A DNA stretch of 64,000 bases from Moniliella sp. 'wahieum'. Its lineage: Eukaryota. The position numbers and the translations under genes were made by a program. Positions 1 to 64,000 of the stretch are shown here, piece after piece. The notes under the pieces are model-generated. The model was not told where the DNA came from and made no database searches. It worked only from the letters and a program-made list of their open reading frames with translations. The stretch's first letter is position 1; each line of letters opens with the position of its first letter. Location: positions 62,001 through 126,000 of the forward strand of contig RSEE01000048.1 in assembly GCA_003971905.1 (NCBI GenBank), read 5' to 3'.

Positions 1-775
1 CATGAACTAGAGCAGACGATGCTGTTGGAGGCCATTCGGCGTTCTTTGGTTGATCACGACGAGGAGGAACGGTGGAGAGCAAATCGAGAACGTACGAGCC
101 CCACTGCGACGGAAGATACTGCGCGGGACGAAGGTTTCTCTGTGGAGCAGGTCTCTTTCCCACCCCCTAGCCCTCCTGAGCTCTGGCGAGAATGTGAGCG
201 AGTCGGTTCAGCCTCGCCTGCTCCAAAGTTATCTGGTACCGATGGCTATTTGCACAACCCACCTCATTCCCTTACCGTTCCTACAAGACCCTTCAATGAA
301 GATTATTGATACCTCTCTTCATGAGGCGGTGGAGGCACTTTCTCGCATTCCACCGACTTTTACCATGCCAGAGGGGGTATCTTCCGTCGAGCTCTCTTGG
401 GTATTATCGGTGTTGTAACGCCATCTTGCCTTTGCCTCTTCTCCAAGTCCCGCAAGTCTTCAACTGCCGCCTGTATCGAAGGTATAAAATACGGTGGAAC
501 ACACATGTTTACAGGCCCAACAGATGGGCAATAGGCCAAAGGGCAAGGGTGGTATTGATTTGTTCCATCACGTCCTGCACCCTGTATTTCTAACATTTGA
601 GGTGTGGGCGCCTATTAGGACGGGGTGGGGAGGGGGTCTTCCTCGCCGCCCAAGGCTTTCACACTGCAGTCGCCGGGGGTATTTCCCGTTCTTGGGACAC
701 AGCTAAAGAGAAGTGTCCCAGTCGGAGGTCCATGCTCTTCCACTCATCGTTGTCAACTGAAGAGGCACGACGAAA

Positions 776-840
776 TCTCATCTCATCTCATCTCATCTCA
801 TCTCATCTCATCTCATCTCATCTCATCTCATCTCATCTCA
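776..840. repeat. (TCTCA)13 microsatellite
   Basis: 13 perfect TCTCA units read directly; they produce the spurious ISSHL repeats in overlapping ORFs. Confidence 0.97.
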
Positions 841-3800
841 TCCCCCCTGGCGAGGCCCACCCCGTGACACAAACAGTATATCATAGACAAGGGGGAAAGC
901 ATGATGGACATCATGATCACGGAGATGCGGGGTAGTGGAGCTTGGAAACTTTATTATATAGGCGTGTAAGCTTGAACCTTGAAGTCTGAAGATAAGCTGG
1001 GAAAGGTCGCGGGTCACTTCTCACAACGAAGAGATGATCACTCATGATCGACAAGAATATAGCGCGCAAGCTCTATCGTATATCATCTCACTAACCAGCA
1101 CTACTAAGTACTAAAGGTCTATCCTTTCCGAGAAGAAGGTGGAAATGGCTCCGTCACGTCTTATCACAGACAGTGCTTCCCTCATGGTGTACGGATTGCT
1201 CGTATATACAAATGGGCCTCCGGGGCTCCGCACGTTTGCTGAGTGCGATAGAGACATATGGGACGTGTGAGGAGCTAGATTACATTTGCTTGGCAGAACG
1301 TCATGCAGTTCGCCTCAACATGATAGCTCCCTCAGGCCTCATGAATGAGCCGCGTGGGCTTTATGCGTGCGGGCCTGGGTGCTGACCAGCGATGAGCCTA
1401 AGCGCTGCGACGCAACGAAGACGATGCTGCAAGTATCCATGCATGAAGTGTATTCCCGTCAGAGACGAGGTATCTGCGTTTTCAGCCCGTGGCGGTCGCT
1501 ACTACCGCCTGCAGCTCGATGCGAAAACTGATTTTTGGCCGTTCCCTACTATACACCTGCCATGTTTTTTTCCACAATTCTCCGTGTCTACACTTCAAAT
1601 CGCCACAGCCGGTTAGCCCAGCCTCCGAGACGGGATATCGCGTTCACACCCCGTGGCTGTTCCTATGAACGCCTACAGCCCGTTCCGAACGCTGTGATTT
1701 GGCGGTCCCCTATAGAAACAGGGTGCGGCACTTGTCCTCTTTTTTTGGGAACTGCGTTTTTGCACTCCCGCCGCAGATGAGTTTGGCTTAAGTTGTTGGA
1801 CTCAGCTGAGACGCTGCGGGGGATCGCCTCTCCCATATTTCTGGACGGGAACGTACACGTCAGCTGCTCAAAGTGCTTCCGGAAGGATATGAACTACATC
1901 TTTACCCTTTCGACCGTCCTCGGCGAAATAATTCTTCGACTATTTCTCTCTGCACCCCTGCAGACTGAGGCTGGCGGGGTTTTGGTAGAACAGCATATAT
2001 ATCAGGACATGGTTTTGGGGAAGGAATACCACTCTTCTAATTGAGCCGAGAACAAGAGGCGAGTGTTAAGGGGCGGGCCATCACCTCCTCCGATAAAGAG
2101 TCCTGCATTTGGCAGAACTCGATCTGACCCCAATCCACACCATCCGTCGTGATAGACAAATAGTGCGTCAGAGAGAGTCGGCGGGCACCTTATCGATGCT
2201 GCCCATATCCTCCACGGCTGCCCATGGTCGCCAACAATCGAAGATACAATGCTTATTAGTATACTCGTATTGCCCATATCATCATATTGACAGAATCCAT
2301 TGTCTACTGTACCCGACTCTTGCGAATCGTCTGCGCCGTTGAAAGGATGGGCTGGGTTTTAGCTGTTACCCGCTGTAGGGCTCCTATGTCCTGCTTTTAT
2401 ACCTGTCCTGATCTCTTCAGTATATTCACAGCCCTATCTAGTAGGGTTTTTGTATATAGCTCTGTTGTGTGGTCCTCATCGGCCAATCTGTTTCCTATCG
2501 ACCACAACCTGTCATCGACAGACCATATGCGTTTCCACCAATTAACCCTGGCTTACAGACCTTGGTCGTTTATCCCATTTATACCTTTCACCCTTGGCTT
2601 CTCTGTTACCTCACCTTGTCGCGGTAGCACTTCAAGGCGTGTGATGATTATACATCAGGGCGCTCTTGACCTTTACATTTACTTTGGGTTTGGTTTCTAT
2701 CCGCATAATCCCGCGTTGATGGTGGTAACGGTAAGGCAGCAGCAGCATTACTACCCCGGAGTTCCTGGACCCTTTAATTCATCTGGTTTTACCGGGGATG
2801 CGCACGTGGCTCCGCCGTCGGAGACTCTGATCAGCGCTCAGCAGGCTTCGCAGGGGCTTCGCCGGAAAGCACACAGAATCTATGGTGGGTCTCTTTTTCC
2901 CCTCTACACCCGGTTGGTTCTGTTACTGAATCTGAACCCGAGCACATGCCATGCGTGACTCTCATTGACCGTCCAAAAGAGTTTATACACCTATACACAA
3001 AAGTGACGGCCTTCTATCAGCTCCCTCCCCATCGCCACTCTGAACGTGGTTAGGGGCATGGGTGCGATGAACCATAGTTTCCGAAACTAACATCATGCAT
3101 GAACTAATTGCTTTTTGGTCGTGGTGGCCATACAACCTTACAAATACCACTACTAATGGATCGAGGAGTTCCAAGCTTGGCTGTAAAGACATGTGACCGT
3201 TTGATGAACCACATATCTCATCGCGCGTGAGCGACTTGATCATTCAAGCTAGTGAAGAAGAGTGTCGCTATATCTGTGGAGATTTCTCTTGCATTTATTC
3301 GCTGGCCGCGATAGCCAGATGGGCTAGGGAGGCTCATAAATAGACTGTTACTTGTAGTAGGAAAAACGATCTGTGGAAAATGGTTCAAGTGGGAATCAAA
3401 TCTCATACACAAAACTCCGCAGCCACGCGCTGCTGCACCTGAGCGGCTGATCTCCCTCTCTCACCGGTCACCGGCCACCTGTCACATGTCGCGTGCCACA
3501 GATAACGTGCAACGTTCAACGTTCAACGTTCACACGTTCACAGTTCATGTAGTTGAAGTTCAACGTTCAGATTCAGATCTCAGACGTTCATCGATCAGCG
3601 GTTACCGGTCACCGACCACCGACCATCAGCGACCATCGACCACCACATTATGGCCGCAAGCACAGTAATTCAGCTTTCAGTCGCTGAGGCCTGAGGGCCT
3701 GAGGCGTAGTAGGACGCAGCGCTCACATGTTGCCGAGATCTGAACGCGAGGCTGATCCGGGTATTCTGTGTAGCCAACGTGCGGCAGCGTGCGGCTACAA

Positions 3801-6800
3801 GCCGCTTGACGCGTAACGCGTAACGTCTTCTATGGCGCAACATTTATTGGCTGACTTTACTGGACCAGGCTCAATTGAACGTCAACGCGTCAACGTTCAA
3901 CCTACGTACATTCAACACTGGTCCAACCTGGCCCAATCCGATCTCAGAACTTAAGAGACCTTTGCCATAAAAGCTAACGGAAGGCAAAAACGGGTACGCG
4001 TGATCGATGATCGATGTGATCCATATCCCATTCCGATCCGAAAAAGTACACGGTGACCGGTGAGCGCGGTGAGCGGTGGTCTTTGATTGATCTTAGAATA
4101 GATCTTCCTTCTTCTTGGCAGGCCTTGGCCTAGATCGAAGGCGTTAGCCATTATTAGCGCTTGGCGCTAAGCTTAGCGTTATAGCTGGGCCAGCATGTCA
4201 GAGCCACTCCCGCCTATACTCCCCCACACTGTGGGTGTTGGCCTCTGCAGTCAACCTCTTTTGTTGCTTGATCCTGACATAATGCAAAACATGCAACACA
4301 GGCGAGCTTGGCATGCGTGGAATGTATACTCCCGAGGGAAGGCGGGAATGGGAGTACCACACCGGGTAAACCGTGGACCCCTCTCACAAGCATCGTTGGC
4401 TTCCCAATATCGCGAACCAGGATGATTCAATGATAGCAAGGTGTCGCCCACAGAGATTACGCGATTATTACGCATTGTGCACAGGATTGCGCTCACATGC
4501 TGCTCACGTGTGTACTATCGTGTGCCCCGCCGCAGTTGTGGAGTTCGGACCACACATCGCTTCTGGACCCCACAATCCCCCCCCTCACAGATTGATGAGC
4601 TGGGTGGCCGGTGGCAACAGAGATATAGGACCAACATAGGAAGCGGGCCACAGTAAACGTAAACGTTAAACTCAGATGCTTATTGGAGCACAGGTGTGGT
4701 ATATAGGACGGTTGTGTGCGACTCATGGAGAGGCAATCGACTATCCCGACTATAGGCTGATCGTGGGAAGGGCGCATGTGGGGGAGGAGCAAAAGACGAC
4801 GACTTTTGGTCCAATGCCACATGTCACAGATCTCAAAGGGAACTATCTGAGAAACTCATCGATAAGTAATCGATATTCATTAATCATTGACTTTTGAACA
4901 CACTGTGACCGAAACTCTACACCATATATCGCTTCCATACCATGGTATACCTGTGCGTGGCGGGCCGGTTCCACCACTTCTGCCCCTGCTTTGCTCGCTG
5001 CCCAAAATACCACGATGCTGGCTGTACAGGATCACGTTTATAGACCAGTAATCAATGAATCAATCTATTAATGCTTGAATTTGAAATTTGATTGATGATC
5101 GGGTGCCGGCGCCCCTGGCTGCGTCATCGATATATGGAGGACAAGGGTACTGAGACACACAGTCCTCGATCCTCAGTGTTATTATACTCGACGCCAATCT
5201 TATAGGATCTAATCGATGAGCCTGAGAGGCATCGACGCACAATGAGAGAGACACCCTGTGGCCTGTTCGATGATCGATGGCCGTGGACTGGTGACTAGTT
5301 TGTCGAAGTAGGAAAACAAGTACACTAAGTACCAACATTGAATATTGATATTGAGCTTGAGCGCTGGGCGGCTGAGCGGAGTGCTGAGCTGAGGCGCCGG
5401 CTGAGGCTGGTGACCGGTGACCGGTGAGCACTGAGCGCGCTGAGCCTCAGCGCTCAGGCTGAACAGCGATCAGTGGCCTCAGGGTGCGGTGCTGTGCCCA
5501 AAGCTCGAAGCCTTTAAGCCTGTGGCCTGCCGGCCCCGAGCGTCCGCGGCAGACGGCAGACCACAAGCTACCACAACAGACCACCCCGGACACCCATGTC
5601 CCCAGACCCCAGACTCCAGACCCTTGGTGTTTCGCCTTGGGTTTGGGACGGGTCCCCTGCCCTCTGTGGCCACATGCATACCTGGCACCAGCGCAGTGCC
5701 ACCAGCTGGGGCCAGAGTGCAGTCCACGACATCTGAGATCGGAATCAGGAATTTGAACGCAGCCGAAGGCGACCCCACGCCGAAGTCGGTGACATGTGCC
5801 ATTGTGAAGCCTATGCGCTTATGAAGCTTGGAGTACCGCATATCACAGCACATGTCGGCGCCAGCCATTAATGTCAGCCGAGTGTTGCGTCGCTTGAAGG
5901 GCTGGTACTCGCTAAGCGCTGGGGCATGCAACGTGTATCCATCCCATTTCTCACGGCTTGAAGGCGCATGCGGGGTTGAACGTTGAACGTTCGTTGAGCG
6001 TATGCTGGGTACTTTTTGAGCCCAGAGTAGGAGTACCGAGTCTCGTCTTCGTGACTGCGATACGAGTACTGAGGCTCAGGACGGAGTACTCACTGAGTAC
6101 TGAGTACGTTGAGACGTTGAGTGCAAATGAGTTCGGTCTTGAAGCTGCAAGAACGTTCAAGCGTGAGAATATTGGGGCCTCCCTTTTGATGAGGCCCTGA
6201 AGAGTGCGCTTGAGAAATTGCCAGTCCGGGGCCTGTGGCCAGAGTAACTCAGACTGAGTACTGAGACTCTGAGGAAGACCCCTGCGGCTCAGCACTTCCT
6301 AGAGTGGCATGTCGCAGTCCCTAAAATCACTAACCACTAGCTCCACCGGCCATGTCACTAGCGCCAGTCATTAAGTCATTATTCGTCACGAGTCACTGAG
6401 TACTGGCCAGTGAAGATAGTGAAGTCACTATTAGCTAGCCGCTGTGTACACGTACACCGGTGGCGGTCGGCCTGCACAGCAAGACATCCTCGCCCGCTGC
6501 TGCGCTGGTGCCTGCTGCGGCTGGGTGCCTTGCAGCCACTGGCAAATGGCGGCTAGCACCTGGCAGCTGGCCAGCGAACATGCGTGCGCACTACGTACAG
6601 CGCGCACCGTCCCGCGGAACACCCGGCTGATGCCCCAGAGCGGGTACGCAATAGGTAGGGTCGCTTGGCTGCACCCTACCCCACCCACACTGGTGCCGTG
6701 CCTCCCTCCCCCCCCAGCAATTTGCCAGACAGCCCTGCCGTCTGGGTGCTCCTAGCAGCGCATATCTTCCAGCCCTCTCTGTGGCCAATAAAACCGCTGA

Positions 6801-6904
6801 CAAGCTGCGCACGGCTTGCCTCCCATCGTCCGCCTTCCCGCGCCCCCGCCCCCTCCCCCCCTCCATCTTCTTCTTCTGCCCCATCCTCGGCACATTCTTC
6901 TGTC

Positions 6905-9762
6905 ATGGATACCGGCCCTGTTGCAAGCAGCATCACCGCTTCGAGCGCCCCCCTTCGGCCGTCAAGCCACCATCTGGATCGTCCGCAGCATGCGCCCTTG
7001 CCACCCCCTCCCTTGCCCCCATCCGCCTCTCCTCGCACGCCTTCCATGCCTCCCAACTTCACTCCCTTGCTGCCGCGACGCGTTCATGGCCACCATTCCG
7101 GCCACGCTAGTGCCTTTGTTCCCAACACAAGTATTACCCGTGTTCGTTCCAACACGGTCACCTTCCCTACCACAGTGGCACCGCCAGTCCTGATGACACC
7201 GTCGCTGGCCCCCTCCACGCCGCATCTCGCAAAGTACTTGCTCTCAAGGCGGCCACTGCGCCGGGAGACGCTTCTGGCGCTCTCCAGCTTGACATCAACA
7301 ACCTCCCCCCAGCTGAAGGTGTCTCCTCTTGGAACCGGGATGGTGATCCAGTTGCGGGCGTTGGAACTACGATCCGCAAAAAGTCAGGCGAAGTGGTCAA
7401 ACCATCGCTCAAGTGGCGCCCGGCAAGCGCACATCCCTCCATTCGTGCTGGGGGCTTCGGCGGCCGATTTTCGTGCCCCGCTCACCCCGAGAGCTATACC
7501 AAGAGTATGCCATCCAGCCCAGCTGTGAAAGCGGTGCACTTTAATCACGACTTGGAACAGGTGAAAGTCTTCCGGCATCGTTCTCGGCCCTCGGCAGTAA
7601 GCGCTACGGCAAGCCCTGAGCACACCGAGACCGAAACCGAGACTGAGACCGAAGCTGGTGTGGCCTATCCCTACTTCGCCATGCTTCCTTCTGCTCGATT
7701 GGGTAACCGTCCGTGGGGGCCCCAAGGCAGTGGGGACCCCTTGCGTGATGGTGGTGGGCGTGCGTTGGCCAACAAACTGCGTTCGCTCACTGTGCCGCCT
7801 GCTTGGGCAAACGGTCTCGTGCTCCGTTTGCCCAACTTCCCTTCGTCGGCTCATCTTTCTGCCGACCGACCTGTGTTCCTTGAGCGTATTGTCCTCGCGG
7901 ACGATCTACGAAGCATAAAGGGTACTGCCCAAGTCAAGAATCTCTCATATGAAAAATGGGTTGCTGTCCGATTCACAACAACAACTGGGTCACCGTCAAC
8001 GAAGTGGGGGGAACGTACCAAGAGACGATCAAGAATGGTCAAGCTGACCGGTTCACCTTTTCCATCCGTCTCAATGAGCTGCTTGACTGGCCTGCCAGTC
8101 AAACCAACTCGGACACGAAGACCATGTCGCTCTGCTTGCGATACAACACAGGGGACCAAGAGTTTTGGGATAACAACAATGGGCAGAACTATCAACTTGA
8201 CTTCCGCAAACGTCCGCCCCACCCTCGGCTCCACGGCTATCTCCCCCCCCACCGTCTTACCGCTGCAGAGAGGGCGGCCATAGCCACGGAACGTGCTGAG
8301 GCTGTTTGGTCTAGCACAGCTACAGCCCCCCGCCTTTCAGCTCTGCCCGCCCGCACCACTGCCAGTCCCAGCATTTCGGAAGGGACAAGTTCGCCTGCCA
8401 TCTGGGGTGCAAGGTACGATTTGGGCGATGCGCTAAGAACTACCACCAAGACTTCAAGCCCTTCCCCTCCCGAAGTGGGCGATTACTTTTCCTGTGCTGC
8501 AGAGCCACCCCTCCCTACATCTAGCTCTCCGGATATATCTCCCACTTCAACCCGGGGTCCTTCGGATACTCTCTCGATGCTTGTTCCCGCCCCTGCCTCT
8601 ACTCAACCGCGTACCCTCCCGGTACCGACTTCGTCCCCACCATCGGGGTCCGATGTTGATGCTCCTCCTGGCAAGCTAGGGCCAAAACAGGAAAGTATCC
8701 CCACCTCATTCAACAGTGTTCGCAGCTGGGGTTCCCGGCACTCAAGCTTTAGCAAGCCTGTGGTACGTTTCCTCTTTCAAATGTATGTTATTGTCCATAC
8801 GGATCATTGACTCTCTCCTGGCATGCAGTCCTCAGTTGTCTGGAATCACAAGACTTCCATGTCTGTTCCGGATATTCTGCCATCTGCCTCCCTCTCCGCT
8901 CCTGCACCATGCCCACCCCATCTCAACGAACTTGCCCGCAACCTCCTCGTCTGCGGTGCGTGTGCCCAGGCAACTGTTGGGGGGCCAGTCTCGCCTCAAA
9001 GATCCCATTCCACCCCCTATTCACACCTCGCCCCCGGCTCTAGCCGCTACCGTTACTCTCATGTTACATGACGGAAGTGGGTCACCTGACTCGACCCCGA
9101 TGCTTTCGGGAGAGAGCAGCGAAGGAGAGTCCCCTTCGCCCATCGTCGGACCGGCCTCTCCGTCGCATAGCCTCCTCTCGCTCAACAGCTTCAACTCCTT
9201 TACCTCTCTCTCCTCTCTCTCGCGGGACACTTCACCCTGTGAAATGGGAGCAAGTCTGCCTCGGGTCCCTTGGTCTACGACGCCCGATCCACTTGGTCTG
9301 GGGCTGGATATGCCACCATTGGGAAAGCCTATGTTCCCCTCGCGCGGTAGGACAAGTTCGCGGACTAGTTCCCCCGACAGTATGACTACCGTTTCGGCCA
9401 CCCCAACCACCCGGTCCGAGACGGGCGACAGGACTATGGCGGCCCCTACCCCCTGTGCTGCGGCCATCGCGGCTCCTACCCCGGCCCCGCCTGTGATAGC
9501 AGCCTCGCTTCCAGATGTTGACGGTTCTTCGGACACGAATACATCCGATCCCGCGTCTGCCTCGACGACCCGCACGACTACGCCTACCCCTAGTCCTGCC
9601 ACGGCCACCAAGCTAGCCTCGACCGGTGCGTTGAGCCTCAGTGATCTTGTCGAGCGCTTTTGCTGGAATTCAGGGTCGGCGGAAACGAGTAGCCGAGAAT
9701 GGACTGCCACTCCGTCCCTGTCCACCTCCCTCCCTTTCCTCACCCACCAACACCTCGACTGA
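6905..9762 (+). CDS. CBM21-domain protein phosphatase 1 glycogen-targeting regulatory subunit (Gac1/Gip2-like)
   Basis: RVxF-type motif KAVHF followed by LEQVKVF. CBM21 signature VFLERIV..IKGTAQVKNLSYEKWVAVRFT..W / DRFTFSIRL / LCLRYNTGDQEFWDNNNGQNY is split across ORFs 7393 and 7956 by a frameshift. S/P-rich tail; probable intron from GTACGT near 8763. Start uncertain. Confidence 0.85.
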
Positions 9763-11113
9763 GCCGTTGATGATGGATCAGGTTGAACATGACTCAGGCT
9801 GAGCCCGTCAGGGTCAGTTTGGCCTGCTCGTCATTTCCATTTCCCTTCATCGATGATCTCATCTCTCATCTCTCATCAACCACGGATTGTTCTTTTCTAC
9901 CGTGTTCACCGAGTTTTCTTTGTCGAGCACGGTTCCTTTCCATCGGCCTGGAACAGCAGAGGCACTATTCTTATCAAGCCCTCTGTTATGCCTGTGGCCT
10001 TGACCTTGTACGCTTATTTTGATGTCCGCAACTGTATTGTTTTTTTTTTCTTTTCGTCTTGGCCCCACCGCTGTGGCTCCTTGCTCTTCGGTGTGGGTCT
10101 TCCCCCTTGTCCCGGCTTGCATTATCGCTTTTTGCCTCCCAACTCTCGATCGTGATGTTCATGAAGCTTTGCTGCGTAGGCGGCACGGCTTACGCGGCAC
10201 GGCTGAGTACGACTGCATTTGCTTTCAATCTTATGAGCCTTGTCTCTTTTGTCTTTTGCTTTTTCTCTTGCCTATCTCTATCGCATCTCGTTCCTCGTCT
10301 CCCAAAACAAGCATTGCGCCCGATCAAATTTTCGTTGTCTATGCAATAAAAAATCATAGCATGTACAAAGAATCGCTGCGCTTAGCAGGGTTGCGCATTC
10401 GGCGTGCATGTGCTGCGTTTTTGCTCGTGCAAGCCCAAAATTAGGGGACCTAGTGAAGTCGCCACCAGGTCGGGCCCTCTGGTTCTATCCCGTCACCCGC
10501 TTCCATAGGATGTGTGGCGCGCCGTGGATTCAAAGATTGAGCGTGGTTTAGCATGTTCGAGCGATGAATCGGTGAACCACCTCCCCCGTAAAATGACTCT
10601 TCAGATCGTCTTCAGTAAAGGTTTGCCACAGTTACTCATTATCTCTTTTGTTGACCGTCTTTTGGTGGCGTATAGGACCCGCGTGTCGTCATGCAATGAC
10701 CGCATGACCAGGTGGCAAAACGATTCCGGTGGAACGAACTTGACATGGTTGCTTTGATGATTTCCGACTTGAGTCTATGCTCCATGGAGCTATAGAAGGA
10801 GAGTGCATGATGCATGACGCGTGACGGTCACTTGGTTACATGTCACGCGTCACGCGTCTCGGTGAGAGGTGAGCCGGTGACATGTGACACAACTTGCTGG
10901 ACTGCGTCTCACATGACGTGCATGATGCGTGATGCACGATGCATGATGTGGCTGCTCACCGTTCCCCATCGCTGAGCCAGAAGCCACACTGGTTGTGCCA
11001 TCCTGCATCCACGCACAGACCAAGAAAACTGGGGATCGGGACGATAATCAGTCCTGGTATACAAGTGTTTGGTTAGGCCTTATGCCTTAGGTCTTGGTTA
11101 AATTGCAGCCTTA

Positions 11114-11454
11114 TCTCTAGGTAATAAAATAGGTTGGTTGCCCTGCACTTTTTACCTCAGCTGCCCCGTGACACGTTCCCAGCCACCCGCAGCCAGAGTA
11201 TCGGTGATATTATTTGCCCTCTCCAGCGTGGAAGGGTTCCAGCGTGGAACGGTAGCGACGGTGGAACGGTGGCTAAGGTGGCGAAGGGGACCGGTGGCTA
11301 AGGTGGCGATGGTGGGCCGGGGGACGTGGCTAAGGTGGCGACGGGGGAACGGTGGCTAAGGTGGCGAAGGGGAACGGTGGCTAAGGTGGCGACGCAGCAC
11401 CATGCTGGGGCGAAGCCCCAGCCGACCGGGCCGTAGGCCCGGTGGTCCTCCTCG
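11114..11454 (+). mobile_element. Non-autonomous Helitron, family 1 (copy A)
   Basis: 5' A|TCTCTAGGTAATAAAA; five GTGGCTAAGGTGGCGA subterminal repeats; hairpins CTGGGGC-GAA-GCCCCAG and CCGGGCC-GTA-GGCCCGG; ends CTCG|T. The 3' part is homologous to the copies at 12795, 13416 and 61700. Confidence 0.75.
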
Positions 11455-11466
11455 TTATCATTATTA

Positions 11467-12792
11467 TCCTTTAGTTCCATATACGAGTACCCATCAAAAT
11501 CCGCCCAACCCTACTGCTCCTTGCCTGCACGTGACGGGGGGGAGGCTTGCTGCGCCAGCTGGCTAATAATCCTTTAGTTCCATATACGAGTACCCATCAA
11601 AATCCGCCAACAACCTACTGCTCCCTTGCCTGCACGTGACGGGGGGAGGCTTGCTGCGCCAGCTGGCTAATAATCGGGCATATCACACCTAAATGACACC
11701 TAAGTCGCGTCGACGCCTCCCTCCACTACCTTACAATGCCCCCCACCCGTGCTCACTGGCGGTGCCCCCCTTGCCGCACCAACGACCACACTCGAGCACA
11801 GTGTGCCTTCAATCCGCGCCGAGAGTTGTGCCGCCACTGCCGGCGCCATGGCCACAGGGCTGCCGACTCCCCACAATGCTTATTTTCGAAGACGGATGAC
11901 CACCCGACGCGTCTCTGACTGGCTCAAAGAGGGGCGGTGGTGCAAATAGTAACCGAGGCACAAGGCGGAGTGGTCGAGAGCAATTGAGGGGGGTGGGGGC
12001 AGGGGGGACAAGAAGGGGATCGGTGGACATGGGAGGGGATGGAGCAAGGATGATCGGTGAATGGCGGGCTCGATCCTTACCCTGGGCCCTGCCAGGAGGC
12101 TCCCTCACCCAGGTTGATGGGGTGCAATCCCTTAGGTGGAGTACTCACGGTAGTTTCAGGTTTGGGCTATTTGGTGGCGAATCCGAGGCGGCTGTACGCT
12201 GCCAAGGCTGCGTATGCGCCGGCTTGGGGTATAACGTGTCTGAAGCGTCCGGGGCTTAGGACGGGTAGGTGCAGTGGAGGGAAAACACTGCCAGGCTGAA
12301 GCTGGGAAGGGGCCGCCGTCGACGTTAGCTGTGAAAGGAACCCACGCGATATGCTGTGGTAGGGGGAATCGCCACGCCACTGAAGGAAAGTTCGCGGCGA
12401 CTGGGCGGATGAGGTTGGATGATGAATAGGGCAGCTAAGTGGAGACGAGAGGTTGCCTGTATTACTCAATCAATTGGCTGGAAACGGTCAGGAGTTGGAC
12501 AAGAAATGTGGGGAAGGGACGAGAATGGAAGGTGGGATTAAAGGAGGATGCTGATTTTGGATGACCGGTGACCCCTGAGGCCTGATGCATGTGATGAGAG
12601 AGAGAAGGGAGATGAAGCGAGCAGGTGCGTGCGCGCCTGCGAGCGGAACTCTTCGCCCGGCTAAGTGAGCGTCACCGATCTACCGAGGGCCGTGCAGGGA
12701 ACCCCAGCATTAGGCACTACTCTCCAACAGAAGCAAGCGAAGGCTGCGAAGGCTGCGAAGCAATAAGAGTATCTTCCGATAGCACTTCCTCG
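11467..12792 (+). mobile_element. Helitron-like element, family 2 (copy B), with tandem-duplicated 5' end and zinc-knuckle ORF remnant
   Basis: Homologous in inverted orientation to 15502-16585. Homology begins exactly at A|TC (TCCTTTAGTTCCATAT vs TCTTCTATTACCATAT) and ends at CACTTCCTCG|T. No TIR or TSD. 3' hairpin only imperfect. Confidence 0.65.
11736..11918 (+). pseudogene. Zinc-knuckle (CX2CX4HX4C) ORF remnant inside family-2 element
   Basis: MPPTRAHWRCPPCRTNDHTRAQC..CRHC; the inverted copy reads MPPARAH-RCPHCRTNDHTGTRCPFNPRPRLCPHC with one frameshift. Confidence 0.6.
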
Positions 12793-13062
12793 TATCTCTA
12801 TACCATACAGAAATACCAACCTACTGGCGTGCCAAGTGTACCACTTCTGCACCAACAGTTTAGGTCAGCATCGCGTAAGCCCCCCGGTGGCGCAGCCACC
12901 GGCCACCGCCAGCCACCAGCAAGCATCGGTATATTATTTTGTCTCTCCAGCGTGGAAGGGTTCCAGCCTGGAACGGTGACCGGTGGAACGTGGCTACGGT
13001 GGCGATGGTGGACCGGGGGAACGGTGGCTACGGTGGCGAAGCGGGAACGGTGGCTAAGGTGG

Positions 13063-13207
13063 TGTGAGAAGGCACAGCCCGGGGGAAAGTGAGGAAAAGA
13101 AGAGACTCGAATGGGATTCGAACCCTGTCATCGCCTATTGGCCAGGGATGCGTTACCACTACGTTATCGAGCGGGGATAAGAGCAGCTGCAGGATCACAG
13201 TCTAACA
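13063..13207. mobile_element. 145-bp solo LTR (TRIM-like) containing a tRNA-like sequence
   Basis: Begins TGTGAGA and ends TCTAACA (6/7 inverted match); flanked by GTGG direct repeats (13059-62, 13208-11). Copy A shows the empty site AAGGTGGCGACGCAGC. Confidence 0.7.
13104..13172 (-). pseudogene. tRNA-derived sequence (degenerate, possibly Gly-GCC) with A and B boxes
   Basis: Minus strand GCTCGATAACGTAGTGGTAACGCATCCCTGGCCAATAGGCGATGACAGGGTTCGAATCCCATTCGAGTC: A-box-like TAACGTAGTGG, B box GGTTCGAATCC, acceptor pairing GCTCGA/TCGAGT, TTTT just downstream. Anticodon loop non-canonical. Confidence 0.7.
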
Positions 13208-13415
13208 GTGGAGACGCAGCATCAAGCTGGGGCGAAGCCCCAGCTGACCGGGCCGTAGGCCCGGTGGTCTCCTCGTTATCATTTACAGAGTTTGTGTACG
13301 TACGCGCTTACGGCTGGGACAAAGAGACGCCTGAATAAACCGATCTCCTGGTTCAGTACGTCCATGTTCACCGGTCACCCATCTCCAATTGTTAATTGTC
13401 CAATATACAAACCCA

Positions 13416-14594
13416 CTAGAAGACCACCGGGCCTGCGGCCCGGTCAGCTGGGGCCGAAGCCCCAGCTGTGCTGCGTCGCCACCTTAGCCACCGGTCCGCC
13501 CTTCGCCACCGTAGCCACCCTTCCCCCCATCGCCCCACCTTAGCCACCGGTCCACCGTCGCCATCGTAGCCTCCATTCCACGCTGGAGGAATTTTATCAC
13601 CCATGTGCATGGCTGAGCGCGCGGGGTGGGTTGCGGGGCTGCGTCACCGCGCACCGAACGCAAACAAATAGGTAAGCATGACGTAAAAGTAAAAAGGGGG
13701 GGTCTGCGATATAAAAGAGAGAGCACAGCAACCCGCTGAGCCACAACTGGCTCTCCGCCATTCCATCCGTCCCGTACCTCAAGCTCTCTGACCAGCAGGT
13801 CCAGGTTGGTCTCCAGCTCCGCACGCTGTGCCGCACCACGCGCAGCATGTGCAAGTGCGGCGTCATGTCCTCGCTGGAACACATCATGTCCTGCACCCGC
13901 ACCCAGGCCAGTTTGGTGCGTTGCATGAGGCAGTGCGGGAGCCCATTCTCCAGCTCCTCCGCTCCACCCCCGACACCCACGTCCACAACGAACCTATGGT
14001 GGAGGAAGAGGATGGACGAGGCGCGGACGGAAGGCACAGCGCACCGATTACCGTGTGATGGGCCCGGAGCACTGGGAGGAACCGGAATGGAGGTAGACCA
14101 CACGCTGCGCGACACGGGATCGCAGGAGGCGCAGAGCGCGTACCGGCGGGTGGTGCATGAGAGCACTGCGTCGCCTTTGGAACGCCGGGAGAAGGAACTG
14201 CTTCGGCTGCTTGAACAAGCAGAATGCGACAAAACGCAAGTACCAGGGACGCACTCAAGAGCCGTTTTTCCCCTGGTTCTGACGACGCGAGGATACTACG
14301 GCACCAAGACGGCGGGCAAGTTGTTTGCGCATTGGAAGGAGTTGGCTACTAAGTCTCAGTGGAAATGGTTCCTCGCTCGGATGTCAACCACGTTCCTCCG
14401 GTCCACACGCGCTTCCTAGGGTACGGGACCGGATGGCGAGAGCCGGAGGGTCCTGATATCCTGGCGATCCCCTGGTTCCTTGACCTTAGTGGCGCTTCCA
14501 AGTAACCCCCGCAAGATGAACGGTTTCGGTTAGACGTAGCGTTCCCCCTGTCCCAGCCTTAAGCTCTGTCAATGATATGAATTCAAAAGAGAGA
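13416..14594 (-). mobile_element. Non-autonomous Helitron, family 1 (copy E), with a retrotransposon inserted at its 5' end
   Basis: Minus-strand 3' end CCGGGCC-GCA-GGCCCGG-TGGTCTT-CTAG|T; 5' end A|TCTCTCTTTT; subterminal repeats at about 13470-13580. Confidence 0.8.
13723..14584 (+). mobile_element. 5'-truncated CRE-clade (Cnl1/MoTeR-like) non-LTR retrotransposon: CCHC finger, restriction-like endonuclease and 3' UTR
   Basis: Joining frames gives WLSAIPSVPYLKLSDQQVQVGLQLRTL..CKCGVMSSLEHIMSC..HEAVREPILQLL..VHNEP..RTDYRVMGP..MEVDHT..RKYQGRTQEPFFPLVLTTRG..LFAHW, stop at 14419. Flanked by a 10-bp direct repeat AAAAGAGAGA (13713-22, 14585-94). Confidence 0.85.
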
Positions 14595-15501
14595 TTGAAT
14601 ATTGGTCTTGAAGAGCTTGGTGTCGATGATATTCGTAGATGAAAATGATTCGATGATGCATGATGTAATGCATGATGTGACATGTCACTGTGACATGCGA
14701 ATACTCAGGCTCAGGCGCTCAGGCGCTCAGGCCTTCAGGTGTACTCGATCAGGTACCCTGTCAGTACTCAGTGTACTCAGTACTGACTCTGATATTGATA
14801 TCCAGTCTGAGATCTGACACGACACTGTGCATGACGCATGACGCATGACGAATGATGCATGATGATGATCGATGATCTAGCGTCTAACGTTTAACGTTTA
14901 TCCGATTCATCTCGATATATCGAACAGGATTGCGCTCAGCGATGGCTACAGTGCTCGATCCTCCCCTACGTGTGACATGTGAGCACCCATTGATCGATCA
15001 TCGATCATCGATCATGCATTATTTTTTGCGTCAATGTGTGACATGGGTAACTCTGTACTGAGACTCAATACTGATACTGAACTCAGTACACGGATGTACT
15101 CAGTGAGTACTTAACGTTCAACGTTAACGTTTAACCCTCCAAATACCTAGTACCTGAGATGACGGGGCACCTTTTGCCGTCTCTTCTCGAGACTGAAATG
15201 CAAAAACAGCTGGTATCTCTCCGTTGCTTTCAATAAGCTTCAAGCTCATCGAGTTGATCTTAAATCTTATTACGAGTCTTCCAGTTTCCTCCCTCCAATC
15301 TGCTATGTTACCCTACGGCTGAGATACCCGCGGATCGGAGGAGGATAATCGATAACCGCAAAAGCATAATGCCCCCCACGCCGAGGATCCAACGGAACAA
15401 TTGATGTTGGATGTTTTCCTGCGGGGCCGGCGATATCAGGCCAATACCAGCGGTGGAGCATCTCGCCATAATGAATCTCTCAGACCTCAACATATGTGGT
15501 A

Positions 15502-16585
15502 CGAGGAAGTGCTATCGGATGACACTCTTAGTGCCTTCGCAGCCTTCGCTTGCTTCTATTGGAGGGTAGTGCTGGGTTTCCCTGCACGGCCCTCGGTGGA
15601 TCGGTGACGCTCACTTAGCCAGGCGGAAGGTTCCGCTCGCAGGGGCTACGCCCTGCTCGCTTCATCTCCCTTCTCTCTCCTGTCTCCTTCCCTTCATTCA
15701 GATGTGCTTGAAGACTTGTGGCTCACCACTTTGCCTTCACGCCTTGTCTGAAGGCTGCTTTGCAGCTGACCCATAGGATCGCGAACGCTCCCAAGTCGCA
15801 CTCTATAACTTCGTCTAATTCGCTCTGTCAACATCTATGCCAGTGCGATGGGGCTTAGACAGAAGGGGGGGTTACCAAAAAGGGGCCAACCAACAGTCAG
15901 CATCCTCGATTAGTGGGGATCCTTTATCCCACCTTCCATTCTCGTCGTTTCCCGCCTTCCTCCAGCATTTTCATGTGCCCAATCGCGCGAGCCTTTTCCT
16001 TCAGCCGCGTCGGTTCCCCGTACCATAGCATGTCGCGTGGATTCCTTTCACAGCCACTGCCCTGCCTCAGCCCTGGCAGTGTCTGTCCGCTCCACTGCAT
16101 CTACCCGTCTCTTCAGCCCCGGAGGCTTCAGACACGTTACTACCCTTCAGCCGGCGTATACGCAGCTTGCACCGCGGCAGCCGCCTCGGCTTCACGTCCA
16201 AAGGCTTCTCCCCCTCGCTCGGATCCTCCAAGTAGCCCAAGCCCGAAACTACCGTGAGTCGTCCTTCACCTAAGGGATTGTCACAGGTCGTCGTAATCAC
16301 GTACATGGATCGAGCCCTCGACGGCAGTGGGGCACAACCGTGGGCGTGGATTGAAGGGGCACCGTGTGCCAGTGTGGTCGTTGGTGCGGCAATGGGGGCA
16401 CCGCGGTGAGCACGGGCAGGGGGCATTTTAAGGGATGGAGGGAGCGTCGACGCGAACTCTGTCATATGCCCGATGGTTGGCGCAGCCCCCTCCGTCACGT
16501 GCAGGTGGGGAGCAGTAGGGGTTCAGTCGGGGGGCAGTAGAGTTGTTGGCGGATTTCTTTGCTCCTGCCATATGGTAATAGAAGA
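15502..16585 (-). mobile_element. Helitron-like element, family 2 (copy C)
   Basis: Inverted homologue of 11467-12792 with A|TC 5' end and CTCG|T 3' end; retains the zinc-knuckle remnant at about 16320-16427. Confidence 0.65.
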
Positions 16586-16747
16586 TCCATCCACCATTGC
16601 ATGAGCATGACACTGATATGGATGCAGAAGTAGAGATCCCGGACACCCAGATTCTCACGACCCGCGGTGGAGGAAGCTCGATTTTCCCATGAAGAAAAGA
16701 TATGTGAAAAGTACACAGGACAAGCATAGCACAGGGAATATCCCCGT

Positions 16748-18563
16748 TCAATCAAGCTGAAGCACTCGTGCCAGGGCTGAGCTCAACGTCGAGCTCACTA
16801 GGATCATCTCTAGCGCGCCCATTAACCTGGATGATTCTTTGTTGGAGTCGAGATCGGAATCAATTTGTTCCAAATCCGTCCAAACGTCTCGTCAACCAAG
16901 GGCGACTGGCCCAGCATGCCGGAATACACATCAATGATCACGTCCAAGGTATCAGCCGACAAGTCAATGTAGGCAGGGGTCAACAGCGTGGCGCAAAAGG
17001 AACCGTAGTAAGGTTCAGTCCTACATCGTCCGGTCCATCACAGCAATCCGGAGGCTTCCGAGCTGCCCGTTTGGACTGTTGATACTGGACTGCGTGGATG
17101 AGCTCAAGGAGAAGCGCAAATGTCACTTCGGGTGCAACTCCTTGCGCAAGACAGCATCCAAGCGCCATGAAGTTGAACGACTTGAGATACTTGTCGTACG
17201 GTTTGAGACGAGCCGAGCGTGGTCGATCGGCACGTAAGTCGTCGTGAGCGGCCACACTACTGTCCAACACAGGAACATCTCCGTCAACGCGCTGCTTCGG
17301 GCTAGCTGGTGCTCCAAGCCTTCCCCAATAATGCCGCTCTCCATCTTGCCGTCGGACAACCTCGGAGGCCTTGAGATCCCGTTTTCGGATGCACATCGTT
17401 CCATCAACATACCCACAGCAAGTTTCCCTCGTCTGGGGCAAGAGCCATGCAAAGAATAGGCGCGGGTAGCGCATTGTGTGGGTCACACGGAAATCTTGGG
17501 CAGGGTCATAACCTTGACCAATTGGTCGAGACCCGCCCGTCAAGATCGCAAGCTTTGCGACCCTTCATCGGACGATCCTACCACGCGCTATCCATAGTGA
17601 TGGCCAAGCTGGTGATTGCCTTTTGATGATTGGACACAGCCTTGAGACAGCCCCCCCTCATCAGGTCCCATGCTCGCATACTGGCCGCCACACTGAGTGC
17701 CCCCTCCGCCACATCGGTAGATGGTAACATCGTTGACCGGGAGCGGTGTTCCATCCGCATCACCTCACCCCCATTCTCCTCTATGCGTGCGTCCCATAGC
17801 CTCACATACCATCATAGGATCCACTGAGAAGAAGAGAGGGGTTGTCGGGGCTAACGGCTGCATACGAACCTAGTCCGTGTGTCGATCGAAAACGCGAACA
17901 GCGCTTTGGTCAGCATGTCCCATAATCGCATTGTCTGGTCGTCCGAGCAGAAAGAACTTGAGTGGGATTCGAGGAAACTTTGTTACATGAACAGGACTAA
18001 GATGATCGGTTAGCAATCTGCTATATCCAAATATAGAGGAGACCAAGGACCGAGACGTTACTGTTTGTGACCCCGAAAGGTCCGTAAGATGGCGCGGGAG
18101 TTAACGTCAAACACCTGGATCAGGCCTGAATCATCACCAACAACCATCAGGCGCGACCATCAGAACGATGTGGCCGGAGCGGGCCACATCGGTAAAGCGA
18201 GAGACGGTCTTGACAACCTTGTCGGTGCGCGTCGAAAAAGTTGGACACGGGCCCAGCTGTGACTGCATAGCGTTGGGTGGCCTGAGATGACAGGGACCCA
18301 CTCTGCGCGCCGGGAACAGAGGCAACAGGGTTGGCCACCGCCCTCTCGCCAGTCAGAGCCTCTGGACCAGTGGTGGCGAAGGGGGAGGCGGGCACGTAGT
18401 GGATGCAGGTGATAGGTGCGTGCTCCTTAAGAAAGACAGGAGCACGGAAGCGGCGCCAGTACGCTGTCTCGCTAGAGACAGCACTTGCAACAGCCTTGGA
18501 CGCCTGCTTGGCAGTGATCGCCTTGGCTTGGACGTTGCCAATGTCGAGCTTGGCAAAGTCCAT
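16748..18563 (-). CDS. UTP15: U3 snoRNA-associated protein 15 (WD40 + UTP15 C-terminal domain), heavily frameshifted in this assembly
   Basis: ETAYWRRFRAPVFLKEHAPITCIH; VVKTVSRFTDVARSGHI; WDLMRGG.LKAVSNHQKAITSL; RLKPYDKYLKSF; VTFALLLELIH; IDVYSGMLGQSPLVDE..GALEMI. Confidence 0.88.
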
Positions 18564-18782
18564 CGCGGCAATTAATGGCGGCCTTGCCGGCGGTGGAGAA
18601 GGCCAAAATAGAGAGTACCACGATCCAGCTAGAAAAAATAGGTGCGGAATAAGGCGGAATACGAGCGCCCGACAACAACATCAGCCAAAACACGCTCGGC
18701 AGGCAGCAAGGCAGGGTGTCACCATCGGGGATATGTATCTTCTGTTGTGCCATCACCACCTGACCCTCCCTTCCATCTCATC

Positions 18783-19543
18783 ATGGCCCACGTTCTTGAA
18801 CCTCTGGACCAGGTCTCTCCGTGTAAGCTCCCCCCTCCCCTGGCCATACTTCAACACATGCGCCGCTGACCCTGTTTAGACCGCGATTCGCGGTCCAATG
18901 TCAGCATGGACGTATACTACGACCAGCTTGCCAAGACAGCGACGCTGTATATTGGCAATCTTTCGTTCTATACAACCGAGGAACAAATATACGAGCTGTT
19001 TAACCAGTGCTCTGCCCCAGGATTTGGTATCAAGCGTGTTATCATGGGGCTGGACCGCAACACCAAAACGCCTTGCGGATTTTGCTTTGTTGAGTACTAT
19101 AAGCACTCGGAGGCTGTCGCATGCATGCGCTACATTAGCGGCACCAAACTCGACGAACGCTTCATTCGATGTGATTTGGATTCTGGATACCGGGATGGCC
19201 GCCAGTATGGACGGGCCGCAGCGGAGGCCAAGTCCGGGATGAGTACCGTCAAGAGTACGATGCCGGCCGTGGTGGTTGGGGTCATGCGCGGATTCAAGAG
19301 GAAGAGGATCGGAGGCGGCGCGAAGAACAAATTCGTGCTGTGTATGGCGCTTCGACGATCGAGGGAATGCCCCACGCGGAAGGGGACCAGCAACGGGTTA
19401 TTCCATCCGGTGCAGAGGGGGAGTACTATGAGGACTATGCCCAGGCCCGTGGCCATGTCCCTGACTCGCACCTCAAACGCGATCGTAGTGATGAAGCGGA
19501 TGAGGATGAGGGTCATAAAATTCCAAGAATGGACGAAGAGTAA
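18783..19543 (+). CDS. CBC2: Nuclear cap-binding protein subunit 2 (CBP20)
   Basis: Exon 1 [13 protein letters not shown], intron 18823-18879 (GTAAGC..CTGAC..TAG), then [46 protein letters not shown]; frameshift near 19217. Confidence 0.95.
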
Positions 19544-19641
19544 GATTCGCATTTCATATCAAATTGCTTCAATCGTGCAAGGCATGGTCCGAGTTGGGTA
19601 AGTGATGATATATGTGGCAAGGGAGGCAGCAGAAGTAAACG

Positions 19642-21395
19642 TTAGAAAGGATTAGGCGAAGGAGTCATGGCGCGAGAAGGGGGTATGCTTGGGCGGGTGT
19701 ACTGGGCGGAATTCAAGCTCCCATTGATGGGAAACGAAGAAAAACGAGAGGAGAGGTCAACAGAGGTGGTGTGTGCAGTAGACAAGGTCGTGGTACGGTG
19801 GACTCTTGTATGCATAGGTGTCGCGGGTTCGCTGCGCTTGGCCTGACGGGTCTGATGGTCCGAACGCAACATGAAACAAAACGCGATCAAGACGCCGAGT
19901 CCACCGAGTCCGACAGCGAAGAAAAGAGCGTCATGGTATCCCTTAAGGATCATTTCATCCCCAAGGTTGCCAGTAGAAGTACTTTGGGCAATGGTTGTGG
20001 CCAAGCCTAGGCTCAGGGAACCAGTGTAGTTGATGACGGTGCAAACAAGGGAGGCTACGACCCCTTGCTGATCCGGACTAACAGAGTTGGAAAGCAGTAT
20101 GGTGGCGGAGGGCATTGACAGGTCCATCCCAAACGGCGCGACAATGACCGAAACCATGGTTAGTGCGAAGTAGGTTTGATGAAGGGGTGCGAGTGCTGAT
20201 AAGAGTGGTGCCACGGTAAACGCAATCATCGAGATGAGCATAGTCCTGGCAGGCCCAATCCGGGCAATAACCAGCCCATTGAGAGAGCTGCACATGCGCC
20301 GAAAATGGGACAGGGCAGAAATTGGAGAGCGGCAATGATTGGTGTTTGGTGACGAAGGAAGTAAATCTCCATTGACCATAGTACAACCACACGGTGAAAG
20401 CGGCCCACCCCCCCATTGCACCGAGCATGTAAGCAGTGGAGGAGTTCAACACTTCTTTTGCCAGCAGAGGATTTTCAGCCACTTTCAGCTCAAAGAAGAA
20501 AAACAGACCAATGAGAATCACACCGAGGAGGAGAAGGACGATGACCCATGCAACACCCCTCCGACCGTTGGGCCTTCGTTGAAAGCGACATTGATGAGAA
20601 TTAAGGCGGTGACACCCAAGGCTGATCCCCCCATATCGAGGATGCTCATAACATGCGACAGGCTCTTATTTACCTGGGGCCGAGTGAATGGGCGGGGTAG
20701 AGTCCAAGCTGATAAGCCCCAGAACAACACACCATATCCCATTGACCCACATGGCCCACGGCCACCAGACGTATTGAGACAATGCTGCCGAGCCAATTCC
20801 CCCAATCAGAGCGCCTGTCGGAGCAGACATGCCAAAGAGGGAAAACATGAGCGTCTTGCGTTTGCCTGGGGGATAATAGGCACCCAAAAGGGCCAAACCG
20901 TTGGGATAGAATGCAGGCCCGATCCCCGCCATGGTTCGAGAAATTACGAGCAACATGTAGCCCGAGTAAACTGAGAGGCCCGCAATGACCGACCAAATGG
21001 CAAACCAAATCCAACCGAAGAGGACCATGCGTCGATGACCAACTAACACGTCGCCCATCCTACCAGACACAAGGATGAGTGTACCACATGTAAGGGAGAA
21101 TCCCGCAATCAGCCAACTCGATTGGCCAGGGTTGAGATTGAACTCTTTGACCAGCAAGTCAAGTGGGGCCAGACATGACGACAGTCCTGCTTGGCACATG
21201 AACTGTGTTTGACAAACGCAAAAGACAAAGGTAACTTCTCGAAGCCCATGAACTTGTTCCAGAGTTGGGGCAGATGTGGAGTGGCCATTGGCGCAGTGGG
21301 CTGTTGGGCTCTGCTGTCCCCAAGTCCACATCTGACATGTCATATACCGAATTATCCTTGAACGAGGACTGGAGCAGTGAGGAAGTTGATCCCAT
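19642..21395 (-). CDS. MFS drug:H+ antiporter-like transporter (Atr1-like)
   Basis: SWLIAGFSLTCGTLILVSGRMGDV, ALLGAYYPPGKRK, APFGMDLSMPSATILLSNSV..QQGVVASLVCTVINY and many TM segments over several frameshifted ORFs. Start approximate. Confidence 0.88.
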
Positions 21396-22180
21396 CGGAG
21401 ACCATGCAAGTAAGGAGTTTGCGACCAGGGCGTCATGGGAAGAGCCAAATCATTTATCTTCGTTTCCTCAAGAACCTGCATCCCTTTTGCCATGGGGACA
21501 GGAGTAGCGTCGCATCGACCCAAGACGAGGTGGGGCCGGATGATGCGTGTGGCTCCCAGGCTTGGGGGGTTGGTCGTCAGCCATCGCGGTCGACGACGGC
21601 CAATTAACAAGAGAGAGAGTGGGAGAGGGGGGGGTAAAAAAACAGCGGTGGTGGACACGGCAACGAACGTTTGTGCGCGATCAAGATCCTGTAGGGAAAA
21701 TACAGGATCCACACTTGCTCGCGAATAAGACGCGCGGGCGGGGGGTGGTGATGATAGCACTGGGACAGTGCCAATCAAGCCAAAGTCGCCCGATTTGGGA
21801 GGGCTGCCTCCGAGCTCCCCCTGTCCAACCTCTGAGGTCTCAATACTCAATGCTCTCCAAGTTGAACGTTGAACTTCAGATAAACGCTAAATGTTCAATC
21901 CAACTACTCGATGGCAGCACATCTACCTGGGGGGCTCCGTAGGTTGCAACTATAGGGCGAAGATATATATTCGCTTCAAAGCAACGCATGTCGGACGTCT
22001 GTAGTGTGGCAATCGTCCTAGTTCCTTGGCGTACAGAAAGCAAAACTATAGTAGAGTGTAACGGTCTAGAGGCCAATTCAGTCGTCCATTCTTCGGCAGG
22101 CATCGAGGGCACGGAGAGAATAGACTAATATCTCTTGGGGAGATCAGAGGCGACTAGCCTCCCCTCGGGCGATGATTAAG

Positions 22181-25100
22181 TTAATGGCCAGCTGTTGATA
22201 ATGGGAGGCTGTCGTCAATGTCAGGACCAGTAAGCCCATGATCAGCAGCATCTTGATCAAACAACATTTGGCTTGTCTGCAAACAAACTTGCACTTCTTG
22301 CGCCATGGGCACCACCATGTCGTAGTGCTGAGCGAGCCTTACGAGCGTATCGTGGGCCATACGGACCTTGTCCCAAATATCGACGAGGACCGTCAAGCGA
22401 TCTTGCTGCGAGGGATGGGACAATGCATCGTTGGGCTGGGGTTGCAGCGCAGCGGATGCTTGGGCCGACTGGAGTAGGTCGTGTGTTGGGTTCGAGCTGG
22501 AGTTCGACATGAGATCGGCAATCAAATCATTGCTCACGCTCATGACTTGCATCAACAATGTGTACGAGATGAGCAAGGCACTGCATGATGGGAATGGGTT
22601 GGCCCTCAACTCGTCGTGAACCATGATCTCTAGTAAACGCTTTGACGCGTATACACACCGATCCAACGAGTATCGCGCATCAAACACCCCTGGCGATGAG
22701 CGCGGCTTGGTGTCCGCCTGCAACGCCGTAATATCCGTCCCGGAAGGCGGGGCGAAAGAGCCAGGGAACTGCAGTTGCCCGGTCTTTGGTCCAGTGTGGG
22801 CAAGCCAGCGACATGGAGTAACCATTCCCCGGCCGACGTCGTCGGCGCAGAAAAGTCCTGGGTCAGATCCATGTTGCTCGTAAGCCAGTCGGTATTGTCG
22901 CCTCCAGTTGGCAGGTTGGAGGCATGGCTTGACTGGTTCGGAAAGATGGCTGAATAGGCGTCAGGGATCGGTACAGGTGAAAGCGAATTCCCCCCTGTGG
23001 ACAGAGAACGGGAAATGCCAGGCCCCGAGGTACCACCCGTGGTGCCAGGCGATTTTGCGTTCTCGTCATTGACACAGCTAAGGAAGCACAACTTGCGCTC
23101 AAACAGGGAGGCTCCGTGGAATGCTGAGTACAGGTGGAGTGTAAGCCAGGCCGTGTACAGCTGAAGACCAGTGCCGAGTTGTTGGTATGCCACTAACCCC
23201 GCCTCGACCTGCGATAAGTCTGTCGGCCTGTGTGGCCAATCGGGCTGGAGCCAGGGGAGAGGTTGTTGTTCCAGTTGCTCAATTTGGCATGCCAAAGCTT
23301 TGTCAATCGCGACCATATTTTCGATGATTTGGCGGCGCGATGAGGGAGTGGCAGTGACGGTGTGCGTTGAACAACACTACCACTTTGGTTTGATGTCCCA
23401 ACATGCTGCTGGTCTGAGGAAGGCATCAAGGATGGGATCTGTGCCAAACCGGCGATGCGTGAGGCAGCTGCGAGGAGGTAGACTCCTCAGTCGAACCCAA
23501 AGACCAGGACGGGGAAAATATGTCAGGCGATTGCTGGGCCTCATCCATGTCAGTAGACTGCGACAAGGCCAGAACTCGGTCCTGAACCTGTAAAAGCGTT
23601 TGAAGGGTCAAAACATTGCCCACCCAAGCGTTGTGTTGGCCTGATCCCGACGGGAGGGCTGAGGTGACACGCGGATCATCGGCACGAATAGTCAAGAGTT
23701 TCCCGGTATTGTACGAGGCGTACATGAGGAGGGACCAAGTGACCCACCAGATGCGCTTGGACATCTCGAATAGACACTCAGACGAGAAGTGTTCCGTAAT
23801 GTCTCTCCCCACAGACGGAGACGTGCGGGCACCTAGCAGACTCTCAAACGCTTTTTGCGATGAGAGGCGGTGGAGGCCATGGGACATGGCCAATCCTAAG
23901 GCTTGGTCTGCCTTAAGCCGTGCCTTCACCGCTCGCCCAGAACCATATTCATAGATGGCCAACACAGCCAAGGCCTGCAACACTTCAAGAAGAGATCCCC
24001 AATCCGCCTTCTCCTCGATTGTCTCGAGCACTTCATCAATCGCATCTCCGGCCTGTCGGGCATAGTACGCTGCCGTTTGACGCCTGAGCTGGCGTGCCGG
24101 CGAGTTGAATGCATCGGGCCCTTCGGCTCAAGCTCAACCTTTTCATCCAGGAGGGGAAGAATGCACTCGAGCGCCAGCAAAAAGGCAGATCGATGAGACC
24201 CAAACAGCTCCACAAACGTTTCAATGTGCTCCGGTGGTAGTAGAACGGGGATGAAGGCATATAGTTTGAGATAAAAGTCGACCAACAGCTGCCGCGCCCG
24301 TGACTTGGGGTCTGGTACACTGGCGCCCACAGGAAGATCTTGAGTGTCCACCCCGGAAGAAGTTGGGTAGTGACTCAGGGGCGCCAGTGGAGCCGATTGC
24401 CATCCGTGTCCCACCAGATGTGGTAGTGGTCGAGTCAGGTGGAGCCGAAAAGGGGATCTCTTGCTTGACCTGGTCAGTCAACTGGGACACCACCTGGGCC
24501 GATAGCCCTCCCCCGCCAGTGGAGGCCGTAGGGTTCATTGGTTCACTGTCAAACGGCTGACCATTCAGCACCGTTGGCTGGGTAGTTGCACCCATGAGCC
24601 AGGAAAGAAACTGCTGTTGCTGTTGTAGCTCTGGTGCCGTTTGGGTGGCAGTGCTGGCGGTCGTGTCGAGAGTGGGCTGCGCCTGCCCACCATCCACGTT
24701 CATGCTACCCAATGCAACAGAAAGAAGTGAATTGTAGTCAGGTTGGTTCGGGTTGGCTTGGGGGGAAGCTGTGGCCAGAGGATTGGTGGCGGGAAAGGTA
24801 GCAGGGGGGTGTTGAGTTGAGATGCTGATGCGGAAGGATCTAACGCACTTCCTTGTCCCTGGCTCTGGACGTCCTGTGAGGCCAAGAGGGCGGACTGCAG
24901 GGCGTTAAGATCGTACGGGCTGAGGGTGCTCAGATCAACGGGCTGCTGGAATGAGCGCAGCTGTGGGACCAGCCCCGGAACACGGACACTGTGCGGGAGA
25001 TTGGAAAGACCCAGCAGATCGTTGAGATGGGACTGGACGGGGGGCTCCAAGTGCTTGCGCTTGATACCACGGCGAGAGGCCTTGTAGATGCACTCCTGGT

Positions 25101-25325
25101 GCTTCACGATGCACGTCTTGCATGGCTGCTTGCCGTCGCACTTGGACTTGCGCGCACGGCAGAAGAGACACGCCGCCTTGACGGGAGGGGCAGCGTGGCG
25201 TGGGCAGGCGGAGAGGCACTGGAGGCTGGTGGGCTTCTTCTCTTCGTCCTCAAGCTTGATGCGCTTGGCAGAAGGGTCGTCGGGAGCCGACAGGGGGGCG
25301 AGGGGGGAGGAGGGGGCGAGGACAT
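22181..25325 (-). CDS. Zn(II)2Cys6 fungal transcription factor
   Basis: ACLFCRARKSKCDGKQPCKTCIVKHQECIY cluster; middle homology region (LQALAVLAIYEYGSG..KRIWW); Q/S-rich linkers; several frameshifts. Confidence 0.9.
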
Positions 25326-25804
25326 GGAGGAGATGGTGGTTGGTGGCCAGGCCACCGCCAGCGGAGGGGCGTGAGCGTGAGCCTGCCTCGGCCGGCCTAG
25401 CGGCATTGCAGGGCCTTGCGGGCATTTCCTGGCATGCTCGAGCGTCGCAGCAAGCTGCAAGGTTGACGTCAAGCGTCATCGATCATCGATCATCGCGTCA
25501 TCAGTGAGTCACTCGGCCGCACTTTTCTAGCAGTCATCGTCACCGGTGAGGCTCACCGCTGCGCCATCATGCATCATTCATGCATCATGCATCATCAGGC
25601 TGCAGTACCAGGCTGCGCTTTGGCCCTCTGTCCTCCTGTGCACCCCTCGGCCCCTCCAATAAGCCGCGGAATTGGCGGCCAGGCCCGAGGCGGAATGGAG
25701 CTCAGCTCATCCACAGCGCCGCCTGCGCCGCCCACACCGCCCAGGCCGGCACGTGGGACAGCCGGCGGCGCACAGCCGCCCCGCCCCACCACCTCCGGCC
25801 GCCG

Positions 25805-28800
25805 ATGCCGCTCCATGTCTATCTGCGCGAGGCGCCCCGCGCGCTCGTGCTCGTGCCCAGTGCGCCTGCAGGCCCAGCATCTAGCCGCTATGCAATGCGC
25901 GATGGCGCGCGTGACTCCCCTGCCGATCCCGACACCCTTGCCTTCGTCCTTGCCCCTGCCCCCCGCCGGGGCCTTGCCCAGGGCCACACCGCCCATGCCC
26001 GCACCGACGCTGTCACTGCCCAGGCCGACATGGTCCCCTTTCTGAGATTGACCTTCGTTCCCTCCGCCGGCTCACTCCCACGCTACCTGCCGCTCTGCCT
26101 CTCTCATGAACATTGGCTCCGACCTCTTCCTTGCGGTTGTCACTTTTCGCGCGTTGAACAGGCCATTTACGGCCCGGCGAGCCCGTGATGAAGATCACTG
26201 GCACCGAGTTTTTTTGTCTGAATCGCGCTACCTGGGACGACTCCGTTATCACGAATACCAACGACCCTACCACTTACTCGTCCGCCTCAGCTGGTTACGA
26301 TGAGTACCAGACGCAGCCCAGCGTCTATGAACATCCATGTGCCGGCGTGCGCCGGCTTCTGGCCAACGGAACATTCTACTATGCCTTTGACAATCTATTT
26401 GACCTATCATCCCGCCTCGACCGCCGCTGCCCGCCCGCACCCCAGGAGCACACCCCATGATATTGCCATGTTTGCCCGAATTTGTCTGGAACACCTATAT
26501 TCGAACCCCTCATCTCCTACCGCACTAAACTTGATTACCAGGAGCGCATCCAGTTTGACCGCGGTGGCTTCCTCATGTGTGTCATTCGTGGTTTTTGTCG
26601 GCATTGCTACTTTAACCCGGATCCCCTTCCGTACCTGAGGCTGGGCCGGCGTCGATCTCGCTCATCATCGCCTCAGCTGGAAGCGAGCCGGCACGCGCAT
26701 CAATACAACGCGGTATCGACGATGATGGAAACGTGGCTAACTTCGTCGAGGTATGTCCCTCCCCTTGTGTGTGAGCCCGAATTTGTGCTGACGTCGTCCA
26801 GTCCGAAGTTATCTTTTACATGGACGGTGTTAGCTAGCCATGTCCAGCTACGTGGCTCAGTGCCAGTGTTCTGGGAACAGTCGGGAATTCCTCCGCTCAA
26901 TACCAAAGTACAGATCACTCGCCCTTTTGAATCGTCCACGCGGGTCTTCCAGCGACACTGGGCCGCGCTCGAGATGCGGTACGGCTGGTACAACGGATTT
27001 AACCTTTTGGGTCAGCGAGTATGGAACAGGGTCTCTCGGCATCCTATCTCGAACATGCAAAGGCGACAACGAAGGAATATATCATGGCCGCTGCTGCTAT
27101 CTTGGCTGCCAACTCATCCGAAGCCAAGCGGGAGGTGGCGGAGTTGGACAGGTCGACATATTTGCACGCCCACAGCTTACTCAGTTCGATTTCCACAACA
27201 TTTCGCGTCAAGTGGGTGGGATTGAGCAGATGCGCAACGAGGTTGACGCAATGCGGCGGCTATGGGCAAGACTAAACAGTATGCCTTTTCTGTCATGGAC
27301 CCGATGGAAGTATCGTGTGACATCAACAAGGCGTGATACGCACCAATTGCCTCGATTGCCTCGACGCACCACCACGTGGTTCAGGAGTATTTCTCCCAAT
27401 TTTCTCTGCAACTCTTCCTTTCCCGTGCCGCAGAAGCCAACGTTGCCTTCAGCGCGGTGAATTCACCCGGGCATCCCTTGTGGATGGCGTTGATGCGTCT
27501 TTGGGGCCAAAATGGAGACGCCCTCTCGCGCATTTATGCGGGAACGGGTGCACTCAATACCTCGTTCACTAAGAGCGGAAAGAAGACACTCGGTGGCTTC
27601 CTGAGCAACGCAGTCAAGTCAGTTTCGAGGACGTACATGACCACGTTCCAGGACAAGGATCGACAGAGCATGATTGACCTCTTGTTAGGGCAAATGCCCA
27701 ATCAGGCATCAGTCCAGATCTGGATCTAGTCCATGATGCAATCGAGGCCGAACTCTTTGAGCGCATGGACGAATTCTCAAGCCAGAAACAAGTCTATCTG
27801 TTCGTTGGAACTTGGAATGTCGGAGGAAAACTCTCCACTGCAAAGTCCTTGGAATCCTGGCTGAGACCATCACCCCACATTACGCCCGAGATCTTCGTTG
27901 TTGGCTTCGAGGAGGTGGTTGAACTGAATGCGCAGCAAATATTGATGGCTGACTCCACCCAGAGGATGAGGTGGGAGAATTTGTGTTGGACACGCTACGC
28001 AACACGTATGGGTCCGAGAAGGGGCGTAATTATGTCGTCTTACGAAGCGAACAACTCGTCGGCACGGCTCAGTTGGTTATTGTCCGCGAGGACATTCTTC
28101 CTCACATTCGTGCTGTCGAAACGGACACAAAGAAGACCGGGCTCAAGGGGATGAGCGGAAACAAGGGTGGTGTCGCGGTTCGGTTCACCCTTTACGACTC
28201 GAGCTTTTGCTTTGTCGTTGCACATCTCGCAGCCGGTCAAGCCCAAGTGGACGAACGCAACGCTGATTTCGAAACTATCAACCAATCTCTGACGTTTAGT
28301 CGGGGCAAGATTGTGAGCTCTCACGACAACATCATATGGCTTGGTGACTTTAACTACCGCATTAACCTTCCCGCCGACGTGGCCCGTAAACTGGCCCTAG
28401 AGGATGACTACGATACTCTCTATGCCAATGACCAATTGAGGGTGGCGCGGGCTCAGGGGTTGGTATTCCCTGGCTTAGACGAAGGCCCGATCCGATTCCG
28501 GCCCACGTACAAGTATGACGTGGGGCAGGATGTGTACGACACGTCGGAGAAGCAACGCGCTCCTGCGTGGACCGACCGCATCCTCTTCTCGCCTGAGCAG
28601 ATGGAGCAAATTGTATACTTCCGCTCTGAGCTTCGCTCCTCCGACCATCGCCCGGTCTACTCTCTTTTCCAAGCGTCGGTCACCGACATTGATCACGCGA
28701 AGCGCCGCAAGATGTATCATGACATTCTCCGCCAATTGGCCCCCAAACAGTACGAGACTTACCTCAAATCTCAGCAAGCATTGGGGACTCAGTCCCACGC

Positions 28801-29188
28801 TGCTGTTGCTGCCGCAATTCGTGCGGGGAGGCCCGATCCCAACTCGCTCCCATACCCTTCGGGAGATAGTTACCATTGGTGGCCTGAAACCAGCTCGGAA
28901 TCTACGACTAAGCCGAAATCACTTGCCCCCGTACGCCCGGCTCCCTTGATCCGGAATGCATCCAGCCAGACAGTGTCTGGCAGCGCCACGCCCACCCGGC
29001 GCAAGGCCCCACCCCCTCCGCGTCCGGCCAAGTCCGTCCCTACCCAGTTGGGGGATGACGCCAAAACGATTCTACCTTCCGCATCATCCACAGTTTCCCT
29101 CACTCCCACATCTACCACCCCTACCTCATCTACCCAGCCCGGTACGAGCCAACGTCGCCCTCCACCACCGGCGCCGACGCGCGAGTGA
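25805..29188 (+). CDS. syj1: Synaptojanin-type phosphoinositide phosphatase (Sac1 + 5-phosphatase; Inp52/Inp53-like)
   Basis: Sac1 motifs RGSVPVFWEQ and IRTNCLDCLD; 5-phosphatase motifs GNKGGV, IWLGDFNYRI, PTYKYD, PAWTDRIL, SDHRPV; proline-rich tail. Confidence 0.93.
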
Positions 29189-29602
29189 GTTCAAGTATGC
29201 CCTCACTCCATCACATCTTTTTGGACCTTTCGCTTGTAATTCACGGGATTCGCAATGCTTGATCAGATGGGTTCTGAGCACATCCTGTCGATCTCATCTG
29301 TCATCCTTGAATTCTTGAATGCTAGCTAGTACGCTGACCGCGCTGACCTTGGACGACGATCTATGGGTCCCAGATGTAGTGATCGGTCGGATCTCACTCT
29401 CACGAGGCGCCAGAAGTTTCTCAGATGGACTAGATACTAAGTACGCACAGTAAAATGGAGGGAGGACCGCTTTTAAACCATAGATGTACGCTCAAGTTCC
29501 AATCGACGGATGAACACGGAAGAGGGACAAGGAGACATAGAACTGCATGATGGCTTTGGGTGTAACACTGAAAGATGCGATTAAAACGACAATGTATAGA
29601 GT

Positions 29603-32519
29603 TCATTGGCTTGAACGAGAAGAATTCTGCTGCCGAGCCGGTTCCGCCTCCACGTCACTGACGCCCGTATCAGCGTCGTCGGATTCGGGGGCATTGGTGT
29701 CAGCATCGGTGCCAAATCCGTCGGAGGGTGTCTGGGCAATGGCCGAAGCGGTATGCTTGTCGTCTTCTTGAGCGGAGGACATATCGTACGGCAGAGGCAT
29801 GTCAACCGTGGCACGGTAGCGATCCGCGTTACCCAAATGCTCGTTCTCCACGCGTAGGAACATCCACTGCCATCGCCGGAACATCGAGCCAAGCCACCAG
29901 TAAAGCTCGGGCCAGCCCACTGGACAAGGAACCAGGGAGAGGGATGAGGTAGAGAAGCCAAGAAAGACGGAGAACCAAGTCACTCGCCATTGCCCAGTAG
30001 TACACGGGCCATTGCTCATGGTACATCAGATCTGCCCGGAGCAAAAAGTGGAACCGCTTGCCGAGCCGATGGGGTTGACCATCAGGCCCCAGCCCGGGGC
30101 GTGTCTTGCCCAAGGACCAATCCAACAACACATCCCATGAGCCCGAGTAGGCCGAATTGAGTGTTGCGGTGCACAACCACAAGCCAAGTCCACTTGGACC
30201 CGATCCCATCCAGCGCCAGCGGGCGTACGCATACGCGTTGAGAACACTGACCGTGTACTTACCACCGTTGACCAAGTGCACCGTTTGCCTCGAATCGACC
30301 CAACGGCGTAAACACTGGGTTAAACGAATCAGTGGGGGTAGCATGGACAAGCCTCCTGTCCAACGGCTTGTATTGGGGTCGCATGTTCCGTTCCCAGCTT
30401 GGCTCCAGGTCCATCCCCCGTGTTGGTACTGGCATTGCATCAGCCACAAAGTATAAAGGAGAAGGTCAAGCTGGTGCCAACGTCACCCAGAATGAAGTCA
30501 GAAAACTGGACTGCATATCTGGACGTAGGAACTAAGCCAGCTGACAGAACGCGAAGAACAGCCTCGCGCAGCCATCCACGGGTATCGGGCCATAAGACGC
30601 GCATCGGAACGAGAAGGACAAAAATTGTTGCAGCCAACCAGATAGCAGGCCACGCCGTGGGGGGGATGGAAGGTGGAGGTCCAGGCTCATCCGGATCAGG
30701 AAACGAGAGTCGTGCAGCCAAAGCAAGTGAAAGCAAGAGCCAAGCCGGCAGTTCAAATGATTGATGAGGGTCTAATGTGGACCGTGGATCCCACTCAAAA
30801 ATGAAGGGTGCATTGATGCGGTAGTTTGGAACGCCAAACGGCAGACGCCGAAAAGAAACGCAAAGGTAGCGGGCAAGTAAAATGCCGTGTAAACACGCCA
30901 AAGCAACTCCCATTCTGTCCCCGAGCCAGGGGATCAATCTCTAGCGCATTTCCCACGGCATCCAAGGTCATCGTTGCCGCCAGGCCCGTCGCCATGCCAG
31001 CCCGGAAGACTGAGCATAATGGGTTCGAGCAGTCGAATCAAACCCACTAGTTACGCTTCTCAAGCGCGTCAACGCTCGCTTACGATCACCCTGCTCGAAG
31101 TATGCCGTAAACAGCTCCTCAGCAGAACTTATAAGATCGTCGATTGTGTGCGAGGTGTAAAGCGGCGAAGGCTTAGCCTGAGCTGCAAGGTAAGCGTCCG
31201 ATAAGCCATGGATACCAAATACTTTACTGGCCTTCTTGAGAATCTTGACGAAGCCTGTGCGGTTGAGAATCGCGTAGTTTTTGAGGATGCAGAAACCGCG
31301 GTACAGTTCAATCATAGCTTTTTTGAGTTTCTTGGCCGCGGCCAGGTACGCTTCAGGATCCCGGCTCTGAACCGCAGCCGCAGTATCGCTTCTTGTCCGC
31401 TCATCATCGGCAATGATGTGCTCCGCCACCGTAGAAGGTACATGATCCAATGCGGCTACCCACGCCGCTCCTCTTCATCGTAGATAGTGGTGACCCGTCG
31501 GAGAGGAGGGTTATCCCTCCTATGCGTACTCTCGTGGCGGTTTGGCGGCGGGCGTTGTATGGCCAGACGGGTTTTGGCCGGGCTTACCTGGAGGATGATC
31601 TCCCGAGGATTCTGGGGTGGAACTGTGCGGTAGTCCAGGTACTAGATCCACAAAGTGGCGCATATGGCCCAAGACATTATGCTGGCTGGCATGACGCTTG
31701 AACGCACGACGATGATCGACCAATTCGCGTAACTGGCGGGCAATCATAGCGAAGCGTGCCTCAAACTCCGCCTCGCGTTCAAGGTAAAATGTGTTGATCT
31801 TGTGCAGTTCCGAGTCGAGACCGGCAAAGAAGATGCGCTCGGGATAATCAAAGTGGGCTTCAACCAAGCTGAGATAAGTCGATTGGCCGCCTTTTGAACG
31901 TTGTCCAAGGGGTCCACCTCGGAGGGTGAGGTAAACGAAGCTCGTCGGAATGTACAGGGGTCGACGCGCCCACCTCCGTCACTGAAGGCATGGTGGGCGG
32001 ATGGGGGCCTCTCGCAAGCTTCCGGTTGGATGAAATAGGCCGCTGTGCGATGGAGCAAATCGTGCGGTGGGGCCCATGCCTGAGTCAAGTGGAGCAAAGG
32101 AAGGATGAAGCGGGACAGAGCAGACAGACTCATTGATCGTCATGCGTGTCTTGGCCAATCGATGGAAGGAAGATCGGCAGGGACGTTTACTGTAGGGGAG
32201 AGGAGTGGAGAGGGAGCACCACTAGAGAAGTAGCCTGATGCGCTCGGACTCTGAGGTCCCCTGAGGCCGGTGTGCTGGGCAGAAGCGGCTGGTGCTCGCC
32301 GGAGGACGTGCGGCCAGCAAGAAACAAGCTGGCTCGGCGGATTTTGCCCCAGCGGCGGGCAGCTGGCGAGGTGAAATGGCAGCACGCTTACGCTGCCCAG
32401 CTGCTGCTGAGCGCGCGGCCCTGGACCTGCTTGATGAGCTTCTTGAGGCCCTTGTAGTCGAGGTAGGCGCGGCGCCACTCCGGCTGCGCATTGTCCTCCA
32501 GGTAGCGGCCAAACTTCAT
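29603..32519 (-). CDS. SYG1: SPX-EXS domain protein (Syg1/XPR1 family)
   Basis: SPX: MKFGRYLEDNAQPEWRRAYLDYKGLKKLIK, FFAGLDSELHKINTFY, LKNYAILNRTGFVKILKK. EXS: INAPFIFEWDPR, RLTQCLRRW..HLVNGGKY, WDVLLDWSL, RRWQWMFLRVENEHLGNADRYR. Confidence 0.93.
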
Positions 32520-33074
32520 CCCGGAGGCGGTGTGCTGGGCACTGTCGAGCACGGGGGCACGCCGTGTGGCGGAGGGTAGCAGAGAAGTGGAGGAGGATGT
32601 GGCCCAAGGGCCCAGCCGCCAGCGGGATGGGATCGTCAATCGACTGTAACGCGCAACGCATCACCCATCACCTGCATCACCGGTGTAACCCGGGGCCGCG
32701 AACCGGCTCTGGTACCGGTGAGGTCACCGGTCCCCAGACAACATTCAATGTTCAAGTTCGATGCTCAACAACACTAGGCCACCAATCACCGAATGGGAAC
32801 GAGGCCTGAGGGCCTCACTAGTGAAGGTGGAAGTCACTGGTCAGGTCAGGTGACCGTCACCGCTCGCTCCCACGGTAGTATTGTCCTTCAATATTTTAAT
32901 TTCCACGCACTCGGTGCAAATTGAGCTCAACACAACCAGGATAAAAAGGGAAAACCCTACAAAAAACTTGCCGCAGCTGTCGGCAGTAGGGTTTGGGTGC
33001 GCCTGTCTGTGTTGTGCTTGTTTGAAGCGCATGGCAACGGTTACAGGCCACCTTCACCCAACGTACTCCTCATC

Positions 33075-33522
33075 ATGGTCCGCAACTCGTCCAACCCCAT
33101 CCACAAGTCCACCGTTGAGCGCTCCGGCCTTGCTTGGGGCATTGCCCGTGGCCACAAGACCGAGCGCCGCGTGGTTCCCGCTCGCCCGGCTGCGATGAAG
33201 GGCCACACGTCGCAGCGGAACTTGATTGTCAAGTCCGTCATCCGTGAGGTTGCTGGCTTTGCCCCCTACGAACGCCGGGCCATGGAGCTCCTCCGTAACT
33301 CCAAGGTTCGTGTTTCTCCCTCGTTCATCCATGTGCTTGGCGAATCGTGGTCCTGGACCCAATTCTGCCCTGGCAATGAGTTTGTACTGACTCGAGAGTG
33401 TGGTGCAGGACAAGCGCGCTCGCAAGTTCATGAAGAAGCGTCTTGGTACCCTCAAGCGCGCTAAGGCCAAGGTTGAGGCCCTGCAGAACGTGATCGCTGA
33501 GCAGCGCCGTGCCGGTCATTAA
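33075..33522 (+). CDS. RPL36: 60S ribosomal protein L36 (eL36)
   Basis: [23 protein letters not shown], intron 33306-33408 (GTTCGT..ACTGAC..CAG), then [23 protein letters not shown]..stop. Confidence 0.97.
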
Positions 33523-34302
33523 ATGGATTTTGCTCTGACAAACATCCGTGCCCTGCATACCCGCCCTTACTGTTGCCCGCCCCCTTCATATGCCATTTCT
33601 CCTCAGAGAACCCCCCTCCCGTGCGTCCACGCCCTTGCCAGCTGTCTCCATCTATGGGTCGAGACGTTTGGTTGTGCCCGCCCGTCTTGCGGCCTTTTCA
33701 TGGTCCATACCCTCCAAAATTTAGGCGATCTGGAGTGGTGTAATGCTATCATGGTGTCTGCAGCTTGCTTTGGTCCGCTCTGTTCCAAACAGTAAGCGGT
33801 CACCCGGGGTTTCCGTGGGTGCTGGATACTAGTTAGGAGACTAGTTACTAGCGAGGAATCAGGAAACAGGCTGATTCCTCAGGTACCAACGTGGGTGTAC
33901 ATATTTTCGAAGTGCTGTGTATGTGGTGGATGCTCTTTCTACAGGAAAAGCTAGGACTAGTATCGGGATGAACCGAGGCTGGAGACCTTGATAAAGCGAG
34001 CCAGAACAACTGCCAAGGCAGCTGCCCCAGGGATGAGGCGGAGAAAAGTGGGGGGGAGGAGGAAGACGTGCATTCCGGTTGGACCAGTCAGGTTGTGCGA
34101 GACCTTAGGACCAGTAAACAAGAAACGCGGGCGTAGGCGGGTTCACAAGGAAGTGATTCGTAGCTCGTGCTAGGGGACTCGTAATGGGAATATCAAAAGA
34201 ACGAGTGGAATGGATAATCGCTTGCCAAGACAAAAGAGGAGCCGAAATGGATGCGAGAGCTTGCTTCGGTTCAAACTGTGCGGGATGAGGGCGGAGGGTG
34301 CC

Positions 34303-35267
34303 TTATTGCGATTTTGCTTCGGCCGCCACCTTGGCCTCATACCGTGCCACCAGATCAGCCTGGGCTAAAGCCGAGGCAGCCTGTTGATTTGGATCACGTT
34401 GATCACCTGCTTGAGGGCACACACAGGGAACGTGATGGCGCCCAGGAGTTGAGGCCAGGTAAGTTGAGCGGTGACGCGGAGGAGAGTTTGGATGCATGGC
34501 CCTTGAGAGCCCTTGAGAGCCGCGGCAACCCACAAGAAGAGCGCGCCCGATCAAACCCAAACAGGGGCGCGAGCAGACACGCGGGCTGGATTCCCAATGG
34601 TGTGGTGTAAGACTTCATGAGGTAGAGCGCGACAAAGAATAGCTCGTTGGCAGCACAGACGCTGAAAAGCACATTTGTGTTGTGGTAGTAATACCACAGC
34701 CACTTGCTTGTCTCCTTGGATACCTTCTTGTGTGACGCGGAGCCTGCCGAGACAGCCGCGTACATGTGGATGTAGTGGCTACTGAAGTCGAGCGCAATGA
34801 GCAACTGGAACAAGATCTTGTAGTTGGGCCATGCCGCGGTGAGGAAGCACAGCAAACACGATGTGGTACACCTGTGATAGGTCTCATGGTCAATCACTGC
34901 CGATATCTGCAGCAGACGTAGGAAAAGAAAGGTGAAGGAGAGATACGCACCGGTCGGTGATCATGTCGAGTACAGCGCCAAACTTGGTCGATTGGTTGAG
35001 GGCGCGGGCAGCCATGCCGTCGAAGGCATCGAGCAGGCACGAGACACAGTATAGTACAGTGCAGTACTTGGGGTGCGTGTCCATGAAGAAAAGACTTCCG
35101 AGGGCAAGGAAAACGCGAGAGTAGCCAATGAGGTTGGGTACAAAGAGAAATATATTCTCCTGCGCCTCAGACGGTAGGGTGGGCGAAGAGTCAATCGAAG
35201 CGACGTCGGCATTGGTGGTAGAGGGGGCGCTCTGCTTTGAGGCCGTGCGTGCCACAGCGTTGGACAT
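34303..35267 (-). CDS. PIS1: Phosphatidylinositol synthase
   Basis: ENIFLFVPNLIGYSR; CDP-alcohol motif DAFDGMAARALNQSTKFGAVLDMITDR; intron 34872-34950; LDFSSHYIHMY; CAANELFFVALY. Confidence 0.96.
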
Positions 35268-35952
35268 GGCGGAATGAGAGAGACGCAAGAGGAAGAAGAG
35301 GAGGAGAGAGGGGGGAGGGGGAGGAAGCAGACTAGGAGGTGGTGGTGGCAGCGGAGAAGGAGGCGCGTTCTGTCTGGGTTCCTGCGCTCTTGGCCTGCCT
35401 GCGCCCACCGGTGGTCCCATGGAGTTGAAAGCAGCGCAATGCCAGGCCAGAACATGCCAGCCATACGCGTTTGAAACGTTCATCTCCGATGTCTGCAGAT
35501 CGCATCCCTGCCGGCGCCACTTTTGGCGACTGCGCACCAGTCGGGCCGTCACGCGTCACGAGTCACGTCCCTAGCTCAGCTATGGGGTTGGTCCGGTGGA
35601 ACGCATCGCCATTCATCCTTGCACTTATGTGGGGGAAAAAGATGGTGGGAAAACACAAGTATATGGTATCCTGGGATAAGAGAAAGATGGAGCCAAAGCG
35701 ATCCGGGGAACTGGGGGCAAGAAGATTCTGGGCCGCAAAAACAGATGAGATGGTTGGTCCGGTAAGACAGAGATATTATGCGGTTTATCCCTCTCCATTA
35801 TTCGCGTGCACCACAAATACACACGAGGGACAGCGCATAGTGAGGACCACACAAGATGGTCCAAAGGAGTGGTAAGGACAGAGAGAGAATGGCATGGACA
35901 AGCCAAACGGAAGTGAGGGTGGGAGGATGGGTTCGCCATCAGTGGTATGAAT

Positions 35953-38900
35953 TCACAAGGGCCCCGTCGTCGGGCCCGGGGGCGATTGAGGAGGTACAGA
36001 CGGCGGGGCCATGCATAGCCAAGAGGTTGTAGATCTCCTCCTCAACACGGAGACGGCGCGCATGCTCCTCTTCCCAATGAGCCCCGGACCGGTGCTTGGC
36101 CCAGCAATCGAGGAAGAGGCTGCCGGATCATTTCCATCCAGCTTGATCTGGAACTTGGCCGAGTCGATGCCACGAGACAACGAGTCCAGCATGGCCGAAA
36201 TGTCGTCGTCCGTAGTCCAGAGACATGTGTCGCTGCTTGGTCCCCGCTTTCTTCAGGGGCGTGCGCCAAAGCCTCGCCCGCAGGTAAATCCGGCAGTGGC
36301 AAATTGTACGAATCGTCCGTATCCGGTGCCGCCTGAACGGCCATGCGATGGGAGGTCAAGAAATTCCTCAAATCGTCTGGAGTGGTAACCGAGGTCCCAG
36401 ATATGGGTCGAGGGAACGCGCCCGAATGTCGAGGAGATGACTCGGAGAGGCGTGTAAACTCAAACACAGAGTCTGTGTCCCCTGAATAGGTCGAGTCGCG
36501 GAAGCGGGGCGAGCGCAACCCCCTTGGGAAGTAACTCATCCGGTCACCCCCATAAATCGTACTGTCCCTCCCTGTCGACGACACCATCGAATGACGCTTG
36601 GCCAGATCGCGGATCACTTGCCAGACCACGCTTCCATCGGCATGTTCCGTAATCTCGATCCCATCCGCCCCATTGCCAAGGCGGGGTGAAAAGGCGGCAG
36701 CACCGTTGACTGAGGGGACAGAGCCGCACCGTTGGGAGGGGGACGAGCACGGACCATATCCCGGTACTCGGCAGGAATTGGAGGCATCTCATGCTCTCGT
36801 GCTTCGAACTGCACATGGTCATCCACTTAGATGTAACAAAAGAGAAAGGAGAGTTAGTCGTTGGATCACTTGGGACGGAACGATAGATAAAGAGGACAAG
36901 TAACATACTGGAGTACAAGCTTCCCGTGACCCGACTGGCACTTGAGCCCCTCCTGGAACGGCTCGAGACGCGGGAATGGTGGTCCGGCAAGGAAGACCGG
37001 GTGGAGGGGGAGAGAGAAAGCGAGGTGCTCGACCGATTGGCTGTCCTCCGAATGACGGGATTCCGTAGAGGCCTTTCTTCCTTCAAGACTAGCCATGGCA
37101 GCAGCTTGAGATGAAGAATGGTGGGACTGGCGTTTGAGCAGATCCATTAGTTCCGCCTCGGCCGTATCATCAGGCTTTCGGAGTGATTTGTGCTTGGCCG
37201 CGAGGGACAAGAGCGACTTGCGTTTCTCATCCCCATCGTCAATGAAGATCAGCGTGCGACGGACCACTTCCCGACCCGTTTTGCGCGACTCCTGCTTGTG
37301 TTGTGACTCGGTTGGAGATGTGGGGGGTGGCAGTTCGGGCTCTTGGGGGAGAGAGGTAGAAGGTTGTTGCAATGGGGCAGAATCTTGAGGGAGGGTCGCG
37401 TTTCGGTCCCATGGGGCTGCTGGGTATAGTCCCGATCAGTCCTTGCATTGAAATTGCGGCCAGAAGATGTAATAGAAGGCGTCTTGTGAGTAGTCGGATC
37501 GTTCGCTCGATCCGCGCGCTTGGGTCATATTTCTCGGCACCCAACGGGGAGGATTCAGACAAGGTTGTACGAGGGAACGTGTCGGTACCGGGAGGAGATG
37601 AAGCGAATGCTTCGCTCAAGTCGGCAATTTGGCGGTACTGGCTGGGGTTCAGGCCGACCTCGGGGAGGATGGATGGATGAGAGTGAGGCCCGGTGTACTA
37701 GGGGATGCGGGAGCCGTCTCTTCCTTCCCGTCGACCAATGCTTCCGAATCGGGAGAGAAGTTTCCCAATTCCTTTTCCTGATGGCGAGCGACGCGGCCCC
37801 GAAGAAGACGGCGCAGTCAGCCCTGATGAGCCCGAGCTCATTCGGGACGTATCGTGCTCGCTTTTTCGTCGTGTCAGCGATGCTGGCCGGCGGAACGATG
37901 AAGGTGGGAGCAGCTCAGGTTGGCTTGGCGAAGATCCCAAGCCTAAAATCTTAGGTAGCGCCATGACGGGCGGAGACTCAAGAGGAGGATGGGGGGACTT
38001 CCGCAGACTCGCCATACTCAGCCGAGGAGAGTTGAGTAAAGAGCGAGAGGAATGTGATGACTTCATATCTTCCTCCACCGCACGAGGGGCAGGAACCAAA
38101 GTGCCCGGCACCTCAGGGGCTGGGACCAGAGTCCCGGGAATCTCGGGCGCGGGAACCAATGTACCAGAAATTTCAGGCGAAGACGCCCCAACAATATACT
38201 CGGTGTCGAAGACGCTTTTGCCGTGGGAGGAGAAAGCAGAGGGCTGCTCTTGTTGCTGCTGCTTGGAACATGCGACGGAGGTAGCCGATCATCGTGGTTC
38301 GCCGGGGGTAGGGAATTGAGTCGAATAGGATGATCCGATGTTGTATTGGGGCTAGGTGGGATGAATGGGATGTGGATGTCGCATACGGCGAACGCGAGGG
38401 AGACGCTGCCTCCGGAGGGCCCCAAGAAGCAGTAGGGAGCGGTGTGTGAGGCGATTCTACTGCAACAGCCGGCACCTCACTGGGCTTTTCCGATGTATCA
38501 AGGCCCGAAGAAGAGGGAGGGCGATCCAAATCCGAAGGCCTACCATGGGATCGTCTGATTGGATCATGGCGGTCAACAACTCTAGTCCGCGCAATGTTGG
38601 AGGAACCTCCGATCGCCGCGAGGCCGAGGAAGTGCTCGATAGCCTGCGGTCAAAACAGCAGGGGCCAGTCCCAAAGACTCGGGTTGTGACTGGCGACGGT
38701 TCGGTGGCCATCACTGTTGATGGGTGGTCAAGGGGAGATAGGGGCGCTGTTGCAGACGAGGCGGGCGGTGTAGTGATCTGGACAGATTGAGGCAGCGCAT
38801 GGGCATCGGGCATGTCCTTTACCTCTTCTGTCCCGATGGCGAATGATCCTGCAGAGGGAGAGCAAAAATGTCTTCCGGCAAACGTTGCGTGGAAACGCCC

Positions 38901-41900
38901 GAGGAACCAAATTCGAAGGGTGACATGCTATCCTCTGACGGACGAGCTGCAGGCACAGCAGGTGAGGCCAAATCCAAATTGGGCACCAAATCCTCCGAGG
39001 AGCGGAGAGCATGCTCGTATTCGAATGATTGTTTCACCGAAGAGGCCGGCCTGAGGTCGAATGCAGGGGCTGGCGGCGCGACTGGGAGGGGGCTTGCAGG
39101 TGAAACAGAATGGTCTTGCTCTAGCACGACAGCAGGAGCCGGTGGCTGAACTGCTGCGGACAACTGGGCGGGAGGACTTTGGTGCGGCAAGAATAGATCT
39201 CCTGGCTCGTTCGGATGGTCAGACGGGGATCCTGCGCTCCCCCGAGACAGCGCCGCCAAACGGCGTGCACGTTCTCGCGCTCGCTGAACTGGATCACCCG
39301 TGGGCGGAGATAAAGGTGCCTGACCAACATCAGGGTTGGAGTTGGCACAGTGGGCGGCTCGGATGACCAGCTGAAAGGTTCCCCCAATACCGGCGATTGA
39401 GATTTCTCCTTGTCAAGCACCGCATTATGAGCCTTTGGCGAAAGGGAGGTAGCCGGCGTTTGCGACAGAGCCTGTAGCTGCTGGCCGCATCGGGCAAGCT
39501 CGATGGAGATACAGGAGGAGATGTAGGTAACGGGGGAAAGGTTCGTGCGCACGCTTGGATGGAAGTGGAGAATGCGGCCGACCACGAGGCGGGGGCGAAC
39601 GCCGTCGGGGAGGGACTTGGATCCTTTTTTCCCGCGTGGAGTTGAGGGACTAGGCAAACTTGGTGCGGAAGCATTCGCGGGAGTCTGGCTCTGGAGCGCG
39701 GTTGCTATCGGAGGGGGAGCATCAGCACGGCTCCAGAGCGGAGCTGGTGCGGGAGGGGGGGCATCAGTGCTGCGTTGCTCCAATTGAGCTGCCATCCGCT
39801 GTACTTTGGACTGCTTTCGTGGGCGTGGCGCCGGTGCCAAACCCCTCGTCCAGACGGGAGGGATGGAAATGGGGATCGTGCGCTCCCAGCGAAAGAGGAA
39901 CGTCCAGTAGTGGGGAAGCCACTGGTATTTGTTGCCGATGATGATGCAGGAGGGGACACCGGCGCTATGCCTATCGTCGGGAACGATGATGATGACGGCA
40001 GTGTCGCATGTGAATCCGACGAACTCGTCCGCGTCGGTAGCCCAGGTTCAACTGGTCGCGACAGAACATGGATCCCAGAGGGCGAGGATGGAGATTTGCG
40101 CGAGGGAGAGGCGTCCAGTTGCTGGGGAAATGATAGGTCGGCAGACTGAGACGAAGGAGACATTATGGCAGCCAATGACAGCGATCCGCGCGAGCTTGAA
40201 GGCGAATCATTTCCATCTACTGGAAGGGGATGCCCTTGCCCTGTGCTGTCTTGAAACCGGAAGAAGTTGGCCGAGGTGGGGTTTTCACTGGAGGTGACTG
40301 AATCTCCCGGGGTGGAGTGGTCACAGGAGGGGAAGTCAACTGAATCTTCTGGGGGGAGATACAGCAGGTGGAGCCGCTGATTCAGGCGGGGTGGATGAAA
40401 AATGGAGACCATTATCCAGAGGTTTTCAGCAGAGATTGCCTCCGGTGTCGGCTCTTGGAAGCAGCACGTTCTTCCAGACGATCAAGGGAATGCAAGTCGA
40501 GTTCGACACCAGGAGAGATGAGACTCCCTCCCGTAGATGGGGACAGTGGACGGGGAGGGGAATGGATCGAGGCTTTGCGGTGGGATGATCCCTGGTCGAC
40601 CGCCGACGGAGGGGTGTGACTGGATTCATCGGGATGGGAGGGCTAATGGCGCGGGTGGGAGGGGATCTGGCTCCCACAACGGTATGCCATACTTGAGGGG
40701 CACAGGTTGTCCCTCAAGTTTGTCCTCGGCGCGCTGCCGCCCGAGCTCTTCAGACTCCGGCTCCTCTTCGGCGATGGAGGCGATGGAGTTGGACTGAGAG
40801 TGGCTCGGAGTCGCTCCTTCCGCCGGCTCGCTCGCCAAGATACCGAATACCTCCTCAAGCGCTTGAGACACCCGCTTGTAAGCCTCTGGTGACATATTGT
40901 CTAGCACTGACTGGCGCCGTTGAGCCTTGCGCGCACTCGTGGTCCGACGCATAGGCGGGCTGGCGTCAGATTCTGGATCCACCATCACTTCTTCATTCTC
41001 CAGGTCATGGCCCAGGTCAACAGATGCCATCTGCGGAGGCAGTGGCAAGGCAGGAGGCGGTGGTAACGTCTTCCCCGTTTCGCCAAGTCGTGTCGATCGG
41101 TACGAGGGGTGGTCGGGGTAGAGGAACCAGTCTCACTACGAGCTTGACGATCGCGGTGCACTTCGCGCATGTACTGGAAATCCCTCCCCGTCACGGGAGG
41201 ACCACAATTGACCTTTGGGAACGGGTCGGCCAGCATGGAGTGGGGATAAGGGCGAGATGCCTGGGGTAGCAGGTGACTGGGGCAAGTCGGGGGCCTCCTC
41301 TTCCACAGCACGAGAAGCGATAGTCATCGTGCTACGCAGTTGGTCCGCCAGCCGATCCAGGCCTATCGTGGCCGAGGAGGAGGACGATGGGATGGGGTCC
41401 TGGATGAACAAGCTCCCGACTCCACCAATGGAACTGGGCGGGAAACGACCGCCGGCGGGGGAAGTGATGGGAGAGCCCAACGTCGTGGAGGAGCTGGAGG
41501 AAGTGGTTGACAGTCGAGGGACCGACGGGGTCGTCGGTGAGGAGGTGTCGGTCAGGTTGTGTCGCATCTGGTCAATCAAGTCGTTTTCCTCCTCCTCTGT
41601 AAGAAAGACGGCGTCGTTGCGCTGGCGCTGGGCACGCAGCTGTTCGCGCATTGCCTCGATCTGCTGCAGCTGGGCTTGCTCGGCCGCTTCAGGATCATCG
41701 TGGCGAAGCAGGGTAAAGCGGCGGGTGAGGTGGGGCATGATGAGCGATGTGCCTGCAAGTACACGAGCCCGGACGCGTCAGCACGCACTCCAAGACAGCA
41801 AGAGCAGAGAAGGGAAGAGAGAACGTACGAGACGCAGCAGGCAGTTCGGGCAGAAGCGGTACAGGAGCAAGAGGCGCACGGGCGCGCGGGTTGCTGCGGG

Positions 41901-42262
41901 CGGGGGGTGGGTGTGCGCCCGGCTTGTCGCGGCTGCGTCCAGCAAGGCGGCTGCGGAGGGGCGAAGCGACTGGGCCAGCCAGTTTGGGTTTGGGCTTTGG
42001 CGGGGCCTTGGGCACGCTGGTCTGCGGCGGCGGGGCATAAAGGGGTGGAAGAGGCGGGACGGTTTGGGGGGTAGACGGTGCGGAAGGGGTGGAGCGTTCG
42101 GGTGCGGAGCGCGCGGAGCGGAAAGAGTGGTGCGTGTCTTGGGAAAGGCGGCGAGGAGGGAAGGCGGCGGCAGCAGCGGCAGTCTCCGCGCCGGCGCTGG
42201 CGCTTCCACCCAGTGTCGGCGCGCTCGCGGCGCTTCCAGCGGCTGAAGGGGTTGGGCGCCAT
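35953..42262 (-). CDS. Large low-complexity S/P-rich hypothetical protein (about 2000 aa, frameshifted)
   Basis: Chain of abutting minus-strand ORFs with a consistent S/P-rich composition and a few ordered blocks (MPHLTRRFTLLR, VVRRTLIFID, VVWQVIRDL); probable intron near 41740-41830. A single gene is inferred, not proven. Confidence 0.6.
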
Positions 42263-44547
42263 GGCTAGGTGGCGGAGGCGGGGCTGGAGGGGGGGCTGAG
42301 CGTGGGGGGATGATGGGGATGGAGATGGGGATGGGGATGGTGGTGGCCACGCAGCCGTAGCCAGGCGAGGCTGGGCAGGTGCGCTGTCCGCCTTCAAGCT
42401 TCGAGCTTCAAGCGGCAGCGCCCACGAAGGCAGCGCGCCACGCCGCGGCAGCACGCAATGACTGCCCCCGTGCTGGCCCCGCCACCGCCCCCGGGTGTCT
42501 GCGCGTGCCGCACAGCGCCAGTCTCCGTCCGATATAGCATCGCATATCACCGTCTATCACGCCCCATCACTCGGTCACTGGGTCACATGTCAGATGTCAC
42601 GCGTCACGCGTCACGAGGCACGAATCACTCACTAGCCACTAGTTTCGCTCACTAACACTAGCCACGAGTCACTGTCACATGTCACAGTCCAAGTTAATAC
42701 TCGTTACCTCGAGTGAGGCTCTCCCAGTGTCAGACGCATCAGATTTTCAGGTGTTAGCGCACTTGGGCTTACTAGCAGGCCGTGGGCCTTGAGTCAAAAC
42801 AAAGATCCCATACCATGCTGCCGCGACGCTGCCTTGGCACATCTATGTCCAAAGGATGTACCCCCCCCCCTTCTCCACCGTCACTAGTCACTGGCCACAC
42901 GGCTGTGCTCTACCTATACTGGACCGACTCGTGTGGGGGGGGGGTGAAAACATTTCCCCTATTCCAAGACTTCCGAGAATATAAGAGCCTCTATCATAGG
43001 CCTTTGCATGGTATCTGTGGGTTCGCTGACGGAACACAGAGGTGAGGGCGAAGAACAGGCATCGGCAACGGACATATTTCCACATCATCTATAGTCTGTA
43101 TACACCGTAGATAGATCGGGAAAGTGCGGGTGTTTATTGTCTCGTCTCTATCTCCTCGAGTGTGTGCACATCTACATGTCATCGTTCCAAACCATTTAGG
43201 AAGAGAGAAGCTCTTCACCTAGGGCAGCAAGCTGCTCAGCCTCGGCCGCGTCATTTCGCCCTGCAGAGCTTCTCTTCTTTCCCCCCCCCGCTCCTATGCA
43301 TTTCCACCGCTATACAGGCCTCAATATAGTCACTCTACGGCCGTCAGTGGACCATATCGTTCTCGACGCCCCCTCGTCCTCCGTATAGCACATTGTATAC
43401 TGGCCCATGTCACTACTGATTGCAGCACCTCCATGCCCCAGTGACGCACCGTTGTGTGCTTAATTCCTCACTTTCGTCCATGACTCTGAAGGAACTTATC
43501 TTGACTCTTTTCTCAGACTTTGATCCGTGGAAGTAGTCTGGTTACTATCGCACAGTATATATCACCTTCTCTCCATCTTGGCCACAGTTCATTGGCTTCT
43601 TCACTCCTTCGTGAATCCGCACCACTATATACAGGCAAAACATTATAATAGTTGCTACATCTGCTCTGCGCCTTCTCGCCTCTCATTCTTCCACCTCTCT
43701 TCCTCAGATTCAGATTGCAGGCCCTCTTCAGTGTTTCGGCTGTCTGGAATCCTCGATGTGTGGAGCTTTCAATTGAAGTCTTCACGCGTCTCACAGCTTC
43801 AATCCGTAGTACAGTTTCCGCTTATTCTCTCTGGCAGTCTAATAAAGTTCGGTCTCCAGTTTGTCCCCCCCGTTTTGATTTGCCTTTTGTCCGTCCTCGA
43901 GCTCCTTCCGACCCGTTGCTACTACCCATGCCGGTATCTACGCAGCCTATAATATCCAGGCTTAGTTGGGAGACTGAATCAAGTAGGGAAAAAGAAAGGT
44001 TTGCGGCTTCGCAAGACTGTTGCGCGCTTTCAGGCAATTTGCCCCCAAGCATGGCACTGGAACCCACTGAAGACGTGCGATTGAGGCCGGCCTGGCGGAG
44101 TGCGCAGCAGGACTGCCTCCTCCATCTGTTTCCGCCCTCACAGGCGGAACCACATTACCAAACCGCTTACGTGGATAAGTTTAGCACGCTTTGCAGACGC
44201 GCCACTCACCACAACCTCAGTCCTTCAGTGGCAGCCCAACTAAGACGGGGCGCACAACAGAAAACCACATTCCCAAAGTACAGCCATTACAGCTGTCTCC
44301 GCGTAGCTGCTGCTAGCGCCGTAGCCACCGGATTTGTACCGCCGTCGTCATGTGAACACAGTTAATTTATTTATCCCATTATTAACCTACCCTCTCTCAT
44401 CCTTGCCTGTCCGACCTTCTCAATTCTCCTTCACTACAAAGCATGCTGTACCAATAGAAGTGCAATTCCTGAACAACATATGCTGCGCTACAATTCCATG
44501 CAATCTACATGCTTTGCTTCCAACTGCTCTTATACAGTGCAGATACC

Positions 44548-47500
44548 CTAGGCCAGGCCCAGCGACGCGAACGAGTTGCCCCCGGCCTGCCCCGCGCGGC
44601 CATTGCTTGGAGAGGGGCGAGGGCGGTTAGAACGACGAGGTTGCGTTTCGGGGGCGAGGAAGGCGTCCAACCCATCCAGCACACTCATGCTCAGACGCTT
44701 CTCGACCGCATGGGATGCTGCGATCGGGTCAGTGAGCACGTCCATCTGGAACAGGGCCGGGTCGTACCCGCCCTGGGCACGGGCCAGTGCTTCCGCCACA
44801 TCCTCCAGCGCCAGGGCGGCGGTGAGCCAGTTGAGGGAAGCCAGCACAGCCGAAAGAGCATGCGCCCGGTGCATCGTCGCTGGCACCGGTAGGGGACGAC
44901 CCTCCTCAATTTCCGTGTACGCGCGCGTCACCCGTTGTGCCCGCGCCCGCGCCGCCTCGGCCCCTCGGCATGGGGCTCAGCTACCGCAAACGCATATACC
45001 ACAGCGAAGACGGCAGCACGGACGTCCGCTTTGCTCCACCACGCTCGACGCGATAGCGCGGCTGTTGCTTCCATCCGCTCGGCGTCGCGCACCACTGTCA
45101 GGCGAACGGCAGCAGCGGCGAGAACCAAAGCCGTCGGTAGCGAATCCGACACTAAACACTCCCGCAGCGATGCCGGCATCTCAACCGCAGCCTGGGCCAC
45201 TGCCAGGCGAGTGGGTACGCTTTGGCGTGTAATGCTCAGTGGGGCAGAACGAGAAGTAAGAAGACTGGGAACCCAGTCGGGAGCATCCTGCCCCCACACT
45301 CCGTGAAGAAGAGATTCCAAAGATGTGATAGGCACCTGTTGGAGGGCGAGTCGATCGTCGTTCGCAACCCATTCAGATACAACCGGCTCCAACTTCGGGG
45401 CTGTCACCGTTTCCATGTCTTCCTCCCCTGGCAAGGCAGGAAGGGTAGCCAATGAGGCAGCCAGGTGGTCATCAGCCGCATCCAATCCCCGTCATCCGAA
45501 TCAGCGTCTGAGCCGGAGTCGAACCCAGAGGGAACCATACTGCCGCGGCGGGAGATCGAGTAGGACGAGGGCGTGCCAACGCTCACCAATTCATCCGGGT
45601 CCTCGTCAGGACGGTATCGAACGCCTTGGATCCAACGGAACTGCTCCGTTCCTTCGCCCTCCTCTTCTTTCTCCGCTGCTGACGCAGCATCCATAGCTTG
45701 GGCTAGGTCGAGTGCTTTGCGCTCCGCTTCCTGTGCTGCAACCTCGCTTTGAGACAAGGGCCGGCGAGCCCAAAGCATGCCGAATTCATCAAACAAGGCG
45801 GCGTACGCCCACCGGCGCAGCTGTGCCGGTGCCGAACCCGCAGCATCAATCGATGGCCAATCTGGGTTTTCAGGTGCAGGAGGGAGCACTACTGAGCGTC
45901 TCACAAGACTGGTTACCAATCCCTGTGGGAAAAGGCCAGACACAAACTCGCCACGCCACGTAAGAAGAGCAGTCGTATCGGGTACGGCAGTCCACCAAGT
46001 GGCCTGAGCCACAACAGGATCGTCGTCCAACGAACCCGACTCTTTCTGCGTTACCAAGGCGGCATCCTCAGTCGAGAGTTGTGCGACTTGGTCTTGGGGA
46101 TTAAACAAAACCGAGTCAGGTGCCGCCACCCCATGGCCCACCGCATAGCTCGAAGCTCGCTCATGAAGCATCGTCACCAACCGATCCCGCACATCCGCCA
46201 GGGCTGTTGACAATGTCCCGCGCATCACTGTCCCAGTCCGAATGCCCTCTCTCAGCAGCAAGAGGCGGCTTAGCACAGCTGCAATGGAACGCTGCACCGG
46301 GTCCAGGGCTGACGACGTGGCCTCTAGTATGGCGGACGCGCCTGATCCCACCGTCGACCCTGGAGCAGCCTGGGTGTGGCTGCACCCGACGAGGGGGCAG
46401 ATCCCGGAGGACAAGTCGGACGCGGTCCTCGCCCATAGGCCGAGGCGAGAGGGACCAGAACGAAGGGGCGAGGGGGTCGTCGTAGCAGGAGGGGGGGCTG
46501 GTGGTGCGGATCCATTCCTCTCGGACCAAAGTCGCTAGTGATTCTAGTCGGGTTGATGCAACAAAGCCTTCTCCAGTAGACGAGTATACTCAACTTCAGG
46601 TGGGGGTGGCTGGCCCGGCTTGCGTTGCGTCCCCGGGATTGGAGCAGAGATGGTGGAAAAGCAAACAAAGGCAATAAACGGCCAGGAGCGTAAACGAGTA
46701 GATAATGTCTCCCAAGTGTATACCGAGATGGACAGGAACGAAGCATAGGCGGATCACCGTCTGCCGGCGCCCATTCGGGTCGGTAAGAGCACCGAATCTT
46801 GGAAAAGGCCGAGGCGAGCGGGATCGAGGATTCCGAGTTCGCCGCGCTGGAGACCCTGGGGAAGCGGAACGGGGTTTTCGGCCGCCACGCTTTCGAGGAA
46901 CTGAGAGGAACCCATCTTCATTGACCAAGCCCGTTTGCTCCCTCCAGAAGGCGGAGGACACAGGCTGCACAGAAGGGACGCCAGAGGCGCATACGCTGCG
47001 CCTCCTTTGGGACCGCACGCACGAGAATAGTATCGTCATCTGCAAGCACAAACACTTTCCGAGTGCCGCCGTGGGACAAAGCCAGATCAACCAATCCCTC
47101 AGGGCCTGGTTCCTGCGCATACACCACCCGCACCTCGGGATCAAGGTCGCGGAGTGCAAGAGTAGCAGCCGCCACTGCATCTGGCACGACGCGAGGTGCA
47201 AACGGGGATGGTACTCTATTCTCGATTTGAAAAGACGGGTTGATACGAGTAGAAGGGGCAACGCGCATATACAGCTCATTGGCCTTGGCTTGAGCTGAAA
47301 AATGAGCAAAATCGTCGGCAGTCACCGGCGGGCTTGGAGCGGCAGCAGAGACGGAAGTAGGGGCTTTTATAGGAGGCAAAGGAGCAGCAGGCCCAGTAAG
47401 AACAAAAGTGGGGTCCAATCCACAGGCACGCAAGAGGCGGGCAAATCTTTGGACTCCGGCGCGCCACGCCTCACCTGGGGAGTGCTGCTTAGAGGAAGAG

Positions 47501-47644
47501 CGGAGAAAGGTGGTAAGAGGAAGTTGACCAGGCGTTCAAGTCGACGATGAGAACAGGTGCATCCGTCGTACCAGTGGGAACAACAGGGAATGCTCGCGGA
47601 GGCTGTTCCGCAATCGTCTGGGTTATTAGGGTGGGCGGGGGCAT
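44548..47644 (-). CDS. Hypothetical protein, possibly asteroid/XPG-like PIN-domain family
   Basis: Long contiguous minus-strand coding frames. N-terminal VLIVDLNAW..RACGLDPTFV..VVYAQEPGPEGLVDLA..VFVLADDDTILV resembles PIN strand/acidic spacing; family call is tentative. Confidence 0.5.
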
Positions 47645-49243
47645 GGTTGGTGATGGTGGCGATGAAGCTAGTGAAGCTTGAAGGTGGTCTGAGGTACTAG
47701 TGAAATTTGCAAGCACCGCGTGACGTCACCGCTAATTATTGGTCAGCACTGTATTTCCGCTCGTTGAACGTTGAGCCATTCAAGTCGTTCGCCTCTATCT
47801 TCCCTTACCCAAATGACACGGCGGGAAAAGCTGGTGAAGACATCGAGGAAGGAACCGCTGCCAGTTCCCGATGGCTCCTTAACTAATTAAGCGGCCTTGC
47901 TTCAACTCCGGTCTGATGGCGAGAGATGATGCTATGTCACTATTACAAAGCAGTTTGACATATTTGGCCACGGGAAGGCAAACGAGTATAGGCCACAAGG
48001 CCCTCGGCCCTCCCTCTACTCGCTCACCAGTCACTGCGATCAAGACTTTTTGTTAACTATGTTTCTACTTCTAGCAGCGGAAGGACACACGAGGAACACC
48101 ACGTTCACTCACTAGACGCGCGCATGACGGCAGCGGAAGCACCCAAAAACATGGGCTGCGTCCGTCCATTTTGCACCACCATTATGTATCGTCACTTCCA
48201 CGTTTTCACTCACATGTTGTTCAGTGAAGTACTGTGACTATTGCTCTTTCAGCAGCCAACACGACCATAGGCTACAAAGCTTGACGGAAACAATCTGGCT
48301 TGAGAAGAAATGTGCGAACCATTACGATGTGGGGCTGTGGCAAGCGTCATTAAGAAGTCCCCCTATTACAGAGGTATAGTCAGCCCAAAAGCTTCTCATA
48401 GAAGGTTATACCGGTAGTGGGGTTCCGTGCTTGGTGGAGCATAACATTCCTTGTTTCAGGAGCTAGAGTATACAACCACCATTTTGCCATTCGGGCGAAA
48501 GCATGTTAATGTCCGTGTCGGGCTTGGGGCGGGGAGAAGTCTTACTCCTATCAGCCATACCACAGCTTGGATTTAGTTGCGCCCTTTCCACAACCGAGGA
48601 GTACGCCCAGTAAGTGGCTAACTGCCGCCTCCTCCGTGGGTCGATCCCAGGGATTCCGAAGGGAAACGGGCAGCGCGGGAGTGGACGACTCACTCGTCGC
48701 CCGTCGACTATAGAGAGAGAGGAACGACTCGCATCGTCCCGATAACTTGCCTGGGGCCATTCGTGAAGTAGGACAAAAAATGTGTTGCGGCTTCTTGCTA
48801 GCTGTCCACCTCTTCCTCCAGTGCAAAGTTCTGCCTGCTGCGGAAGACTTGGCGCCGGTCGTCGTAGCAACTGGACACAAGCTAAAAATTGCCAGATGCC
48901 ATGCCAGGTAGGGACGGGGTCAAGGTGGGGGTTCTTGCAGAGGTTGAAAAAGAAGGTTGCGATGCACGGAGTGAGGGTGGGGGAGGTCCTGCGGGTGTGC
49001 TTCACCAAGGCCGAAAAGCGTCAGAGTGCCGGAGGAAGAGGATTAATGATGCCGATGAGGCATGATGGATGATGCATGATGATCATGCCTGAAGCCCTGA
49101 AGCTTGACGGCCTGAACGTCAGAACGCCTGTGGGGGCATCAGCCCGAAAGTGTTACATTTCAACTTCAAGTGGGTGATCATTTCCACGTCAGAGTGGTTG
49201 GCTGCGTCTGCACCACCACCATCTCGTCCCGCTCTGTGCTTCC

Positions 49244-50298
49244 ATGAGTCTCGCATCAGTCCAAGCGCCTTCTACCAAGGCGCGTATCGCAGCTGCATCT
49301 CGCAGGCTACCTCCCAGACTACCATGGGCGATGCACACGATCCCGGTGTGGGTCTTCTCTACGCTGCTCGCGCCCAGATTGCTCTGGGCGAGCCGCAAGC
49401 AGCGCTCGCCTTGGTACCTGCCAGTGTGGCCGAAGAGCCATCGGAAGCTCTTTCTTCTGCAGCCGCGGCCGTTAGGCAACTCGCACAATACACCAATGCC
49501 CTTGACACGGCTGATCTAGGCGCGGCGACGACGCCCTTGCAGCCTTGACTGAGCTGGCGGCGGATGCCGAATTTGCTGCCGACACCGCCGAGCTAGGCGT
49601 CTCTGCTCCCGCTGTTGTCGCCTTTGTGCCGCGACGGCTATGGTCCAAGAGGGGACCCCCTTGGTGCTTTGGACGTCCTGAGCACCAACGCTGGTGAGAC
49701 GGACGATCTGGAAGTTATTGCCCTCCGCATCCACATTTTGCTCTCCATTCACCGCACCGACTTGGCCCAACAGCTGTTCAACCAAGCACGTTCTTGGGCG
49801 GAGGATTCGTTGCTCATTCAGCTGGTAGAGGCTTGGATTGGACTGGCTCAAGGAGGGCGCGCTGCCCAACAGGCGTATTATGTACGACGAATTGGCTACT
49901 GCTCCTGGTGCTCCGGGCTCGGACCCCTCGGACCGGGCGACTCTGCTCGCTGCCAAGGCTGCCTCTCAGATGGCCTTATCCCAATGGACGGAGGCGGAGG
50001 CAACCTTGGTCAGCGCAAAGTCATTGGACCCACGCAACGCCGATGTGCTGGCCAACTTGGCAATCTTGCAGCCCCATCTATCGCGCACCGGTGCAGGGGT
50101 GCAAGACGCTGTACGTACGTCCGTTCTCCTACCTGACCCTTGTCTACTTGGAATGGCTAACACAGTGGCTGACACCGGTGTCCTTGCAGAGCGTTGAATG
50201 AAGCTCAACCCACGCACCCACTTGTGGCTACGTACGCTGAACGAAGCGAGCTGTTCGACGAACTGGCGGCCAAGTTGGCGATGGAGGTGGTTGCTTGA
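49244..50298 (+). CDS. SEC28: Coatomer epsilon subunit
   Basis: AFYQGAYRSCI; DLEVIALRIHILLSIHRTDLA; WAEDSLLIQLVEAWIGLAQGG..QQAYY; intron about 50111-50189; last exon PTHPLVATYAERSELFDELAAK. Confidence 0.92.
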
Positions 50299-50611
50299 AC
50301 ACCATTTCCTGCGTCAATAAAGTCTGGGTGAAGTTTCCAACTATGGAAATGAGGGCAATGGCCATCCATCTAGGAACAAAGCAAGTGATTTTTTCCAGAG
50401 AGCTGCATCCACTTGGAGCCACCCACAGAATCAGATGAGGGCAACAGGGAGACATGACAATAAGCTCGTCTGCGGATGCATCTTGTCCGGCATCTACAGC
50501 AGTGATAAAGGGGAGGTAAGGAAATGCCGAGTGACTAGGCCCTCGTATCTACCAGCGAAACAATGGCGCGGCACCCTTGCAACAGCAACTAGAGGTATTG
50601 TTGCACCATGC

Positions 50612-51563
50612 TTAGTACCAGCCGCCCCAGGGGCTGCCTCACCCTCCTTCGCCAAAGACAGATAGAGGTCACGCATGCGAGTGTTGTCCACGTTAGCGCC
50701 CTGGGGAGGCTTGGCAATCGTCTTGCTCTGGTCCGACTCGAGACCAAGATATTTGTTGACCCGCTGCCACGTCGTGCCCTCGACCAGATCCTTGTCCCGC
50801 TGGGCAAGCAAAGCCGCTTCGTTCTCCCTGCAGTCAATACAAGTCAGTCACGCATGCTATAGGCTCTTCGGGAAGACAACGCACTTGTTCTTGGCAATCG
50901 TCTTTTCCTTCTTGGTATTGTACTCCTCGTAGAACATGTCGATCTCACGCTCCGCGCGGGAGATCGTCTCGCCCTTAAGCTCTCGGCCGTGGCGTTGCGA
51001 GCCGCAATGTCATCCGCTTGGCGGGAGCGCCAGGCACGTACCGGCTCAGGCTCCCCCGTCTCATCATCGTCGTCGTACGGGTTGGCCGGGCAACGGCCAT
51101 AGATGGGCCGGAGTTGAACTGGAACGTATGGCTCGGCTCCGCGGCTCCTCACGAGAAACAGCAGCTGGGGCTGCATCTGCAATAGCTTGGTCCAGTTCGG
51201 GGTCATTGAACGCAGGGAACTGGTCCTCAAATGCAGCTTTGCGTGCCGCCGTGTCGGCATCGTCGTCTACAGCAAACAAGGAGGCAGCCATGTCAGCCCC
51301 TGCCTGAGGAACGGGGGGAGCAGGGGCAACGGGTTCGTCAAAGCCAAAGCCACCCGGACTCAGTACTGCCGGTTCGGCGCGGCGGGCTCGGCACTCAGCT
51401 CGCCATCAACGCCAATGGCAGGGAAGCGAGAAGCCGTGTCGTCTGGCAGAGCGGGGGCTGGGGGCGCGGCGCCAACGCCGAGCAGGTCGCTGTCGGCAGC
51501 CAGGTCTCCCAAGGCAGCGCGTTCGCGCGCGAGGAAGTCAGCGGTAGGGTCCGTCTCAGCCAT
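50612..51563 (-). CDS. CLC1: Clathrin light chain
   Basis: DPTADFLARERAALGD; AFEDQFPAF; EPEPVRAWR; GTTWQRVNKYL; RMRDLYLSL..APGAAG. The end assumes a 1-bp error restoring a GY-stop terminus. Confidence 0.92.
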
Positions 51564-52139
51564 GGTGGCGATGCGAGTGTGGTGGTGGGGCAGTGATCCG
51601 AGAGTGCCTTGAGCTCAGGCTGAGGCCAGGCCAGTTCCAAGCGCGACGCCAACGGAGCAACGTGGAGTCGGGGTGCTGCTTAGGTAACCTCGGGGGACAG
51701 TTGGCGACCGCTTCAAACAGGCGCGCAGCAAACCGCGAGCGAGGTTGGCGCAGCAGCGGAAATGCGCCATTCCGCCACTAGCTCCCCTGTTCATCGACGA
51801 GACGGCACACCCCCACCCAAATGGCCCAGCAGGAAAGGGTTTAGGCCCTGGGAGGCTAGAGCCACCATGCCCATCTGTGTCTCTCCCCCATAGCCGTGAG
51901 AGCAGCAACGAAGAACTAGGCCATGGTGTCGCCAGCTAGCCTGCGCCTTTGCGCACAGGGGCAAAGCCCTCAATTTTGCGCAAGTACAATAGCAGACGTT
52001 TGGTCAGTGGCGTGTGTTGAGGTGAAAATGGACGGTCTCATAAAGTGGTTATATCGACAAAAACACTGAACACATCTATGACGAGATGCCCTTCGGCCTG
52101 TACATGTCGCCTCAATGGAATCGACAAACGCAAGCAATA

Positions 52140-52788
52140 TCAAAACGGGTCTTCCACAGCTGATGGGGTAATTGACAATGAAAAGGGAGGTAGCGTCTTT
52201 AGCACTACACAGGTAGAAAAGAGGAGCGAAAGAAGAAGGCGACGGCCGGGAGAAAAGGCGTCACGTGCCACTAGGCAGAAGAGATTATCTTGAGAATATG
52301 GTGGAATAATATGAGTGTCCGTCATACCACGTGTTCATGAAAGAGGTTAGATCCCGTGTCCCCAAAGGGCGGTCCTCCCATTTCACTTTTTTTTTCGAGA
52401 CAAAAGTGGAGAAGAGAATTGGGGGGGAACAGGCCAGAAGGAAGGCTGAAGTGCTAGATCACGTTACTCAGAAGAGTGAAAAATGCTGAGCACACGATCG
52501 CAGTGATCGCACATGAAAAATGTCCTCCTTTGTGGGACCGTGTCTCTGCTTTTCGAGATGCACCGAGGGAGCGGGGCCTGGTGCCATCCCACCATCGGGG
52601 GGATAGTAACCCTGTGGAGGATAGCCTCCCTGAAATACCTGAGGAGCCCCAGGAGGTGGAGCCGAGTATCCCTGAGGGGGATAGGCACCGTAATCAGGTG
52701 CGGGCGCACCGGCTTGGACCGGTCCATGAAGCTCGTTTTTGTTCCCGTACGAGGGAGGAGGCTCAGAAGGTGGAGGATACGTTGCCAT
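52140..52788 (-). CDS. Small Pro/Tyr/Gly-rich protein (possibly CYSTM-type tail-anchored)
   Basis: MATYPPPSEPPPSY..YPPQGY repeats in exon 1; downstream exons uncertain. Confidence 0.5.
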
Positions 52789-55700
52789 TTTCCGACAGCC
52801 AGAAAAGAAAGACGGAAGGACTTGAGGCGCGATGTTTGCACGCAGGTTGGCAGTAGTGCTTCGATGCGTCTACTACCACCGACGATATCGTTGTGGCGGT
52901 AGCTACAGTGTTTTTGTGGTCGCGGGTGCTGCACAGCGCAGGAACGTTGGTAGCGGGAGAGGTGACGATCAAAACAGGATGTGCGCGTAGGTGGCGATGT
53001 TATCAAGAGGGCTTGTCAGCTGATTACGCCACGACGGTCGCGGTTCGAAAATAACGCCAAAACATACAACACAGGCGATACCCCGCTACCTACCTATATG
53101 CCTGTTGCACCGTGGCTGCTGTGAGTGGGGCACTGCCCTAGTTAGAGGTTAGACTGGGCTGCGCGGCGCTCCACCTTGGTAAGCCCTTGCGTAGTAGACA
53201 CCGCTTGGCGCATTCCTCTGTTCTACTTACCCCCCACTTTCGCTCAACCCGTCACCTCGTCCTCGCCATCTGCTTCTGGTAGCTCAGACCGCGCCGACTG
53301 CCTGACGTATAGTGCGTCGCTTACACCCCTCTTACTCCATGCCATTGGAGCATGATGCATGATGCATGACCGCGAAAGCGATAATAGCCCTCCTAATAGA
53401 GATTCAAATGTTAATAACATGCGTCATGTATGCGCCCCCTCTCCTCCCCTCCCCAAGCCTTCTGAGGTCTCGGGGTAGCGTTGTGTAGAGTTAGGACTCA
53501 GTTAAGATGCCCCTACTACTATTGGGTTGGGTCATGACTGTAGTAACTGTTGGAGTTGGGATTCTTCCATGATTCTTCCATCGTTTTTTATAAAAGTCCG
53601 GCCACACACCTTTACAGTACAGTGTACTGACCTGGCCGAACAAAACGGACACGACAACGCCCGCACGAGGCTGATTTGAGGCGATCAACTCTCATGCGTT
53701 GATTGGCAGTTTCCGGTGCGACCTGACCGCAGGCCCCTAGCTGAACTAGTGATGATCTCGAATATAACTGGCTTGTCTAATTTCTCTCCTCACCATCTTG
53801 TCATATACGAATGGTTATACATCACGATCTCATGGGAAGGTATCGGGAGGGCGTGTGGTAGAGTTCTTTTGATGAAGACTTAGTTCTCTCTGCCCCCCTC
53901 TCAATAATGCGGGGGAGCGATCGCTTGTGGAGATGAGTTGATTTACGCTGCGCCAGTTCTCCAAAGGCGCTAGCATCGTTGAGATGCAGTTGAACCTCGT
54001 CATACGGCCTCAACGCACTCTCGCCTCCATCATACTGTGGGACCCGGCGTATTGTACGGATGCATAGTCGAGCTCATGGGATCTGCAACGAGGGAAAAGG
54101 ATGATGTATATCTGAGAGGTTCAGCCCGTTCAGCAACCACGCTCTCCCTACTCTGACGTTCGCCAATCTGACACTTCTTCACAACCGGACGCCGCCGCGT
54201 GCCATCAGATCCATGCAAAAAACTGTCTTAATGGTTTCGCCCCGTGCATCTCCTTTCACTGGAACCGTGGTGTTCCGGGGGCGGTACAGTTTTCTCGGTG
54301 TATATAGAGCCCCGCATTGCGTATGCCTCTGATCGAAATACACTTCACACTACTACTGTTAAGCTAGTGGGGGAGAATCAGTGGGTGATTTGAATCCATT
54401 CTGCGCGAATCCTTTGCGGACGGCCATCACATGGTATAGCACGGGAACACTGCGATCCATTTTGTATACAGGACCCAACAGTCTTGATGGAGACCTCTTA
54501 GTCTGCTGTGAAAACAGCCTGTGGGCAGCAGTATAAAATGCTCCTACCTCCTGTTGGTATATACCTTTCTTGATCTCTTCAGGACGATATATATACGCAG
54601 CCCTCTCTAAGGATTGTTCTGGTTATAGTCTTGGTCGCGCACCCTGTGTTTCCTACCGACCGACAAAAGCTTGTCCAACATCAGTCAGTGACACGTCCAC
54701 CTTCTTCCTTTGATCGCCCTCTCTTCGAATTCTTCACTCTCTCTCACTCACATGAATCGAAAATTAGCCGTCTGTTATTATACACTTCAGACCGTCGACA
54801 CCTGAAGTAGCAGCACTTATCGCCTTTTTCAATTACATGAGCAGCTCCCCCACAGTACGACTATTACAGCGGCAATCATGGTAACAGTATGGCCATTATG
54901 GACTCCTTCAAGGAGCCGTGGCCAACGTACACGTTGGTCCGTTTTCGTAGGCCATGAGGTGCTGCTGCGCAGACACAGACCCCAAACTAATAATATAGAA
55001 GGTGTCTTTTCCTCCGTCAGGCTCTATGCACTCGCTCGGCTTTTCGGGTGGGATCTGAAGCAAAAGGTATACTGTGCGTGACTCCGATTGGCCGTCCAAG
55101 ACTTTATATATACCCCCGGCCTAAACTGTAGGATAACGTCTCCCGTCTCCGTCCCCGCCCCTTTTTTTTTGGGGGGGGGAGGGCAGTGATAACCCCACCA
55201 CCGTGGGTTGCCTTTTACAACTGATGGGACATCATTGATAGCATCCCTCTCCAGCAAACCCAATGTTCGATGAGGTCGATGAGGCGGTCCTTCCTTCACC
55301 CCTTTCTGCTCTTCCATTTTGCAGAGCGTTGAGGGTCAACTTTTTGGAGAATCGAATCTGTGGGCTGCGGGGTAGTTGGACGCCGGTGACGCCAGTGACT
55401 GTATACCGCTTTTGGCGGCGCCATCACCTGCATCACCATCACCAAAGTTAGAAAACGGAGACGAACGTGCAACACCATTAGCTGTGATGAGACCTTGGAT
55501 CGGAACAGGCCGGCATATAAGAAAGTATGAACAGATGTTGCCCCCATTGCGGCACCTCATCAGCTCCAGTCTTGTATTACTCGCGTTGAATCAGGTCCGG
55601 GACGCTCCAGCAAGTCTAAGATCTAAAATGGTCCAACCTCGAGGCACCTGCCACATGTTCTCTTTAACGATCTGGCTTTGAGGGTTAGGGGAAATATACT

Positions 55701-55815
55701 AGTACAGCGAGCAGATAGATCGATGGTGGAGGGTAGGCGATGCGGGCTTCTGGTGATACATGGGACACGTGTTATGAGTAGTTCTCCACAGGGGATTGCC
55801 ATCGGCCTTAATCCT

Positions 55816-56070
55816 AGAGTACGACTCGGGAGCACTCGACGATCCTATATGGATCAGCTACAAGGAAGCTTTCAGACAAGGCGTCAATACAAATTGGTGA
55901 GCCACCAGTCTTCAAGCAACGTCTGAAGGAAGTGGCACGTGACAGGAGGGACGGGAGATGATCGATGAAGCGAGGATCAGGGGGTGCGCGCGGAACTCTT
56001 CCGCCAGGCTAGGCGAGCGTCACCGATCAACTGAGGGCCGTGGTGCAGGGGGACCCTAGCACACTACCCT
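55816..56070 (+). mobile_element. Degenerate internal fragment of the family-2 element
   Basis: Aligns by eye to the reverse complement of about 15560-15805 (TTCAGACAAGGCGT..GGTGAGCCAC.AGTCTTCAAGCA; GAGCGTCACCGATC..GAGGGCCGTG). Confidence 0.75.
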
Positions 56071-56312
56071 GTATCACTTAGGCCTTCGGAGAAATATTCG
56101 CTCCCACAGATTTCGAGCGACTGGAATCCCATGGAGGATGAAGTGGAAACCACATCATCAAAGACGGTTTTTAACAAACCACCACAACGATCGGTGTTCG
56201 TTTGCGATGTCGGCGTCTAAAAGAGGGCGTCCAACGTCCAACTCCAACGTCCAACGCACAACGTTTTCTCAGATGTCAGATGCCAGATGCCAGAGATAGT
56301 CAACGTCTCCAC

Positions 56313-56363
56313 GATGTCAGCGTCTCAAAGATGTCAGCGTCTCAAAGATGTCAGCGTCTCAAC
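56313..56363. repeat. 17-bp tandem repeat GATGTCAGCGTCTCAAA x3
   Basis: Units at 56313, 56330 and 56347, plus a degenerate unit upstream. Confidence 0.9.
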
Positions 56364-57390
56364 GATCTCAACGTGTGTCCAACTGAGGTGCATTTGACAG
56401 GTGCCAGGAGAAGCTATTTTTTACTGCGCGTGTGTTTTGATTAAGGGTCCTGTGGAGGAAAAAGAGTCCTGCCGCAGCGCAGCGCGCTTGGGTGGTTGCG
56501 TGGCATGGGCGGAGTGCGTTGGGTGCCGGGGAAGCAATGCGCGCTCCGATGTGCTGACCGCACGGCAGAACCACTCGAACCCCTTTTTAAGGGCCTACTA
56601 TATAAGGCCTAAGACCTAAGGCCTTTTACTTGATTACGGGTCTACTATGCGCGCAATGCACAATGGATAGCCGGCTGCGGGTGGGGTGGGTGGGTGTTGG
56701 CCACTGGTACACTGCCGGATGTGCTTGGGGCCCGAGCCGGACGAAGCGACTGGTGACTGGTGACCGGTGACCGGTGAGTACAAGTAGATTGAGTTGAATT
56801 CGGACATCTGGGTGGGAACTTTTGGGCTCAGCCTCGCGCTGAGGCAGCGCTGCGCCACAGTGCCGACGAGTGTGCCAGGGCAGTGCCCGGCAGTGCCTCG
56901 CACTGGCTCGGCGCAACAGCAGAGGCGCTGCTGCGCTCTGCGGCGCCCCTGTCCCTGCGTCAGGCACTTGGCAGCGGCAGCAGCCAGCGCTGCGTATGGT
57001 GCGTATGGCGCGTATGCCTGCGGTGCTTTGGTGTGCGCCGCCCGCCTCCTTTTCTCAGAACGGGGTTCTGCGTTCTGCCAGGCGAGCATCCCATGTGGTG
57101 CAGCCGTCGCACCCACCACGGAGTACTGATGCATGACGCGCCTGCATCCGGCCGCTGTGCACTCCCAAGGCCAACGCCTCGGCAGCGCTAAGATCCCCGA
57201 TCTAAGATCCTAAGCCCTAACCGCCGGTACCCGGAAGCGCTCCCACCGTGTCACCGGCATCACCGCATCACCGGCGGTGCTGTGCATCCCGCAGCATTGA
57301 TTCTGCCCGCCGGGAATTGGCCATCGTCCCCCTCCCCTCCCCCTCCTCCTCTCCCTCCCCCCCTCCTTCTCCTCTGCCGCTGGTCTGGAC

Positions 57391-59878
57391 ATGTCCACCG
57401 ATGCAGGCGCCGCACCCGCCCACCCGGCCCAGCCGCTCCTTCGCTCCTTCCCTTTCTCCCCGCGCAACGTCGCCACCGCCGCATCTGCTCTAGGCCGCGC
57501 CTCGGCAGGCGCAGCGCACGAACCGACTCTAGCATTTTCGACTGGCCCGGCGCCTGCGCACTCCTCCCGACGCCTGCCAGCCCTAGCATCGGTCGGGAGG
57601 TCCTCCTTCCAGTCTGCGCCGCAACCGGTCGTCGGCATCTGGCCAGAGCAGCCGGTGCGCATCCAGTCTTCTTTCTCGTCGTACGATCGAATCAACGACC
57701 ATGTCAAGTAACAGTGCTAGTGCCTATGCTGATGAAGGACTGGCTGACAGCGACTACGCGGGTTGGTCCAACACGACCCCAGTCTCTCCGCCGACTCTGC
57801 CTCCAGCCACCTATGTGGAGGATGAGCCGAGAAGTACGGCCGACGCAGCTCCGGAACATTGACCAGCAATCAAGGGGACACGCATTCCTGCACCGGCTTG
57901 CCACTGGACACTCGTTCAGCTCAGACCCCGACCCCACCCCCGGGGGGCCCACTAGAGCACGTCCCAGATGCACCCCACTGTCGGGCATAGGATGGAAAAG
58001 TACTCAGCAGCTTGCGCCGCGTGCCTCATCTAGGCTTGCTGACATGTGCACTCGTCCCCGTCACCCTCCGTCCGTGCAAGTACCTAGTCGCAGGCCACCG
58101 CTGAATCCCCTCACTATCTTCACTCAGTCAATGCTCAGGATGATTTGGCGCACGTTACCACCCATTTGAGCGCATGCGGAGCCGGATGTGAAGCACCCAT
58201 GCTCCAAGCACAACTGGTTGCGTTACACTACAAACACGCACAAATGGCGCGTGCGTTTGCCGAGAGGGGAGCTGCAATCGCCCTGCTCAAGGGAGCTGGC
58301 TGAAGCCAAGGCCCACTTAGGTGCGGCTGAGGCTAGCGCCAAGACCTATGCGGACATTGCGAAGGATGCTTACATGGTATGTGCCATCCAAGTCTTGGGT
58401 TGGGAAGCAGCGACTGACCCCGTTCCATTATGTTAGGCTGGATATGACGAGTTGGCTCAACAACATTCCAGCTCGCTAGCTCCCCTGCCCTCTCAACCCC
58501 AATATCACTCTCAACCTGAGGCAAAAGCCGATTTCGCACGGCCGCCTTCTCCCTCACTGCGTGGCCAGTTACAGCCACTCACACCCCCCGAGGAACCCAA
58601 ACATGGTGGATTCGGTCCAGTACGACAGCACCGTTGATGCGAGCTCGCCTAGATCGCTTCATTCAACATGAGGATCAGCCTCGTTCTGTCACCGCTCCTC
58701 ATGTCCCCTCGAAACGAATTGGCAGCCTACTAACATTGAGCCAACGCACCGTGCTTCCGTCCTGTCATACACCTCACTGTATCCTGAAAGGGCGGGGGCA
58801 TCGGCTCATTGGGCGAAGGGCACCTTGTCCAGCGCAACAATGATGATCGATCATTGTCTCCCAGCCCGCGCGACAGTCACAAGAGACGGTCTCTGATCCC
58901 TCCGAAGCCACCTCGTCCAGCTGAGCTCCCATTGGGTTCATCCCCCTTCGATCAAGCTCTACTCGCTCTTGATGAGGTTGCAACACTTCCTGGGTCCGTG
59001 GGATCTCATGCTCAACGTTCCGTTCCATCCTCTCTTCGCTGGGATGGGTCTGGACCACAATCCCACCTTGGGCTCGAGACCGGAGAATCTCCCTTGGAAC
59101 CGCAAAATTTATCTCCTTCTTGCGTGTCCACTGGGACTGCGACACGCCCTGTTCCCGGTGAAGCGCAGGGATTCGCTATGCCTGCATCGTCCGGACGTAG
59201 CACCAGACGAGGCAGTCGCCATACCACCATTCCTTCCCTTGGTGGAGTCCGGCCGGCAAGTGCGCATACTTCCACCACGGGTGGGTACCACTCCATCCCT
59301 ACCCGCACCATGGACTTGTTTGCTCCCAGTCCGCTCTTTCCAGCCAAGCCAAGCACATCACCGTTAGAACCCCTCCATTTCGCCCTCCTCGCCCTTACAG
59401 GGTGAGGTTTTATCGTATGGAGAAGCCGAAGGACCAAAGGAGGGCAGTTCTATGCATTTACCTCGCGGCGGCGGCCAGCCTGAGTTATACGCGATGTGCC
59501 TCCCAGCCCGGAGCAGCTAAAGCGCGAGACCGCCGCTGCACTTCGTTCCAGCCCAGACATTGAGGAGGAGGACAGATCCCCTAACCAAGGCCCTCTCCTT
59601 TGTCTACAGGCCAAGGCGGCGTTGCAGTGCATCGCGACCTGTACCAGCGTCTTGCTGCAGAGCTTTCATGGGCGGACCTGGAACATTTTGAGGTGCTTGT
59701 ACACGGGTTTGACCATGCTCTTCTTCCTCTGGAGGTGCCCACGGCCTCTTGGCGCGAGTCCGCCAACTTTTTGGGCCCTCCACCTGCCGGAGGGACTGTA
59801 GCCGCACCTCAAAAGTACGCACTCCGACTAGCGCTGGCTACCCAATTCGAGGCAGCCTGCCGCAGTGTGCAGGTGTGA
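57391..59878 (+). CDS. Hypothetical protein with coiled-coil segment and S/P-rich linker
   Basis: Run of plus-strand protein-like ORFs (MSTDAGAAPA.., ELAEAKAHLGAAEASAKTYADIAKDAY, YQRLAAELSWADLEHFEVLV) with probable introns; no family recognised. Confidence 0.5.
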
Positions 59879-60372
59879 ATCTCCCCCTCAAGAATCAGCC
59901 TACTACCGCCTAGCTTTCTTGTATATATACCAACATTATCGCCTCGGCCAATCACTTTTGATCAACGCTCTGTCTACCACGACCGTATATGACTTTCGCG
60001 CTGTGCGCTGTTCATCCCCCGCCTGCACTTATCTACTCTCTCCCTATATCCTGCGCTTGATACCATTTCCCAAGACTCTTTCGATGGCAAGCTCCCAAGT
60101 GTTAATGCTCTTCTTCCAAACTTTTGCGCGACGAGGAATCTTTCACCTCCCTTGGAAATCGCCTTATCCCCTAGTCCTTTCACTACCCAAGGGCAGGCAC
60201 TACTATTCTGCTTGTTATTTCTTTACACCTTCGTGTATACACTTCCAGATACCATAAGCATGCAATGACATGGATGGCTTCGCATCACAATGATCAGTGC
60301 TATACAAGTTGGGAGGGCAGAGTCAAGCCCCCGACTTCGTCCCATATTCTTCTTGTGCTCATTTTGGCGCCT

Positions 60373-61390
60373 TCACTTGCCCTGGTATCGAGGCAATCGC
60401 TTTTCTTTGAAGGCACGCAAACCTTCGATCCGATCTTCTGTCGAGAGAAGCGGCTCATATTCCGCCTCCCAAGCCAAGGCTTGCTCCAAGCTGCGCTCGC
60501 GTCCATACAATATGGACCGTTTTGCCGCACGGACAGCGATGGGTGCATTGGAGGCCATTTCGGATGCGAGCTGGAGAGCAGCTTGGTAGGCAGGTTTTTT
60601 CCTGTGTCAGCATCCTCTCCCGTGGTCGGAGACGCCAATACGTCCAGAATGCCACGAGCGTGGGCCTGCTCGGCCGTCAAGGTCCGTGCTGCGAGGATGA
60701 GAGTAAGGAGGTACCGACGGAGGTGATGCGGGGCAGACGGGCGGTGCCCCCAGCCCCTGGGATAATGCCACGGGCCGTTTCGGGAAGACCAAGGGGGGAT
60801 GCCAATCCCGATCCCACCCCATCCCCCGCCGCCAACTTTTCCAAGCCTCCCCCCAGCGCGGCCCCATCCAGCGCAGCAATGACAGGGACCTCGAGGTGCG
60901 ATAGACCCGTGATAACGGCGCGCAAATCGTGAAGGAACGCTTGCGTTTCCTCGGGTGTCATGCCCGCCCGCTCCTTGAGATCGGCACCGGCACAAAATGC
61001 GCCTCCCTTACCTGCCAACACGAGCACCCTTGCTTTTCTGGACATCAGAAGTGGTTTTAACTTTTTAGCTCCAAAACGCGCAACGAGTTGTCCAATGGGA
61101 TAGAGACGGCACTTACTTGTCCTTCTTGACTTGGGCCAAGCTGGCGGTCAACTCGTCGAGCATCTGACGCGAGATGGCGTTCTTAGCCCGGGGACGGTTG
61201 AGGCTTAGAAGGCGAATGCCCGTGTCACTCTCTTCGGATGCCAACCGGGCGCCTTGGGGCATGTCGTCCGGTAGTAAATGTGTCAAGGTTGCATGGGGTT
61301 CAGACGAGGGCGCATGGTGAAACAACGCACCGTGTTGACCATGGCCGGGGCAGCGCGGCCTGGGCGGAGCAGGGCAAGAAGAGCGGGCAT
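60373..61390 (-). CDS. AUH: Mitochondrial methylglutaconyl-CoA hydratase (crotonase family)
   Basis: LSLNRPRAKNAIS; AFCAGADLKER; PVIAALDGAALGGGLE; GLPET..IIPGAGGTARLPR; TEDRIEGLRAFKEKRLPRYQGK; Arg-rich presequence; intron about 61049-61116. Confidence 0.88.
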
Positions 61391-61699
61391 GCTGGGGTTG
61401 GTGGTGTTGATGGAAAGCATCCGGCGAAGAAGATGCGGTATAAAGGTTCGCCCTGGTGGCCACCACGTACTTTGTAGCGCGGTTGGGGTAAACGTCTTTC
61501 GTACATGAAGCGGCATCCGGTAGCAACCGATTCCGGTCGTAACCATGCCATCACGTGAACACGTAACGCGCAACCCCACAACTGCGGGGAACCTTGTGAT
61601 CTCAAATATTGAAACCTGACGTCCGCCTTAGCCGTCTCCTGCGCTATCGAGGTTGTTATAGCCCCTTCCAGAAGAAGATGGTGCCAATAGTGTTTCCCA

Positions 61700-62299
61700 C
61701 TAGAAGACCACCGGGCCTACGGCCCGGTCAGCTGGGGCTTCGCCCCAGCTTGGTGTGCTTGGTGCTGCGTCGCCACCTTAGCCACCGTTCCACACGGTCC
61801 ACCTTAGCTACCGTTCCACCGGTCCACCTTCGCCACCGTAGCCACCGTTCCCCTTCGCCACCGTAGTCACCGTTCCACGCTGGAGAGGCGAATTTTATCA
61901 CCCATATGCATCGGCCTGGCTGCGGCTGCCTGGAACGTACCAGGTGGCATGCTGATGTACAATTTTACGCAGCGGGGGAAGAAAAACCGTTCCAGTTTTA
62001 TAACTACGGCACCAAGACAGCGGGCAAGTTTTTGCGCATTGGAAGGAGTTGGCTACCAAGTCTCAGTGGAAATGGTTCCTCGCTCGGATGTCAACCACGT
62101 TCATCCGTGTCCACACGCGCTTCCTAGGGTACGGGACCGTGGCGAGAGCCGGAGGTCCTGATATCCTGGCGATCCCCCTGGTTCCTTGACCTTAGTGCGC
62201 TTCCAAGTAACCCCACAAGATGAACGGTTCGGTTTAGACGTAGCGTTCCCCCTGTCCCAGGATTAAGCTCTGTCAATGATATGAATTCAAGAAGGGAGA
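61700..62299 (-). mobile_element. Non-autonomous Helitron, family 1 (copy F), with a retrotransposon inserted at its 5' end
   Basis: 3' CCGGGCC-GTA-GGCCCGG-TGGTCTT-CTAG|T; subterminal repeats; 5' A|TCTCCCTTCTT. Confidence 0.8.
62003..62288 (+). mobile_element. Severely 5'-truncated copy of the same CRE-clade retrotransposon
   Basis: Near-identical to about 14295-14584 (ORF end plus 3' UTR, ending GATATGAATTC). Confidence 0.85.
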
Positions 62300-62805
62300 T
62301 ACACAGCTCGTAAAGTCAGTCGTGCGAGTAATTTTCAAATAGTCTTGTGCAAATAATATATGAGACTCCAAACCGTGGGGGTGGTGAGAGGTCGTTATAG
62401 ACCACAGGGAGCAGGCAACAGTTGTTGGTAGTGTATTGCATTGCACATGAGCTACAGAGAGGCTAGAGAATATTCCTGCCCGCCAGGAAGGAATATTGTA
62501 AGGAATGAACCGAAGGTTCCGGACTTGGGCTACCGGCACCACTACACCAGTGTGGCGTCACATGCGTCACAGAGGTACTGCTTACATCACAGCGGTACTC
62601 TTTTTGCTATGGAAACCAGTGGCTCTCATTCCATATAACGAAAGAGGCATCGCTAATGAGATGTATGAAGCGACAGAAGTTACGAACCATCATTGCCAAT
62701 TCCTCTGCATGTGCTAATGGATTTTGGTCGATGAGGACAGCTTTAGGACATTATCCATCCGCACAGACATATAGAACCCCAATGTTAGATGCACTTCACA
62801 GTGTT

Positions 62806-63620
62806 TTATACACCATCTTGTTCAACCGTGCGGGATTTATTCTCTGTCCGGACAGGGATGCGTGCTCCTTGCTGTGCCAGCTTGCGAGCCAAGGGTGTGG
62901 TTGGACACTGACCAGGGAACAGACGGGGCGGGTAGCACTCTGTGTCAAAACCATGAACATGCCTGGTCAGCGTGAAACATAGGGTCATATGATAGCGCGA
63001 AGTGTGTAGAAGGCCATGCCCTTTCAACATGCGAAAGATAATATAGAAGTGAAGAAATCGGAGAGAAGCGTAAAGCGTACCGAACTCGGGAGTGTACATT
63101 GTCGTCACAAGGGGCGACACCCCTTCATAAGCAGACCCGTTATCGTTCAGGGCAGAGAGGGAGAGCAACAGCCTGTATCTTCCCTCCTCACGAACGCTCA
63201 GGTCGGGTAGAATGAAGAAAATGTCGAGATTGTCGTCCACGTCTTGACACAAGTAAGCGGAACTCACGGGGGTGCCCAATAGGTTGCGGATGCGGAAGTG
63301 ATTATGGTTATTATTGCTCGTAGAGTCTGAGACCAAAGGGACGGCAGCATGGCGGGAGGTGTTGCCATCGGGAGCACGTTCATGTTCCCCATCAATCGAA
63401 TTCCTCGGGAGCGTCGTGAGAGCACGCGAGGAAACTCCAACAGAATTGGAGTGCACAACAGAATGGACCCCATCCGTTAGGCCATCATGCCCTCTTGAGC
63501 CTTTGTCATGGGAGGGACACTTATTCTTACTCCCGATTGTTCGGCGTCCGGGGAAGTTTGTGTCCAATCATAGTGCCCATTGATGATGACTCTCTTCTTC
63601 CCGTCTGAATGGTCCATGGT
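62806..63620 (-). CDS. Velvet-domain protein (5' exons unresolved)
   Basis: RNLLGTPVSSAY..DIFFILPDLSVREEGRYRLLLSL..TPEF, intron about 62969-63080, then YPPRLFPGQCPTTPLARKLAQQGARIPVR. Confidence 0.9.
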
Positions 63621-64000
63621 ATCATCCACGCAATGATATCAATTGTCAGTGCTACATGTCGACGTGAAGTGATGAACAGCTATTGAGAGAGTGCCTCAAA
63701 CAAGACTTAACATAAGACGTACCTTCTTCGTTTCGTTGTAATGTGAGCAGCGTGGCCGACGTTAGGCGATCTCCATCGACCAGCTCAGCCGACAAGGTCA
63801 AGAAGGACGTGTCGAATTGGCTAATGAAAAAAGTTAGAGTGTGAAGGAAAAAAAGTTAGATAGACCGTGTTCCACACTGTACTGTACCTTGGCTCGATCT
63901 TCATCCGCGTGCTTTCATCGTACATGCACATTCGAACAATGGTAACGGGAGATAGAGGTCGTCGGTCCTGTGTAGAGAAAGAAATTATTGGTTAGGTTAA

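Follow-up and report, generated by a model that had tools for sequence, protein, structure and literature searches.

T-N-A heptads in intergenic DNA of Moniliella: possible scars of a targeted staggered break

The canonical footprint of Tc1/Sleeping Beauty elements is TA-C(A/T)G-TA, and PIF/Harbinger elements duplicate a 3-bp TWA site inside a longer odd palindrome and are mostly excised precisely. According to the initial annotation of the present locus, heptads with a fixed core, (ATTCGTG/AATCACG)n, occur in the intergenic DNA of Ustilago maydis; a full-text literature search returned no match for them. The transposases of hAT, Transib, RAG1, and MULE make hairpins on the flanking DNA, as described in PMC5499845. 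The Ac/Ds (hAT) footprints reported from a fungus in PMC5873905 carry palindromic P-nucleotide insertions in two predominant forms, and at the centre of these palindromes lies the complement of the base that borders the element. Among the eukaryotic DNA-transposon superfamilies treated in PMC1131882, only Transib makes 5-bp duplications; soybean rust was its sole known fungal host at the time of that report, and its targets (CASTG, CAWTG) are GC-rich and symmetric about the 5-mer.

We analyzed a 64-kb stretch of DNA from Moniliella sp. ‘wahieum’ (hereafter the window), in which the initial annotation had noticed TGA recurring every 7 bp around variable palindromic tetramers. All 11 examples that it quoted are present (checked at positions 4001, 5411, 56761, 5977, 6094, 10843, 42597, 53353, 14678, and 14991), and full-text literature searches found no description of such T-N-A heptads. 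Exact tandem duplications of at least two copies number 41 at period 7, the counts at periods 8 and 9 being 10 and 8; by our own estimate, about 3 exact period-7 duplications would arise by chance. Relative to 50 order-3 Markov simulations, which were trained on the same single window that provided the data, same-strand TGA..TGA or TCA..TCA pairs are in strong excess at spacing 7 (109 vs. 33.1±5.3 expected, z = 14) and are also frequent at spacing 14 (69 vs. 32.6). The intervening tetramer is palindromic in 58 of the 109 TGA-N4-TGA instances on both strands (50 of 99 when counted as distinct arrays), while 5.9% of all tetramers in the window are palindromic (about 6% by chance). Fifteen of the 16 palindromic tetramers are used as cores, TATA being the one missing, and palindromy is confined to the 4-nt spacer, being absent at 2-nt and 6-nt spacers between same-type sites. 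An excess at spacing 7 and an excess of palindromic cores had been named as the tests of the pattern; both are seen in these counts, and therefore neither test refutes it.

The constant part of the unit is broader than TGA. TGA does recur, but TAA/TTA pairs are enriched at spacing 7 as well (25 vs. a baseline of 7.2), TGA and TCA are one element read on opposite strands, and what is constant is T-N-A, with N mostly G or C. Each unit combines one free base with a 6-bp palindrome, A-wxx'w'-T. Of the 41 exact period-7 units, 21 pair a single base with a 6-bp palindrome, and in all 21 the palindrome begins with A and ends with T. In the minimal form, a 12-mer written [x'w'TNA][wx][x'w'TNA], a 5-nt direct repeat encloses a 2-nt filler that reverse-complements the two bases at the start of the repeat. 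The 11-mer U-N-rc(U)-U-N (both strands) is found 88 times with U ending in T, followed by A in 74 of the 88, and only 0, 2, and 4 times with U ending in A, C, and G respectively, where simulations give about 2 per class. The T of T-N-A is thus obligatory. Five nucleotides is the simplest reading of the direct repeat; a 4-nt duplication with 3 P bases yields an identical sequence.

The 5-mer D = nnTNA is repeated after 2 nt (D-2nt-D) 104 times, compared with 5.0 in simulations, and in 74/104 cases the filler equals the first 2 nt of D in reverse-complemented form. Fillers of other lengths match the beginning of the right copy in the same P-like manner in 12/21 (1 nt), 9/32 (3 nt), and 14/34 (4 nt). 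A match of the filler to the end of the left copy occurs at chance level only, the P-like bases being at one end of the duplicated 5-mer. Half of the exact period-8 arrays (5/10) read directly as T-S-A plus one extra base plus a palindromic tetramer, and plain 5-bp duplications containing T-N-A are not enriched (7 loci besides one (ATCTC)13 array). The uniformity of the filler and the scarcity of plain 5-bp duplications would both suit a polymerase template switch that needs no hairpin nuclease, during replication or in a polymerase-theta-like templated insertion. At a T-N-A-associated break or a stalled replication fork, the end ...TNA (3') would pair with a same-sense T-N-A through T:A and A:T around an N.N mismatch, two bases would be copied inverted, and synthesis would then return. 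This explanation draws further on the self-complementarity of T-N-A and on the enrichment of complementary-N pairs as well (11/29 vs. about 6% by chance). We nevertheless consider it rather unlikely, because C-N-G, G-N-C, and A-N-T could self-pair equally and yet show no events (0, 2, and 4 vs. 88), and because snap-back priming normally requires a loop, whereas the palindrome here is spacer-less.

Of 42 isolated TNA-pal4-TNA sites, 35 fit the minimal form, the repeat running on for 2 or 3 nt to one side or both, for which we estimate a chance rate of about 12%; the flank classes include (2,0) at 14 sites, (0,2) and (1,2) at 6 each, (2,2) at 4, (2,1) at 2, and (3,0) at 3. In the targets reconstructed from 38 one-sided events, the only fixed bases of the 5-mer are T in third and A in fifth place. 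The same N stands on both sides of the core in 67 of the 90 TNA-pal4-TNA instances. N is retained in 58 cases and complemented in 11. A direct repeat of T-N-A with the same N is what PIF/Harbinger-like footprints with a 3-bp T-N-A duplication might leave, the tetramer then representing two bases of each inverted terminus. The TTA-GGCC-TTA and TAA-GGCC-TAA arrays in the window also point this way, presumably matching the TWA duplications and GG...CC termini of these elements. Such an origin is very unlikely, however, as it would require families with 15 different terminal dinucleotides and leaves unexplained the two bases outside T-N-A that match the core at the 35 isolated sites, and no such element was found in the window by the ORF and terminal-repeat scans described below.

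A three-way alignment of paralogues (Table 1) contains one 7-bp unit that some copies have and others lack, with clean indel borders. It consists of the 5-nt direct repeat and the filler TC, the reverse complement of GA, and the G is kept in both TGA copies. The indel is unpolarized, and a microhomology deletion in the common ancestor is equally parsimonious, because the two unit-less copies are each other's closest relatives (86% vs. 79%). Separately, a second paralogue indel at about 12.76 kb, also of 7 bp (GCATTAG), is off the rule.

Several other models were tried and rejected. A 4-bp duplication with a T-S-A transposon-end remnant would account for the palindromic tetramer, but the unit-less paralogues have TGA and no TCGA. 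A symmetric 7-bp duplication centred on N fails since two-sided (2,2) extension is seen in just 4/42 sites. An odd hairpin of the hAT type would complement N, and cruciform resolution likewise predicts a complementary N and requires a pre-existing palindrome.

The arrays are short. Two T-N-A sites are present at 62 of 74 loci, three at 10/74, and five, the maximum, at 2/74. Where adjacent units differ by a single mismatch (n = 21), positions 1–7 are hit 3, 3, 3, 5, 3, 0, and 4 times, so that the units decay evenly over all seven positions, as in neutral decay. The central base of T-N-A varies inside arrays, and neighboring cores change from one palindrome to a different palindrome in 4 cases and differ by one mismatch in 7. 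Ordinary microsatellite dynamics, in which quasi-palindromic heptamers form nascent-strand hairpins that favor slippage expansion, would agree with the head-to-tail arrangement of the arrays and with the finding that non-palindromic short tandem duplications of all periods are also above chance estimates. Of five palindromic arrays, two outperform their shuffled versions in folding (z = -3.0 and -2.8) and three do not, with free energies of only -5.5 to -8.7 kcal/mol. The initial annotation had held that such a pattern is not a product of ordinary slippage, and we judge this to be right, as slippage is unable to make the inverted 2-nt filler and the minimal form repeats just 5/7 bases. Slippage also could not start from a single T-N-A, explains neither the requirement for T and A nor the preference for period 7 with a 4-nt palindrome alone, and is at odds with the lack of a long copy-number tail; we regard it as an unlikely source of the heptads.

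As to location, the initial annotation described the arrays as window-wide and intergenic. Instances indeed reach beyond the span it gave, from 1105 to 62363, but they are strongly clustered (Table 1), and 25/44 non-coding 500-bp bins are without any. They are intergenic only roughly: 75 of the 90 TNA-pal4-TNA instances lie outside coding sequence, and 15 do not, when coding is defined by a crude proxy that covers 48.9% of the window. The sites gather in ORF-poor stretches, and several clusters lie between divergently oriented genes. Self-BLAST and a repeat finder, applied to the window, showed that a single dispersed element copied to several places does not account for the hot regions. An Rfam search at the gathering threshold and a tRNA scan gave 0 hits each in the window, and the tracts are not known structured RNAs. 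Among named relatives, those closest to the 5-phosphatase ORF are Tilletia species (41–48% identity), and a query with L36e returned none closer; the DNA is fungal and probably from a basidiomycete.

Table 1. Heptad clusters, arrays, and paralogous sites in the window.
Feature	Position	Strand	Context
Hot region 1	3461..4078		13 TNA-pal4-TNA instances
(TCACCGG)2	3461		Hot region 1
(AACGTTC)~5	3504-3547		Hot region 1
Chain TCA-TCGA-TCA-GCGG-TTA-CCGG-TCA	3588-3611		Hot region 1
(TGAGGCC)	3685		Hot region 1
(TAACGCG)	3807-3825		Hot region 1
CGTCAACG x2, period 8	3880-3895		Hot region 1
(TGATCGA)2.3	4001-4016		Hot region 1
TGACCGG	4051-4078		Hot region 1
Hot region 2	4660..5456		9 instances
Run of TGA/TCA with GC-rich palindromes between, holding (GGTGACC)2.7	5358-5460		Hot region 2
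(GGTGACC)2.7	5409-5427		Hot region 2
(TGAACGT)2.4	5975-5991		Region 5975..6264
(TGAGTAC)2.3	6092-6107		Region 5975..6264
ACGTTGAG x2, period-8 variant (TGA + 1 extra base + ACGT)	6106-6121		
TGA-GTAC-TGA	6255		Region 5975..6264
TGA-TGCA-TGA-CGCG-TGA, core switch between two palindromes	10808-10824		Region 10804..11095
(TCACGCG)2.4	10842-10858		Region 10804..11095
Degenerate (TGCATGA)4	10919-10948		Region 10804..11095
(TTAGGCC)3	11073-11095		Region 10804..11095
Unexpanded paralogous site, single TGA: GGGA-GATGA-AGCGAG	12607..12621	+	
Densest cluster	14654..15355		19 instances
Full palindrome TGA-CATG-TCA	14678		Densest cluster
TGCATGA/TGACGCA/TGATCGA chain	14828-14877		Densest cluster
TAACGTT	14885-14900		Densest cluster
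Chain TGA-TCGA-TCA-TCGA-TCA-TCGA-TCA-TGCA-TTA	14991-15021		Densest cluster
TTA-ACGT-TCA-ACGT-TAA	15104-15134		Densest cluster
Second unexpanded paralogous site, single TGA: GGGA-GATGA-AGCGAG	15656..15670	-	
Cluster	25250..25597		7 instances; between 5' ends of Zn2Cys6 transcription-factor gene (-) and synaptojanin-like gene (+)
(TCATCGA)2.9	25476-25495		Cluster 25250..25597
(TCATGCA)	25565-25597		Cluster 25250..25597
TCA-CGCG-TCA-CGAG-TCA	35547..35567		Directly upstream of CDP-alcohol phosphatidyltransferase ORF (-)
(CTTCAAG)3	42392-42413		Region 42392..42890
Chain TCA-CATG-TCA-GATG-TCA-CGCG-TCA-CGCG-TCA	42583-42615		Region 42392..42890
(TGTCACA)2	42673-42686		Region 42392..42890
TCA-CTAG-TCA	42881		Region 42392..42890
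TGA-AGCT-TGA	47672		Region 47672..49107, upstream of coatomer-epsilon gene
TGA-ACGT-TGA	47765		Upstream of coatomer-epsilon gene
Degenerate TGA chain, final part TGA-TGCA-TGA	49055-49092		Upstream of coatomer-epsilon gene
TGA-AGCT-TGA	49098		Upstream of coatomer-epsilon gene
(TGATGCA)2.9	53350..53369	+	
Expanded paralogous site (indel example): GGGA-GATGA-TC-GATGA-AGCGAG	55953..55974	+	
(TAAGGCC)3	56603-56624	+	Region 56603..56777
TGA-CTGG-TGA-CCGG-TGA-CCGG-TGA	56754-56777	+	Region 56603..56777
TGA-TGCA-TGA	57127		Region 57127..57275
TCACCG(G)CA x2.9, period 8/9	57251-57275		Directly upstream of ORF starting near 57300

This distribution would fit selected arrays of promoter binding sites with TGA half-sites at 7-bp spacing, TGA being a half-site of bZIP-type motifs, and a binding array for a multimerizing TGA-half-site protein was one of the two interpretations offered initially. 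Given that the cores range over 15 of the 16 palindromic tetramers, that N changes within arrays, and that decay is even with no conserved position, this interpretation is not borne out and we hold it to be highly improbable. A half-site model neither requires palindromic cores nor explains the 2-nt flank rule, and the empty non-coding bins also speak against it.

The other initial interpretation, a dedicated repair or template-switch process, agrees with our results in general terms, namely with an inverted 2-nt copy beside a 5-nt direct copy, a clean indel, and even decay. We give about an even chance to a specific form of it, in which a staggered break targeted to T-N-A leaves each heptad as a neutral mutational scar without function as a site. 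The elementary event would add 7 bases at an existing T-N-A, converting ...x'w'TNA... to ...x'w'TNA-wx-x'w'TNA..., and would create a spacer-less palindrome A-wxx'w'-T together with a second T-N-A. We propose that a staggered double-strand break of about 5 bp would be made at the site, and that the T-N-A-distal end would become a covalently closed hairpin and be opened 2 nt off its tip. Resealing by end joining would then leave a target-site duplication plus P nucleotides, sometimes with 1–2 extra bases. Repeated use of the same flank would lengthen a homogeneous array, and use of the other flank would introduce a new palindromic core with the 7-bp frame unchanged. Each scar would bring a new T-N-A, and nearby events would therefore be self-reinforcing.

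The putative agent that cuts at T-N-A may be either a host nuclease or a transposase that duplicates 5 bp. No transposase domain (Pfam) was detected in 24 of the 34 window ORFs of at least 200 aa, in 150 ORFs of at least 70 aa between 1 and 24.2 kb, or, beyond 24.15 kb, in 106 of the 138 ORFs with a length of 105 aa or more (the other 32 were set aside as overlapping others or previously scanned). A k-mer scan of the window for terminal inverted repeats with duplications of at least 5 bp returned 8 hits, none convincing and all accounted for by the arrays themselves or by glycine-repeat paralogues. We offer only tentatively, and as something that is probably not the case, the further suggestion that an active T-N-A-specific cutter attacks accessible intergenic and promoter DNA again and again, each time leaving a deterministic +7 scar. 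It might be a new group of cut-and-paste transposons whose duplication, nnTNA, is asymmetric, or a nuclease encoded by the host and possibly domesticated. Promoter sequence would then undergo continuous local rewriting through a form of site-specific insertional mutagenesis that reinforces itself and is so far undescribed.

If the heptads are scars of this kind, a sizeable part of the intergenic DNA would have been built by one sequence-specific insertion rule and not by point mutation or slippage. The rule would leave a readable signature (T-N-A, +7, a 5-nt direct and a 2-nt inverted copy) by which events could be counted across the genome and dated, and the enzyme behind them tracked down. 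Footprint-like scars would be shown to seed and lengthen short tandem repeats, and promoters would gain new palindromic hexamers, each a potential binding site, at a rate that is locally high. For annotation, the arrays would call for caution, as they resemble regulatory motif clusters yet behave as neutral scars.

Among described systems, the heptads resemble the footprints of hairpin-forming DDE transposases and V(D)J coding joints in that a direct copy of the target lies to either side of the junction, the neighboring flank serves as template for spacer-less P (palindromic) nucleotides, and extra bases occur occasionally. Unlike hairpin footprints, which can have P bases at both ends and whose junctions are heterogeneous, the heptads have them at one end only, and their outcome is nearly invariant with a near-obligatory 2-nt filler. 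They also differ in being iterated into arrays, of which we know no description for such scars, and in that no element was found in the window by the ORF and terminal-repeat scans. One or two predominant junction types per host are possible for hairpin footprints too, judging from the cases described in PMC5873905. In the Ac/Ds footprints described there, N would be complemented, whereas the heptads mostly keep it (58 vs. 11), and hAT elements make an 8-bp duplication, compared with a 5-nt repeat and a period of 7 here. Transib, as portrayed in PMC1131882, would be similar in its 5-bp duplication, on the simplest reading of the heptad repeat, and in its expected flank hairpins, but differs in target symmetry, since T-N-A lies at one end of the 5-mer and nnTNA is asymmetric about a 5-bp stagger. 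No Transib-like ORF or terminal repeat was seen in the window by the Pfam and terminal-repeat scans.

With the Tc1/Sleeping Beauty footprint, the heptads share an odd palindrome of 7 bp whose central base is free and, on our reading, an origin in repair after a symmetric enzyme cut. The inner bases of that footprint are fixed transposon ends and its duplication is TA, whereas those of the heptads come from a variable flank and T-N-A is pre-existing. PIF/Harbinger elements likewise attack a three-base site of the T-N-A type, but 7-bp insertions with flank-derived palindromes are not a known product of that system. Slippage-driven micro- and minisatellites are similar as short head-to-tail arrays of variable copy number, and are dissimilar in lacking an inverted filler at birth, the strict T-N-A, a single favored period, and very low copy numbers. 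The (AATCACG)n heptads that the initial annotation ascribed to U. maydis, a basidiomycete, would have a 7-bp unit centred on TCA as well; their core is fixed and non-palindromic, unlike the variable palindromic cores described here.

Same-strand pairs of TGA or TCA at a spacing of 7 bp number 109 in the window, compared to 33.1±5.3 expected from 50 order-3 Markov simulations, and the excess over the simulations recurs at spacings of 14 and 21 (all heptad counts come from this one 64-kb window, on which the simulated controls were also trained). The initial annotation had claimed such a 7-bp recurrence with variable palindromic tetramers (cores) between the triplets, and all of the examples it quoted are indeed found at the positions given. 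Palindromic cores also lie well above background, accounting for 58 of the 109 TGA-N4-TGA spacers on both strands (50/99 when each distinct array is counted once) versus 5.9% of all window tetramers. Exact tandem repeats with two or more copies are found 41 times at period 7, 10 times at period 8, and 8 times at period 9.

While the proposed fixed frame holds, its constant element is T-N-A (N mostly G or C) rather than TGA, because TGA is TCA on the opposite strand and TAA/TTA follow the same pattern (25 pairs 7 bp apart vs. a baseline of 7.2). Among the 41 exact period-7 units, 21 can be written as one base plus a 6-bp palindrome, against a chance level of 10.4% for heptamers with a palindrome of any outer pair; the palindrome has the form A....T in all 21, with G or C as the odd base in 19. 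Odd palindromes centered on T-S-A are similarly enriched (31 vs. 8.6 with arms of at least 5, and 19 vs. 2.3 with arms of at least 6), and those centered on A-N-T, C-N-G, or G-N-C show no enrichment in the window. The same holds for 6-base palindromes, with 289 having outer A..T compared to 209±16 expected, and no enrichment in the window for the other three outer pairs. Four-nucleotide spacers are palindromic between 58 of 106 same-type sites and 11 of 29 opposite-type sites; same-type sites 2 or 6 nt apart show no palindromy in the window.

The elementary unit can be read from the 42 isolated sites, i.e., those without a third unit of the same core, among 67 instances of a palindromic tetramer between two T-N-A sites with the same N. 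In 35 of the 42, the repeat runs 2 or 3 bases past T-N-A on at least one side, and mostly on one side only [classes: (2,0) 14, (0,2) 6, (1,2) 6, (2,2) 4, (2,1) 2, (3,0) 3]. The smallest form of the repeat is thus a 12-mer, x'w'TNA-wx-x'w'TNA, which consists of a 5-nt direct repeat and a 2-base gap that is the reverse complement of the first two bases of the repeat. Decay from a symmetric 14-mer was rejected, as it would need the mutations at most sites to fall within the four flank positions while sparing all ten central ones. In a search that imposed neither T nor A, 88 matches to the 11-mer U-N-rc(U)-U-N have T as the last base of U (A follows the 11-mer in 74), and matches in which that base is A, C, or G number 0, 2, and 4 respectively (simulated, about 2 per class). 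Likewise, two copies of a 5-mer nnTNA separated by 2 nt occur 104 times against 5.0 expected, and in 74 of these the filler is the reverse complement of the first two bases of the 5-mer. For fillers of 1, 3, and 4 nt, the last bases remain complementary to the first bases of the right copy in 12/21, 9/32, and 14/34 cases respectively, and the left copy's end shows no comparable match. Of the exact period-8 arrays, five out of ten consist of T-S-A, one extra base, and a palindromic tetramer, in that order. For 5-bp duplications that contain T-N-A but have no filler, the window shows no enrichment. In 38 reconstructed targets, T and A alone are fixed (N being G in 20, C in 12, A in 4, and T in 2), and 30 have G or C immediately 5' of the target 5-mer.

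The T-N-A-dependent 7-bp unit is thus a 5-nt direct copy plus a spacer-less 2-nt inverted copy. Slippage does not agree with the form of the minimal unit, which repeats five of its seven bases, carries an inverted 2-nt filler, and is centered on T-N-A only. A PIF/Harbinger-type transposon would provide a 3-bp T-N-A duplication, with the core as remnants of its termini, but leaves the match between flank and core at those 35 isolated sites unexplained.

The initial annotation had also suggested a binding array for a protein recognizing TGA half-sites. Such an array does not agree with the variety of the cores, for which 15 of the 16 palindromic tetramers are used, nor with the even spread of 21 single mismatches between adjacent units (3, 3, 3, 5, 3, 0, and 4 over the seven positions); no position, including T, A, and the core, looks constrained. 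Arrays are short, with two T-N-A sites at 62 of 74 loci, three at 10, and five at 2, and their single-strand folding is weak (-5.5 to -8.7 kcal/mol; 3 of 5 no better than shuffles). In 29 chains, T-N-A occurs three or more times in succession at 7-bp intervals; here the central N varies while the core persists, and neighboring cores are two different palindromes in four cases and differ by one mismatch in seven. Point mutation would rarely switch cores in this way, whereas re-use of the same rule with the other flank would directly place a new palindromic core beside the old one.

The window is fungal nuclear DNA with approximately 56% G+C and introns. Its inositol 5-phosphatase ORF shares 41–48% identity with Tilletia species over 72–96% of the query (top identity among all matches, 55%), and as Tilletia is the nearest named kin of this ORF, the source is treated as a basidiomycete. 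An Rfam search and tRNA scan of the window gave zero matches. By a crude codon-usage proxy that assigns 48.9% of the window to coding sequence, 75 of the 90 palindromic tetramers between two T-N-A sites lie outside coding regions, where they are strongly clustered (mean 1.55 and variance 7.29 per non-coding 500-bp bin; 25 of 44 bins empty). The main clusters are listed in the table with their counts of such tetramers. Divergently oriented genes flank several clusters, and because the gene models are rough, we describe the location only as ORF-poor and often 5'-proximal. Selection against 7-bp insertions would alone leave coding sequence without heptads. As every event adds one T-N-A, the clustering fits positive feedback, and it fits a regional preference equally well.

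Since a 7-bp period is not divisible by 3, three or more TGA units put stop codons into every reading frame of their strand, a by-product that adds to the ORF-free state of hot regions and biases ORF-based definitions of non-coding DNA. Non-palindromic tandem repeats beside one hot region [(CGTCCAA)5, (CAGATGC)3.6, and the 17-bp AGATGTCAGCGTCTCAA x4.7] show that other short duplications accumulate there too. The sole long microsatellite, a perfect (ATCTC)13.6 array equivalent to (TCTCA)n, could reflect plain slippage or a filler-less variant of the heptad process.

Features of the window
Feature	Position	Strand	Details
Heptad cluster	3461-4063		13 instances
Heptad cluster	4660-5456		9 instances
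Heptad cluster	10808-11082		6 instances
Heptad cluster	14654-15355		19 instances
Heptad cluster	25250-25594		7 instances
Heptad cluster	42583-42890		5 instances
Unexpanded paralogue	12607-12621	+	GGGA-GATGA-AGCGAG; three-way alignment
Unexpanded paralogue	15656-15670	-	GGGA-GATGA-AGCGAG; three-way alignment
Expanded paralogue	55953-55974		GGGA-GATGA-TC-GATGA-AGCGAG; three-way alignment
Twin GC-rich hairpin, copies 1-2	11380-11465, 13202-13287	+	
Twin GC-rich hairpin, copies 3-4	13405-13490, 61690-61775	-	
Segmental duplication family	11150-16460, 55800-56100, 61690-62300		
Degenerate 9/25-bp repeats	11222-11394, 12946-13062, 13476-13571, 61768-61878		
Tandem 104-bp unit	11466-11675		
Non-palindromic tandem repeats	56228-56374		
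(ATCTC)13.6 array	775-842		
ORF domains			Zn2Cys6, fungal transcription-factor domains, Velvet
ORF domains			UTP15, RRM, L36e
ORF domains			MFS, SacI, inositol 5-phosphatase, CBM21
ORF domains			SPX/EXS, coatomer epsilon, clathrin light chain, enoyl-CoA hydratase

A three-way alignment of paralogues shows one heptad site at which the expanded copy differs from the two unexpanded copies by exactly one 7-bp unit of the predicted structure, yielding TGA-TCGA-TGA. The indel is without polarity, because the two copies lacking the unit are each other's nearest relatives (86% vs. 79%), so that an insertion in one lineage is no more parsimonious than a microhomology deletion in the other; whichever applies, these boundaries delimit a block that is gained or lost in one piece. 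A second 7-bp indel (12755-12775 vs. 15500-15530 on the minus strand, CCCAGCATTAGGCACTAC vs. CCCAGCACTAC) departs from the T-N-A rule, and as the third copy is different again, this region is indel-prone.

These paralogues belong to a segmental duplication family, which may represent either glycine-rich genes or a repeat element. It includes an inverted pair (11.7–12.8 kb and 15.5–16.5 kb) with 78–86% identity, and further duplicates at 55.8–56.1 and 61.7–62.3 kb, with up to 94% identity over 300 bp (14295-14595 vs. 62003-62300). The duplicates contain degenerate 9/25-bp repeats (GGTGGCGAA...), and directly downstream of one glycine-repeat block is a 104-bp unit in tandem with 95% identity. 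Adjoining 9/25-bp GGTGGC-type repeats is a twin GC-rich hairpin with stems CTGGGGC-GAA-GCCCCAG and ACCGGGCC-GTA-GGCCCGGT (a TTCG loop in one copy), which has a consensus fold of -31 kcal/mol, no compensatory changes among its four conserved copies, and zero matches in Rfam.

We consider it about an even chance that the heptads are footprint-like scars, best described formally as a 5-bp duplication plus two P bases (palindromic junction bases templated by the flank). The direct repeat across the junction would result from a staggered cut followed by fill-in, and the spacer-less palindrome from a hairpin-capped end opened off-center, each feature being the typical mark of that origin. Hairpins on flanking DNA are described for hAT, Transib, RAG1, and a MULE transposase, with host openers such as Artemis, in the part of PMC5499845 on this subject. 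The relevant section of PMC5873905 reports hairpin cleavage by yeast Pso2, and Ac/Ds footprints in Candida albicans with P-nucleotide insertions or short deletions, in two predominant forms. Among eukaryotic DNA-transposon superfamilies, the portion of PMC1131882 dealing with them gives 5-bp duplications for Transib only, then recorded among fungi from soybean rust only.

Similar to hairpin-type footprints, the heptads have a direct repeat across the junction and flank-templated P bases. Unlike them, they carry P bases at one end only and have a nearly invariant outcome, and a target asymmetric about the 5-mer is a further misfit. For these reasons, and because Pfam scans of ORFs and a terminal-inverted-repeat scan found no transposon in the window, our confidence stays near one half. 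In the main rival, a polymerase would switch templates at a break specific to T-N-A. A full-text literature search found no description of T-N-A heptads, which is weak evidence as most subscription journals lie outside that search. As footprint-like scars, the heptads would differ from known ones in being site-specific, near-deterministic, and iterated into arrays.

Follow-up and report, generated by a model that had tools for sequence, protein, structure and literature searches.

The window is a 64-kb stretch of basidiomycete nuclear DNA and harbours four small Helitron-like elements (C, D, E and F), all of them non-autonomous. It is GC-rich (50–62% in 2-kb bins; the genome is described as 56% GC), and no Rep or helicase domain was found among the 15 long ORFs scanned in it. 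The features analysed were as follows:

11114..11462, plus strand: Helitron-like element C, uninterrupted comparator, 5' end TCTCTAGGTA-ATAAAATAGG
12795..13283, plus strand: Helitron-like element D, uninterrupted comparator, 5' end TCTCTATACC-ATACAG
13416..14594, minus strand: composite E, recognised by its TC/CTAG termini and 3' homology, in which a retrotransposon fragment interrupts the 5' end of a non-autonomous Helitron
13416..13468, minus strand: 3' terminus of Helitron E, with hairpins at 13445–13468 and 13426–13444, then GGTCTTCTAG
13713..13722, unstranded: target-site duplication (TSD), inner copy, AAAAGAGAGA on the plus strand and TCTCTCTTTT on the Helitron strand
13723..14584, plus strand: retrotransposon fragment E, 862 bp, a 5'-truncated C-terminal CCHC/RLE coding remnant with its 3' UTR, 3' end ...GAATTC
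14585..14594, unstranded: TSD, outer copy, equal to the first 10 nt of Helitron E
61700..62299, minus strand: composite F, in which the 5' end of another non-autonomous Helitron is interrupted by a shorter piece of that retrotransposon
62002..62288, plus strand: retrotransposon fragment F, 287 bp, with the same 3' end as fragment E and 94% identical to E 14295–14584
62289..62299, minus strand: first 11 nt of Helitron F (TCTCCCTTCTT), cut off from the remaining element by the insert

Host Helitrons

E and F have the termini of canonical Helitrons (5'-TC and 3'-CTRR, as given in PMC4289320), and the claim of the first-pass annotation that both composites keep TC and CTAG, from which it had proposed that they could still move by rolling circle, was borne out by direct reading. 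The 5' TC of E is preceded by a flanking A (14594/14595) and its 3' CTAG (13416–13419) is followed by T; the same holds for F, with A at the 62299/62300 boundary and CTAG at 61700–61703. Both composites sit between A (5') and T (3') without a flanking duplication, as judged from the composites themselves. Read on the minus strand, E runs ...CAA, TCTCTCTTTT, the antisense insert, TCTCTCTTTT-ATATCGC..., two hairpins, ...TCTTCTAG, then T, and F runs ...GTA, TCTCCCTTCTT, the antisense insert, ATAAAACTGG..., hairpins, ...TCTTCTAG, then T. The 3' hairpins of E folded as DNA at −23.9 kcal/mol (z = −6.0) and those of F, at 61730–61750 and 61710–61728, had z = −4.85; in each case none of 200 shuffles was as good. 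With respect to the hairpin of 16–20 nt about 10–12 nt from the 3' end, E and F each have one of 19 nt (8-bp stem, 3-nt loop) lying 10 nt before the terminal G, with another hairpin upstream, and in E it is the second hairpin that ends 10 nt short of the 3' end. In their termini and 3' hairpins, the hosts E and F fit the structural definition of canonical Helitrons.

Alignments showed that the 3' parts of C, D, E and F are homologous, and 3' hairpins are present in D as well. Beyond about nt 36 the body of C also shows homology to F (score 42 vs 13.6 ± 2.3 for shuffled sequences, reached by 0 of 500). The 5' boundary of D was independently confirmed, since the homology between the repeat copies X1 and X2 breaks at 12794, which is the A preceding the TC of D. 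Both C and D end with ...CTCG followed by a common TTATCATT, and the exact 3' end of the two is ambiguous. A degenerate tRNA-like insert was seen inside D.

Insert anatomy and junctions

The first-pass annotation had described two RLE-element copies of about 860 and 290 bp lying antisense inside Helitron 5' ends, with a common 3' end and different 5' truncation. Direct reading and alignments confirmed this description, and the measured lengths were 862 bp (E) and 287 bp (F), each dead fragment being antisense to its Helitron host. The two inserts were identical in 285 of 304 columns (94%, 9 gap columns), whereas the Helitron 3' parts of E and F were identical in only 170 of 219 (78%).

In E, an exact 10-bp TSD (10/10 match) abuts both limits of the insert. 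The E–F homology ends at 14585..14594, with unrelated flanks beyond, and the homology of the E-insert protein to its relatives begins at 13721. Within the same 1 kb, chance alone yields exact 11-nt direct repeats twice, so the TSD of E is convincing only through its location. A search for a flanking direct repeat around the F insert found none, and the 5' junction of F is uncertain by 2–3 nt because of ATA microhomology. The first 11 nt of F match the first 10 nt of E at 9 of 11 columns. This terminal piece is no more diverged between E and F than the inserts are, and therefore it may have been passed on with the insert instead of being chosen twice as a target.

It had been claimed that removal of the inserts restores the hosts. 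For F this held, and ATAAAA then stands at nt 12 of the restored element vs nt 11 of the intact C. As a free local alignment this F–C match was not significant (its score was reached by 614 of 2000 shuffles), and it is telling only because of its position. For E the claim needed correction, in that one copy of the 10-bp TSD AAAAGAGAGA, missed earlier, must also be removed.

The common 3' end, the variable 5' truncation and the TSD (10 bp in E, none in F) are marks of TPRT, and they match what is reported for CNL1 in C. neoformans, with 5'-truncated inserts of 180 bp to 3.5 kb and TSDs of 0–13 bp (PMC12810828). The host 5' halves of E and F, already reported to differ, were found to be unrelated (score 18 vs 14.4 ± 2.2 shuffled). 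The truncation points differ, a 10-bp TSD stands against none, the host 5' halves are different and the inserts have diverged much less than the hosts. On these grounds we favour, with fairly high confidence, two independent target-primed insertions, in agreement with the earlier proposal of separate TPRT events.

Identity of the retrotransposon

A phmmer search with the E fragment gave 22 hits, of which P0001 was the best (E = 7.6e-76), and the alignment of the two contained six frame changes. The F fragment also matched P0001 by tblastn (E = 1e-18). According to the P0001 alignment the original ORF probably ran to a stop at 14503–14505, which leaves a UTR of about 79 nt, so positions 14420–14584 are not all 3' UTR.

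The family consensus reads C-x2-C-x7-H-x3-C ... RHE ... EP ... RTD ... D-x-T ... K-x2-KY, and the invariant columns in 18 aligned sequences were C, C, H, C, then RHE, EP, RTD, D and K-KY. The published REL motif is given as C-X1-3-C-X7-8-H-X3-4-C-X9-10-RHD/N ... E ... R/KPD ... D/E (PMC12857005). The knuckle spacing agrees with this motif, but the RHD/N and R/KPD of the MoTeR/FoTeR/CRE group are replaced by RHE in the consensus of the relatives (LHE in P0001 and in the window copy) and by RTD. Upstream of this domain, P0007, P0019 and P0020 (3 of the 13 relatives scanned) passed the RVT_1 cut-off and P0004 fell below it, and the AP endonuclease (Exo_endo_phos) was absent from all 13. Truncation has left neither window copy with an RT domain, since both begin downstream of it. 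In the predicted model of P0001 (pLDDT 81), the seven best PDB fold matches were R2 proteins (best E = 4.4e-6, TMq 0.60), and PD-(D/E)XK nucleases ranked after them. A Pfam scan of the endonuclease domain matched 0 families, and the RLE profile found nothing among PDB sequences, R2 included. Taken together, the motifs, the RT-bearing relatives without AP endonuclease and the predicted fold support the earlier assignment of the inserts as fragments of an RLE-bearing non-LTR retrotransposon of R2/Cnl1 type, the coding remnant being its C-terminal zinc-knuckle and RLE domain.

Among known systems, Cnl1 (CNL1) of Cryptococcus neoformans is likewise a basidiomycete non-LTR element of RLE type. P0001, the closest relative of the window ORF, aligned from end to end with the C-terminal domains of RT proteins from C. 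neoformans (E = 2e-14), which are probably Cnl1, but the identity was only 24–27%. Published trees join Cnl1 with MoTeR, SLACS and CRE (PMC12857005; PMC12810828), and by this indirect route, through similarity to the Cryptococcus and Tilletia proteins, the family may belong to the CRE clade. MoTeR (Magnaporthe), FoTeR (Fusarium) and CRE1/2, SLACS and CZAR (trypanosomatids), which are tree-joined with Cnl1, are described as site-specific elements with a single large ORF that holds an RT and a C-terminal CCHC/REL (PMC12857005). Their targets are telomere repeats or spliced-leader genes, unlike the targets seen here. In the spliced-leader gene, SLACS, CRE and CZAR make their cut within a short conserved sequence, a few nucleotides in from its edge. 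The rDNA-specific RLE LINE R2 is the best structural match to the predicted C-terminal domain, and in sequence it also gave the top match for the RT of P0020, one of the relatives (E = 2.2e-7). R2 likewise uses TPRT from a nick at a fixed position and has precise 3' and variable 5' junctions, but its target is 28S rDNA, and the RLE profile had no sequence-level match to it.

Target choice and alternative explanations

Both retrotransposon copies in the window occupy Helitron 5' ends, at identical position and orientation, and they fill two of the four such ends available. For random oriented insertion, the chance of hitting nt 10–11 of any of the four Helitron 5' ends is 8 in 128,000 per event (arithmetic). 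The pattern TCTC-N6-7-ATA fits all four ends. Five other oriented CTT(Y)TT/TTYTT-ATA sites lie outside Helitrons and all are empty; this occupied/empty split has a probability of 1 in 21 (arithmetic, for a motif chosen after seeing the data). The same position and orientation in two different Helitrons suggests that insertion is targeted, although two cases are no proof. With two of four ends occupied, the family as a whole may plausibly prefer Helitron 5' ends, judging from two events in one window. Among the papers listed in literature searches, we found no report of a Helitron terminus as target. The known targets of site-specific non-LTR elements include “transposons” and “microsatellites” (PMC4640811), and therefore the use of a transposon as a safe multicopy target is a known strategy. 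Utopia and Keno target U2 (PMC4640811). Tx1L targets Tx1D, and Kibi and Koshi target TC/TTC repeats. Several of these elements use an AP endonuclease and not an RLE.

The best explanation, which we consider probable although by no means secure, is two separate TPRT events of one Cnl1-like RLE-bearing non-LTR family into the 5' ends of two different non-autonomous Helitrons. The nick in the Helitron sense strand would fall right before the conserved ATA, behind nt 10 in E and nt 11 in F, and the 3'-OH exposed there (...CTTTT-3' in E, ...TTCTT-3' in F) would prime cDNA from the 3' end of the element RNA. The inserts would then lie antisense to the Helitrons because the cDNA was primed by the nicked sense strand. 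An early stop of reverse transcription would leave 862 bp in E and 287 bp in F, and the far end would be joined through 2–3 nt of microhomology. The second strand would have been cut 10 bp away in E, which would give the 10-bp TSD, and at a distance of about 0 bp in F. A motif near A-TCTCYCTT(Y)TT^ATA may be preferred by the endonuclease and DNA-binding parts of the element, and in this genome it would be carried by a subset of Helitron 5' termini. If this is true, those termini would be a recurrent, multicopy and harmless landing site. The TSD of E comprises nt 1–10 of the Helitron and nothing else, which places the second-strand cut right at the Helitron boundary, a coincidence that the TPRT model leaves unexplained.

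A possible but rather unlikely alternative is that a sequence-specific element has its main target elsewhere, at a similar polypyrimidine-ATA motif (a microsatellite-like tract, a small-RNA gene or a subtelomeric repeat), and that the Helitron ends are occasional off-target hits. CNL1 offers a precedent, in that it is reported to show signs of a sequence-directed target and to insert at look-alikes of its telomeric one, and its insertions outside telomeres have TSDs resembling the telomere seed (PMC12810828). The Helitron ends hit here could in the same way imitate a different primary target. Similarly, weakly specific Utopia copies lie at short look-alikes of the U2 target, with motifs TGTAGTATCTG and TCTGTTCTT (PMC4640811), and the F junction TGTGTA|TCTCCCTTCTT resembles both. 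The intact ends C and D have no CTTYTT stretch and are unoccupied, and therefore the targets of E and F share a motif and not the Helitron end as such. However, two occupied ends out of four in 64 kb is a high rate for rare off-target events. CNL1 is described in subtelomeric arrays beside telomere repeats (10.1101/2021.08.11.455996, PMC12810828), whereas the window has no telomere repeat and the target is a Helitron 5' end. The window also contained nothing that reached the gathering score of an Rfam family and no 16-mer resembling U2 with up to 3 mismatches, and the orientation and cut position are unlike those of Utopia in U2.

It is improbable that a single ancestral insertion created a composite 5' end (the terminal 10–11 nt plus the antisense retrotransposon) which spread by rolling circle, with F derived from an E-like composite by deletion or by recombination with another Helitron. 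Helitrons are known to form chimeras. The terminal 10–11 nt and the 287-bp segment do form one continuous homologous block (94% identical, 9/11 in the terminal piece), and both composites keep TC and CTAG ends. But recombination would then have had to place its junction, by chance, directly in front of the conserved ATA (nt 11/12) in another Helitron, the same position that was hit in E. Moreover, the TSD of E shows insertion into an E-type end, the sequence after which is unrelated to that of F, and divergence is far greater between the host bodies (78% identical) than between the inserts. It is also reported that Helitrons rarely form chimeras with other TEs (PMC4289320).

A mere coincidence is very unlikely. 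It would mean a loose preference for AT-rich TT^A, where Helitron starts offer some of the rare patches of this kind in a genome of 56% GC, and TT^ATA at both nicks and the GC-rich window are in keeping with it. But the two strands of the window hold 43 TTATA sites (about 45 oriented sites when the split site of F etc. are added), and if TT^ATA alone were required, both events would fall on this pair of Helitron-end sites, in one and the same orientation, with a probability of about 1e-3 (arithmetic). Finally, we give hardly any credence to the idea that the purine-rich 10–11 nt after GAATTC, alike in both copies, is the 3' tail of the element itself and the Helitron 5' ends are illusory, because in E the same 10 nt also stand at the other insert limit beside Helitron sequence, as a TSD predicts, and because the insert of E would then lie just outside an intact Helitron while that of F replaced exactly 10–11 nt, which no single mechanism yields.

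Helitron-like hosts and their ends

A paired-hairpin motif search of the window returned four loci, named C, D, E and F, two of which hold a retrotransposon fragment.

Helitron-like elements, their 5' ends and the inserted fragments (^, insertion point)
C: 11114-11462, + strand, uninterrupted; 5' end TCTCTAGGTA-ATAAAA, unoccupied
D: 12795-13283, + strand, uninterrupted; 5' end TCTCTATACC-ATACAG, unoccupied
E: 13416-14594, - strand, 3' end at 13416, composite; 5' end TCTCTCTTTT^ATATCG
F: 61700-62299, - strand, 3' end at 61700, composite; 5' end TCTCCCTTCTT^ATAAAA
Insert in E: 13723-14584, + strand, 862 bp, 5'-truncated retrotransposon
Insert in F: 62002-62288, + strand, 287 bp, 5'-truncated retrotransposon

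The four elements had about 200-250 bp of 3' sequence in common, in which a degenerate minisatellite is followed by two hairpins. Folded as single-stranded DNA, each 3' end did better than all 200 of its shuffles (z = -4.3 to -6.0). An 8-bp stem and a 3-nt loop make up the second hairpin of E and F, which stops 10 nt short of the terminal CTAG; in both elements a flanking A precedes the initial TC, a flanking T follows CTAG, and neither element is surrounded by a flanking duplication. Canonical Helitrons are defined by those same features in the summary of PMC4289320, and reading of the ends upheld the statement of the first-pass annotation that both composites keep TC and CTAG termini. A domain scan of the long ORFs found no RepHel gene in the window, so all four elements are non-autonomous. 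The 3' ends were less clean than the CTAG rule: C and D (11448-11462 and 13269-13283) read ...CTCG and then the same 8 nt, TTATCATT, and the flanks after CTAG in E (13400-13415) and F (61684-61699) both read TGGG-N6-TATTGG, which means that either the elements extend slightly further or there is a common target preference.

At the 5' side, the first 60-130 bp of the four elements were mostly unrelated to one another, except that F and C were homologous from about nt 36 of C (score 42, reached by none of 500 shuffles, versus 13.6 ± 2.3 for the shuffles). The starts of all four nevertheless follow one pattern, TCTC-N6-7-ATA. The 5' boundary of D is supported independently, because the homology between two copies of a repeat family, X1 (11614-12794) and X2 (16519-15500), breaks off at 12794, at the A that directly precedes the TC of D. 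About 140 bp of D have no counterpart in C, E and F, and within this extra segment 13103-13173 (- strand) is degenerate and tRNA-like (Rfam tRNA 21.8 bits versus a gathering score of 29, E = 0.18). ARAGORN found no tRNA in this segment, and the stretch may be a tRNA pseudogene that was captured or inserted.

Identity of the inserted retrotransposon

DNA self-comparison and tblastn with 22 related proteins indicated only two retroelement stretches in the window. Both lie on the plus strand and are therefore antisense to their hosts, and they end on the same last base (...GAATTC), with 285 of 304 alignment columns matching and 9 gap columns. The earlier description of two antisense copies in Helitron 5' ends with a common 3' end and truncations at about 860 and 290 bp was thus accurate. 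In many places the inserts differ by one base in the length of a short run; part of these differences could stem from the assembly, and frameshift counts in the retrotransposon copies are read with possible indel errors of the assembly in mind.

The 234-codon frame at 13715-14419 matched no Pfam family, but phmmer against 1.84 billion representatives gave 22 matches at E ≤ 1e-3, with the 279-aa protein P0001 at the top (E = 7.6e-76). The region matched was always the C-terminal 230 or so residues of the relatives. A domain scan of 13 of these 22 placed P0007, P0019 and P0020 above the RVT_1 cut-off and P0004 below it, left nine without a family, and found an AP endonuclease domain in none of the 13. 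When the window ORF was aligned with 17 relatives, C, C, H and C were invariant and RHE, EP, RTD, D and K-x2-KY near-invariant. The restriction-endonuclease-like pattern given in the excerpt of PMC12857005 has RHD/N and R/KPD at two of its positions; the family fits that pattern except at these two, with RHE for RHD/N and RTD for R/KPD, and the RHE position reads LHE in P0001 and the window copy.

A profile of the C-terminal domain found nothing among PDB sequences but a chance match (E = 8.1). The AlphaFold model of P0001 (13-sequence alignment, mean pLDDT 81, pTM 0.79) had R2 retrotransposon proteins as its fold matches 1-7 (best E = 4.4e-6, TMq 0.60), followed by weak matches to restriction enzymes, Cas4-type nucleases, cap-snatching nucleases and RecU. 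Among solved structures, R2 was likewise the nearest to the reverse transcriptase (RT) of the full-length relative P0020 (E = 2.2e-7). P0020 has relatives among the RT proteins of Cryptococcus neoformans, Kwoniella, Filobasidium, Tilletia and Wallemia, and P0001 could be aligned over its full length with the C-terminal domains of one protein each from C. neoformans (E = 2e-14) and Tilletia caries (E = 3e-18). We infer that the C. neoformans RT proteins matched are Cnl1, which is named as a non-LTR element of that species in the excerpts of 10.1101/2021.08.11.455996 and PMC12810828. A search with P0001 for longer homologous proteins gave no match, the ESM Atlas yielded nothing beyond generic RVT_1 clusters, and RNA folding of the last 150 nt or so of both inserts showed no excess structure (z = +1.1 and +1.15).

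The C-terminal motifs, the RT-bearing relatives, the R2-like fold and the similarity to Cryptococcus and Tilletia proteins together make this a non-LTR retrotransposon with a restriction-like endonuclease (RLE), from a basidiomycete group near Cnl1. That it is an RLE element had been proposed earlier, and the motifs, the relatives with RT and without AP endonuclease, and the R2 fold matches all agree with it; "CRE clade" would be a reasonable, provisional label for this family, whose two window copies both lack the RT. With six frame changes relative to P0001 between 13775 and 14475, copy E is dead. The ORF originally reached about 14503-14505, which leaves a true 3' UTR of about 79 nt rather than all 165 nt of 14420-14584, the stretch singled out in the first-pass annotation.

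Junctions, target site and number of insertions

The insert of E is bounded exactly, on both sides, by the 10 nt AAAAGAGAGA (13713-13722 and 14585-14594), and the bases adjoining the two copies differ. Direct reading verified this repeat, which is a target-site duplication (TSD), and the 5' limit of the insert is fixed independently by protein homology that begins at 13721. On the Helitron strand the TSD is the first 10 nt of Helitron E. Exact 11-nt repeats occur twice by chance in the same kilobase, and the weight of the TSD is its position. The insert in F has no flanking repeat longer than 5 nt. Microhomology at the 5' junction is 2-3 nt (ATA) in F and 2 nt (GA) in E. Without its insert F reads TCTCCCTTCTT-ATAAAACTGG, which puts ATAAAA at nt 12, versus nt 11 in its intact relative C; scored as a free local alignment, this match is equalled or bettered by 614 of 2000 shuffles and so lacks significance, and its weight is the matching offset alone. 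For CNL1, the excerpt of PMC12810828 gives inserts of 180 bp to 3.5 kb and TSDs of 0-13 bp that resemble the telomere seed, and the other junctions of E and F agree with those reports in insert size and TSD range.

The two copies probably arose by two independent insertions, and separate target-primed events, as first proposed, are favoured by several features. The truncation points differ (862 versus 287 bp), a 10-bp TSD is present in E and none in F, the host sequences after the junctions are unrelated, and the inserts are 94% identical versus 78% for the Helitron 3' parts. If F were instead derived from an E-like composite in a single event, an illegitimate junction would have had to land in another Helitron, and there exactly in front of the conserved ATA. 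The terminal 10-11 nt of E and F match in 9 of 11 columns, which would suit a single event; being as similar as the inserts, they give no independent sign of separate origin.

The two insertions agree in strand and in position (nt 10/11, before ATA), and of the four Helitron 5' ends that the window contains, two are occupied. By our own arithmetic, random oriented insertion would give this pattern with a probability of about (8/128,000) squared. If TT^ATA alone were needed, about 45 oriented sites would compete (43 TTATA sites were counted in the window) and the chance would be about 1e-3. The targets in E and F share more than ATA, namely A-TCTCYCTT(Y)TT^ATA, and the two unoccupied ends, C and D, depart from it at nt 5-10. 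Outside the Helitrons there are five other oriented CTT(Y)TT/TTYTT-ATA sites, all empty, which gives a split probability of 1/21 for a motif chosen post hoc. A sequence-directed nick, of the kind known from other RLE elements, is the simplest reading. The stronger claim, that a Cnl1-like RLE lineage uses Helitron 5' termini as its dedicated landing site, with a sense-strand nick between nt 10/11 and the conserved ATA, is one we offer tentatively and short of probable.

Helitron ends could also be look-alikes of some other main target, because this group also lands at look-alikes of its main target according to the excerpt of PMC12810828. In the excerpt of PMC4640811 the U2 motifs TGTAGTATCTG and TCTGTTCTT are given for Utopia, and TGTGTA|TCTCCCTTCTT, the junction in F, looks similar to them. 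Orientation and cut site differ, however, and a 16-mer from those motifs had 0 matches within 3 mismatches in the window, so U2 snRNA is kept as no more than a weak lead. Telomere association found no support in the window, which contains no telomere-type repeats.

Possible mechanism, significance and genomic setting

The junctions suggest that the RLE would nick the Helitron sense strand after nt 10/11 and that the freed 3'-OH would prime cDNA synthesis from the RNA 3' end. Synthesis would abort early, the cDNA end would be joined at microhomology, and the second strand, again judging from the junctions, would be cut 0-10 bp away. This scheme does not account for the second cut in E, which falls on the exact Helitron/flank boundary. 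Endonuclease-independent priming from the Helitron Rep nick was rejected, because Rep cuts at the A|T boundary and the 3'-OH then sits on the flank and not at nt 10/11.

Site-specific RLE LINEs are well known; the question of how retroelements read a DNA address is studied mainly with R2, CRE/SLACS, NeSL/Utopia and the telomeric MoTeR and Cnl1 as models, and such elements are under development as gene-insertion tools. Published targets of site-specific LINEs already include "transposons" and "microsatellites" (PMC4640811, excerpt), and no LINE targeting Helitron ends appeared in the titles and abstract openings of the literature searched. If the preference holds genome-wide, such elements would have a new kind of address in the Helitron terminus, Cnl1/MoTeR-group specificity would be shown to shift away from telomeres, and one transposon class would be seen colonising the functional end of another, possibly disabling or riding it. 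With a truly dedicated site, the retrotransposon would be a site-specific parasite of a rolling-circle DNA transposon, and its fragments might travel onward when a composite that kept both Helitron termini is mobilised. If there are no further copies than E and F, or no such preference, this is an ordinary pair of nested dead fragments.

The window is fungal nuclear DNA, with a GC content of 50-62% in 2-kb bins and Zn(2)Cys(6), Velvet, MFS, CBM_21 and synaptojanin-type domains on its long ORFs. The top named relative of the synaptojanin exon was from Tilletiaria anomala (52% identity) and the next from other basidiomycetes, so the host is a basidiomycete to which no named organism in the protein collection is closely related. 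A scan of the whole window found no Rfam family at gathering score. Several genes (CBM_21, MFS) in the stretches 7111-8810 and 19642-21886 are broken across overlapping frames, and most indels between E and F alter a short run by one base; these features could reflect introns or residual assembly indel errors. Many short ATGATGCATGA/GTGACATGT-type repeats and palindromes lie on both sides of the Helitron cluster (10800-10950 and 14640-15100), which may sit inside another repetitive element. Repeat family X forms an inverted pair, X1 (+) and X2 (15500-16519, -), of 75-85% identity around the D/E cluster, with a third, partial copy at 55815-56070, and X1 contains a short ORF (11697-11918) with two CCHC-type knuckles. 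C, X1 and D follow one another head to tail on the plus strand, and directly past the 3' end of C there is a tandem duplication (11463-11675) with a unit of about 104 bp and 95% identity.
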